NCBI GenBank assembly: GCA_035289485.1
Contig: DATDXA010000003.1
Span: 1-46,868 of the forward strand
Direction: 5' to 3'
DNA: 46,868 nucleotides
Source: an archaeon
GTDB lineage: Archaea; Iainarchaeota; Iainarchaeia; Iainarchaeales; Iainarchaeaceae
Within the stretch, counting starts at the first letter, position 1, and each line of letters opens with the position of its first letter. The notes under the pieces are model-generated. The model was given only the letters and a program-made list of their open reading frames with translations. It had not been told where the DNA came from and ran no database searches. Below, one piece after another: positions 1 to 46,868 of this stretch. The position numbers and the translations under genes are program-made.

Positions 1-762
1 GCAACCCCGATGTATTTCAACAGCTACGGGCTGCAGTTTGACCCGGGCAACGCGAGCAACACGCCGCAGACAAAGCAAAAGAACAATGCGATAAATTCGC
101 AGCCGCTTTCATATGGCTTCGTGAATTCTTACACGAACGGGACGGAAAAAGGGAGGATTGTTTCAATAACGGGGGCGGGGGCAATCACGTACTCGCCATC
201 CGACCCCATGAAGGTTTCAATCACGCTAAAAAACATCAGGGACACGGCATCGGCGGCGCTCTTTGACTACCAGATAGGCAATGTGAACTCCCCGCTTGAA
301 GTGTCCTGGAAGATTGACATGGCATCGGGCAGCCAGGCATCTGCTGTGAAAACTGGCAAGCTCTCGGTGTCCGAAGTGTGCCCCGATGTTGCCAATGCAT
401 CCGATGTCAAGCACGACAGCGTGAAGATTGAGGCAAAGCAGGGAGATGCGACGGCGCAGGCGCTCGTCTATTCGCCGCAGTCAAGGGGCGCGAAACTGCA
501 GTTCGTGCTGCTGCCGTGCCGCAGTGCGGGCGGAGATTCTGCGGGGGCTTCATACGCGCCTGACAACACCCCGGTTTCATCAGTCCCAATAGTCGGGAGC
601 AGGGAGCTCACGCTGCAAAAGGACGGCACCGATGCCTACACCTATAACCTCAAGAGCATTCTCCAGAAAGTGCGCGGAAACGGGCAGGTGTGCATAATCC
701 CGACCGCAGGAAACGGCATTGACCTCTACTGGAATGATGGCGCACTCCTGAATGGTTCCTGA
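1..762 (+). CDS. C-terminal part (5'-truncated by window edge) of a further giant surface-protein paralog
   Basis: Frame is open from base 1. The C-terminus LKSILQKVRGNGQVCIIPTAGNGIDLYWND aligns with the ends of the three giant proteins (MQDVFNLVQDGYMCVSG..EFFWNP; IEDAFRMVENRQACIT..KIWWNP; ISDVFGLVQNEKVCVV..QFFWNP). Confidence 0.7.
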   Translation, partial: ATPMYFNSYGLQFDPGNASNTPQTKQKNNAINSQPLSYGFVNSYTNGTEKGRIVSITGAGAITYSPSDPMKVSITLKNIRDTASAALFDYQIGNVNSPLEVSWKIDMASGSQASAVKTGKLSVSEVCPDVANASDVKHDSVKIEAKQGDATAQALVYSPQSRGAKLQFVLLPCRSAGGDSAGASYAPDNTPVSSVPIVGSRELTLQKDGTDAYTYNLKSILQKVRGNGQVCIIPTAGNGIDLYWNDGALLNGS

Positions 763-774
763 AGTGAAACTGAA

Positions 775-1275
775 ATGACCCAGGTCAAAGCAACTTATGC
801 GTTCGGCGCAGTGATGTATTTTCTCGGTTTTGCAGCTGTCAATTCAGTACTAAGCCCGCTCAGGTTCAGCGGGAATTTCCATCCCGCGCTCGAGCTTTCG
901 GTCATTGCTCTCGGTGTTTTTTTCCTCTCGGCGCTCTATTACGGAAGATTTTACTATCTGCCACTGCTCGCCTGCGGGCTGTACTTTGGTGGATTGTTTG
1001 CAGGCCAGCCATTTTACTCTGTTTTTGCGCTTGCGCCGCTTCTGTATGCGATGGCTTCGGGCGCGCAAATGGGGCAGCTTGCATACGAGGACTTCAGGGG
1101 AAAAACTAATCTTTTTGAAAAGGGCACGCACTTTGCGGCAAACGCGGTGTGGGCAATTGTGATATCAGTTATAATTGGCCTGCTTCTTGGCGGGCTTGGT
1201 TTTGAAGACCTTCCAAGCATCGGGCTTGATTTGAGCGCACTTGAGGATTTCATAAGTAGCCTTACAATACAATAA
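775..1275 (+). CDS. Hypothetical polytopic membrane protein (about 4-5 TM)
   Basis: 166-aa ORF with several hydrophobic segments, starting 12 nt after the upstream stop. Confidence 0.8.
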   Translation: MTQVKATYAFGAVMYFLGFAAVNSVLSPLRFSGNFHPALELSVIALGVFFLSALYYGRFYYLPLLACGLYFGGLFAGQPFYSVFALAPLLYAMASGAQMGQLAYEDFRGKTNLFEKGTHFAANAVWAIVISVIIGLLLGGLGFEDLPSIGLDLSALEDFISSLTIQ

Positions 1276-1357
1276 TATGGCCGCCAATTTTTGGCTTTTT
1301 TGGGCAATGAAATATAGGCAAAACACCGCCAAATCGGCACAAAGGGCGTTTTGCACC

Positions 1358-1374
1358 AAGAATAAACTTATAAA
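1358..1374 (+). promoter_or_regulatory. Putative archaeal BRE/TATA promoter of giant protein 1
   Basis: Purine-rich AAGAATAAA followed by CTTATAAA about 45 nt before the TTG start; SD-like GGTGAT at 1408-1413. Confidence 0.4.
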
Positions 1375-1416
1375 GCAAGTGAGCAATAGATATTATTACG
1401 GTTAATCGGTGATTCT

Positions 1417-4400
1417 TTGGGCGTTTTTGACGGAATAAAGGGATTTTATTTCAAGCTTGAGGAGAAATACTATGATTTCCTTGATAGCGTCAATGCGCAC
1501 GTTCCAATTTATGAAATAATAGACCCTATTGACAAGGTAGTCCCAAGTTTTCTTCTTTTCATTGCGCTTTTTTTGGCGGCGGCAGGGCTTGTGCTGGCGG
1601 GAGTTTTCGGGCTCGGGGGACTCGGAAATGACACGCTCACTATTTCGGTGCAGGACTCTGACGCTAACCCCATTTCCGACGCGACAGTTACATTTTCACG
1701 CGATGATTCCGTGGTTTCAAGCGTGCAGACAGATGCACTCGGGATAGCCGTGCTTGCAGGAGTGAAGCAGGATGAGAGCATTGAGGTGGTTGCGGAAAAG
1801 GACAGCTATCTTTCCTCGTCAAAAACCATTATCATCGCTTCGCTGCCCGCTGCGGAAAATATCCTTCTCGACCTTGCATCGCAGGCATCTTCAGAGAGGA
1901 CAATAAGGCTTCTTGATGAGCTTGGCCAGCCTGTTTCCGGCTCTTTCACATTAAGATTCAAGTGCTCAAACCCATATGCACCTGCAATAGCCGATGTTTT
2001 GCTCTCAGGCCAAGACAGGGGCGTTGCACGGGTAAATATGCCAGGCAACTGCGAAAGGCTCTCTGTTGATGTGCTGGATGGCGGAACGCACAGCGACATT
2101 TATGGGCAGGTTGTAAGCGGCGAAGACCAGGCGATTTACCTTGAGGCCGAGGAAACTGGCGATGCGAAAATAGTCGTGAATGTCTCGGACGCTTCTGGGA
2201 ACGCGCTGAGCGGGATTGAAGTGCAGCTATACAAATACAGCGAACTTATAGACAACCCAAATGTCGGGCCGATTGATGTCGCATATACTTCAGGAGGACA
2301 GGCAACTTTCACAAAATCCCCAGGGAGCTACGCTGTAAAGGCATATGACAGCCAGGGGCAATTCGGCGACAAAGTATCGGGAAAGATTACTGCAGTTGCG
2401 GCTCAGAGCGCGACCGTGAATTTGGCGCTTGCAGAGGACATAAAGGGCAAGGTACTTGTGAAGGTCATTGACAAGAGAAGCGGGGCGGCAATACACAGTG
2501 CCCAGGTGAGCCTGTTTTATGCGGCGGCAACTTCGAAAGACGCGCCGATAAACACGGTTCCAACTGCGGCTGATGGCACAGCGGGAATCAATGTGAGCAG
2601 GGACTCCGAATTCAAGGCGATTGTATCCGCAAGCGAATACCAGTCGGTGACAATCGGCGGCTTGCGAATCGGGACAACGGCGGCAACAGTTCAGCTTGAG
2701 AAGTGCACGCCCTCAACATGCGGATTGCTAAAAGTCAAGGTGGTGGACCAGGACGGCAGCCCGATTGACGGGGCAATTGTAACTCTTTACAACGCCTCGA
2801 CGAATTTCCAGGCAAATTATGCTGGCAGGACAGCGGACATCAACGGGCTTGCAAAGTTTTCTGGAATAAGCAACGGCAATTACTACGCGTTCGCGTTCAA
2901 GGAAGGGTTCTCTGGAAGGAGCGATGCGGGATATTTTAGCAGCGACCAGAACAAATCGGATGCGCAGAACCTCACGGTCACAATGAATGTTGATGACGGC
3001 ATTGCCGCGGTGAAGGTGCGGGACACCGATGGCAGGCCGATTGCCTTCGCAACAATCGGGCTTTTTGATGCGAGGACGAATGCGCTTGTCGGAAGGGACC
3101 TGACCGATTCGAACGGTTCAAAGGAATTCTCGCTCAAGGCGAACAGGAAAATATATGTTGTGGTCAGCAAGCAAGACGAGCAGGTTTATGCGAACTACAT
3201 CAGCGCAAAGAGGGCAATGATTCCGTCCGGAGTGCAGCAGTTCGATGTCACGCTTGAAAAGCCGATACTTAGCGGCGAAATATCGATGGAGTTCCTCGGC
3301 ATGCACTCGGCCGATGGAAAAAGGGCGGAGAATCTAAAGGCCGGCGACACTTACAGGGCAAGGTTCAAGGTGCGCGTGCCTGAAGAGAAGGATTATGGGT
3401 CAATGGGCGTTCATGTGAGGGCCGGAAGCGATGTGCTCATGGAAAAGGACGCGCTTTTCATAAAGGAAGTAAATGCGCCGCGCACTTCGCAGGTGCGCGC
3501 AACAAGATTTGAGGATGAGAGAGGCGGGCTTGATGAGGGCGATTATGACCTTACAATCGGCGATGCAAAGTGGGCGAACCTTACATGGAGCAGCACCTCC
3601 GCGGGCATTTACGAGGTGGAGGCGGAAATAGGGGTGCGCGAATCGGCATCAATTGGGGACAAGCTTTTCCTCAATTACAGGACATGGGGAGAATACAGAG
3701 ACGGCAAAAGGGACAGGTTCCCAAAGGATGATACGGTTACTAAGGAGCTCTACAGCAACACAAAGCAGGAAGTTTTCCAGGTGGGCGTTGTGACGCTCTG
3801 TGATGAGGACTTCTGCTTTACGGCAACCGTAACGGACAACCGCAATGACCTTATAGAGTCGGTGCAGGACACATACAACGCCAAGGTGTTCAACCCCTAC
3901 AGGCTGCAATTTATAATCACGAACAATTCTGAAACGCGCATACACAACAGCGCAAATCTGAGGATTGGCAACGCCGATGAGAGCCTCAAGTTCTTTGATT
4001 ACAAGATTACCGATGCGGAAACGCAGCCAACAAGCGGGACACTCAACGGCTTTGAGTTCCCAAGGCTCAATGTCGGGGACCTGCGGCCCAAGAACTCCGT
4101 GAGGTTCGAATCCGAGTTCACGCCGCAAAAGTCCATAAGCGGGATACTCAATGTAAGGCTTGTCTCGGACCAGGACATAGTGTTTGAAAAGAACATCACG
4201 GTAATTATCGCGGCGCCAAAAGAGCTGGATGTGCAGATTGAACCGAGCGTATTCCTCTCAGGCATTGAAAATGACATCAGCGTGATTGTAACTGACAAGG
4301 CAAACGGCCTTGAAATCGAGGGCGCAATCGTGAGGGTCAAGGACGGCCACAAGAACGTGCTTGATTATGATGTTACCGGAAAGGACGGCAATTCGATGCT

Positions 4401-7400
4401 CACTCTGCCTGGCCAGAAGCCCGGAAAGAAGCTCTATCTCGAAATCGAGAAGACGGATTATAATGTGAAATTAATCGAGCTCGCCGTAAGCGACCGGCTG
4501 CTTGAAATTACGCCCTCTCAGATTGGCGTTAGCGTAAACACAAAAAACAAGCAGCAGTCCGAGGACAAGATCACGCTCCGAAACGTCGCGCCATACCCGC
4601 TTAAAATCACGGACATAAGGCTCACGGGAGATTTCAAAAAGCTGCTTGATACCGCGCGCATAAGGAACTGGCTTGAGAGCTCCTATCGGGAAATGGTAAT
4701 AGAGCCGGATGAAAAGAAGGATGTGACGCTGAAAACTTTCCTCTCGCAAGATGCGCTCGCGCTCTCAAACAGGGCAACGCTTGAGGGAACGCTTGTAATT
4801 GTTGCAACCAACTTCGGGCAGGAGTGGGTGTTCAATGTCCCTGCAAAGATTGCGGTTGGATTAGGAGATGAGGTTGATGACCCCACATGCCTTGTGGTAA
4901 CAAAGGGCGAGTGGACAACGAGCACTTCAGGAACACCCAAAAGAACCGAGTTCCAGATACAGAACAACTGCACAGTTGGAAAAAGGCCCGTGGCGCTGCA
5001 AAACCTTGAGGCGAAAATCGGCTGGAAGACCAATCAGCTAGGAGAGTACACGCTAAACATAGGGCCAGATGAGGTAACATTAAGGCCGGGATATTACAGG
5101 ATACTTTTAGGGACGCTAAAGCCCGAGCAGTCGCTTACCGCAATACTCACATTCACGCCCTTTGGCGGGGTGAGCGGGGCTGGCGAAGCGGACATCGTGA
5201 TACAGGCAACGAACCCACTAGAGGATGAGGACCAGGCGCTTTCGAACACAATAAAGACAAAAATCACTTCCGTTAATTTGAAGCAGTGCCTCAGCTATGA
5301 CAAGGAAAGGCTTTCGGTGAACCAAAACGAGAGCGGCGCGGTTACAATCACCGCAACAGAGGTGTGCGGAGAGGGCGTTGACTTTGAAATAAAGAGCGAT
5401 CTTATGACCACGCCAAGGAGCGAATTCACATTGCAGCCGGGGCAGAGCCAGGTAGTGCAGATTTTCGCGGAGAAAAACTATCCGGGGCAGTACGCGCTTT
5501 TCATAGAGCCAAAGTTCGCCTCGGATAAAAAAGAGCAGCTTGTAAAGAACATCCGCGTGATTGTGAACGCGCCAGGGTGCTGGCAGCTAAGCAAGTACGA
5601 GTTTGATGTTTTTGATGACAAAAGAAATGAGTTCGATGGGCTTGACAGCGCGGATTTGACAAACAATTGTGTGCAGCGGCCTGTGACAGTGAAGGTTAAT
5701 GCCAAGGACTGGATGGATGCCGCGCAGGACGGGCTTTTCTGGGGATTGGGTTCGATGGCGGCTGTGATGCTCACAAACTATGGCAAGGGAGATTATGACA
5801 TCTGGGGCAACACAAGGGGAACTGTTTCACTTGGCCAGGTGCAATATAGCAAGAATGCCACCGGAGATTGGATTGGGCCTGATGGGCAGAAGGTTACTGA
5901 CGCATCGCTCAAGAGCACGCTTAATGCAAAGCAGAGCGGAACAGCAACGCCTTTTTCTTCGGCGGTTGTGAACGGAAAGACAGCATACAAAAACAGTTCC
6001 GGGCAGTGGTATGACCAGTCCGGGGTAGAAATCAAGGACGATTCGCAAAAGCAGGCTTATGAGAACGCCCTCAAAAAGGCACCCGTGATGGAAACGGTAA
6101 CTGTTCCAAATCCGGAAACCATTGCGCCTGTAAGGGACAGTACGCAGTCAACTGCGGCGCCACAGGTGAGTGCCCAAGCACAGGCAGAGATTAATTCACT
6201 GAAATTACAGCTAGCGGAAGCGCAGGCAAAGCTTAAAGCCGTGGGAGCAGCGGCTTCAAATGCGCAGCTGCAGCAGTCCAAGGACCTGCAAAGCCAACTC
6301 GTGCAGAAACGGCTTGAGATTGGGTCTGGATTGAAAATAACGCCGCCTGACCAAGTGACAAGTACTGACATTGTAACACCAGGAATTCCGGTACAGCAAA
6401 CTCCGGAGCCGACATCGGTTGACATCCCAATAGAAGCGGCAGATGAGGTCGTGGTATACGGCAGCGGATTATATTACATAAAATCCAATGGCAGGGTCGT
6501 GGATTACTGGCTTGGCACTGAAGTTGACCAAAGCACAGCCATCGAAGTCATCAATACATCATTGCGCAATGCCGAGAAACCTGCAGGCCCAGTCGGCATC
6601 ACCGGCCAAGCGGTCCTCCCATCAGCCCAAGGACTTGCGCCATACACCGCTGGCAGCCAGCAGCAGAGCGGCGCTACGAGCGGAATCTTTGGAGGCCTTG
6701 CCCAGGGAGCTGGCAACTCGCTTAGCGGCAACCTGCTAAGCGGCGGTGGGGGCATTGTAAGGGGCCTTCTTGGCTCTAACCCATGGGTCGGCGGGCTTAC
6801 AGGCTTTGTTGTCGGAACCGCGATTTCATACTTCGGGCAGGAAAAGGAAGTAACATTTACCGTGCTGCAAAAGGACACAGAGATAAAGAGCGTAAGAGTG
6901 ATACAGGGCTCGGGCCCGGCTGAAAAGGATGACAAGGACATAGCCATTACAGTGCAGGGAATCGGCGGCAAGAAGGGAGATACGGCGCCAACGGTTGCGC
7001 AGCCGCTTGCAAACACCCCAGATTTGATTTCACAGGGAATTGAAAACATCAAGCTTACGTTCCAGAACGCGAGCGGGTTCACTACAAGCGAGGAGCAGCC
7101 AAAGACGCCCGCGCCAAACCTCAAGGTGGCGGGAGTGAGGCACAACTACAAGGACAGGGTTTATGACAAGAAGGATTTCGTCACGGAAACGGGCGGATTT
7201 TTGGGATTCTTTGACCAGCCCCTCATTGACAAGGGAAAAACAAAGCTCGATGAGGAAGCGGAACAGAAGCTTGAGCAGCAGTACAGGCTCGAATTCAATT
7301 CAATCCCGCCCACGGTTGAAACCAGCCAGCCGCTCGGGCTTCTCAATTGCCAGGACGGCACAAGGACAGGGAGCACGGGTTCTGATGCGCTTCCTAAGGT

Positions 7401-9234
7401 GAAGCTTGGCTGGTCTTGGGCGGAAATAAGGGAGGACACATGCAACGAGAGCAACGAAAACGGCGTTTATTGTGATGCAACGCAGCTCAGCATCTCGCTC
7501 CTGCGAAAAGTAGATGCAATAAGCAAATATGTCTCGCAGAATGGCGGCCAGTTCACCTGCCCATCGCCTTTAGAGGATGAGGCGGCGGAGAACAACATAG
7601 GAAGCTTTGATATCGGCGTTGAAAGCGTCTCAGCTGTGAAGAAAGGCAATGACATTGAAATAGTTGCGAATATAAAGAACACGAACCCGGGGATAATTTC
7701 AGGAACAGTTGCAATCAGGGCAAAGGCGGCACAGGGAGGCGCGGAAATCGCGTGCCAGACACCGAGCCAGAACATCACCGTTGCGGCTGGCGGGCAAACG
7801 GAGGTTTCATGCACATTCGCAGGACTTCCGCAAGGGTTCTATAGCGCGTCTGCTGCGCTCACTCCAAGCGTCTCATGCCCCAACTGCCAGGACATTGCGG
7901 CAACGAATTCGCTTTCAAGAAACTTCTTTGCAGGAACAACCGGCCTGCAGCAGTGCTCGCCATACAGCACAACGAGACTCAGTGACTTTTTGAGGGCATC
8001 CGGGATGAAAAACGATGCGGTGCTTGCGATGACCAAGTTCAACGCGCTTCTGATGGTGGATGGATATGGAGCCGATTTCCAGCGTGATTTCGATGTTGCG
8101 CAAAAGCAGGCGTTCTTCTCGGCGCCAGACATGTACACAAATCCAACCATTGGCCTTGGAAATTATTTCAAGGACACAAAGCTCTGGAGCTTTGACGCTT
8201 ACAGCCAGCCGGATTTCACGCTCCCGGGCCCGGGAACTTACAGCATTTCAGCTGACATCACATACAATGACAACACATGGCAGTTGTACGATTCGAAGGG
8301 CAACCCGAACGCGAAGATAACAATCACCATGGAGAAGCTGCACGGCGCAGAGCCAGACAGCCCATTCTACTACGTGCCATTTGACGGGCTAGTAGGGCAG
8401 GATAGCGGAAGAGTAGGGTACGGAGTGAACTTTGCGGGAGATAGCATACTAATAGACAATAGCCAGACCCCTATCAGGACAGTGGAGATTTCGGGCTCCT
8501 CGCCAATCAATGATGGAGTGCTTTCTGTCACTAAGAGCGAGAGCTTCAAATCAATGCAGGTTGATGAGAGGGGAGTTGTTGCAAAGCTATCAAGGCAGGG
8601 AGGAAGCCCAACGCTGCTATTCCAGCCATCGAATGCGACACCCGTGATATTGCAGATTACGAAAAAGACAGGAGAGGACGCTTATGCGATTTACGAGCCT
8701 GCGGTTGATGGCGATGCTGTTGATGTGGGCCCGCAGCTTGCGCAGTGGAACGGAATCGGGGCGAGCTGCAGGGCATTTGATGATTCGGTAATGAGCCAGC
8801 AGCAGTTCGTTCCTGACACCCACGGGCTTAGCACAAGATGCGCGCTTGTGGGCCCGAACCAGAGGAGCAAGTACGCGCTTGAGTTCTGCGGCAACATGAT
8901 CAATTACGGGACTGTTTCATATGAAACGGTGTTCTACACCCCGCAAGAATCTGACAGTTATTTGCAGCTAACGGATGTTGCATCGGACGATGCCGTGCTT
9001 GTGAGCGCTTCTAGCACGGCAAAGAAGGTGCCGCTAAACGGCAACGGAGCAACGGATGATATCAGCTCGATGCAGGATGTTTTCAATCTGGTGCAGGACG
9101 GCTATATGTGCGTTTCGGGAACGAATTTGAATGCAGAGTTCTTCTGGAACCCCAAGAAGGTCTTTGAAACATTCCAGGGCAAGGAAGAGGCTGCTCTGGA
9201 TGCGTGCATACAGGCGACGAACAGGCGAGGTTGA
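1417..9234 (+). CDS. Giant membrane-anchored surface protein 1 (2605 aa) with carboxypeptidase-regulatory-like/Ig-like beta repeats and Cys-rich conserved C-terminal half
   Basis: N-terminal TM (FLLFIALFLAAAGLVLAGVFG); repeated 'V.V.D..G.PI..A.V.L....TD..G.A.F' units; motifs CTPSTCG, AKWA, CDEDFC, GSTGSDALPKV, YCDATQ, SPFYYVPFDG, WNP shared with proteins 2 and 3. Confidence 0.9.
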   Translation: MGVFDGIKGFYFKLEEKYYDFLDSVNAHVPIYEIIDPIDKVVPSFLLFIALFLAAAGLVLAGVFGLGGLGNDTLTISVQDSDANPISDATVTFSRDDSVVSSVQTDALGIAVLAGVKQDESIEVVAEKDSYLSSSKTIIIASLPAAENILLDLASQASSERTIRLLDELGQPVSGSFTLRFKCSNPYAPAIADVLLSGQDRGVARVNMPGNCERLSVDVLDGGTHSDIYGQVVSGEDQAIYLEAEETGDAKIVVNVSDASGNALSGIEVQLYKYSELIDNPNVGPIDVAYTSGGQATFTKSPGSYAVKAYDSQGQFGDKVSGKITAVAAQSATVNLALAEDIKGKVLVKVIDKRSGAAIHSAQVSLFYAAATSKDAPINTVPTAADGTAGINVSRDSEFKAIVSASEYQSVTIGGLRIGTTAATVQLEKCTPSTCGLLKVKVVDQDGSPIDGAIVTLYNASTNFQANYAGRTADINGLAKFSGISNGNYYAFAFKEGFSGRSDAGYFSSDQNKSDAQNLTVTMNVDDGIAAVKVRDTDGRPIAFATIGLFDARTNALVGRDLTDSNGSKEFSLKANRKIYVVVSKQDEQVYANYISAKRAMIPSGVQQFDVTLEKPILSGEISMEFLGMHSADGKRAENLKAGDTYRARFKVRVPEEKDYGSMGVHVRAGSDVLMEKDALFIKEVNAPRTSQVRATRFEDERGGLDEGDYDLTIGDAKWANLTWSSTSAGIYEVEAEIGVRESASIGDKLFLNYRTWGEYRDGKRDRFPKDDTVTKELYSNTKQEVFQVGVVTLCDEDFCFTATVTDNRNDLIESVQDTYNAKVFNPYRLQFIITNNSETRIHNSANLRIGNADESLKFFDYKITDAETQPTSGTLNGFEFPRLNVGDLRPKNSVRFESEFTPQKSISGILNVRLVSDQDIVFEKNITVIIAAPKELDVQIEPSVFLSGIENDISVIVTDKANGLEIEGAIVRVKDGHKNVLDYDVTGKDGNSMLTLPGQKPGKKLYLEIEKTDYNVKLIELAVSDRLLEITPSQIGVSVNTKNKQQSEDKITLRNVAPYPLKITDIRLTGDFKKLLDTARIRNWLESSYREMVIEPDEKKDVTLKTFLSQDALALSNRATLEGTLVIVATNFGQEWVFNVPAKIAVGLGDEVDDPTCLVVTKGEWTTSTSGTPKRTEFQIQNNCTVGKRPVALQNLEAKIGWKTNQLGEYTLNIGPDEVTLRPGYYRILLGTLKPEQSLTAILTFTPFGGVSGAGEADIVIQATNPLEDEDQALSNTIKTKITSVNLKQCLSYDKERLSVNQNESGAVTITATEVCGEGVDFEIKSDLMTTPRSEFTLQPGQSQVVQIFAEKNYPGQYALFIEPKFASDKKEQLVKNIRVIVNAPGCWQLSKYEFDVFDDKRNEFDGLDSADLTNNCVQRPVTVKVNAKDWMDAAQDGLFWGLGSMAAVMLTNYGKGDYDIWGNTRGTVSLGQVQYSKNATGDWIGPDGQKVTDASLKSTLNAKQSGTATPFSSAVVNGKTAYKNSSGQWYDQSGVEIKDDSQKQAYENALKKAPVMETVTVPNPETIAPVRDSTQSTAAPQVSAQAQAEINSLKLQLAEAQAKLKAVGAAASNAQLQQSKDLQSQLVQKRLEIGSGLKITPPDQVTSTDIVTPGIPVQQTPEPTSVDIPIEAADEVVVYGSGLYYIKSNGRVVDYWLGTEVDQSTAIEVINTSLRNAEKPAGPVGITGQAVLPSAQGLAPYTAGSQQQSGATSGIFGGLAQGAGNSLSGNLLSGGGGIVRGLLGSNPWVGGLTGFVVGTAISYFGQEKEVTFTVLQKDTEIKSVRVIQGSGPAEKDDKDIAITVQGIGGKKGDTAPTVAQPLANTPDLISQGIENIKLTFQNASGFTTSEEQPKTPAPNLKVAGVRHNYKDRVYDKKDFVTETGGFLGFFDQPLIDKGKTKLDEEAEQKLEQQYRLEFNSIPPTVETSQPLGLLNCQDGTRTGSTGSDALPKVKLGWSWAEIREDTCNESNENGVYCDATQLSISLLRKVDAISKYVSQNGGQFTCPSPLEDEAAENNIGSFDIGVESVSAVKKGNDIEIVANIKNTNPGIISGTVAIRAKAAQGGAEIACQTPSQNITVAAGGQTEVSCTFAGLPQGFYSASAALTPSVSCPNCQDIAATNSLSRNFFAGTTGLQQCSPYSTTRLSDFLRASGMKNDAVLAMTKFNALLMVDGYGADFQRDFDVAQKQAFFSAPDMYTNPTIGLGNYFKDTKLWSFDAYSQPDFTLPGPGTYSISADITYNDNTWQLYDSKGNPNAKITITMEKLHGAEPDSPFYYVPFDGLVGQDSGRVGYGVNFAGDSILIDNSQTPIRTVEISGSSPINDGVLSVTKSESFKSMQVDERGVVAKLSRQGGSPTLLFQPSNATPVILQITKKTGEDAYAIYEPAVDGDAVDVGPQLAQWNGIGASCRAFDDSVMSQQQFVPDTHGLSTRCALVGPNQRSKYALEFCGNMINYGTVSYETVFYTPQESDSYLQLTDVASDDAVLVSASSTAKKVPLNGNGATDDISSMQDVFNLVQDGYMCVSGTNLNAEFFWNPKKVFETFQGKEEAALDACIQATNRRG

Positions 9235-9236
9235 TT

Positions 9237-9584
9237 ATGCGCAAATATGACCCTAGTGCCGGCAGGGTACGCAGGGAAAGAAGGCCATCTTCAGGCTCGT
9301 GGGCTCCGCGTGGCAATGCTGAGGAACTTGCAAAAAGGCTTGCAAAGATTGTGGCAGCAGGCACAAAAAAACCCGGACCGCACACAAATAGAAAGCTCTG
9401 GGCGCCAGATGATATTTTAAGAAGGACCAAAGCTACAGCAGAACAAAATTCCAGAAGTAGAAGAGGCCCACAAACAGCACTCGCGGTGTTGCAGGATGAA
9501 TGGAAAAGGGAGCACACCGTTAACACACGCATTAGCCTTGGCAGGTCTGCAAAAAGAGAATGGTTGGCCCCCGCAAAAAAATAG
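9237..9584 (+). CDS. Small Arg/Lys-rich hypothetical protein (115 aa)
   Basis: ATG at 9237, 2 nt after the giant-1 stop, preceded by SD-like GAGGTTGAT; fills most of the gap between giants 1 and 2. Confidence 0.45.
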   Translation: MRKYDPSAGRVRRERRPSSGSWAPRGNAEELAKRLAKIVAAGTKKPGPHTNRKLWAPDDILRRTKATAEQNSRSRRGPQTALAVLQDEWKREHTVNTRISLGRSAKREWLAPAKK

Positions 9585-9753
9585 CAGTAACCGGAGGGAA
9601 AATAGCGGGAGATACGCTAAAGAAACTGGAACTGGAGTCTGAGGAATGCGTCGCGGCGCCACAAAATTATTTAGATGAGCCTGAAGCCACAAAAAGGAAA
9701 AAGCTGGGTTCAAAAAAGTTTAATAACCGCCAAACTGTAGTATTAGCGGTATT

Positions 9754-12700
9754 ATGGGGCTTTCCGACATACAGGGCGCTTTGGCGGATTTGTACGCCTC
9801 GCTGAATGGCAAAATACCTCACTTTCCATATATTTTCGCGGCAGCCCTTGTGCTGGTTTTGGGAATTTTTGCATTTTTCATTTTCACAGCAGGCCCTGCG
9901 AGCGCGGAAGTTAAGGTGCTTGTGCAGAACGCCGCGGGAGCCGCGGTGAAGGGAGCGCAAATAGCAGTTACAGGAACCGGAACGGATTTGAATATTCTAA
10001 CTGGCCTTGATGGCGCTGCAACTTTTAGCGCGCCCATAGGGGCGCAAATCACGGTTACGGCGTCAAAGCAAGGGTATGCAATCGCAAAAGAGAGCATCAC
10101 GGTTTCGCAAGGCGCGCAGGTTACGCTTGTGCTTCGGCAAGAGCAGTTCACGATAAATGAGGTGACCCTCACATTCACCGGCCCGGATTCAAGAAAGCTC
10201 TCCGGAACCGAAGTGAACGTGAGGCTCTCATGCTCGGGCACTGGCGTTTTTGAAAAAAGCGATTACACTGTTTCTGAAGGCGAGATTAAGCTGCGGCCGC
10301 CGCAGAACTGCGGCAAGGTGCTTGTGAGAGCAACCGCGGCGGGATTTCAGACAGCGAGTGCGCAGGTCCTTGGCACAAACCAGGAAATACTTTTCCATGG
10401 GATTGAAAGGCCCAAAGGAAGCGTTGAAATAAATGTTGCGGCAGCTGACACTAACAGGTTCGTTGATGGAATCAATGTAAAGCTTGTGGATTCGGTTGGT
10501 CTTCCTGCGGGCTTTGAAGACCAGACATCGTTTGGCGAGGCCTCATTTGCAGGGGTCGATATCGGGACATACACTGCGCTAATCAGCGACCCTACAGGGC
10601 AGTACGCCTCTGAGAGCGTTGCACTCACAGTGCATGAAAATGCGGCTGCAACAAGGTCTGTTCGCATTTCAAAAGACATAAAGCTCAAGGCAAAAATAAA
10701 GGTGATAGAATCTGGAGGGGCGGCTATAGAGGGGGCGGAGGTAGCAATTTACGGGGCGGATGGAATCCTTGTTGGCATGCAGGTCACTGGCACAACAGAT
10801 GGCAGCACGGTTTTCCTCCTCAAAGATGATGGCATATTTTACTACTCTGCAGGCAAGCAGGGATTCATGCCAAGCGACAGGAATTCATTTGCAACATTTG
10901 GCTACACAAAAGCTAGCCAGCAGGAGTTCACGGTAAGGCTTGGCAGGTGCACAGAGCAGACATGCGGCTCGCTTCTCGTGCGCGTGCTTGATGAGAACGG
11001 CTCGCCCGTTGAAAACGCGCGCGCAATGATTGTCAACGCCGACGGGTTTGTGGAAACCGTGTATGGCTCGAAAGTTACCGATTACAACGGCTTTGCGGCG
11101 CCATTCACTGGCATTGAGAAGGGAACTTACACCGTGCTTGCGCAGAAATTCCCCGCGGAAGCCAAATCAGCGCCCTTTGAACTGGATCCTGGGGCGGCGA
11201 ACTCCGTTGCGGTGAACATGAGAATCGGCAGCGGGACTGTGAAGGTGAGCGCCCTTGATGAGGATGCAAAGCCGCTCTCGTTTGCAAAGGCGGACATTTT
11301 CACGGACAGCGGCGCGAAAATAGGGACGATTTCGCTTGATTCGGCAGGAATTGGAACGCTTAGCGTGAAGGCTGACAGGAGAGTTTATGCGGTGATTACA
11401 AAGGAGGGGTACGCGCCGTATGTGGCTGCTTCAAAGCAGGTTTATCCGGATATTGCAATCCAGTTCACGGGCTCACTTGAGCGGGAAATTTCCTCAATCA
11501 AGCCAAGCATTGAATTCATCGGCGTGTTTTCTCAGGGCGGGACAAGGGCGCTCTCGCTTGCCGCGGGAGGGGCATATATTGCAAAGTTCCTGCTCCGCAT
11601 ACCTTCGCAGCAAGAGTTTTCCGCCTCGGGAGTGTTCATTCGCGTCGGGGAAAAGGACGATGCGGAAAGGGACAGCATCTCAATAAGCTCTGTGAATGCG
11701 CCACGCGCCGGAGTTGTGAAGGGCGCAACATACAGGCCCTCGGGCGGTACCGCTGGCGAGGAGCAGACGAATGGGAATGCGAAGTGGGCGGAAATAATAT
11801 GGAACGGGATTGGGGAAGGGAAGTATGAAATAGAGGCTGAAGTGAAGGTGAAGGGCGGCACAACAAAGGGAACGCCTCTCCCAATTTTTTACAGGGCATT
11901 CGGAGTTGATGGCGCCAAATACCTAAGGGACCCAATTGACAGCGCGCTTGGGGAAAACGAGGATTCGGAGCAGAAGAAGGGCATTTATGCGCAGAGCTAC
12001 TCCAAAGAATACCTTGAAGGGATTACAGAGCAGTGCTCGGGCGAGTTCTGCTTCACAACAAGGCTTTTGGACAATATAGCGGGCGTTTATATGCAGGAGC
12101 CTTACAGGATAAAGACATTCTCGCCCTACACTCTTGAATTTTCGCTAACGAACAATTCCGCGGCAAGGCATGAGAGCGCGTCCATAAGCATAAGGGATAC
12201 CCGCGACATGGAAGGGGCGGCAAAGGAGATTAGCATCAGCTCATATAGCATAGAGAATGCGGATTCGGCGGTGTTCAATGGCAGCGCTGCCGTTTTCGAA
12301 ACCCCGCAGATTGCAATGGGGGATTTCGCTCAGAACAAGGCGGTTTCCGGAACGCTTGGGATAGAAGCGAAAACTCTCACTTCCTCCGCGCTCGAATTTA
12401 AGGTGATTTCAAGCCAGAACATTGCATTTGACAGGGTGGTTGCGTTCATCCCTGTTTTCCAAGATGACATTAACCTTGAAGTGAATCCGGCAGTGATTGC
12501 GGCATTTGTTCCCGCGGACATCAATGTGACAGCGACATATGCCGGCGGGGAAAATAAGGGATTTGGAATTGCAGGTGCGCGCGTGATTGTGAAAAAAATC
12601 GCGCCCGACAGGAGCGAATTCACATTCCCAACAGCTGTGACAAACACCAACGGGCTCACAAAAATTTCGATTCCCGCATCATCTCCCGGAACGAAAATAA

Positions 12701-15700
12701 TCGTGAAGGCGGAAAAGGCCGGGCTCGGAGTTGTCTTTGTTGAGAGGACCGTGAGCACGCAGGTTGTTGCATTCGACCCCTTGCAGCTAAAGCCCGCGCT
12801 GAACAGGGCGACAAATGAGGAAGTGAGAACAAAGCTCACGGCAAGCAACCTTGTGGATTCGGAGCTCACCATAAAAAAAATCGTATTCTCAGCAGGCCTT
12901 GACGGGCTGCTTGACAGCGCCAAGATGAATAATTTCCTAGTGCAGTACGCCGGAGCTAAAATACCAAAGAGCGGCTCCAAGGACCTTGAGGTGCTCTCTG
13001 CAATTGGGGAAGGGGCGCGCTCGCTCGATGCCCCGGCAAAGTCGGGCGGAAAAATCATAGCCGAGCTCTCGCCTTCTGCTAACCCGGCGGTTTCATATTT
13101 GGCGCAGCTGCCCTATGAGGCGATGGTAAATCTTGCGGAGATGCCCTCGAACTCGCCGTGCATCTCGATTTCCGCAAAGGAATGGAAGGACGCGACAATC
13201 GATAGCAAGGCCGCAATGCAGTTCGAGATAGAGAACAACTGTGTTTCAAAGCAGGGCGCGAAAATAGGGCTCAATAACCTGCAGGGCAGGATACGCTGGG
13301 CCGGAAAGGACGGGATTGCGGGGCTTGTTGAGCTTTCAGTGACAGACCCAGTGAGCGGAACTGTTGCAAGCGAAATTCTCCAGCAGGGGCTTTATGTGAG
13401 GCTGCTAGAGGGCCTAACTCCTGGGATTCCATACCCTGCAACGCTCACATTCGTTCCAAAGCAGGGCGCAATGGGAAAGAGGGCGGAGTTCACGGTTGAT
13501 ATTGACGCGCAAATCGGCACGAACAAGGGAGAGCAATTTGTCGGCGCGAATAACGGGATTGACGCGCAGGTAACTGTGGCAAACCTTGGCCAGTGCATGC
13601 AGATAACGCCTGACCCCGAGCTTGGAGTGCACATTGGCAGAAGAGACTCCGAATCGGAATTCACTGTTGACACAACCAAATGCGGGCCTGCAGTTCTAGA
13701 CATCAGGTTCTGCGATGGCGGCACAGATGGCTGCAGGGGAGGCGCTTCCGAGGGCGGGATAAGCCTGCGCCCATGGTCATATTCAAAGGTGAGCGGCGAG
13801 CAAAAGAGCGTTGTTGTTGAAAGGCAGGGAATGCCCGGGTTCTATGGGATAAAGGTGGAGGCCAGGCCTTTGGGCGGGAGCTGGAGGCAGGTTGCGGAAA
13901 TAGCGGCAATTGTAGAGCCAGAGGATGGGCTTTATTTCACCATGGACAAGTACAGTTTCACGGTCATTGGGAAGGGAAGCTCTGATTTTGCAAAGCTCAC
14001 AAACGACATGGTGCAGGAAAAAATAGAGGTAAGAAAGCTCAAAACCGGGCCGCTCTACGATTATGTGATAAATCTTTCAGGAAGCCCGGATGGCAACAGG
14101 CTAAATCCGCGCTATGTCTGGCCTGATGCCACGGAAATTGTGGTAAGCGACCCGCGCATCAGAGGCGATTGGAACCTTGACATCGCAGATGAGTTCACAA
14201 CAAAGGGCGAACATGCAAGCCAGCAGGTTGGAATAACATTCGGCAACATAAGCGCGGAGCAGGACAGGCCGGTTTTTGCCGTGGTAACGGCGAAGGCAAA
14301 AGAGCATGTGCACGGCGACCCCCTGCACAGGGAAGCGAAGGTCAAGTGCGGGGGAAATAATTTCGGATTGTACACGGGAAGCCGAAGCGACTACGGCATG
14401 TACTGGATAAACCCAGGGGTGTGCGGGAACGAGGCCGAGACTGTTTATGACACGGTTTATTCGCAGAAATTCCACGTGAAATTCAAGGTCTCGGAAGAGA
14501 AGGCGGATGTCCCTGATTTGAGCTTTGATTCATTTGCATGCCAGAGCGGAGTTGAAATCGGAAGGACAGGGGCTGGAGCGCTGCCGAAGGTGAAATTCGA
14601 ATGGGCGTGGAGGGAAATACCTGAAAACCAGTGCGATGCGTCGAATCCCGATTATGTTTACTGCGATGCCGCGCAGTTCACAATCGAATTGAACAAGAAG
14701 CTCCACAGGCTCTATGAATTCCTGCAGGCAAATAATTTCAACCTGGGGTGCCCATCGGTTAGCACCACGCAAAATTTGCAGCAGTCGCTTTCGCAAGAGA
14801 CCGAAAGCGCGCAGGTGCTGCAAGGACAGGCGGGCCTTTTGGAAGTGAAAACAGTTTATTTCCAAGGAAATATCACGAGCACAATAAAGGCAAGAAATGC
14901 AACGGATTCGGAGCAGGATATTGTCGCGACCGCGGTAATCACAAACCTCTCGGGCTTTGAGCAAACATGCATCGCGGAAATATTGGGCGTCCCGGCAGGC
15001 GGGGAAAAGATGGGCGCTTGCGAAACCCCGATAAGTGAAGATGGGATATACAGCACGGTGATAAGCGCAGAAAGCGAGACCGCAGGAGAAAATATTTCCA
15101 TGGAAACCATAACAACGGGAATTTATGCCGGCACAATCGCAACCGCAGAAGAGCAGATGAACAGGTGCGACCTTAAGGCAACGCAGGTTCACTACCAGGT
15201 GCCGCAGATACTAAGGTTTGTTGAGGGGAAAAGCAGCATCACATGGACTAGCGCGGTCCCGAACAAGGAGGCACTTGCAAATATGCTGGTATTCGACGCT
15301 TACCTGATGAGGGACAATTACCCGAAGGAATTTTTCAGGGATTTTTCTGAAACCTACACAAACAACGCGTTCGCGGACACGGAATCATATTTCACAAGCA
15401 TCGGGAGCGGCTATGGTTTCAACAGGCTATTGCAGAACGGAAATTTCAGCCTTGGAGGCAAGTATTCGGCAACAGAAGGCATTCCATCTGCCGGACGGTA
15501 TGGCGTTGAGCTTGCTGTGCAATTTAGCGGGAATGACTGGAAGTTCTTTGATTCGCAGGGCAGGCCGCTTGCGAATGTGAAGGCGATTGTTTACAGGAAA
15601 AGCGACCCATCGCCCAATTCCCCGTTCTACTCGCTGCCGATTGACGGGTTTGTAGGGCTTGTTGGCAACACTTATAGGAGAACGAATTACGGAACAGCGT

Positions 15701-16533
15701 TCAGCAATGATTCGGAGCCGGTACAGATAAGCCTTGGAAATCAGCCTGTGAAAACATACCCAAGCGAAGGCGGCAGCGCTGCAATTGCTGCGGATGTGAA
15801 GTTAGAGGAAGGGATATACGGCCTCAACACCGCGCCTGGAACTGGCGGCATGATACTGAGCGCGGAAAGCATTCCTGGAAAAAAAGCAGGCATAGTGCTC
15901 CAGCCTTCGCATGCGACTCCGGTTCTCATGAAGGTTTCAAGGGGCGAACTCGCATCTGAAAAATTCTCTGCCTCATACACGCTCTCCGAGAATGCGAATG
16001 CCATAAATGTTGGCAGCACCCTCTCGCGCTGGGACGGGGCGGGAGCGTGCCTTGATTTTACCGGCATTCCGGTTACGGACGCATTCTACCAAAAGCCGGA
16101 CAGGAAAGGCTTGGAGACGGACAATAGCCTTGATTGGGAATCGAGCTATGCGGTGGACTGGCCGCGCGCTGACAGGAAGGGCGATGTTTACCTGAGAACG
16201 ATTTTTTACACGGCTCCGGGAACAAGCATGGCCCTAAAGGCATCCCAAGGGATGAGTGCGCAGTTTTATACGCCCGACCAGTCAGGAAGCAGCGTTGTGC
16301 TTGGTGGAATTTCAGGAATGGAGCGCAACAATTCGGTTGAGGATAGCGGAAAAATCGCAAGCATTGAGGACGCATTCAGGATGGTTGAAAATAGGCAGGC
16401 GTGCATAACAAACACAGGAAGCTCCTCAAAAATCTGGTGGAACCCGCAGGCGGTTTACACGGCCTCCGGAAGCCAAAGAAACATATCGGAAGAAGTGAAC
16501 AAGCTGCAGGCCGGCTCAACTTGCATCGGGTGA
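9754..16533 (+). CDS. Giant membrane-anchored surface protein 2 (2259 aa), paralog lacking the internal hydrophobic cassette
   Basis: N-terminal TM (YIFAAALVLVLGIFAFFIF); same repeat units and motifs CTEQTCG, AKWA, CSGEFC, GRTGAGALPKV, YCDAAQ, SPFYSLPIDG, WDGAGAC, WWNP. Confidence 0.9.
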   Translation: MGLSDIQGALADLYASLNGKIPHFPYIFAAALVLVLGIFAFFIFTAGPASAEVKVLVQNAAGAAVKGAQIAVTGTGTDLNILTGLDGAATFSAPIGAQITVTASKQGYAIAKESITVSQGAQVTLVLRQEQFTINEVTLTFTGPDSRKLSGTEVNVRLSCSGTGVFEKSDYTVSEGEIKLRPPQNCGKVLVRATAAGFQTASAQVLGTNQEILFHGIERPKGSVEINVAAADTNRFVDGINVKLVDSVGLPAGFEDQTSFGEASFAGVDIGTYTALISDPTGQYASESVALTVHENAAATRSVRISKDIKLKAKIKVIESGGAAIEGAEVAIYGADGILVGMQVTGTTDGSTVFLLKDDGIFYYSAGKQGFMPSDRNSFATFGYTKASQQEFTVRLGRCTEQTCGSLLVRVLDENGSPVENARAMIVNADGFVETVYGSKVTDYNGFAAPFTGIEKGTYTVLAQKFPAEAKSAPFELDPGAANSVAVNMRIGSGTVKVSALDEDAKPLSFAKADIFTDSGAKIGTISLDSAGIGTLSVKADRRVYAVITKEGYAPYVAASKQVYPDIAIQFTGSLEREISSIKPSIEFIGVFSQGGTRALSLAAGGAYIAKFLLRIPSQQEFSASGVFIRVGEKDDAERDSISISSVNAPRAGVVKGATYRPSGGTAGEEQTNGNAKWAEIIWNGIGEGKYEIEAEVKVKGGTTKGTPLPIFYRAFGVDGAKYLRDPIDSALGENEDSEQKKGIYAQSYSKEYLEGITEQCSGEFCFTTRLLDNIAGVYMQEPYRIKTFSPYTLEFSLTNNSAARHESASISIRDTRDMEGAAKEISISSYSIENADSAVFNGSAAVFETPQIAMGDFAQNKAVSGTLGIEAKTLTSSALEFKVISSQNIAFDRVVAFIPVFQDDINLEVNPAVIAAFVPADINVTATYAGGENKGFGIAGARVIVKKIAPDRSEFTFPTAVTNTNGLTKISIPASSPGTKIIVKAEKAGLGVVFVERTVSTQVVAFDPLQLKPALNRATNEEVRTKLTASNLVDSELTIKKIVFSAGLDGLLDSAKMNNFLVQYAGAKIPKSGSKDLEVLSAIGEGARSLDAPAKSGGKIIAELSPSANPAVSYLAQLPYEAMVNLAEMPSNSPCISISAKEWKDATIDSKAAMQFEIENNCVSKQGAKIGLNNLQGRIRWAGKDGIAGLVELSVTDPVSGTVASEILQQGLYVRLLEGLTPGIPYPATLTFVPKQGAMGKRAEFTVDIDAQIGTNKGEQFVGANNGIDAQVTVANLGQCMQITPDPELGVHIGRRDSESEFTVDTTKCGPAVLDIRFCDGGTDGCRGGASEGGISLRPWSYSKVSGEQKSVVVERQGMPGFYGIKVEARPLGGSWRQVAEIAAIVEPEDGLYFTMDKYSFTVIGKGSSDFAKLTNDMVQEKIEVRKLKTGPLYDYVINLSGSPDGNRLNPRYVWPDATEIVVSDPRIRGDWNLDIADEFTTKGEHASQQVGITFGNISAEQDRPVFAVVTAKAKEHVHGDPLHREAKVKCGGNNFGLYTGSRSDYGMYWINPGVCGNEAETVYDTVYSQKFHVKFKVSEEKADVPDLSFDSFACQSGVEIGRTGAGALPKVKFEWAWREIPENQCDASNPDYVYCDAAQFTIELNKKLHRLYEFLQANNFNLGCPSVSTTQNLQQSLSQETESAQVLQGQAGLLEVKTVYFQGNITSTIKARNATDSEQDIVATAVITNLSGFEQTCIAEILGVPAGGEKMGACETPISEDGIYSTVISAESETAGENISMETITTGIYAGTIATAEEQMNRCDLKATQVHYQVPQILRFVEGKSSITWTSAVPNKEALANMLVFDAYLMRDNYPKEFFRDFSETYTNNAFADTESYFTSIGSGYGFNRLLQNGNFSLGGKYSATEGIPSAGRYGVELAVQFSGNDWKFFDSQGRPLANVKAIVYRKSDPSPNSPFYSLPIDGFVGLVGNTYRRTNYGTAFSNDSEPVQISLGNQPVKTYPSEGGSAAIAADVKLEEGIYGLNTAPGTGGMILSAESIPGKKAGIVLQPSHATPVLMKVSRGELASEKFSASYTLSENANAINVGSTLSRWDGAGACLDFTGIPVTDAFYQKPDRKGLETDNSLDWESSYAVDWPRADRKGDVYLRTIFYTAPGTSMALKASQGMSAQFYTPDQSGSSVVLGGISGMERNNSVEDSGKIASIEDAFRMVENRQACITNTGSSSKIWWNPQAVYTASGSQRNISEEVNKLQAGSTCIG

Positions 16534-16656
16534 ATTTTGCGTGAAAACCATGCAATAAAATTGCACGGATTAAAAGGCAGATAAAGGGTTTTTTGGCGAA
16601 TCGGAGCCACGATAAAAGGTTTTTTAACAACAAAAACATTACTATTGCTTGGTTAT

Positions 16657-19600
16657 ATGGAGTTCCTTGACAATATCAGGGATTCCCTTGTTTCGATGTG
16701 GGAATCGCAAGATCGCGCTAAACTGCTTGCGGGCGCTGGCTTAATTGCAATCGTGGTTCTCGGGCTCGTTTTTCTGTCAATTTCAGGGCTTTCAGCTGGG
16801 CAGCTTACTGTTGTTACAAAAAACTCAAGTGGCGAAGCGCTCTGGAAAACAAGCGTGAAACTCTCCGGGCTTGAGGGCGATTTTTCAGGGACAACTGACC
16901 GGAGCGGAACCATTGTTTTTAGCGGCGTCCCCGCAGGAAAAAAATTCACAATCGAGGCGTTTGGAACAGGATTTGAAACAAGCAAAACTGATTTTATATT
17001 AACAAAATCCGCAGAAGAAACGCAAATCACGCTCAAAGCCGAGCAGGAAAATGCTCCCGCGCTCAAAGTAATAACATTTGCTGGCCCTGACGGAGTGAAG
17101 CTTGATAAAAAGCTCATTACGGTTGAACTGAGCTGCTCATCTGGGCTCACTGTGAACAATTCGGTGCAGCAAGTTTCGAATGGACGGCTTGAAGTAGAAG
17201 CGCCATCAGGATGCGGAGTTCTTAGCGCAACAATATCGGCAGCAGGGTTTGAAACGGACACTTTCAATCTCAATGAATCAAGCGTAATTCGGCTGCAGGC
17301 GCTGCAAACAGAACAGGGCAGGGCAATTGTTGTTGTAAAAGATGCTGCAGGAAGATTCCTTGACAATATTGAAGTTTCAATACTTGATTCGCGCGGCATT
17401 CCAACAGGCGAAGTGGAAATAACATCTTTTGGAGAAGCGAGCTTTTCACTTGATTCTGGAAAATACATAGCGCGCGCATATGATTCAACGCTCGCATACG
17501 CATCCGCGCAAACCGAATTTTCAATTGCAGCAAAAAGCGAGGCTAGGGCGGCAATCACGCTTGAAGAGAAGCCACTTGCAACCATCACAGCAAAAGTAAT
17601 CGACAAATCAAGCAAAGCTGAAGTGAAAAATGCCACAGTGGTGCTAGAGTCGCCTGATGGCGCAAAAATTTCACGGGAATTTAACGGCGGAAATGTTTCA
17701 CTCGCCCTCTCAAAGATTGGAATTTACAAGCTTAGCGCAAGCGCAGACGGATACGCTCGCAGCAATGAGATTTCAGTGAATTCAGCGAGCATACCCTCGC
17801 AAGGCTACACGCTTGAAATAGCAAAGTGCATGCCGGCAACGTGCGGGATACTTACGGTGAGCGTACGTGATGAGGACAACGAGCCTGTTGCAAATGCGCG
17901 TGTCGCTATTGTCAATTTGGATACTGGGTTTTTTGCGGAAGAATACGGCCTCAAATACACTGATATCAACGGAGCAGCGAAATTCTCCGGAGTGAAGACA
18001 GGAAAGTACAATGCGATTGTGCAAAAATATCCTGCAGAAGGGTCATCAGAACCGTTTGATGCGGTCACTGGAACCGATGCGAGGGTTAAGGCGCAGCTCA
18101 CAATAGGCGAAGGGACAATTGAGGTTCTGGCATTGGATCCTGATGGCAAGCCAGTTGCATTCGGCTTTGCAGAGTTCAGAAGCGAAGGGCGCGAGAGGCT
18201 TGGGAAGCTGCCACTGAACTCGCAGGGAAAGGCGGCATTCACGACAAAGGCGGACAAGAAGGTGTTTGTCACTCTGAGCGCGGATGGGTACACCAATTAC
18301 ACTTCCGGCGGCACGCAGGTTTATCCGGGAAAAATTGTTTCAATAAATGCGGAGCTGCGCAGGGAAATATTGGGGGATGGCCCTGGGATTGAATTCATTG
18401 GGCTTTTTGATGAATCGGGAAGGGCGGCAGGTGCGATTTTTTCGGGAAACGCATACAGCGCAAGGTTCATTGTATCGGTTCCGGAGAATTCGGCAGATGA
18501 GCTAGAGCAGCTTGGTGTTTTCATCCGCACAGGGGAAGATTCAATCGTCGAAAAGGACCCAATTTACATAAATTCGGTTGACGCGCCGCGCGCATCTGTT
18601 CTCAAGGGCTCCACATATAGCGAGCCAAAGGGCACAGAGGAGGACGAGGCACACATCACAAATGGCGAGGCAAAATGGGCGTCAATTGTCTGGGACAGAT
18701 CAGAGATACGGCAGGGGCTTTATGAGGCGGCTGTGGAAATAAAGGCACGGGAGTCGGCAACACCTGGAGCTTCAATGCCGATTTTTTACAGGGCATATGG
18801 CGTGAAGGAGGATGGCAGTGTCGTGAGAGACCCGATAGATACGGAGCTTGGCACGGGTGAAGAAACTTCTGCAAAACATGCGCTTTACGCAAAATCGTAT
18901 GAAAAGGAATATGCGGAAGGCGCGATAGAGGAGTGCGATGAGGATTTCTGCTATAGCCAAAGGATTATTGACACGAAAAATGACCTCTATTTAACGCCCC
19001 CGTACCAGCTGCGGATTTTCGGGAATTACACAATGGAATTCTCAATCACGAATAACTCAAGGAGCGTGCACGACAGCTCCAACATCCGCATAAAGAATTC
19101 GGTGGACGGGACAATTTTGGGAAAAAGCCTGCGCATAATCTCATACAATATCACAAATGCGGCATCGCAGCAGTTCTCATCCTCAACGCCGGCCTTTGAA
19201 ATAAGCCCAATAGCCCTCGGGGATTTCCGCGAGAACAAGGAAATCCGCGCAAAGCTCATGCTAAAGCCGGAAGTTCTTGGCCTTTCCGCGCTTGATATCA
19301 GGATTGTTTCTGACAGGGAGCAGGTTTTCACAAGGCAGGTTCAGGTGAATGTGGTGAATGAAAAGGACCTCAATGTTTCGGTAAGGCCCCTGACAATGCC
19401 CGCGTTCACGCAGTTTGACCTGAATGTGGAGGCGAGATTTTTCAGCACAGAGGCTGATTTTGATGAGGTGGAGGGCGCGTTCGTGCGAGTTGAGAGGGCC
19501 ACACCTGACCGGCAGAAGAGCACATTCACTTCAATAACGGATGGCGAAGGGAAGGCGCGCATAAGAATTCCTGCCTCGCCCCCAGGAACAAGAATAAAGG

Positions 19601-22600
19601 TTCGGGTTGAGAAGGACGGATTTGCAGGAAAGGAGCATTCGTTTGAAATAAGCAAAAGCGTGGTTTCATTCAATCCAGCATCCATTAAATCAAGCCTTGA
19701 CCTTACCACAAACACAGAGCAGAGGGTTGCTCTTGAGGCCACAAACCTTGTCCCGATTGAGCTGACGGTTTCTGAAATGAGATTTGCCGGGGATTTTAAG
19801 GGCCTTCTTGACAGCTCGCGCATGAACAACTGGCTTGACCAGTATGTTGGCAAATCCACACTTGCGCACGGGTCAACTGCGCAGTTCACATTGCTAAGCG
19901 CGATAAGCGATGACGCAAAGCAGATAAGCGAGATTCGAAAACTGAATGCAAGGCTTGTATTCGAAGTCTCGACAAAAGATGGTGGCATTAAATGGCCCAT
20001 GGAAGTTCCCGCACAGATTGCAATAAGCCTAGCAGAGCCGCCCAAAAATCCGGGCTGCATCGAGGTCGGCCTTAAGGAGTGGAAAGATGCAACGCTTGGG
20101 GGAAAGGCGGAGATTGAATTTTACATAAAGAACGGCTGCGTGGGCCAGAATGGAAAGCCACTTGATTTGAGAAGCCTCAAGGCCAAGATTGCATGGAAAA
20201 GCAACAAGTACGGAAATGTAGAGCTGCATGTGACGGACCATGAAAACGCTCAGGAGGCGAGCGAGGCTCTCTCCGAGGGGGATTACAGCACGCTGTTTGA
20301 ATCAGTTCCCGGAGGGAAGGAATACACGGCAATACTCGTGTTCACGCCAAAGGGCGGGACAATAGGAAAGAAGGCCGAGTTCTCAGTGCTAGTTGATGCG
20401 GCGCAGAATGCTGTGGATGGCGAGCAGCTTGTTGGCGCCTCAAACCAGATTGCGGCGCAAATAGATATCATAGATTTGAGCCAGTGCGTCAAATACACTC
20501 CAGAACCTGAATCAGGAGTGAGGCTTGAAGAGACCCAGAGCGATGCCAAGCTTGACATTGATGCAAGCGCGTGCGGCAATGTGAACATTGATTTCTGGCT
20601 CTGCAAGGACGACAAGGACTGCTCCGGAGGCGCTGAGGGCGGGATAACCGTAAGCCCAGAACAGTTCACGCTAACGCCGCAGTCAGCCAAAAAGAGCGTT
20701 GTGGTTTCACGCCAGCAAATACCTGGGCTCTATGGCATAGGCGTGTTTGTGAGAACCCCCGGGAGCAATTACAGGCAAATCAATACTGTGGATGTTCTTG
20801 CAAAGCCCACAAAAGAGGATGCCTTCGAGCTCTTCAAGTACGAGTTTTCAGCGGTTGGGAAAGGGTCGCAGGACTCGACTGAGCTCACAAACAGGTTCTT
20901 TGTGGAGGACATCGGGGTTGACGCCAGCATCTGCGACTGGGGCGATGCAACTGAGAAGGGATGGTTTGACTGGAAGTTTGCGGGGATTGGGGCGATTGTT
21001 GGGGCGATTAAGGGGATGCAGCCGGCGATGGCGGCTGCCAAGGAAGCTGCAAAAACACTCTCAACCCAGACATCAAATACGCTAAAGGCCGCGCAGAGTG
21101 CGCAGGACGCCTCAAGCGCGTCCAATGCCGCTTCCACAAGCACTGCAGAGGCACTCTGCTCGAAAGTGAAATCGGCACAGGCTGCTGTTGCATCCGCACA
21201 GGCGGCGTGCTCCGGAAGCAGCGCCGCAGCAGCTGTTGGCGGGGCAAACACTGCAATGACATCCGCGAACACAGCGTGCGAAAAAGCCAAAGAGCAGGTA
21301 AGGTCCGCAGGGCTTTTGGACACTGTGATTAGAACTGCACTAAGGGTGATTGGCATACCTTTCAGCGGTAACACTTCCGCAGTGGCAGGGGCAACACAAA
21401 ACGCCCAGAAACAGGGTTCCAACATAGCGCTCACGCAATCTGACCTGTCTGCAATACAGGGAAACATCACTACTGCAAACAGCGAACTCGGGGTTGCACA
21501 CGCGGCGATTTCAGATGACTGTTCTAATGTTTACACCTCAGGAATTTGCCTTGCATGCAACGCCGCACTTGGAACCGCGGATTCACAGGTCGCAGCGGCA
21601 AATGGGGCAGCAAGCTCATACTCGGGCGGGCAACTGCCAAAATCGGCAACCGACACCGCCAGCACAGCATCAGCAGGACAGGCAACACAGCAGGCCGCGA
21701 CATCGACATGGTCAAAAATGCTCCACCCGTTGAGGACAATGACATCCTCATTTGGCCCAAGTGGCATAATGGCTGCATACACTGTTGGGGGCTTTATGGT
21801 AGGCGGGCTTTTAGGAGGGCTCTTTGGCACCGACCCGTGCGCGCAGCACACAACGGCTAACCTTCCTGATTATCGGATAAACCTCCTTGATGATGTGAGG
21901 GGAATCGAATCCGGCAGCGGCAAATTCGGCTACGCATTCGGCATTGATTCGGCAAAAATCATCGGCACATGGGAAAAGCAGCGCATAGGGCTTGTTGCAA
22001 CAAACAGCGGTGTTAGCAGCGCAAAGCCAGTATATGACACCGTCACATTGAGCGTGGCACAGCACCTGCACACAAACCCAACCAAAATCGATGCCGGCAA
22101 CAAGGACTTCGGGCCTTTTAAGGTCCCTGACCAGCAGAAAATAAATGTAGATGCGAAGCTGCACCTCAAATTCAAGACGCAGGATGTCGAAGAGCAGATT
22201 CCAGAGCTTGACTTTGACACTGTCTCGTGCGTTGCCGGAAATAAGATTGGAAGAACAGGCAATGGGGCGCTGCCAAGAATTAAGCTTGACTGGGGATTTG
22301 GCGAGGGAGGCATTGGCAATGAAACCTGCCTTGAGAGCAACCAAAAGGGCGTTTACTGCGACGCAACGCAGTTTTCAATAACACTTAGCAAGAGGCTCAA
22401 CTCGCTGCGGGAATTCTTCAGCGCAAACCAGAACCTCAGATGCCCTGCAAATCCGCTGAGCGGGCAGTTTGGCGCCATTCACACGGATTTGAATGCGCAA
22501 CAAAGCCTCGCCCTCTCAACTAGCTGCTACATAAGCGACTGGTCAGGATACACTGATGGAGAACCCACCATTCAAGCGCTCATTGAGGCGAACAAGAACA

Positions 22601-23931
22601 CGATTGTCTGGACAAATGAAATACCAAATGCCGGGGCGTTCATGGATACGGTGCATTTCAACGCTCTCCTCATCAAGGACGGCTATAGCGACGATTTCAA
22701 GGGCGATTTCGCGCACCACTATTCAACAGAGAGATTCTTCGACACCCCAGACTGGTTTGCAGCCCTTGCAAAGGACAGCACAGGAAGGGATTATGGGGTT
22801 GGCAGGCTCTTTGAGCAGAACATGATAAAGTTCACGAACAGGTTCTTTGATTCCGCTCAGCTATCAAGCGCGGGAGTTCACGAGGTGCTAATAAGCATAA
22901 GAGGGGACAACGGAAAATTCACTTTCTTCAACGCAGACGGCACAGCGAATGCTGGCATTAATGTTGAATTCTACCTAATACAAGAGCCAAGCCCAAATTC
23001 GGCATTCTATTCAATTCCATTTGACGGGCTTGTGGGACTTGAGGGCGATTCATTCAACAGGCAGGGATACGGGACAAGCTTTATCAACAGCGAAACAGGG
23101 AAATTGATAGCAATCAACAATGAAGCCGAGCCTGCAAAAACCTACAACGATGGCGGGAGCAACCCCGTAACATTTGTGAATTCGCATCTTGAGAAAAGCT
23201 TTTACGGTCTGAACGCATCCCCCTCGCAGCGCGGGAACTTGCTCAGTATTGAAAAGACGGCTGCAGGCGAGGCGGATTTGAGGTTTGCCCCGTCCAAGGC
23301 GACGCCTGTGACCCTGAAGGTTAATGCTGGCAGCATTTCAGCGGAAAATCTCGCCGCGTTCTATAGGATTACGGCAACAGAAGCCCCAGTGGATTCCGGG
23401 CAGACGGCGACATATTGGGATGGTGCGGGAGCCTGCCTTGACAATACCGGAACTCTCATTACAGAATCATTTGACACCCGCCCTGACAGGGCTGCGCAGC
23501 CACGCGACCCTGTGCTCAACTGGCAGAGCGCGTACGGAGTTGACTTCGGGCCGGTAAATTACACGGGGGAGGTATACATCAGGACGATTTTCTACACAAA
23601 TCCCCTTGAGCAGTTCGCGATTGCCTCGGAGTTGCCTGCCGAGAAAATGCAGTTCATAACGCCTGATTCAAAGGGATCAAAGGTCGCGTTGGGCGGAGTT
23701 AGCGGCGAGCAATTCAACAACCCGCTTGGAGGAACTTCAGGGACAGTTGGCAGCATAAGCGATGTGTTCGGGCTTGTGCAAAATGAAAAGGTGTGTGTTG
23801 TGGATTCGGGCAGGAACGCGCAGTTTTTCTGGAACCCGAAAAGCATTTATGAGATGGGCGAGGAAAAAAGCATTTCAAATCTTTCCAATTCCCTTGTTGC
23901 CGGGCAGACATGCATCGGGCTGGGTGATTGA
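16657..23931 (+). CDS. Giant membrane-anchored surface protein 3 (about 2424 aa)
   Basis: ORF 16645..23931, likely ATG at 16657; N-terminal TM (LLAGAGLIAIVVLGLVFL); motifs CMPATCG, AKWA, CDEDFC, GRTGNGALPRI, YCDATQ, WDGAGAC, FFWNP. Confidence 0.9.
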   Translation: MEFLDNIRDSLVSMWESQDRAKLLAGAGLIAIVVLGLVFLSISGLSAGQLTVVTKNSSGEALWKTSVKLSGLEGDFSGTTDRSGTIVFSGVPAGKKFTIEAFGTGFETSKTDFILTKSAEETQITLKAEQENAPALKVITFAGPDGVKLDKKLITVELSCSSGLTVNNSVQQVSNGRLEVEAPSGCGVLSATISAAGFETDTFNLNESSVIRLQALQTEQGRAIVVVKDAAGRFLDNIEVSILDSRGIPTGEVEITSFGEASFSLDSGKYIARAYDSTLAYASAQTEFSIAAKSEARAAITLEEKPLATITAKVIDKSSKAEVKNATVVLESPDGAKISREFNGGNVSLALSKIGIYKLSASADGYARSNEISVNSASIPSQGYTLEIAKCMPATCGILTVSVRDEDNEPVANARVAIVNLDTGFFAEEYGLKYTDINGAAKFSGVKTGKYNAIVQKYPAEGSSEPFDAVTGTDARVKAQLTIGEGTIEVLALDPDGKPVAFGFAEFRSEGRERLGKLPLNSQGKAAFTTKADKKVFVTLSADGYTNYTSGGTQVYPGKIVSINAELRREILGDGPGIEFIGLFDESGRAAGAIFSGNAYSARFIVSVPENSADELEQLGVFIRTGEDSIVEKDPIYINSVDAPRASVLKGSTYSEPKGTEEDEAHITNGEAKWASIVWDRSEIRQGLYEAAVEIKARESATPGASMPIFYRAYGVKEDGSVVRDPIDTELGTGEETSAKHALYAKSYEKEYAEGAIEECDEDFCYSQRIIDTKNDLYLTPPYQLRIFGNYTMEFSITNNSRSVHDSSNIRIKNSVDGTILGKSLRIISYNITNAASQQFSSSTPAFEISPIALGDFRENKEIRAKLMLKPEVLGLSALDIRIVSDREQVFTRQVQVNVVNEKDLNVSVRPLTMPAFTQFDLNVEARFFSTEADFDEVEGAFVRVERATPDRQKSTFTSITDGEGKARIRIPASPPGTRIKVRVEKDGFAGKEHSFEISKSVVSFNPASIKSSLDLTTNTEQRVALEATNLVPIELTVSEMRFAGDFKGLLDSSRMNNWLDQYVGKSTLAHGSTAQFTLLSAISDDAKQISEIRKLNARLVFEVSTKDGGIKWPMEVPAQIAISLAEPPKNPGCIEVGLKEWKDATLGGKAEIEFYIKNGCVGQNGKPLDLRSLKAKIAWKSNKYGNVELHVTDHENAQEASEALSEGDYSTLFESVPGGKEYTAILVFTPKGGTIGKKAEFSVLVDAAQNAVDGEQLVGASNQIAAQIDIIDLSQCVKYTPEPESGVRLEETQSDAKLDIDASACGNVNIDFWLCKDDKDCSGGAEGGITVSPEQFTLTPQSAKKSVVVSRQQIPGLYGIGVFVRTPGSNYRQINTVDVLAKPTKEDAFELFKYEFSAVGKGSQDSTELTNRFFVEDIGVDASICDWGDATEKGWFDWKFAGIGAIVGAIKGMQPAMAAAKEAAKTLSTQTSNTLKAAQSAQDASSASNAASTSTAEALCSKVKSAQAAVASAQAACSGSSAAAAVGGANTAMTSANTACEKAKEQVRSAGLLDTVIRTALRVIGIPFSGNTSAVAGATQNAQKQGSNIALTQSDLSAIQGNITTANSELGVAHAAISDDCSNVYTSGICLACNAALGTADSQVAAANGAASSYSGGQLPKSATDTASTASAGQATQQAATSTWSKMLHPLRTMTSSFGPSGIMAAYTVGGFMVGGLLGGLFGTDPCAQHTTANLPDYRINLLDDVRGIESGSGKFGYAFGIDSAKIIGTWEKQRIGLVATNSGVSSAKPVYDTVTLSVAQHLHTNPTKIDAGNKDFGPFKVPDQQKINVDAKLHLKFKTQDVEEQIPELDFDTVSCVAGNKIGRTGNGALPRIKLDWGFGEGGIGNETCLESNQKGVYCDATQFSITLSKRLNSLREFFSANQNLRCPANPLSGQFGAIHTDLNAQQSLALSTSCYISDWSGYTDGEPTIQALIEANKNTIVWTNEIPNAGAFMDTVHFNALLIKDGYSDDFKGDFAHHYSTERFFDTPDWFAALAKDSTGRDYGVGRLFEQNMIKFTNRFFDSAQLSSAGVHEVLISIRGDNGKFTFFNADGTANAGINVEFYLIQEPSPNSAFYSIPFDGLVGLEGDSFNRQGYGTSFINSETGKLIAINNEAEPAKTYNDGGSNPVTFVNSHLEKSFYGLNASPSQRGNLLSIEKTAAGEADLRFAPSKATPVTLKVNAGSISAENLAAFYRITATEAPVDSGQTATYWDGAGACLDNTGTLITESFDTRPDRAAQPRDPVLNWQSAYGVDFGPVNYTGEVYIRTIFYTNPLEQFAIASELPAEKMQFITPDSKGSKVALGGVSGEQFNNPLGGTSGTVGSISDVFGLVQNEKVCVVDSGRNAQFFWNPKSIYEMGEEKSISNLSNSLVAGQTCIGLGD

Positions 23932-24318
23932 ATGGAACAGATTGGCGCACTTGTGTTATTGGGTGTTTTCGAGATTTTCAACGACTTCAATCTCATCATA
24001 AAAATTTTTGTGCTAATGACTCTTGCAAGCTGGGTTAGAAACCATCTGGGCGATAGCCCTCTTAGTTGGATACTTATCGGGGGCCTTGGGTATTTCATAC
24101 TCTTTGATGGCTGGGCGATTTTCGGGCCGATTTATCTTCTCTACATGCTCCTCGGGTTCGGGGTGAGTTCGGTAATTATTGACTTCTTCTTTGTAGGCGG
24201 CGGAAGCCCTCCTGCGCCTGAGGAGGGAATGGAGTCTCCCGTGAGCAGCGGAGTTGACATAATGAAGAGGATGCACGAGGCGCATGCCGCGCACCATGGA
24301 ATGAGGAGGGGCGGCTGA
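23932..24318 (+). CDS. Small membrane protein A (128 aa, about 3 TM)
   Basis: Starts directly after the giant-3 stop; hydrophobic core with WVRNHLGDSPL motif; His/Gly-rich tail. Confidence 0.85.
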   Translation: MEQIGALVLLGVFEIFNDFNLIIKIFVLMTLASWVRNHLGDSPLSWILIGGLGYFILFDGWAIFGPIYLLYMLLGFGVSSVIIDFFFVGGGSPPAPEEGMESPVSSGVDIMKRMHEAHAAHHGMRRGG

Positions 24319-24638
24319 TGAACCAGAAAGGCCACATAATCCTGATAATCATAGCCGCATTCATAGTTCTTGCGATAATTCCAGTGGTAATAACAAGCGT
24401 ATTCTGGCCGGCAAAAATTTTGATGCAGATAATAATGATTTTCACGCTCTACACTACAGTGCGCGGTTTTCTGGGCTCTGGAACGCCAACCCTTGTGATT
24501 TCTGCAATCCTGATTTATTTCATGGTTTTCAAGTATTTTGAGATTTTCCTCTCGCTCTACATTCTCCAGCTCCTTTTGGGCCTTCAGTTCCTTTCCGTCA
24601 TTATATGGGGTTTAGGCACCACCATGAGGAAAGGTTAA
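24318..24638 (+). CDS. Small membrane protein B (106 aa, about 3-4 TM)
   Basis: TGATG stop/start overlap with the previous gene; almost entirely hydrophobic; TVRGFLGSGTPTL motif. Confidence 0.85.
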   Translation: MNQKGHIILIIIAAFIVLAIIPVVITSVFWPAKILMQIIMIFTLYTTVRGFLGSGTPTLVISAILIYFMVFKYFEIFLSLYILQLLLGLQFLSVIIWGLGTTMRKG

Positions 24639-24687
24639 GGATTTATTATGCGGCAGACAATAGTATTTGGGAAATGGGGCTGAAAAA

Positions 24688-24948
24688 ATGGCATACCCTT
24701 TTGGAGACGTACTTGGCAGCGTTTACATAGTCGGCGTGCTCTTCATCTTTATCTGGATTTTTGGCTGGACCAAGGAAAACTTAGGGTCAGCTAAGCTTGC
24801 AATACTTTTTGCCATAATTGTCGTATATCTCACATTTTTCAGCTATGATTTTTTGTTCTGGGTTCTGCTGGCGTTCTTCCTGCTCCAGACGCTTGGAAAG
24901 GAATTCATTTCGCAAATAAACCCATTTGGCGGGGACCAGCTGAGGTGA
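24688..24948 (+). CDS. Small membrane protein C (about 86 aa, about 3 TM)
   Basis: ORF 24667..24948, likely ATG at 24688; WTKENLGSAKL motif resembling A and B. Confidence 0.8.
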   Translation: MAYPFGDVLGSVYIVGVLFIFIWIFGWTKENLGSAKLAILFAIIVVYLTFFSYDFLFWVLLAFFLLQTLGKEFISQINPFGGDQLR

Positions 24949-25029
24949 CTTTTAAATGAATGCTGAAGGTTTAGTTGCGAAGCCAGCCCTGCTGAAAGCA
25001 GTGCACCTTGCCAGCCGAACATTGCTGAC

Positions 25030-25078
25030 CGAAGGCCACCGCCCCCTTCCGATGGGCTTGTCGGACGGAGGTGCCCGC
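25030..25078 (+). repeat. GC-rich palindromic intergenic repeat, copy C
   Basis: CGAAG-N5-CGCCCCCTTCCGA, hairpin TCCGA..TCGGA, then CGGAGGTGCCCGC identical to 13 nt of the copy at 45471-45532. Confidence 0.55.
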
Positions 25079-25080
25079 TG

Positions 25081-25407
25081 ATGGACACATTCAATTTTCT
25101 CCTGACGACAATGCTGATGATGCTTGCAATACAGCTTCACGAACCCTTCATCGCGCTTGGAATTCTTGTAATAAACATTCTAACTTCCAAGGATCTCTCA
25201 ACCATAATCGCGTTCATAGCGGTTTCAGCGGGGCTCTTTCTCATAATAGGCGGTGGGTGGGATGATAGCTGGTGGCTTGTTGCGATATTTGGAATCATTG
25301 TAATTGCGATTGTAAGCGGCTCAAAGTCCGCGCCAGCGCAGCCTGACATGGGGCTTGGGGGCTATGGGGACCTGCTTGGCGGAATGGGCGGCGCAGGTGG
25401 GTATTAG
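25081..25407 (+). CDS. Small membrane protein D (108 aa) with Gly-rich tail
   Basis: Three to four hydrophobic segments, C-terminal GLGGYGDLLGGMGGAGGY; SD-like GGAGGTG upstream. Confidence 0.85.
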   Translation: MDTFNFLLTTMLMMLAIQLHEPFIALGILVINILTSKDLSTIIAFIAVSAGLFLIIGGGWDDSWWLVAIFGIIVIAIVSGSKSAPAQPDMGLGGYGDLLGGMGGAGGY

Positions 25408-25799
25408 TGCAGCTTGTTTTGCTGATTGTGTTTTTGCTTGCGATAATTTTTCTTGTGCAGGCAAAGATTGTCTGGCTAGCCGGCATTGTTTTTTTGCTTC
25501 TTTTGCTTGACCTATTTGGCGGCGTGGTTTCAAAATTCTTTGGCTTTGTTGGCGCTGCGGCAGAGGCAACAGGTGAAATCGTTGCAGAGGAAGCAGGGGA
25601 AGTTGAGGCTGCAAAAACCAAGTATCCTCATGGCAAGAAGTTTATTGACGAGGGACTTGGAAGGATAGGAAAAGAGCTTGGGAAGAAGGAGAAGGAGCGT
25701 GATGAAAAGAAGAAAATGAAGAGCAAACTAAATGTGGCAAATGCTGTTGGAGCAATTGACAATTTCATGATGGGATTTGGGAAGCTGTTTAAGAAATAA
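25407..25799 (+). CDS. Small membrane protein E (130 aa) with charged helical C-terminus
   Basis: GTG start overlapping the previous stop (TAGTG); two N-terminal TM segments followed by a Lys/Glu-rich region. Confidence 0.8.
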   Translation: MQLVLLIVFLLAIIFLVQAKIVWLAGIVFLLLLLDLFGGVVSKFFGFVGAAAEATGEIVAEEAGEVEAAKTKYPHGKKFIDEGLGRIGKELGKKEKERDEKKKMKSKLNVANAVGAIDNFMMGFGKLFKK

Positions 25800-25838
25800 G
25801 AGAAGTTAAGAAATAAAAAAAGGAATTTGTGCGTGCGG

Positions 25839-26438
25839 TTATTTCTTCTGCAATTCAAGCAGCGTTTTCCTGTTGGTTTCAAGTATTTTCTGCAGCAGGC
25901 CCTGAATCGCAATTGTATTCGCTTTTGTTTGAGCAACTTCTCTTTCGAGGGCAGATATGCGCAAATCAAGCGCCGAAAGCTTTGCAATTTCCTCGCCTGA
26001 AAGCCTTGGCGTGGAATCAAGTTTTTCATGCAGCGCGGAAATGTCATTATGCATCTCCTCCATCTTGCCGGTGTGCTGGTCTAGAACTGTGTGGGTGGTT
26101 GTGTGATTTGCAAGCTGCTCTTCGCCAGAATCTTCTATCTGGTCTTTAAGGTCAGTATCTGCATCTTCCTCTTCTCCCGCGTATTCTGAATCATCGCCTT
26201 CTGAGAGCTCTTCATTAGCACCCTGCTCCGGATCTTGTTCACTCTCTTGTGAAGCGCCCTGCGCAGCAGAAGCGGGAGATTGCCCGAGCCCTTTTGCATC
26301 GCGTATTATTTGTAAAATTTCAGGGTCGCTTAGGCCAATGCCCTGCAGGGTCGCTTTTATAGTGGCATCATCAACGCCTGTTGAAACCATCCTTTTTACG
26401 GTCTGCAAAACCACATCAGTTGAAACCATTTCAAACAC
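25839..26438 (-). CDS. Acidic coiled-coil hypothetical protein (199 aa)
   Basis: Small helical N-domain, very acidic linker and heptad-patterned C-terminus (LDLRISALEREVAQTKANTIAIQGLLQKIL). Confidence 0.8.
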   Translation of the reverse strand: MFEMVSTDVVLQTVKRMVSTGVDDATIKATLQGIGLSDPEILQIIRDAKGLGQSPASAAQGASQESEQDPEQGANEELSEGDDSEYAGEEEDADTDLKDQIEDSGEEQLANHTTTHTVLDQHTGKMEEMHNDISALHEKLDSTPRLSGEEIAKLSALDLRISALEREVAQTKANTIAIQGLLQKILETNRKTLLELQKK

Positions 26439-26558
26439 CGTTTTCCTTTGCGAGCCAATCCTTGCCTATTCTGCATATTAGGGATTAACCGATATTTAAA
26501 TTCTCGGTAGCGAAGGAGCAGATGGCCTTATTGTAAAGTCAGGCCTACCGAGCCCGAG

Positions 26559-26598
26559 CGAGGTAGTCCGCTCCCTCCCGACGAGCAGGTCGGGGCGC
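26559..26598 (+). repeat. GC-rich palindromic intergenic repeat, copy B
   Basis: CGCTCCCTCCCGAC-GAGCAGGTCGGGGCGC (26569-26598) matches the reverse complement of 45471-45521 at 28 of 30 aligned positions. Confidence 0.65.
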
Positions 26599-26635
26599 AT
26601 AACGTATATATAGGAATTATGCCCAATACTTTGAA

Positions 26636-28141
26636 ATGAACCTTTTCAGGATAGGCAATGGCCCTTGGGAGAAGCTTTTTTCAGGGGTTTTTCAAGAGCA
26701 CGATATTGAGCTATATTCTAACCCTGACAGGATTTTGCTTGTTCTTATTTACGAAAAAAAGCTCGATGTTTTGGAAGGGGCAATAGCCGAAGTTTACAAG
26801 GTTTTCCACGCAAAAGGGGAAGTCGAGGCTTTTACAGAAACGCTCCCCCGCGAGGCGCTGATAATTACAAAGCATGATGAGCGGAGCACAATGAAATTCC
26901 TGCTCCTTGGAAGCAAGCCAAATTATGTAAGATGGATTGAGGCCGAATTCATTGAAGAGGTAGATGCCATGGTAAAGAGGCTTTCAACATCCTCTGCAAT
27001 GATGAAGGACGTTTCAAAAGCGTATGAGCTCACACTTAGCGAAATTGGAGAGTCCGAGCAGGAAGTGCAGACTGCATTCTTTGCCCAGCCAATGCTTGTC
27101 CCGATACTTACAACGGCCTCGCACGGAAGCGTCTTCCAAGAGCCTCAGATAAAGCCAATCACAAAGGGCGAGATAATGCTTGGAATCACGCGCGACCGCA
27201 GCAGGGTAATAGAGCCGCTTGCGCTTTTTACAAAAACGATAATAACCGATGGGGAGGAAAAGGACAGGAACAGGGCGCTGCAGGTAATCGGGGAGAGCGC
27301 GCTTCTTTCAAACGTTCCTGCGGTTTTTGTGGATTTTAACAGGAAATTTATAGGCATCGGAGAGGCAAATAAGAATGCTGGCGAGCTGCAGAAGTATGAT
27401 GTCAATGTTGATGCGCTTGGTTTTCCTGCAAGGGTTCTAAAATCGCGCGAGAGCATCCGAATTGACCTGAACCTGCTCAACACCGAAGGGACAGCTGAGC
27501 TTTTTGGGGTTGGAGAAAAGGATTTTCCGAGAATTCTTAGAATGGCTCTGGACGCTGGCCCGGTTGCCACCATGAATGAGCTGGTTGAGAGGGTTTCGAA
27601 TACCGCGCAGACAGAGGAATTCAGCGAATTTAAAATCCGCAAGGCCGCGAGAATACTAAAGCTTATGGACGTCATTTATCCTAATCTTTTCGGCGGGCAA
27701 AATGATATTGAGGACATGGCAAAGCAGGGGCTTGCAAACATCGCAAGGGCATCGCTTCTGGAGTTCGAGGCAATGGACCAGCGCGCATCGCTTCTTCTTT
27801 TCCACTCCGTAATGAGAGGAATTTATGAGTACGCAAAGAAGAAGGGAAAATCCTCGGAAGTCCGGCTCATGGTGATAATTCCGCACGTGCACTACCTTAA
27901 GGGAAAGGGCAGGCAGCAGATTGATGTTGATGATATCGCATCGATTCTAAAGGACCTGCAAGGATTCGGGGTTTCATTTGCGATTGCGGCAGACAGCCTC
28001 ATTGATGTGAATCAGGAGATAAAGAATGTCGCAAACGCCAAGCTAAATGTCGTGAGCGAAAACGATCTGGGTGTGCAGCTAATCAACAGGAAGGCATACA
28101 GGGTGCTTGTGCGGCCAACGCTTAGCAGGCAGACGATTTGA
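26636..28141 (+). CDS. HerA/FtsK/VirB4-like P-loop protein with degenerate Walker A and B (probable pseudo-ATPase)
   Basis: HerA-like context EIMLGIT..TKTIITDGEEKDRNRALQVIGESALLSNVPAVFVDF. GxxGxGKS is replaced by DGEEKDR, and the Walker B position reads LMVIIPHVH instead of hhhhDEAH. Confidence 0.7.
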   Translation: MNLFRIGNGPWEKLFSGVFQEHDIELYSNPDRILLVLIYEKKLDVLEGAIAEVYKVFHAKGEVEAFTETLPREALIITKHDERSTMKFLLLGSKPNYVRWIEAEFIEEVDAMVKRLSTSSAMMKDVSKAYELTLSEIGESEQEVQTAFFAQPMLVPILTTASHGSVFQEPQIKPITKGEIMLGITRDRSRVIEPLALFTKTIITDGEEKDRNRALQVIGESALLSNVPAVFVDFNRKFIGIGEANKNAGELQKYDVNVDALGFPARVLKSRESIRIDLNLLNTEGTAELFGVGEKDFPRILRMALDAGPVATMNELVERVSNTAQTEEFSEFKIRKAARILKLMDVIYPNLFGGQNDIEDMAKQGLANIARASLLEFEAMDQRASLLLFHSVMRGIYEYAKKKGKSSEVRLMVIIPHVHYLKGKGRQQIDVDDIASILKDLQGFGVSFAIAADSLIDVNQEIKNVANAKLNVVSENDLGVQLINRKAYRVLVRPTLSRQTI

Positions 28142-28164
28142 AAATTTTATAAATAGGCACTGGA

Positions 28165-28650
28165 TTATTTCTTGCTTCTTGCAGCTCTCGCGCCCGATAG
28201 CTCCTGCACATCCTTAAGCGTTGCAAACTCAAGCGGATTGATTGAATTTATCACATATTTCATTTCACTGACATCCTCTGCCTTTGCGTAGGTCTCTTTT
28301 ATGTTTCCGATTTCGGATTCGAGCGCCGCGAGCTTTTCCTGGATTTCACTTAGCTGCGTTGAAATGCCCGCCATTCCCCTTTCAAAGGAGGATGCATCCA
28401 TTGAGGAGCCCTGCGCCCGCCCTTCCTGCATATCCTTTAGCTTCTTGTTGAGGACTAGCAGGTTGCGCCCAAGGATTTTCTCGTTGCGCACGAGGTATTT
28501 GATTTTTTGCGAAATTAGCATGATGCTGCTATTAAGCGCAGTGATATCGCCGTTGATTTTGGAGAAAATGCCCTGCGCGGGACCTGAAATCTTGCGATCC
28601 TGCCCCTGCTGTGGCTGATCTTGCGGCATGTGCCTTTGGTGCGGCGGCAT
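28165..28650 (-). CDS. Coiled-coil hypothetical protein (161 aa)
   Basis: Heptad-patterned helices and a C-terminal INPLEFATLKDV segment; divergent from polB. Confidence 0.8.
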   Translation of the reverse strand: MPPHQRHMPQDQPQQGQDRKISGPAQGIFSKINGDITALNSSIMLISQKIKYLVRNEKILGRNLLVLNKKLKDMQEGRAQGSSMDASSFERGMAGISTQLSEIQEKLAALESEIGNIKETYAKAEDVSEMKYVINSINPLEFATLKDVQELSGARAARSKK

Positions 28651-28697
28651 AAATAAAACCCGGTGCTAATAAAACACTTTATTGATAGAATATGCAT

Positions 28698-31103
28698 ATG
28701 GCCGCTAATAAGCTTTACGGGGCGCTCCTTGACTGCGATTATGAAATAGGGGAAAAGGGAGAGGCGCAGATTAAGATTTATTTGAGCACGGAAAAGGGAA
28801 TTGTAAAGTTAACGGACAGGGATTTCCGGCCCTTCTTTTATGTTATATGCAAAAACCCGCAAAGCGCCATTAAAGCGCTTGAGGAATATGATTTTGGGGA
28901 AAATGTAAAAGTTCTCAGGGCGCAGGAGGCGCAAATCCAAAACACCCAGAATGCGGTAAAGGTTTTTTTCAAAAATCCGCAGGACCTTGTGAAGGCGCGC
29001 GATAAAATTGAGGAAGTTGAAGGCATAATTGAAAAGCGCGAATTTGATATCCCTTTTGCAAGCCGCTATTTAATCGATAAGGACCTGCGCCCAATGACAG
29101 GAATTGAAATTTTGGAGGAAAATGGCGAGATAAAAGAGATGAAACATGCGGAAGTCGCGCATGATTTTCGCATCACGGCGCTCGACTTGGAAACTTATTC
29201 TCCGGGAAGATTTTCAGACCCAAAAAAAGACCCCATACTCATGTGCGTTCTTGCAGGGACGAATGGCTCTAAAGTTTACACGTGGAAAAATGCGGGGAAA
29301 GAAAATGCGGTTGTTCTTAAGGATGAGAAGGAGATGCTTGAACTCGTGCTCAAGGATTTGCGCGCATTCGCCCCGGATATTCTTGTCACTTACAACGGCG
29401 ATAGCTTTGATTTGCCATACATCAAGGAGAGGTGCGAGAGGCTTAAGGTGAAATGCGATTTTGGGCTCGGAGGAATAAATGTTCGAAAAAACGGGATGTA
29501 CAATGAGGCATCGCTTAAGGGAACGCAGCACCTTGATGCATACCAGCTCATAAAATTCATGGCGCGCATAAGCGCTGTGAGCCTTCTCAAATTTGACCTT
29601 GAAAATGTTTCAGAAAAGCTTTTCGGGATTCCAAAGGACAAGGTTGCCGCCTCGAAAATAAATGAGCTCTGGGACATTGGCGAACTTGATGCGGTGATAA
29701 AATATAACCGCGAAGATGGCGAAGTTACTCTGCGGCTTGCGCGCGAATTCCTCGCGTTGCAGCTGCAGCTGTGCTCAATGCTTCACTGGACCCTTTCAGA
29801 AACCTCGCGCTCGAGCTCATCACAGATGGTTGAGCAGCTTCTCATTGTGAAAAGCCAGCGGATTGGAAATATCATACCCAACAGGCCAAATGAGGGTGAA
29901 GTGAGCAGGCGCTCGCTGCAAACTTATGAGGGCGGGTTTGTAAAAGAGCCGCTTGCGGGCCTTCATGAAGACATTGCGGTGCTGGACTTCCGCTCCCTTC
30001 ACCCGTCGATTATGATTTCACATAACATCAGCCCGGATACTTTCAAGTGCGAGCACGAAGAGTGCAGGCACGGAAAAAATGTCTCGCCGGATAAAGACTG
30101 GTTTTGCGAAAAAAGGAAAGGATTTCTTACTGGAATTCTTGAAGAAATTCTTGCGGACCGCACGCAGCTAAAGAGGCGCGCAAAGCAGATGGATAAATCC
30201 AATCCTGAATATAAGATGCTCAATGCGCGCCAGCACGCGCTCAAAATACTTCTGAATTCACATTATGGGTACCTTGGGTACCCGCGCTCGCGATGGTATT
30301 CGCGAGAAGCCGCGCGCGCGATTACGGCATGGAGCAGGCACTATATCCAGGAAGTCTCGCACAAGGCCGAGTCGGATGGGTATGTTGTGCTCTACAACGA
30401 CACAGATTCGTGCTTTTTGAAAATTCCCAAAGGCAAAAACGCCGAGGATGTAAAGGCATTCATGCAGAAAACGAATTCGGAACTCCCTGAATCAATGGAG
30501 CTTGAACTTGACGGGGTGTACAAGCGCGGAATTTTTGTAACCAAAAAAGAAGGAGGAGCCGCGAAAAAGAAATATGCGCTCATAGATTACAGCGGAAACC
30601 TCAAGATTGTGGGCTTTGAGTATGTGCGCCGCGACTGGGCAATACTTGCAAAGGAAACGCAGAAAGGGGTAATAGAGGCCGTGCTAAAGGATGGTGATAC
30701 TGCCAAGGCAATTGCGATTGCAAAAGAAACCATCCGTAGGCTCAAGGAAGGGAAAGTGCCAAAGCGCGAACTCGTGATTATGAAGCAGCTCAAAAGAAAG
30801 CCGGATAATTATGATTCTCCAGGGCCGCAAGTTGCGGCTGCTCTGAAGGCCATGAAGCGCGGAAAAGACATTGATGTTGGGAGCATCATAAGTTATGTGA
30901 TAACTAAGGGAAAAAGCGGAACAAAGAAGATTTCGGAAAAAGCCGAATCCGAAGAATATGTGCAGGAGGGGGATTATGATGCGGATTACTATATCGAGCA
31001 CCAGATACTTCCCGCAGTGGCGCTCATAATGCAAGAGCTTGGGTATTCAAAAGAGGATTTGATGCATGGCGGGAAGCAGAAGACACTATTTGGGGCGTGG
31101 TGA
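28698..31103 (+). CDS. polB: Family B DNA polymerase (archaeal PolB)
   Basis: ExoI DLETY, ExoII YNGDSFDLPY, ExoIII YNRED, motif A DFRSLHPS, motif B KILLNSHYGY, motif C YNDTDS, KKKYAL, VRRDW and C-terminal PIP-box-like KQKTLF. Start is ATG 28692 or 28698. Confidence 0.97.
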   Translation: MAANKLYGALLDCDYEIGEKGEAQIKIYLSTEKGIVKLTDRDFRPFFYVICKNPQSAIKALEEYDFGENVKVLRAQEAQIQNTQNAVKVFFKNPQDLVKARDKIEEVEGIIEKREFDIPFASRYLIDKDLRPMTGIEILEENGEIKEMKHAEVAHDFRITALDLETYSPGRFSDPKKDPILMCVLAGTNGSKVYTWKNAGKENAVVLKDEKEMLELVLKDLRAFAPDILVTYNGDSFDLPYIKERCERLKVKCDFGLGGINVRKNGMYNEASLKGTQHLDAYQLIKFMARISAVSLLKFDLENVSEKLFGIPKDKVAASKINELWDIGELDAVIKYNREDGEVTLRLAREFLALQLQLCSMLHWTLSETSRSSSSQMVEQLLIVKSQRIGNIIPNRPNEGEVSRRSLQTYEGGFVKEPLAGLHEDIAVLDFRSLHPSIMISHNISPDTFKCEHEECRHGKNVSPDKDWFCEKRKGFLTGILEEILADRTQLKRRAKQMDKSNPEYKMLNARQHALKILLNSHYGYLGYPRSRWYSREAARAITAWSRHYIQEVSHKAESDGYVVLYNDTDSCFLKIPKGKNAEDVKAFMQKTNSELPESMELELDGVYKRGIFVTKKEGGAAKKKYALIDYSGNLKIVGFEYVRRDWAILAKETQKGVIEAVLKDGDTAKAIAIAKETIRRLKEGKVPKRELVIMKQLKRKPDNYDSPGPQVAAALKAMKRGKDIDVGSIISYVITKGKSGTKKISEKAESEEYVQEGDYDADYYIEHQILPAVALIMQELGYSKEDLMHGGKQKTLFGAW

Positions 31104-31128
31104 AATTCAGCACAGATTAGATTAGCAG

Positions 31129-31842
31129 TTAACAATATTTCATAATTAAATTGAACCACTTCCTGAACGAATCCGCAATATTTTTGTTTTCTATCAAAAA
31201 TGCCGCAGGGTATTTCTCTTCCCATGAGACAATTGCGACCTTATCGCCAAAAACCTGCACAACAGCCTTTGAATCAAAGCCTTTTGGAAGTGTTTTCCCG
31301 CTCACGAGCAAATCTTTTTTGCGGTTTTCCATTGCCTGCTCGGTGTCCCATAGGCACACCCACTTCATTTTTTTCTTGAGGCGCTCGCGCTCAAAACTCG
31401 GCAAATAATATTTCAATTCTGAGAAAATGTGCCCTTTCGCACCAAGAACAAGAACGTCCCCGCTCTCTTTTAGCATCAGAGAGTAAATGCTCTTGAGGCC
31501 CTCCTTGCCACGGTAAACCGAACCGGAAATTTCCTCTCTTTTTTGCCCCTGAAGTTTATTTAGTTCTGGAAGCAGCTCTTCAACAGTTTCCTTCTGCTCC
31601 TCGATATAATCCAAAAGTTTTTCTGGGGCAACTGCCTGGAAATATTTTTTGTAATCCTTAACCACAAATCCGGCAAGCCCTTTCCTTTGCAGAGATTCAA
31701 GGGCATCATAAACTCTTGAGCGGTGAAGCTCGGATTCTTTCACAAGTGCCTGCGCAGGGGCTGTTCCTAGACGGAGCAGGCAAGTGTAGACAATGGATTC
31801 GTTTCTTGTAAGGCCGATTTTTTCCAGCTTTTGAGTGTCCAT
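31129..31842 (-). CDS. TrmB-family transcriptional regulator
   Basis: N-terminal wHTH LEKIGLTRNESIVYTCLL..LHRSRVYDALESLQRKGL..FQAVAPEKL; C-terminal effector-type domain (VFGDKVAIVSW). Confidence 0.9.
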   Translation of the reverse strand: MDTQKLEKIGLTRNESIVYTCLLRLGTAPAQALVKESELHRSRVYDALESLQRKGLAGFVVKDYKKYFQAVAPEKLLDYIEEQKETVEELLPELNKLQGQKREEISGSVYRGKEGLKSIYSLMLKESGDVLVLGAKGHIFSELKYYLPSFERERLKKKMKWVCLWDTEQAMENRKKDLLVSGKTLPKGFDSKAVVQVFGDKVAIVSWEEKYPAAFLIENKNIADSFRKWFNLIMKYC

Positions 31843-31951
31843 ACATGCAAAGGCTTGCGAATGATTTAAGTGAATATGGTTCTCCTTTCAAGGAGGACAA
31901 GCAATTATTACGAAGCTGCGCGCCATTGTATACAAAACGGAAGGTGAATGA

Positions 31952-32383
31952 ATGGAAGCTAGCAGCCTGATAATTGAGCGCGGTATGAGTTACCCGATAA
32001 GTGGCAAAGTCCTTGAGCGGTACATGAGAACGGAAAAAACTACAAGGGAAAATGCCCGGGAACATGAAAGGGAAGTCAGAAGGTACATGATTTTAAGAGC
32101 GCTCTACCCAAGCGCGAGATTTCCCCTTGCAAATGGCCCGGTAGATGAGTTGTGGCATACTTTCCTGCTTTTTACAAAAGAGTATTCGGCCTTTTGCTCG
32201 GTGGTTGCGGACGGCTTTATCCACCACAACCCAGGGCCGGCAAGCCCGACACCGGAGCAGATTAAGGAAGCGAAAAAGGACTTTGCGGATTTTGTTGAAA
32301 AATATAATGCAGTTTTCCACGAGGCGCCACCCTCTGAACTCTGGCCTGCGATTGGAGAGCCGGGAGTTGTGTGGTCGTGCTAG
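31952..32383 (+). CDS. Glycine-rich-domain-protein-like (DUF1399-like) protein
   Basis: Motif VDELWHTFLLFTKEYSAFC..GFIHHNP typical of this family; SD AGGTGA upstream. Confidence 0.7.
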   Translation: MEASSLIIERGMSYPISGKVLERYMRTEKTTRENAREHEREVRRYMILRALYPSARFPLANGPVDELWHTFLLFTKEYSAFCSVVADGFIHHNPGPASPTPEQIKEAKKDFADFVEKYNAVFHEAPPSELWPAIGEPGVVWSC

Positions 32384-32481
32384 ATTAAAATAGACCGTGA
32401 CTTCAACATAACTAGTTTGGGTTTGCGCTTTGCCCACACTAATTTAAACCGTTCCAAATCCAATTCCTAAAGTGCATTTTA

Positions 32482-33378
32482 ATGGATAAGGAAAAAATCG
32501 CAAACTACAAAAAGGCAGGCGAAATAACCGCGGAAGTTCAGGAGCTTGCGGCAAAAAAGCTCAAAGTGGGCGCGAACCTTTTTGAATTCGCAGAGGAAAT
32601 TGAGGGCGCGATAAAAAAGAAGGGCGGATTTCCCGCGTTCCCGATAAATCTTTCACGAAACCATGTTGCGGCGCATTATACTCCGGCGTTTGAATCCAAA
32701 GACGAGGTAGCGCAGGAAGATGTGATAAAGGTTGATATTGGGGTTCATGTTGAGGGATTCATTGCTGATTCCGCGCGCACAATTGATTTTTCAGGGAAAC
32801 ACACAAAAATGGTGAAAGCCGCGCAAGCAGCACTTGAAAAAGCGGTTTCGCTTGTAAAAGAGGGTCTTGTGATTGGAGAAATGGGGCAGGCAGTTGAGGA
32901 TACAATTAAGGCCGCCGGTTTCAACCCCATACAAAACCTCTCAGGGCATGGAGTTGATGAGTATGATGCTCACACGGCGCCCACAATACCAAATGTGGGT
33001 TCGAAAGATTCGCGCGAACTTGAAAATGACATGGCGTTTGCAATAGAGCCTTTTGCCACGGATGGCAAAGGTTTTGTGCGCGAAGGAACGCAGGCCGAGA
33101 TTTTCCAGCTGCTTGATAAAAAGCCGGTGCGGAGCGCGGACGCGCGAAAAATCCTCGATTTTGTGGATGAGAATTATGACAAGCTCCCTTTCGCGGAGAG
33201 GTGGCTTCAGCGTGAGCTCAAATTGAGTGAATTCGGGCGCAAAGTCGCCATGAGAGAGCTCATGCAAAAGAAGTGCATAATGGCATTTCCCCTGCTAAAA
33301 GAAGAGGAAGGGAAAACCGTGACACAGGCGGAAACCACGCTTCTGTTAAATGAGGGCAAAGTTATCCGTCTGCTATAA
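32482..33378 (+). CDS. map: Methionine aminopeptidase type II
   Basis: AFPINLS..AAHYTP, KVDIGVHVEGFIADSART, NLSGHG, FAIEPFAT, LPFAERWL insertion, QAETT. Confidence 0.97.
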   Translation: MDKEKIANYKKAGEITAEVQELAAKKLKVGANLFEFAEEIEGAIKKKGGFPAFPINLSRNHVAAHYTPAFESKDEVAQEDVIKVDIGVHVEGFIADSARTIDFSGKHTKMVKAAQAALEKAVSLVKEGLVIGEMGQAVEDTIKAAGFNPIQNLSGHGVDEYDAHTAPTIPNVGSKDSRELENDMAFAIEPFATDGKGFVREGTQAEIFQLLDKKPVRSADARKILDFVDENYDKLPFAERWLQRELKLSEFGRKVAMRELMQKKCIMAFPLLKEEEGKTVTQAETTLLLNEGKVIRLL

Positions 33379-33405
33379 GGTGTTGTTGTAAAAAGGCAGA
33401 GCACC

Positions 33406-33426
33406 AATTCTGTAAATTACAGAATT
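33406..33426. promoter_or_regulatory. Perfect 10-1-10 inverted repeat (possible operator)
   Basis: AATTCTGTAA-A-TTACAGAATT, 20 nt upstream of a small ORF. Confidence 0.5.
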
Positions 33427-33446
33427 TATGCACAAGGGGTGATTGA

Positions 33447-33575
33447 ATGAAAATTGTGAAAATAAAGGGGAAACGCAAACCCGTTACAATGGCGGAATGG
33501 GATGACATAAAACACATAGTGAAAGCGGACATGAAAAAGTACAAGGAGTTCTATACTGAGCTTGCTGAATTATAG
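33447..33575 (+). CDS. Small 42-aa protein MKIVKIKGKRKPVTMAEWDDIKHIVKADMKKYKEFYTELAEL
   Basis: Not in the ORF track (under 60 aa); strong SD GGGGTGAT just upstream of the ATG. Confidence 0.5.
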   Translation: MKIVKIKGKRKPVTMAEWDDIKHIVKADMKKYKEFYTELAEL

Positions 33576-33841
33576 TGCACGTTAGATGCCCAGAATGAAA
33601 AATGTGGTCGACACACCCACCAAAAAACAGGGCTTTTCCCGCAACGGAGCAATGAAAATTAAGCCCCAAAAAGCGGCAAACCAACTCCTGTTATGCGTTA
33701 AAAAACTACATCACTAAAATTGGTTTGGGCAAAAAATAAGGAGGTTAAAACCTTGCCCCGTTTGCGCTGTGCAAAAATATCTACTCCGTTGGACAAGCCT
33801 AAATGGTACATATTTTATAAAGATTGCTTCTTTAATTAATA

Positions 33842-35077
33842 ATGCCAAGGCTGGTGCTCGACAAGGAAAACAGGAAACTGCTTTTCGCAGAATTGAAATT
33901 GGCTCATTCCGTGAAAACCTTTGAGGAATTAGGAAAACGCCTCGGCGTAGGGATTAGCACAATCAGAAAATGGCAATACGGAAACCTCACAATCCCAAAG
34001 GGGATTGTTCCTGAAAATATCATCAAAAAATTGACGGTTGTTGAAACGAAGGATGACAATTGGGGAGATAGGAAGGGCGGGGTTTTGGGGGCGAGGGCAC
34101 TGCTCAAAAAATACCCAAAAAAGGTGATTATGAAATGGAGGCAAAGGGGCGGAAGAAAATCGTGGAAAATCGCCCAAAAAAAACTCAAGAACATAAAGGA
34201 CAGCGACCCAGTGAAATTCGGCAGAATGCTAAGGGAGAAAAAAATTGCGAAAAGGCTTGCCCAAATGAAAGAGGGCGTTTTCAAGGAGAAAAAAATTTAT
34301 TTCAACCTTGACGGAATGGAGCCTAGCAGGAATGACATAAAAAGGGGGATAAAGTTCCCTAATGAACTTTCTCCCGAACTGGCGGAGGAAATGGGGATGC
34401 ACTTGGGTGACGGGACACTCTCAAAAAACAACCTTTACTATTCCATCAGGGGCGACATAAAGGAAAAGGAATATTACACCAGCCATGTCATACCGCTATA
34501 CAAAAGGCTCTACAATCTCGACCTTCGGCCTTTGGAAAGGCAGGGCCTTTGCGGAATTGAAATAAATTCAAAGGGGCTCTTTGAGTTCAAAAACAGGGTG
34601 TTAGGAATCCCTTATGGAAAAAAGGCGCACAGAATAACTGTGCCGGATTGCATAAAACAAAGCCAGAGCAGGGAGGTTTTCAGGTCGTTTATAAGGGGCG
34701 TTTACGATACAGACGGCTGTTATTACATGCCAAAAACAAAAAAGTACCCTCGCATACTCCTAAGCATAAGGTCCGAGGTATTCCTCTCGGAAATTAGCGA
34801 AATGCTGAAGCAATTGGGTTTTTTACCCTATACAGACATCAAAAGATGTGTTGTCTCCGTCAATGGCGCGGTAATGCTCAATAAATGGGCAAGGGAAATT
34901 GGGACAAGCAATGAAAAACACAGGAAAAGGATAAGCAAAATAATGTCGGCGCTTCCGTGGTCTAACCTGGATATGACTCCAGCCCGCGAAGCTGGCAATC
35001 TGGGTTCAAATCCCAGCGGGGGCGATATTTATATATTTAGAAATGCAAGTGGCCAATATGATAAAGATATTTTCTGA
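33842..35077 (+). CDS. Free-standing double-motif LAGLIDADG endonuclease-family protein with N-terminal HTH
   Basis: HTH FEELGKRLGVGISTIRKW; motifs LAEEMGMHLGDG and FIRGVYDTDG; TATA-like TTTTATAAA at 33813-33821; 3' end contains tRNA-Arg. Confidence 0.88.
   Translation: MPRLVLDKENRKLLFAELKLAHSVKTFEELGKRLGVGISTIRKWQYGNLTIPKGIVPENIIKKLTVVETKDDNWGDRKGGVLGARALLKKYPKKVIMKWRQRGGRKSWKIAQKKLKNIKDSDPVKFGRMLREKKIAKRLAQMKEGVFKEKKIYFNLDGMEPSRNDIKRGIKFPNELSPELAEEMGMHLGDGTLSKNNLYYSIRGDIKEKEYYTSHVIPLYKRLYNLDLRPLERQGLCGIEINSKGLFEFKNRVLGIPYGKKAHRITVPDCIKQSQSREVFRSFIRGVYDTDGCYYMPKTKKYPRILLSIRSEVFLSEISEMLKQLGFLPYTDIKRCVVSVNGAVMLNKWAREIGTSNEKHRKRISKIMSALPWSNLDMTPAREAGNLGSNPSGGDIYIFRNASGQYDKDIF
34951..35024 (+). 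tRNA. tRNA-Arg(GCG)
   Basis: Acceptor GCTTCCG/CGGGGGC, anticodon arm CCAGC-CCGCGAA-GCTGG, T arm CTGGG-TTCAAAT-CCCAG; no encoded CCA. Confidence 0.9.
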
Positions 35078-35750
35078 CGATATTGATGCCAAAAAAGTCC
35101 TTTTTATCTCGGGGGGAATTTTGTGGTCACTTGTGGCTTTCTTTTTTACGCTCAATAGTTATGGCGCGGGTAACTGGAGCGGTGTTTCTGAAAATCCGAT
35201 ACTTATTATAGGAATTGTAGTGTCATTCATTTTGATTTTCATTATCCTCGGCATTTGGGATGAAATTGCAGTCTCTTTGAGAAAAGTTTCGATTACTGAA
35301 GATGGGCGAGTTTCAATACCCGGAAAAGGAATTTTTTATCACGGCACATACGCTATTTTTTCAAAATTTATAAAATATTCCAAGAGAAATGGGTACTATT
35401 ACGAGGAGAATAACGGAAAGCGAAATAAAAACACCATATATTTCGATTTTACAAAAGACAATATTCTGGAAGCAAGACTCGCCAGAGAAAATGAGGTTAT
35501 GTCACCTCTCAATAAGCCATTATCTCAGAAGTATGCGGTCAATACTGAAAAGTCGGTCTTTGTAAAATTCAAAAATCCACTGCCCTATATTGGGCCAGGA
35601 AGTTTAGAAGGCATGGATAAAAATACGCTGGCTCAATTTCCAGATTTTGTCAAACAGATGCAAGAAAAAATTGTCCCTGAAAAGCCGATTGAGGCGGTGT
35701 TTGTTTCGGTAAAGGAACCACAAAAGCTTATCGAGGAACTTGGGGAATAA
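35058..35750 (+). CDS. Hypothetical membrane protein (2 N-terminal TM plus soluble domain)
   Basis: ORF 35043..35750, likely start at ATG 35058; two hydrophobic helices; AT-rich coding sequence. Confidence 0.75.
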   Translation: MIKIFSDDIDAKKVLFISGGILWSLVAFFFTLNSYGAGNWSGVSENPILIIGIVVSFILIFIILGIWDEIAVSLRKVSITEDGRVSIPGKGIFYHGTYAIFSKFIKYSKRNGYYYEENNGKRNKNTIYFDFTKDNILEARLARENEVMSPLNKPLSQKYAVNTEKSVFVKFKNPLPYIGPGSLEGMDKNTLAQFPDFVKQMQEKIVPEKPIEAVFVSVKEPQKLIEELGE

Positions 35751-35800
35751 CTTTAGACAGATTATTATACAACTTCACACATTGTAAAATCGGCGAAAGC

Positions 35801-36628
35801 GTGAAAAAAATAGCTTTGATTGTTTTGATTGCATTTACACTGCTTTTTGGATGCACCCAGAAAGCGCCACAGCAGGAAAATACTGCGAATGCAATGAAGG
35901 ATTGCGCCACTAATTTTGACTGCTTCATAGACTCTGCAGATAAGGGAAATTCGGCGAGTGTCACCAATTCGGTAACGGTCGATTTTTTTGGAATGAAGCA
36001 GACATCAACTAGCTATGCAGAAATAAGAAGTTGTAGTGACGGAGTTTGCTCATACTACACTAAGTTTATTGATGCGAGTGCAACGTTCCCGGAAGGGACG
36101 CCCCAAGAGGCAATTGATTCGAGCAATAAAGTGTACGCGGCAATAAAGGGCCTTGATGGCACATGTACCTTTAAACAAAGCGATTTGGTTTCAATGCTCA
36201 AAAGGTGGAAAGACGGGAATTTTTCTACTGCGGATTATGACGAGGGGGATTGCAAAGGTGACTTGTTTAAGGCGCAGGTTATAGATACAGGAAACAATGG
36301 AAATGGTGCCACGATAGATACTGAAAATGGAGACAACGCAGTTGCCGAAAGTTCTGGTAGTAGTTCCATAGGATCCTGTACAGATTCTGATGGCGGCAAG
36401 TCATACTTTATGCAAGGAACGACAACTGGAATTTGGGATTTCTACACGGGGGATTTAAGTGACCCTGCATTATCTTCAGCCCATACTGATTTGTGCCTTT
36501 ATAATTATGGTGAAGTGAATGGTAACCCAGCTGCAGTAGATGAGTATTATTGTAATTCGAGCGGGCGAAAATCGGAAGAAACTTACTTGTGCCCAAAAGG
36601 ATGTGTTGACGGCGCATGCATTAAGTAA
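35801..36628 (+). CDS. Cys-rich putative lipoprotein
   Basis: GTG start; lipobox-like signal MKKIALIVLIAFTLLFGC; C-terminal CTDSDGG...EYYC...CPKGCVDGAC module. Confidence 0.8.
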   Translation: MKKIALIVLIAFTLLFGCTQKAPQQENTANAMKDCATNFDCFIDSADKGNSASVTNSVTVDFFGMKQTSTSYAEIRSCSDGVCSYYTKFIDASATFPEGTPQEAIDSSNKVYAAIKGLDGTCTFKQSDLVSMLKRWKDGNFSTADYDEGDCKGDLFKAQVIDTGNNGNGATIDTENGDNAVAESSGSSSIGSCTDSDGGKSYFMQGTTTGIWDFYTGDLSDPALSSAHTDLCLYNYGEVNGNPAAVDEYYCNSSGRKSEETYLCPKGCVDGACIK

Positions 36629-36647
36629 CTATTGTAGAGGCGAAACA

Positions 36648-37124
36648 ATGTTTGGAATAGGTGCTGGCAAAATTGAATTGACCCTAGCCGCTACAAATTA
36701 TCAAGCAGGAGATACCATAAATGGAAACGCACGGCTTACAATTAATAGCCCTATCAAGGCACGCGGCGTTATCGCCACTTTTTGGGGCGAGAGGCAGTCG
36801 ACTTCGATTAGAGGCGGCAAATCTTCCAGCAGCAAACAGATTCTATTCAAGGTTGAAAAAATACTCGATGGCGAAAAGGAGTATCAGAAAACTTCGGAGC
36901 CGTTGAATTACGATTTTGCGCTGCAAATTCCGCCGAATGCGCTCCATAAAATTGATGCCGGAAACGACATGATGGGGCGGGCATTTGACGTGCTTCAGCA
37001 GTTTGCACAGGGAAACACGAGATTTTACGTGGAGGCAAAACTTGACGTGCCATTTGGGATTGATGTGTCAAAGAAAATTGAGGTATTTATTTCCCAAAAT
37101 GCCGTGCCGCAAGTAACACAGTAA
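36648..37124 (+). CDS. Arrestin-N/Spo0M-like beta-sandwich protein
   Basis: MFGIGAGKIELTL..YQAGDTING..YDFALQIP..YVEAKLDVP pattern; start at ATG 36648 inside ORF 36540..37124. Confidence 0.7.
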   Translation: MFGIGAGKIELTLAATNYQAGDTINGNARLTINSPIKARGVIATFWGERQSTSIRGGKSSSSKQILFKVEKILDGEKEYQKTSEPLNYDFALQIPPNALHKIDAGNDMMGRAFDVLQQFAQGNTRFYVEAKLDVPFGIDVSKKIEVFISQNAVPQVTQ

Positions 37125-37210
37125 ATTAGTGCATACGTCAATCAACGACTTTTTAAGGTTTTTGCAATTGGGTTTATTCAATAAAGCACATTAACTATTG
37201 AGGCAAGCGC

Positions 37211-37660
37211 ATGAAAGCAAGTTTTTTAATCAAGGCAAAGCAGCCAAACACTATAACCGAAAAAGGCGTGCGCGTATTTGTAATGGAAAGGCTGCTGAAC
37301 TCTTCTTTCGATAAGGGTTCCGTCGTAAACCTTGATGACAAAACGGTCCAAGTGCGGCTGGAGGGAGATGAAAAGGAGATAAGAAAATTCAAGGAACTTC
37401 TTGAAAAAGAAATCATTGCCAAATTTGGAAATCCGACAATTGTTTTTACCCAGATTCAAGAAACCACTGACAATGTGCCGGTACTTCTGAAATCAAGCCA
37501 GGCTTTGATGGTTGGGCAGCTGCAAAAAGGCATAGGCATCCAATTGGAAATACTCGGCACATTAAAGAATATGCCCCGAAATCACAACGACATTCTCCTT
37601 GCCCTGAAAGAATTGCCGCAAGAGATTGCAAGGGCGCTTAAGGAAAGCAAATCTGGTTGA
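37211..37660 (+). CDS. Acylphosphatase-fold protein with C-terminal helical extension
   Basis: KGVRVF..GSVVNLDDKTVQVRLEGDEKEIRKF resembles the acylphosphatase GFR..GWVxN..DG.V....EG pattern. Confidence 0.6.
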   Translation: MKASFLIKAKQPNTITEKGVRVFVMERLLNSSFDKGSVVNLDDKTVQVRLEGDEKEIRKFKELLEKEIIAKFGNPTIVFTQIQETTDNVPVLLKSSQALMVGQLQKGIGIQLEILGTLKNMPRNHNDILLALKELPQEIARALKESKSG

Positions 37661-37671
37661 ATGCTGAAAAT

Positions 37672-37788
37672 TGCAGGAGGGAGGATTCGAACCTCCGAAG
37701 GCACTAAGCCGTCAGGTCGCTTCAAAAGAAGCTATTCAAGCATTCTCTTGCCTAAGCCTGACACGTTTGACCGCTTCGCTACTCCTGC
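37672..37788 (-). tRNA. tRNA-Leu(TAG) with 33-nt intron at 37/38 (37718-37750)
   Basis: Minus strand: acceptor GCAGGAG/CTCCTGC, anticodon stem TCAGG/CCTGA with CTTAGG^A, long variable arm, T arm GGAGG-TTCGAAT-CCTCC. Confidence 0.9.
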
Positions 37789-37956
37789 ATGAAGCTTGGT
37801 ATGAAGCCTTTTTGAAACCTCAAACCATAGTAAGGCCGATTATACAATTTATTGACCCACTCATCCTTATAAGCCTTGATTCTGTATAGCACTGGCAAAT
37901 AGAATGGGGGCCATCACCCGCAATATATAATAATACAAACCAGCAAAAGTGATACA

Positions 37957-38523
37957 ATGGCAAATAACACCCTAATCGCAATCGGCGCAGTTGTAGTTGT
38001 GCTGCTACTTGTCGGAATTTGGGCTGGCGCTACATTCAACAATTTCGTTGCGCTTGAGCAAAATATTGAAGGCAAGCAGGCTGACCTTGAGGCGCAGTAC
38101 CAGAGGCGCGTTGATTTGATTCCAAATGTTGTGAATACTGTGAAGGGCGTTGCGGGGTTTGAGCAGGAAACGCTCACAGAGCTAACGCAGCTAAGGAGCC
38201 AGTGGCAGACGCAGCCGGAAGCGAGAATTGATACCGCAAACCAGATTGAGAGCGCCCTTTCAAAGCTTATTATAATTTCTGAAAATTACCCGGAGCTGCA
38301 GGCAACGCAGGCTTACAGGGATTTGATTATTGAACTTGAAGGAACGGAGAACAGGGTTGCGTTCGCACGCACGGAGTACAACAATGCGGTGCGCGAGTAC
38401 AACACGGCAATAAAGAAATTCCCAGGAAATTTCATTTCAGGGATGTTTGGCTTTTCAGAAAAGAAATATTTTGAGGCAAATACCGGCGCTGAGAATGCGC
38501 CAACCGTTGATTTCGGGAAATGA
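37957..38523 (+). CDS. lemA: LemA family protein
   Basis: N-terminal TM; QYQRRVDLIPNVVNTVKG, ENYPEL, ELEGTENRVAFAR..YN..V..YN..FP. Confidence 0.95.
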   Translation: MANNTLIAIGAVVVVLLLVGIWAGATFNNFVALEQNIEGKQADLEAQYQRRVDLIPNVVNTVKGVAGFEQETLTELTQLRSQWQTQPEARIDTANQIESALSKLIIISENYPELQATQAYRDLIIELEGTENRVAFARTEYNNAVREYNTAIKKFPGNFISGMFGFSEKKYFEANTGAENAPTVDFGK

Positions 38524-38529
38524 AGGCGC

Positions 38530-39252
38530 ATGAATAAGGCATTGCCATTAGTGGCGATACTGCTTTTCTCTATTCTCCAAATCGCATTTGCAGCCGATAC
38601 TTCTGTTATTTCCCCGCAGGGCGATTCTGCAATTTCTGTAATGAGCCCCTCAGAAGAGGCCGCAATTGAAGAGCGAATCGCGCAGATTGAAGCGAGTACG
38701 GGAATTGAAATCGGGGTTGCAATAGTTGATTCAACCGAAGGCAAGCCCATTTCGCAGCTTGCATTCGAGCTTGGGAACCAGTATGGAATCGGAAAAAAGG
38801 AAGTGTTCAACGGAGTTCTGATTTTAATCGCGGTAAATGACCGCGAATGGTTTATTGCAACCGCAAAAGGAATTGAAGGGACGCTTCCTGATCTCGCAAC
38901 AAACAGGATTGGAGAGGCCAACTTTCCGCAAAATTTCCGCAGCGGAAATTATTATGCGGGAATTATGGGAGCGCTTGATGATATTGAAAAGGTTGTTCTA
39001 AATGACCCTGAGGCTGTGCAGAAATACCGCAGCGCGCCAAACGCTCCTGATGATTCATTGATGTGGATAATTTTTGCGTTCATAATTATACTAATTGTTG
39101 GTTCGGTTTTGAGCGCCATGTTCTGGGGGAAGTCAGGCGGATATCATGGCGGCTGGCACGGAGGATTCGGGGGAGGCTCTTCTGGCGGCTCAAGCGGGGG
39201 CTTTAGCGGAGGGGGCGGGTTTTCAGGCGGCGGCTCTGGCGGGAGATGGTAG
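38530..39252 (+). CDS. TPM (YgcG-like) domain membrane protein
   Basis: Signal peptide; GIGKK..NGVLILIAVNDRE..GIEGTLPD; TM and GGGGFSGGGSGGRW tail; typical lemA partner. Confidence 0.92.
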   Translation: MNKALPLVAILLFSILQIAFAADTSVISPQGDSAISVMSPSEEAAIEERIAQIEASTGIEIGVAIVDSTEGKPISQLAFELGNQYGIGKKEVFNGVLILIAVNDREWFIATAKGIEGTLPDLATNRIGEANFPQNFRSGNYYAGIMGALDDIEKVVLNDPEAVQKYRSAPNAPDDSLMWIIFAFIIILIVGSVLSAMFWGKSGGYHGGWHGGFGGGSSGGSSGGFSGGGGFSGGGSGGRW

Positions 39253-39464
39253 AGTTGGAAATCAAAAAAGGAAAATACCGCCACTACAAGGGAAATGAGT
39301 ACGAAGTGATTGGAACAGCGCGGCATAGCGAGACTCTTGAAGAGATGGTTGTTTACCGCGCGCTTTATGGGGGCGGAGAACTCTGGGTTCGCCCCGCGAA
39401 AATGTTTTCAGAAGAAGTTTTATTGAACGGAGCAAGTGTTGCGCGATTTAGGTTTTTGGGATAG
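39246..39464 (+). CDS. DUF1653 family protein
   Basis: GKYRHYKGNEYEVIGTARHSETLEEMVVYRALYG..LWVRP..MF..RF. Confidence 0.92.
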   Translation: MVELEIKKGKYRHYKGNEYEVIGTARHSETLEEMVVYRALYGGGELWVRPAKMFSEEVLLNGASVARFRFLG

Positions 39465-40097
39465 TTAGCGTGGAAGATACCCTTTCGCGTGCTTTACAAC
39501 AATTGAAGTGTCCAGAATTATTTTCGCGCCAAGTTCTTTTGCGCGCTCGCAAAAAATCTGGTCTTCAGTTACAAGCGAGCCGTTATCAAGCTGGCGCATA
39601 TTGAATGGGCGAGGCGCATATTTGGCAAATACGCCGCGCATCAAATCCGTTTTCATTGCGCAAAAGCCAAAACCCACGGCATCAACTTCCATTACTCCGT
39701 GCAGTTCCTTCTCCTCGAGCCATTTGTAGTTATCACCGTCTTTCCAGTAGGCAACAGGAAGAATGCCGCTGTTTTTTGGGTTATAATAAACGCCTGATAT
39801 GAATCCATCTCCGGAATCAAGATGCGCAAGCAGGGTTTTGATGTTTTCAAAAGTGAACATGATGTCGTTATCTAGCCAGAGCATGTAATCAAATTTCATG
39901 CCGGATTTTGACTCGAAATCAAGCACCCTGCGGACGATTTCGTTGCGGTTTTCAAAAATTATCGGCGAGGCAACCGTGAACACCGCGCTGTTCCACCCAA
40001 GCATTATCTGGCCTATGGTGGCTGCAAAGGAGCTGAAGAAGGCAAAATCTAGGTGCCTTCCGCTTGGTATGCAAATCGCGAGGTTCTTTTTTGCCAT
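39465..40097 (-). CDS. GT-A fold (family 2-like) glycosyltransferase
   Basis: AICIP, RNEIV, YMLWLDNDI (DxD), VDAVGFGF, TEDQIFCERA..G..I..D....VKH; start at ATG 40097. Confidence 0.8.
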   Translation of the reverse strand: MAKKNLAICIPSGRHLDFAFFSSFAATIGQIMLGWNSAVFTVASPIIFENRNEIVRRVLDFESKSGMKFDYMLWLDNDIMFTFENIKTLLAHLDSGDGFISGVYYNPKNSGILPVAYWKDGDNYKWLEEKELHGVMEVDAVGFGFCAMKTDLMRGVFAKYAPRPFNMRQLDNGSLVTEDQIFCERAKELGAKIILDTSIVVKHAKGYLPR

Positions 40098-40207
40098 GAA
40101 CAATAAATGCCCTAAAAAGGTTTTTATGGCGTGCACCGCAACTTTCGGATATGGGAAAAAGCATAAATTCTGGAAAAACGGGTATTTGCTGAAAGGTTGT
40201 TGATTTT

Positions 40208-40621
40208 ATGAAAAAAGACGAAATTAAGGAAATGGGCGATGACAAATGGAAAGAGAAGCTCTCTGCCGAGCAGTATCATGTGTGCAGGCTCGGCGGCACT
40301 GAAATGCCATTTACCGGAAAATTCGTTCACAACAAGGAAAAGGGAAACTACATCTGCGTTGCATGCAAAAAGCCCATATTTGCAGCGAATACAAAATTTG
40401 AATCCGGAACCGGCTGGCCAAGTTTTTATGATGTGATGAACAATGGCAATGTAAAACTCATAGATGATAACAGCCTGTTCATGCACCGCGTTGAGGTTCA
40501 GTGCGCAAACTGCGGCTCGCATTTGGGGCACGTATTCGATGACGGGCCAAAGCCTACGGGAAAGAGGTATTGCATAAACTCTGTCGCACTAGATTTTGTA
40601 CCAGAGAAGAAGGGAAAGTAA
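40208..40621 (+). CDS. msrB: Peptide methionine-(R)-sulfoxide reductase MsrB
   Basis: GTEMPFTG, Zn CxxC pairs (CVAC, CANC), KFESGTGWPSF, HLGHVFDDGP, RYCINS. Confidence 0.97.
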   Translation: MKKDEIKEMGDDKWKEKLSAEQYHVCRLGGTEMPFTGKFVHNKEKGNYICVACKKPIFAANTKFESGTGWPSFYDVMNNGNVKLIDDNSLFMHRVEVQCANCGSHLGHVFDDGPKPTGKRYCINSVALDFVPEKKGK

Positions 40622-40626
40622 AAGGA

Positions 40627-40680
40627 TTCTCTTTCTTTTCCGAGAACGCTTTTCTTTTTCTTGCAAGAGAAAGAAAAGGG
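40627..40680. other. Potential intramolecular Y.R-Y triplex (mirror repeat plus inverted repeat)
   Basis: TTCTCTTTCTTTTCC (40627-41) matches AAGAGAAAGAAAAGG (40665-79) in parallel at 15 of 15 positions. CTTTTCTTTTTCTT (40649-62) pairs antiparallel with 40665-78 with one G.T. Confidence 0.7.
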
Positions 40681-40683
40681 TTC

Positions 40684-40743
40684 AGGTACTGCATTAATTC
40701 GGTGGCGCTTGACTTTGTACCTGAGAATAAGGGCAAAAAGTAA
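40684..40743 (+). repeat. Synonymously recoded duplicate of the msrB 3' end (RYCINSVALDFVPENKGKK*)
   Basis: Codon-by-codon match to 40565-40621 with 11 synonymous and 1 non-synonymous differences over 18 codons. Confidence 0.85.
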
Positions 40744-40889
40744 GCCTCTCCCCATTTCCCGCCTTGCACAACTTATTTAAAGAAAGCGCAGGCATAATTA
40801 GCTCATGGAAAGGGATTTACTTCACATCAATAGCTGATTTTCCTATATCTCCCCTTAGCCAGCAGAATACAACCAATTCCAGCATTAGT

Positions 40890-40962
40890 GGCTGCGGTCG
40901 TCCAGTGGTCAGGACTCAGGCCTGTGGAGCCTGTAACCCGAGTTCAAATCTCGGCCGCGGCC
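40890..40962 (+). tRNA. tRNA-His(GTG) with genome-encoded G-1
   Basis: G(-1)-GCTGCGG/CCGCGGC-C73, anticodon arm CAGGC-CTGTGGA-GCCTG, T arm CCGAG-TTCAAAT-CTCGG. Confidence 0.93.
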
Positions 40963-40987
40963 CTCTTATTTTTATGGGGTGCTTCTG

Positions 40988-42235
40988 ATGCCATTTCAGA
41001 CCGTGCGCGGCATGAGAGATTTCCTTCCAGAGCAGGCTAAAAAAAAGCAGTTCATTGAGGACAGTTGCAGGCGCGTTTTTGAAAAGTATGGATTCGAGCC
41101 GCTGCAAAGCCCTGTTGTTGAAGATTTCGCGCTTCTCGCAGCAAAGGGCTCTGGAGGAGAGGCAATTAAAGATGAGATTTATTATTTCAAGGACAAGGGA
41201 GAACGCGAACTTGGGCTTCGCTATGATTTGACAGTTCCACTTGCAAGAATTGTGGCATCGAACCCCGTGCTGCAAAAGCCATTCAAAAGGTACTGCATAG
41301 GAACAGTGTATCGCTACGATAGGCCGCAGGCAAAGCGCTACAGGGAATTTACGCAGGCGGATGTGGATATTGTGGGCGCGAAATCGGTGCTCGCGGATTT
41401 TGAATGCATACAAATATCGGCCGATATTATGCGCTCGCTTGAGTTCGAATTCAAAATCAAAGTGAACAACAGGATGCTTCTAGAAGACCTTGCAAAGAAA
41501 TGCGGAATTGTTCAAGAGCAGGTAAAGGATGCGTTCAGGAGCATAGATAAGCTTGATAAAATCGGGGAAAAGGAAGTGCGAAAGGAGTTCAAGGAAAAAG
41601 GCATAAGCGACAAATTTCTAGGCAGCATAATCACGAATTCTTTTGAAGATGTGAAGGATTTGGTTGGCGAAACTTTTGGGTTCAAAGAGCTTGAAAGGCT
41701 CATTTCACTTTCCAAGGAAAATGAAATACCAGAAGTCGCATTCGATGTGAGCCTTGCGCGCGGCCTTGAGTATTATACCGGAAACGTTTTTGAAATCTCC
41801 ATAACCGAAGGCCCAAGCGTTGGAGGAGGCGGAAGATACGACAAATTAATTGAGCTTTATGGCGGAACGCCAACCCCTGCGGTTGGAATAAGTTTTGGAA
41901 TTGACAGGTTGCTTGACAGCCTTGAACAGGCGCTTGTAATAGGCGCGAATTCGGATTTGTTCATAGCTCCGATATCAGATGAGTGCGCGGGCGCTGCAGC
42001 ATCTCTTGCCATGAGGCTGAGAAAAGCCCGCATTGCCGTTGAAATTGATGTTATGCAAAGGAATGTGAAAAAGAACCTGGAGTATGTAAACCGCAAAGGG
42101 ATATCATTTTTTGCGGTGCTTGGAGAGAACGAAATGAAATCCGGAAAAATCAAGGTAAAGGACATGGGAAGAAGCGAAGAGAAGGAATTTGCAATTGATG
42201 ATATCGAAGGAATGGTCGGATTCATCGGAAAATGA
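40988..42235 (+). CDS. hisS: Histidine--tRNA ligase
   Basis: RGMRDFLP, LRYDLTVP, YRYDRPQAKRYREFTQADVD, RGLEYYTG, GGGGRYD, AVGISFGIDR and anticodon-binding domain; ORF 40979..42235, likely ATG 40988. Confidence 0.97.
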   Translation: MPFQTVRGMRDFLPEQAKKKQFIEDSCRRVFEKYGFEPLQSPVVEDFALLAAKGSGGEAIKDEIYYFKDKGERELGLRYDLTVPLARIVASNPVLQKPFKRYCIGTVYRYDRPQAKRYREFTQADVDIVGAKSVLADFECIQISADIMRSLEFEFKIKVNNRMLLEDLAKKCGIVQEQVKDAFRSIDKLDKIGEKEVRKEFKEKGISDKFLGSIITNSFEDVKDLVGETFGFKELERLISLSKENEIPEVAFDVSLARGLEYYTGNVFEISITEGPSVGGGGRYDKLIELYGGTPTPAVGISFGIDRLLDSLEQALVIGANSDLFIAPISDECAGAAASLAMRLRKARIAVEIDVMQRNVKKNLEYVNRKGISFFAVLGENEMKSGKIKVKDMGRSEEKEFAIDDIEGMVGFIGK

Positions 42236-42291
42236 AGGGCGCGGTTGCTTGAATTTTTAATTGTTTGGAAGGGTAAGTTTTTGAGATTTAA

Positions 42292-42389
42292 GCCTCTGTG
42301 GCTCAGTGGTAGAGCGCGACATTGGTATCTCGCAATAATTTAGCGGGACAAATATGTCGAGGTCGCGAGTTCAATTCTCGCCAGAGGCT
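42292..42389 (+). tRNA. tRNA-Thr(GGT) with 26-nt intron at 37/38 (42328-42353)
   Basis: Acceptor GCCTCTG/CAGAGGC, D arm GCTC/GAGC, anticodon stem CGACA/TGTCG with TTGGTA^A, T arm GCGAG-TTCAATT-CTCGC. Confidence 0.92.
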
Positions 42390-42557
42390 ATTAAACTTTT
42401 TTAGGAACCGCTTATTTGAGATGCCAAAGGATTCATTTATAATGCCGTTCCAACCCTATCAGTAGTTTTCTTTTAACGGCTCGGAAACTTGGGTTTACTC
42501 TCTTTTTTCGGGCTTTTAAGGGCAAAACAGTATAACAAAAAAAAGGTGAAAAGAAAA

Positions 42558-42704
42558 ATGGCATATGGTGGACCAAGGCAGATGTACGATGCTACCTGCT
42601 CGGACTGCGGACAACCTACACAGGTACCGTTCAAACCGACAGAAGGCAGACCAGTATACTGCAGGAACTGCTATCAAAAGCACAAGAAACCCTCAAACTA
42701 CTAA
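42558..42704 (+). CDS. CxxC-x17-CxxC zinc-ribbon domain protein (48 aa)
   Basis: MYDATCSDCGQPTQVPFKPTEGRPVYCRNCY; SD AGGTGA before ATG 42558. Confidence 0.92.
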   Translation: MAYGGPRQMYDATCSDCGQPTQVPFKPTEGRPVYCRNCYQKHKKPSNY

Positions 42705-42752
42705 ACATATTGTAGGGAATTTGTGCATTTAGATAACACAACAACTTCGGAC

Positions 42753-42776
42753 TAATTCTTTCTTTTTTACTTTTTG
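42753..42776 (+). terminator. T-rich putative archaeal terminator
   Basis: Oligo-T tracts TTCTTTCTTTTTTACTTTTT about 50 nt after the CxxC gene stop. Confidence 0.35.
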
Positions 42777-42849
42777 CAAGACGTCAGGCTGGATTAGTTA
42801 TTAGCAACGAGCCACAAATGTTTATTAACAATAAATCTCTTTCTACATC

Positions 42850-44727
42850 ATGAAAAATTGGGAGTTAGCCATTGGCTATTATTTGATGGCTCTTTTTTTC
42901 CTTTTAACTATTTTCGGGTTATTTTCCGATTTAAATCCGGTTGGGAAAGATGGGTCGATAATTTTCATAAGCGAATTCGCCAGCATCATGGTAACTGGCA
43001 TATTGTTAGTTCTTGCATTTAGACCAACAGAAGAAAACGTCATAACTAAACTATTCAAAATTTCCTCAACTTTCATGGCAATTGCCGGAATAATTTTCGC
43101 TTTGGTCTGGGCTTATTTCATTCTTGTGCTCACTTTCAAAAACTTGCCAGCATTTGGATATTTTGCCCTTTCTTCATTGTTAAAATTATTTATAATTTAT
43201 ATGGCCCGGTCAACCGTAGAGTTTCGCAATGTGGCACTTACACACTTTATCAGTATTTTTATCCTTGCTTTCTCGACATTTGCAGTCGGATTGGTTGTCT
43301 CGCCATTTTTTTGTCCTGGAGAAAAATGCTATATTGCTGATGCAATATGGGGCCTGTTATATTTTTCCATATTGGGAACAGTTACAATCTACCTTAGCAA
43401 TAAATTTTCTTCTGACAAAATCTCACAAGAGACGCCTGGCAGCATACCTGAAACCAATACTCAACAGGAATTGGCAAGAGTTATTCCTAAAATTGTATTT
43501 GGGGCAATGATTGGAATTGCTCTTTGCTTTGTGATATTTGCCTTATTGGTTGTTTTTGCTGGAGACAGTTTGGCAGTAAAGAAAAGCCCGTGCACACAAG
43601 AGTTTGCCTCAGAAGAATGGAATGATTGCACCGCCACACAGGAGTTTTATGGGCAAAAGGCACTTGAAACAAAAAACCTGTCTTATTGCGGTTCAATGGC
43701 AACAACTTTCAGGTCAAGTTACGGGAAAAGCTATGTTGGAGGATTAGTAATAGACTATGACTATTCAAAAAGAATGGAGGCGCAGTGCAAAGCAAGAGCA
43801 ATGGAAGACATAACATATTGTCTTGAGCTTAAAGGCAGTTATACTTTAAACTCGGGGCAAAACAGTGCAATTTTATATCATAAGGCAGATTGCATTCTTT
43901 CAGTTGCAAAAGAAACACCCACATACTGTCAAGACAAATATGGGGCTGAAAATGTCAACGGGCCAAAAACACTGTCAGCCAGCGAATGCATGAATATTGT
44001 CTCAAAAGCAAGGCAAATACATGACTACGGGCTCGACAGCGTGAAAATAAATGATGAGGCAAATGAGTGGAACACACCTGCAATTTCAGATTCGAAAGAG
44101 GGAATAATAAAACAGGATACTGAATCGGAAACTAAATATGAGCCAACAACCGACAGTAAATTGCTTGCTGAAAGGGCAAGAGACATAACAAATGTGCACT
44201 ACATCGCAAAAAGCCCAGAAATGTTTGATGGGGAAACCGGAGCGTGGACAAGAGAAGTTTGGTATAAGATAGATAAAGCCCAATTGGATGGCATGATTAT
44301 TTATAAAAATGAAAAATTGAAAGTGAAGTTCAAAAACTCTCTAATCGAAAATACGTCTATGAAAAGAACTGACGGTTATTTCACGACCCCGGTCTCGGCA
44401 GCAGGGCCACATTGGTTTAAATTAGACTACTTAAAAATAAATTCATGGTTAAACGCCCTGGAGGATTTTACCCAATCGGAAGCTACAGGACAGCCGCTCA
44501 CAGCAGGCGGTTCGGGAAAATTCCTCGACCAGGAGATTGTTATAACTAAACTTTCCAAAATCTATGAAGGCAAGCCTGCGGAAGTTAATATCTGGATGTC
44601 CACTTCAAATGGAATGCCACTAAAAACCGAAATAACACCAAACGTGCTGGATGAAGCATATGAAATAACAAGTATCGATTATGGAAACGTCAAAGATTCT
44701 GATTTCGAGTTAAGCCAGGCAAAGTGA
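42850..44727 (+). CDS. Composite membrane protein (about 7 TM, Cys-rich external region, LolA-like C-terminal domain)
   Basis: Hydrophobic first 240 aa; paired Cys helical repeats; C-terminal IWMSTSNGMPLKTE..DYGNVKDSDFEL pattern; AT-rich codons. Confidence 0.75.
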   Translation: MKNWELAIGYYLMALFFLLTIFGLFSDLNPVGKDGSIIFISEFASIMVTGILLVLAFRPTEENVITKLFKISSTFMAIAGIIFALVWAYFILVLTFKNLPAFGYFALSSLLKLFIIYMARSTVEFRNVALTHFISIFILAFSTFAVGLVVSPFFCPGEKCYIADAIWGLLYFSILGTVTIYLSNKFSSDKISQETPGSIPETNTQQELARVIPKIVFGAMIGIALCFVIFALLVVFAGDSLAVKKSPCTQEFASEEWNDCTATQEFYGQKALETKNLSYCGSMATTFRSSYGKSYVGGLVIDYDYSKRMEAQCKARAMEDITYCLELKGSYTLNSGQNSAILYHKADCILSVAKETPTYCQDKYGAENVNGPKTLSASECMNIVSKARQIHDYGLDSVKINDEANEWNTPAISDSKEGIIKQDTESETKYEPTTDSKLLAERARDITNVHYIAKSPEMFDGETGAWTREVWYKIDKAQLDGMIIYKNEKLKVKFKNSLIENTSMKRTDGYFTTPVSAAGPHWFKLDYLKINSWLNALEDFTQSEATGQPLTAGGSGKFLDQEIVITKLSKIYEGKPAEVNIWMSTSNGMPLKTEITPNVLDEAYEITSIDYGNVKDSDFELSQAK

Positions 44728-44795
44728 GCATTTAAAGTCACAACCGTGCCATGAAGCCAATGAATAAATACAACTTTTGCACCTAATTCCTGAAG

Positions 44796-45470
44796 ATGGA
44801 AGAAACGCACATAGAAGGGTTCATAGTCCGCTACATCAAGGACGGAGATGTTGTAAGCGTTGGCTCAAGCGATCTTGGAGAGAAATTCCTCAAATCTCTC
44901 GCGCTGGCACTGCACAAAGAGCACATCCCGATAAATCACATTGAATTCATTCCAACTTCCATGCGCAATGCAACAGTTGCTTCGAGCATGGGAATACCTA
45001 TAGCAGACATCAATGAAAAGGAAATAGATGTTGCAATAGAATTTGTTGACCAGGTGGACGAGAATTACAATTTCATAAAAAGAAACAGCCTCTCGCTTGT
45101 TCGCGACAAGATGATAGCGCAAAGCGCGGCAACACTTGTTGTGATAGCGGATGAGCAGAATTTGGTTGAAAAGCTCAAGGGCACGATTCCCTTTGAAGTG
45201 GCAACATTTGGCTGGAAGAGAACGCAAAATCAGCTGGATACTTACGGGCGGGCGCGCAGAAGGGAAACCAACGGTGTCCCTTTCAAGACCGAAACCGGCA
45301 ATTACATAATTGATGTTGTTTTTGACAGCATCTTCAACTATGAGGAACTTGAAACCGAATCGAAGAACATCCCAGGGGTTTTGGAAACCGGGCTATTTGT
45401 CGGATATGCAGACAAGATTATATTGCACGGGAAAAAGATTAGGCTTATGAGCCGCACGGAATTCAAATAA
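44796..45470 (+). CDS. rpiA: Ribose-5-phosphate isomerase A homolog with altered active-site motifs
   Basis: Overall RpiA pattern (IPTS, IDVAI..DQVD, IK....LVRDKMIA, PFEV, TETGNYIID, IPGVLETGLF), but DGADE and KGGG are not intact. Confidence 0.85.
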   Translation: MEETHIEGFIVRYIKDGDVVSVGSSDLGEKFLKSLALALHKEHIPINHIEFIPTSMRNATVASSMGIPIADINEKEIDVAIEFVDQVDENYNFIKRNSLSLVRDKMIAQSAATLVVIADEQNLVEKLKGTIPFEVATFGWKRTQNQLDTYGRARRRETNGVPFKTETGNYIIDVVFDSIFNYEELETESKNIPGVLETGLFVGYADKIILHGKKIRLMSRTEFK

Positions 45471-45532
45471 GCCCCCCGAGCTGCTCCTGCCCTCGCGGGC
45501 ACCTCCGGTCGGGAGGGAGCGTACCATCTTCG
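45471..45532 (-). repeat. GC-rich palindromic intergenic repeat, copy A
   Basis: Reverse complement reads CGAAG-N6-CGCTCCCTCCCGAC-CGGAGGTGCCCGCGAGGGCAG-GAGCAGCTCGGGGGGC, with internal hairpin TGCCC-GCGA-GGGCA. Confidence 0.65.
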
Positions 45533-45625
45533 CTTTGTGGCTCGATGGAACTGACTGCAAAAGCTAAACCCAATTATTTTAAAGGTTCGGGCGGAAGAAT
45601 TCTTAGATTTAAGAATGGCTTTAAT

Positions 45626-45729
45626 GCCGGAGTAGCTTAGCGGTAAAGCACAGGTTTCATATGAACCCGCATTAAGCAGTGGAGTTCTGAACGAGCCTGG
45701 TATCGGCGGTTCGAATCCGCTCTCCGGCA
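45626..45729 (+). tRNA. tRNA-Met(CAT), probably elongator, with 32-nt intron at 37/38 (45662-45693)
   Basis: Acceptor GCCGGAG/CTCCGGC; anticodon stem CAGGT/GCCTG; strict BHB (TTCA/TGAA central helix, GAAC/GTTC outer helix, 3-nt bulges); T arm GGCGG-TTCGAAT-CCGCT. Confidence 0.92.
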
Positions 45730-46577
45730 TATTTTCTTTCATTTTTTAGCGGAAAAGTTTCCAAGAATTTGGCTTTGCCCCTAATAGGTATCCTGACTTG
45801 GTACCACGAATATTTACCGTATTGCTGATAATAAAGTTTGGTTGGAAGGAGTTTCTGCTCAAAAAAATCTTTTACATAGAGTGCCGTTTTTTCTGAAGAA
45901 CTGCAAAAGGCAAACGAATCGCCGGATTTTCCGCCGTCCGTATCAAGCAAGCCCGTTATAAATGCGAGCTGGAGGTTATCTGGAAATTGCCTGATGAAAT
46001 CAATCACTGCGTCGGATTTTTTTCCGTGGACAAAATGGAAAACGTTGGTGAATATCCTTGAAACAATTTTGGAATTTATGGTAATTGAAATCAATCTGCT
46101 GATCCTCGTTCTGAAATATAATTTTGGTTTTATGGAAAATATTTCTTCTATAACAGAAGGCAAATAATATTCAGAATATTTTGACACGCCTTTTTGTATG
46201 ACCACCCTGCATTGCCTATAGCTCTGTGTCGTGGCCCTTTTCCTGATTGTAGGGGAAATATGGCCGTCTCCATAAACCACCCCGACGAAATATAATAGTT
46301 TTTCATCAATTACGGGCAATTTTACATTTTGTTTGGAAGCCTTTGAGTTAAGAAATAGCACACGATTACAAAGAGAATTGGGATTCTTTAGCACAGTTAT
46401 GGGGACTGAATGTGTTTGGCTCAGCCACCCTTTAACAGTTGATTTGGAGTAGCCTAATGAAGATACTTTTCCAAAATCGATGTCTTCACGGCAAAGGCCG
46501 CTCACCTTGAGATGCACGGCGGTATGGCGAGAATCGGATTTTTCACTTAACAAATTCAGGTCGAAATAATCTGGCAT
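45672..46577 (-). CDS. Free-standing double-motif LAGLIDADG endonuclease-family protein
   Basis: Motifs LLYFVGVVYGDG and AFITGLLDTDGG; HTH-like LGYSKSTVKGWL; its stop lies antisense inside the tRNA-Met intron. Confidence 0.85.
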   Translation of the reverse strand: MPDYFDLNLLSEKSDSRHTAVHLKVSGLCREDIDFGKVSSLGYSKSTVKGWLSQTHSVPITVLKNPNSLCNRVLFLNSKASKQNVKLPVIDEKLLYFVGVVYGDGHISPTIRKRATTQSYRQCRVVIQKGVSKYSEYYLPSVIEEIFSIKPKLYFRTRISRLISITINSKIVSRIFTNVFHFVHGKKSDAVIDFIRQFPDNLQLAFITGLLDTDGGKSGDSFAFCSSSEKTALYVKDFFEQKLLPTKLYYQQYGKYSWYQVRIPIRGKAKFLETFPLKNERKYAGERIRTADTRLVQNSTA

Positions 46578-46722
46578 TCAAGATTTTTGTTTTGAAGGGC
46601 ATTAAAAGGTTTTGAGGGTTAGGTGCCGGTGCCGAGTATAAATTTTTTGAACAAAAGAATTTTATTAGTCCTTGGAGACAATTGTTTTTAATTTTCATTC
46701 AAAAATGAAGGAGGTAAAAAAA

Positions 46723-46868
46723 ATGAAACCACTGAAGAAAATGTCCGGCAAGAAAACCCGAAAACTTGTCCAAGACCTGAAACACTGGGTAGCCAAAAAC
46801 TACGGCAAAAGATGCAAGGATTACAATCCGTTTTGTACAGTGTGCATAATGTGGGACGCATTTGACAC
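46723..46868 (+). CDS. Small Cys-containing hypothetical protein, 3'-truncated by window edge
   Basis: SD AGGAGGT; MKPLKKMSGKKTRKLVQDLKHWVAKNYGKRCKDYNPFCTVCIMWDAFD, open to the window end. Confidence 0.6.
   Translation, partial: MKPLKKMSGKKTRKLVQDLKHWVAKNYGKRCKDYNPFCTVCIMWDAFD

What the first reader, a model, noticed from the sequence alone, without database searches (positions are those of the whole stretch)
1..28650. Candidate undescribed cell-surface machine: at least 4 paralogous giant proteins, a small membrane-protein cluster, a HerA/VirB4-like pseudo-ATPase and coiled-coil proteins
Seen in sequence: more than 22 kb encodes co-oriented, mutually paralogous, N-terminally anchored proteins of 2200-2600 aa. 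They have Ig/carboxypeptidase-regulatory-like stalk repeats and a conserved Cys-rich C-terminal half. Giant 3 abuts a tightly packed run of five small membrane proteins, followed by a HerA-like protein and two coiled-coil proteins. Established: small hydrophobic subunits plus a HerA/VirB4-type ATPase is the architecture of archaeal Ced/Ted and bacterial type IV secretion systems, and many DPANN archaea attach to host cells. Inference: a hetero-oligomeric attachment, penetration or uptake organelle rather than a simple S-layer.
Basis: partly seen in the sequence, partly recalled or inferred. Interest (0 to 1): 0.82.

Follow-up and report, generated by a model that had tools for sequence, protein, structure and literature searches.

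The report
Conserved giant surface-protein cluster in Iainarchaeota
A small groundwater archaeon carries a conserved block of genes for several giant cell-surface proteins, a set of tiny membrane proteins, an inactive HerA-like ring protein and two helical proteins; together they look like an undescribed machine that builds or anchors its cell surface.

Summary
Window 1-28650 encodes the C-terminal end of one giant protein and three complete paralogous giants of 2605, 2259 and 2428 aa. After them come five small membrane proteins, a 501-aa protein flanked by two helical proteins, and then DNA polymerase B.

The organism belongs to Ca. Iainarchaeota (Diapherotrites). The 501-aa protein has a HerA fold (Foldseek E 2.3e-12) but lacks both Walker motifs in all 20 aligned orthologues. 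It occurs in 146 of 151 genomes of the phylum.

The giants lie beside this module in 27 of 37 genomes examined. In four genomes from the three families where they lie elsewhere, small membrane genes of the m1/m2 family moved with the giants; in two of those families m3 or m4 stayed with the HerA-like gene. m1, m2 and m3 are paralogues.

None of the small membrane proteins, helical proteins or the giants' 700-aa C-terminal domain matches a Pfam family above its cut-off, and the parts searched against PDB gave no match.

The defining features of Ced, Ted and type IV secretion systems are not met. There is no active ATPase and no VirB6-like channel.

My best reading is a phylum-specific module that anchors or assembles a multi-giant surface structure. 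Whether that structure is a general coat or a host-attachment organelle cannot be told from sequence.

The parts
1..762 (+). C-terminal 253 aa of a fourth giant ('giantB'), cut by the contig end
   Evidence: Aligns with residues 2242-2490 of the 2493-aa giantB of G009 (E 3.9e-17) and with the G013 and AR10 giantB (no significant match to the G010 giantB), which sit in the same position upstream of the g166 gene.
775..1275 (+). g166: 166-aa membrane protein between giantB and G1
   Evidence: Has hydrophobic segments. Orthologues of 153-176 aa occupy the same position in AR10, G037, G035, G010, G009 and G013. No Pfam or NCBIfam match.
1417..9234 (+). Giant 1 (2605 aa): conserved ~45-aa cytoplasmic tail, one TM segment, Ig-like/CarboxypepD_reg repeats, low-complexity insert, conserved C-terminal domain
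   Evidence: The tail motif is shown.
9754..16533 (+). Giant 2 (2259 aa), a paralogue without the low-complexity insert
   Evidence: Its last 700 aa were modelled at pLDDT 87.
16645..23931 (+). Giant 3 (2428 aa), the last giant; its stop codon abuts the m1 start
   Evidence: The orthologue in the same-genus genome G002 is 62% identical.
23932..24318 (+). m1: small polytopic membrane protein (128 aa)
   Evidence: Paralogue of m2 and m3 (hhalign 98% and 95.7%). An m1-family ORF travels with the giants in 3 of the 4 genomes examined where these are separated from the HerA-like gene.
24318..24638 (+). m2: small polytopic membrane protein (106 aa)
24667..24948 (+). m3: small membrane protein (93 aa), paralogue of m1 and m2
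   Evidence: It stays with cc1 and the HerA-like gene in family f3.
25081..25407 (+). m4: small membrane protein (108 aa)
25407..25799 (+). m5: 130 aa, N-terminal hydrophobic segment with a charged tail
   Evidence: By BLAST only same-family orthologues are found; other genomes carry an unassigned ORF of about 110-140 aa at this position.
25839..26438 (-). cc1: 199-aa cytoplasmic protein with a small N-terminal domain, an acidic linker and a coiled-coil-like C-terminus
   Evidence: Alignment A4. Only weak coiled-coil Pfam matches. It is transcribed divergently from the HerA-like gene in the loci examined.
26636..28141 (+). HerAL: 501-aa HerA-fold protein without Walker A or B (pseudo-ATPase)
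   Evidence: Present in 146 of 151 phylum genomes.
28165..28650 (-). cc2: 161-aa helical protein with conserved motifs 'RNEKILGRNL' and 'INPLEF'
   Evidence: Alignment A3. No family above its cut-off. The nearest Atlas clusters are all Iainarchaeota.
28692..31103 (+). Family B DNA polymerase: a conserved neighbour, not claimed as a component
   Evidence: PF00136, E 4.6e-67. Adjacent to cc2 or HerAL in most loci examined.

Best explanation
This is a conserved, phylum-specific cell-envelope module of Iainarchaeota.

Four to five ancient paralogous giant proteins carry a short conserved cytoplasmic tail, one N-terminal membrane segment, roughly a dozen Ig-like or CarboxypepD_reg sandwiches, and a distal 700-aa conserved head domain. 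I infer that they form a hetero-oligomeric surface structure.

I infer that their membrane ends sit in a platform made of small polytopic proteins: the paralogues m1, m2 and m3, plus m4 and m5. On the cytoplasmic side the platform would be coupled to a catalytically dead HerA-fold protein, probably a ring, and to two helical proteins, cc1 and cc2. These would act as a scaffold or assembly checkpoint and not as a motor.

Shown here: the gene content, the paralogy, the HerA fold, the loss of the ATPase motifs, and the conservation and rearrangement-resistant linkage of the genes.

Inferred: the physical contacts, the ring form, the extracellular location, and that the product is a constitutive coat or stalked canopy.
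For: Synteny. Giants, then m genes, then cc1, HerAL, cc2 and PolB lie together in 27 of the 37 genomes whose HerAL locus was read with long enough flanks (13 of 14 genomes; 14 of 18 informative loci; further loci). These 27 genomes cover 21 families.

Rearrangements keep the links. In G028 the order is shuffled but all genes stay together. In G047, G067, G117 and G126 the giants lie elsewhere, and m1/m2-family genes sit directly downstream of the last giant: m1 and m2 in G047 and G126, m1-m4 in G117, m2 plus an unassigned 137-aa ORF in G067. In f3 and f22, m3 and/or m4 stay with cc1/HerAL or HerAL/cc2.

m1, m2 and m3 are paralogues (hhalign 98%, 95.7% and 87.5%). This fits one hetero-oligomer that bridges the two gene groups.

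Coupling in the window. The G3 stop abuts the m1 start, and the m1/m2 and m4/m5 pairs overlap by 1 nt. The last giant and m1 overlap in G040, G010 and G025.

Conservation against the same-genus genome G002: m1-m4 82-88%, PolB 77.5%, HerAL 75%, G3 62%.

HerAL. AF2 pLDDT 79.7. The top Foldseek hits are HerA (4d2i, E 2.3e-12; 143 hits at E <= 1e-3). PF01935 matches 9 of 20 orthologues. The Walker A site reads 'DGxExDR' and the Walker B site 'MxIxP' across the 20 sequences. The profile aligns this stretch with 'viEEAHvf' of HerA. HerAL occurs in 146 of 151 phylum genomes and 55 of 55 high-quality ones.

Giant tails. A conserved motif 'YxSLExKYYxFLD..IPVYKxIDPID..PSF' precedes the TM segment in giants of all paralogue classes.

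Split forms. The N-half and C-half are separate genes in G030, G024 and on the organism's own contig C63. The two halves are therefore modules that work together.
Against: All of the linkage is genomic. No expression, localisation or interaction data exist.

In 7 of the 37 genomes (families f3, f22 and f28) the giants are not next to HerAL. In f28 all four m genes go with the giants, leaving cc1 and HerAL alone.

Two genomes of another order (f32) have the m/cc1/HerAL/PolB module next to different large proteins. In one of them (G132, 82% complete) no giant C-terminal domain was found. The module therefore does not strictly need this giant family.

HerAL always sits near PolB and belongs to a family of DNA translocases, so a DNA-related role cannot be excluded.

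G2 and G3 of this window have degenerate tail motifs. They show Ala-x-Ala-like sites after the hydrophobic segment (read), so they may be cleaved and released.
Confidence: 0.5

Rival explanations
1. This is a specialised host-attachment, penetration or uptake organelle. The giants would form a contact or penetration structure, and the m proteins with HerAL would form a conduit.
For: The organism belongs to the DPANN group, whose cultivated members are ectosymbionts (abstracts listed). The giants have long Ig-like stalks and a distal head of unassigned fold. Relatives carry, inside the same locus, a 390-600-aa protein with a type-IV-pilin-like N-terminus 'KGFTLFTALV'. The genome has prepilin peptidases and pilus ATPases elsewhere.
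Against: HerAL lacks Walker A and B in all 20 orthologues aligned, so it cannot drive translocation. The locus has no VirB6-like polytopic channel. Each giant has 1:1 orthologues across many families. The giants diverge only moderately faster than housekeeping genes (G3 62% vs PolB 77.5% within the genus), unlike typical fast-evolving host-recognition proteins. No host is known for this lineage; that point is recalled and not tested.
Confidence: 0.2
2. These are two unrelated neighbours. The giants with m1/m2 would be a surface module. The cc1-HerAL-cc2 group would be a cytoplasmic housekeeping module, perhaps DNA-related, kept next to PolB by conserved gene order.
For: HerA relatives are DNA translocases (top structural hits). 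HerAL, cc2, PolB and MAP stay in order even where the giants are absent from the locus (G047). In G117 all the m genes sit with the giants, 25 kb away from cc1/HerAL. HerAL and cc1 have no hydrophobic segment.
Against: m3 and/or m4 stay with cc1/HerAL or HerAL/cc2 when m1 and m2 leave with the giants (f3, f22), and m3 is a paralogue of m1 and m2. The shuffled G028 locus interleaves the m genes with cc1, HerAL and cc2. The two groups are adjacent in 27 of 37 genomes across 21 families, at protein identities down to about 25%.
Confidence: 0.25
3. This is a domesticated or resident mobile or viral element with a HerA-type packaging ATPase, small membrane proteins and large spike proteins.
For: The FtsK-HerA superfamily includes viral packaging ATPases (named in Table 1 of PMC4158269, passage seen).
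Against: HerAL is nearly universal and gives mostly one match per genome in the phylum, at a fixed site next to PolB. No integrase is present. The ATPase motifs are lost. The C-terminal domain has no meaningful match in BFVD (best TM 0.14).
Confidence: 0.03

Closest known systems
HerA / FtsK-HerA superfamily ring ATPases (e.g. Sulfolobus HerA, PDB 4d2i)
   Same: The 501-aa protein shares the overall fold over its whole length (Foldseek E 2.3e-12, probability 1.00). PF01935 matches 9 of 20 orthologues.
   Different: About 9% sequence identity. Walker A and Walker B are replaced in the whole family. There is no NurA-like partner. The gene sits among membrane and surface-protein genes.
Ced / Ted DNA-import systems and bacterial type IV secretion
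   Same: A HerA/VirB4-superfamily protein is encoded next to several small hydrophobic proteins. The Ced/Ted make-up is taken from passages of PMC9905601.
   Different: CedB and TedB are taken to power translocation, whereas HerAL has no ATPase motifs. No 6-7-TM CedA/VirB6-like protein is present. The m1 and m2 profiles find nothing in PDB sequences at E <= 10. Giant surface proteins are not part of Ced or Ted.
Tandem giant extracellular proteins of small genomes (Giant1-5 of Apilactobacillus kunkeei)
   Same: Several consecutive genes for very large surface proteins take up a few percent of a small genome. Only the start of the abstract of PMC12863079, in the listing, was seen.
   Different: That case is a bacterium. 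No homology was tested. Nothing in what I saw links those genes to a HerA-like protein or to small membrane proteins.
Archaeal S-layer proteins with stalk and anchor (SlaA/SlaB, tetrabrachion; recalled, except SlaA/SlaB named in PMC11329633)
   Same: Large, membrane-anchored, probably glycosylated surface proteins that could hold a canopy above the membrane.
   Different: No sequence or fold match to any S-layer family. The anchor is N-terminal and not C-terminal. There are four to five paralogues. The accessory small membrane proteins and the dead HerA-like protein have no counterpart.

Membership tests
HerA family (FtsK-HerA superfamily) | HerA-type fold: N-terminal barrel plus RecA-like core | tested here: met
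   AF2 model at pLDDT 79.7. The listed Foldseek top hits are nearly all HerA or HerA-like chains, best E 2.3e-12, TM 0.46-0.49.
HerA family (FtsK-HerA superfamily) | Sequence membership: PF01935 above its cut-off | tested here: inconclusive
   The window's protein has no Pfam hit. 9 of 20 orthologues match at E <= 1, best E 6.3e-09. Profile vs PDB HerA gives E 0.02.
HerA family (FtsK-HerA superfamily) | Walker A P-loop (GxxxxGK[ST]; motif recalled) | tested here: not met
   After strand 200-204 the loop is only 'GEE'. The family consensus is 'DGxExDR', with no GK[ST] in any of the 20 sequences.
HerA family (FtsK-HerA superfamily) | Walker B / catalytic acidic residues (hhhhEEAH in HerA) | tested here: not met
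   'MVIIPHVH' in the window and 'MxIxP' in the family. This stretch aligns with 'viEEAHvf' of 4d2i.
Ced / Ted / type IV secretion | Active VirB4-like ATPase that powers translocation (PMC9905601 passages) | tested here: not met
   No Walker motifs. The listed structural hits are HerA-type proteins, with no VirB4 among them.
Ced / Ted / type IV secretion | VirB6/CedA-like channel with 6-7 TM segments | tested here: not met
   The small proteins of the locus are 93-166 aa, too short for 6-7 TM helices. No such gene lies between 1 and 28650.
Ced / Ted / type IV secretion | VirB2/CedA1-like two-helix pilin | tested here: inconclusive
   The m1 and m2 profiles give 0 hits against PDB sequences at E <= 10. 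Sequence similarity is not expected even between Ced and Ted pilins. No fold was made for m1-m5.
Characterised archaeal S-layer protein families | Match to a known S-layer sequence family or fold | tested here: inconclusive
   Pfam gives only CarboxypepD_reg, Big_1, SpaA and DUF7382 in the N-half. The C-terminal model matches only through its inserted Ig-like sandwich. The rest of that model is barely tested.
Characterised archaeal S-layer protein families | Forms a surface lattice | not testable with these tools
   Needs microscopy.
Type IV pilus / archaellum-like systems | Pilin with a class III signal peptide | tested here: inconclusive
   Not in the window. Relatives have a 390-600-aa protein starting 'KGFTLFTALV' inside the locus. 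The motif reading is recalled. 7 such proteins gave no Pfam match.
Type IV pilus / archaellum-like systems | PilB/FlaI ATPase and PilC/FlaJ platform in the locus | tested here: not met
   T2SSE and T2SSF matches lie on other contigs (C5, C29, C31 and others), and none is in C3:1-31103.

The most novel reading that the evidence does not exclude
This is a new class of archaeal cell-surface machine, found throughout the Iainarchaeota genomes searched here. A hetero-oligomeric platform of small paralogous membrane proteins would be clamped from inside by an ATPase-dead HerA ring and two coiled-coil proteins. It would hold four to five different giant proteins by their conserved cytoplasmic tails and deploy them as a stalked structure for contact with other cells or surfaces. 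Energy, if any is needed, would come from elsewhere, for example ion flow through the m proteins.
Probability: 0.25. Interest if true: 0.9.

Novelty: categorically new. Interest (0 to 1): 0.72.

Why it matters
Iainarchaeota (Diapherotrites) have no cultured member that I know of, and no described cell envelope or host-contact apparatus.

This locus takes up about 2% of a 1.16-Mb genome in the window alone. It is conserved from genus to class level. It contains the most conserved proteins of the region (m1-m4).

Nine of its thirteen proteins have no family match above a cut-off in any library tried, and the giants' C-terminal domain none either.

The locus gives a concrete target set for metaproteomics, cryo-ET and heterologous expression, to learn how these ultra-small archaea build their surface or touch other cells. 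It also shows a HerA-fold protein retained phylum-wide after it lost its ATPase motifs.

Tried and rejected
- Complex prediction of HerAL with the 48-aa cytoplasmic tail of G1 scored 0.00 in two runs. There was no verdict and the controls were not run. This is no evidence either way.
- The look-up of sequencing runs listed 9 DNA metagenome runs (groundwater and soil) and no RNA holder. Expression was therefore not examined and read laying was not used.
- ESM Atlas gave no usable hit for the G3 C-terminal domain. For cc2 all the high-scoring listed clusters are Iainarchaeota. The only named lead is FlaC_arch at 0.80, below the trust level. Pfam did not list FlaC_arch for any of 16 cc2 orthologues at E <= 0.01.
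- Foldseek against PDB and BFVD, and VIA-wide, with the 700-aa C-terminal model matched only the inserted Ig-like sandwich (residues ~128-235). The other ~570 residues stay unassigned and barely tested.
- NCBIfam gave nothing above its cut-offs for nine locus proteins.
- PDB sequence searches gave nothing for HerAL alone or for the m1 and m2 profiles.
- Pfam scans of m1 and m2 orthologues gave nothing credible.
- A word-indexed homologue search with the HerAL profile returned the same Diapherotrites set as the single sequence. Occurrence outside the phylum is therefore not settled. One giant homologue carries a 'Candidatus Micrarchaeota' label in NCBI.
- A cell-division role in place of missing FtsZ is rejected, because the genome has three FtsZ/tubulin-family (PF00091) genes.
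- Literature. Searches were run. I read passages of PMC6393860, PMC4858521, PMC4158269, PMC11329633 and PMC9905601, and sections 9 and 10 plus passages of PMC5898192. None describes this cluster. The predicted archaeal secretion and membrane-remodelling systems in PMC5898192 have other components (MoxR ATPase with vWA; SpoIIM and Yip1 families).
- The supplementary tables of these papers were not seen. They include the DPANN-specific cluster lists of PMC6393860 and could name some of these families.

Full report
**What is there**

The window is the first 46,868 bases of contig C3 of a 1.16-Mb, 64-contig, 90%-complete genome. Record titles of close homologues place it in Ca. Iainarchaeum / Diapherotrites. 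One relative used throughout, G038, is a single 1,241,428-bp contig, the same length as the complete genome of archaeon GW2011_AR10.

On the + strand lie, in order:
- an ORF open at the contig end (1-762);
- a 166-aa membrane protein, g166 (775-1275);
- three giants, G1 (1417-9234, 2605 aa), G2 (9754-16533, 2259 aa) and G3 (16645-23931, 2428 aa);
- five small hydrophobic ORFs, m1-m5 (23932-25799);
- the 501-aa HerAL (26636-28141).

Two helical proteins lie on the - strand on either side of HerAL: cc1 (25839-26438) and cc2 (28165-28650). Family B DNA polymerase follows at 28692.

The G3 stop abuts the m1 start. The m1/m2 and m4/m5 pairs overlap by one base.

**The giants**

G1, G2 and G3 are clear paralogues. 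Each has one N-terminal hydrophobic segment. CarboxypepD_reg, Big_1, SpaA and DUF7382 matches are confined to the first ~1000 residues. The last ~700 residues have no Pfam match but are well conserved (A2: 29 sequences, 23 invariant columns including four Cys). Cys residues are not enriched in the C-half. They occur as conserved pairs along the whole length.

The fragment at 1-762 is not significantly similar to G3. It is the C-terminus of 'giantB', a ~2500-aa paralogue found upstream of g166 in relatives. A split paralogue lies on contig C63: a 1242-aa N-half, a 219-aa ORF and a 1126-aa C-half. Split forms also occur in G030 and G024. The N-half and the C-terminal domain are therefore separable modules.

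Most giants in relatives, and G1 here, carry a conserved ~45-residue cytoplasmic tail before the membrane segment, 'YxSLExKYYxFLD..IPVYKxIDPID..PSF'. In G2 and G3 of this window the tail is degenerate.

An AF2 model of the last 700 aa of G2 is confident (pLDDT 87, pTM 0.79). Searches of PDB and BFVD match only an inserted Ig-like sandwich, so the remainder is unassigned.

An exhaustive profile search found 859 cluster representatives (550 at E <= 1e-30). Among the 150 listed, the domain sits at the C-terminus of proteins of about 2200-3250 aa or of shorter, probably partial or split, proteins. Five of the ten looked up carry names: 'hypothetical' or 'carboxypeptidase regulatory-like domain-containing protein'. 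Four of these are labelled Ca. Diapherotrites and one Micrarchaeota.

**The HerA-like protein**

The window's protein has no Pfam, NCBIfam or PDB sequence match. The model built on 20 orthologues (pLDDT 79.7) has HerA structures as its top Foldseek hits (4d2i, E 2.3e-12). 9 of 20 orthologues touch PF01935.

The P-loop position reads 'DGxExDR', and the Walker B strand ends in 'MxIxP' in all 20 sequences. A profile-to-PDB alignment places this stretch opposite 'viEEAHvf' of HerA.

The gene is present in 146 of 151 genomes sampled across the phylum and in 55 of 55 high-quality ones, mostly as a single match. The genome has four ordinary DUF87 proteins elsewhere.

**Small membrane and helical proteins**

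m1, m2 and m3 are paralogues (hhalign 98%, 95.7% and 87.5%). m4, m5 and g166 are unrelated to them. None has a Pfam or PDB sequence match.

cc1 and cc2 give only sub-threshold coiled-coil matches. All the high-scoring Atlas clusters listed for cc2 are Iainarchaeota.

Against the same-genus genome G002, m1-m4 are 82-88% identical. That is more conserved than PolB (77.5%), HerAL (75%), cc2 (67%), G3 (62%) and cc1 (59%).

**Synteny**

I read the HerAL neighbourhood in 37 genomes with long enough flanks. Two further loci were too short.
- In 27 genomes, covering 21 families, the order is giants, m1-m4(-m5), cc1(-), HerAL, cc2(-), PolB, intact or with local changes.
- In G028 the genes are shuffled but stay together.
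- In 7 genomes (families f3, f22 and f28) no giant lies within about 16 kb.
- In two genomes of another order (f32) the module sits next to other large proteins and a pilin-like protein.
- One genome (G041) is ambiguous.

Where the giants are elsewhere, m1/m2-family genes follow the last giant in all four genomes checked: m1 and m2 in G047 and G126, m1-m4 in G117, m2 plus an unassigned 137-aa ORF in G067. In f3, m3 and m4 remain beside cc1/HerAL. In f22, m4 remains near HerAL.

The giant-m1/m2 link therefore survives independent rearrangements. Paralogous m genes are split between the two gene groups, which is the strongest argument that both groups serve one system.

Upstream of the window's start, relatives carry the rest of the locus: giant0 (2350-2780 aa), a 390-600-aa protein with a pilin-like N-terminus, then giantB. 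These parts are missing from this assembly.

**Interpretation**

The best-supported reading is a constitutive, phylum-specific envelope module. It would consist of giant surface proteins held in a platform of small membrane proteins, with a non-catalytic HerA-like scaffold and helical adaptors on the inside.

Contacts, ring form and surface location are inferred. One interaction test gave no verdict.

The Ced, Ted or T4SS analogy describes the gene mix. It fails on the defining active ATPase and on the VirB6-like channel.

Sequence cannot decide whether the structure is a general coat or a host-contact organelle. Universality, fixed 1:1 paralogue classes and ordinary divergence lean towards the coat.

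A real rival is that cc1-HerAL-cc2 is a separate, possibly DNA-related, module kept beside PolB.

**Novelty**

Four literature searches and the passages read show no description of this cluster. Supplementary tables were not seen.

Noticed in passing
window 37672-37788 (-), 42292-42389 (+), 45626-45729 (+): Rfam finds three tRNA matches of 98-117 nt against the 71-position model that ARAGORN did not report. They are probably intron-containing archaeal tRNAs.
   Followed up: no
window 33842-35077 (+) and 45672-46577 (-): Two free-standing ORFs have LAGLIDADG_3 domain matches (E 4e-05 and 3.8e-04). Each overlaps or abuts a tRNA gene: tRNA-Arg at 34950-35025 and the tRNA match at 45626-45729.
   Followed up: no
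window 36540-37124 (+): A 194-aa ORF matches the Arrestin_N domain (E 3.6e-07, above the cut-off), which is unusual in an archaeon.
   Followed up: no
G000 contig C63, about 10897-18643 (-): This is a split copy of the giant. It comprises a 1242-aa N-half with the conserved tail motif, a 219-aa ORF, and a 1126-aa C-half with its own N-terminal hydrophobic segment. It lies away from the main locus.
   Followed up: partly
L057:7116-8588, L060:8932-10599, L065:15539-17128, L066:4738-6468 (relatives): A conserved 390-600-aa protein starts with 'KGFTLFTALV' or 'RGFSLFAP', like a type IV prepilin. It lies between giant0 and giantB. In another order it lies directly upstream of the m genes. It has no Pfam match.
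   Followed up: partly
window 5700-7300 (G1) and 20900-22100 (G3): G1 and G3, but not G2, carry a ~300-aa Ala/Ser/Gln-rich low-complexity insert between the N-half and the C-terminal domain. The insert is flanked by two Gly-rich hydrophobic stretches that fall below the TM threshold used.
   Followed up: no
window 9235-9753: The G1-G2 intergenic gap is 520 bp, much longer than the other gaps in the array. No conserved ORF or RNA family was found in it.
   Followed up: partly
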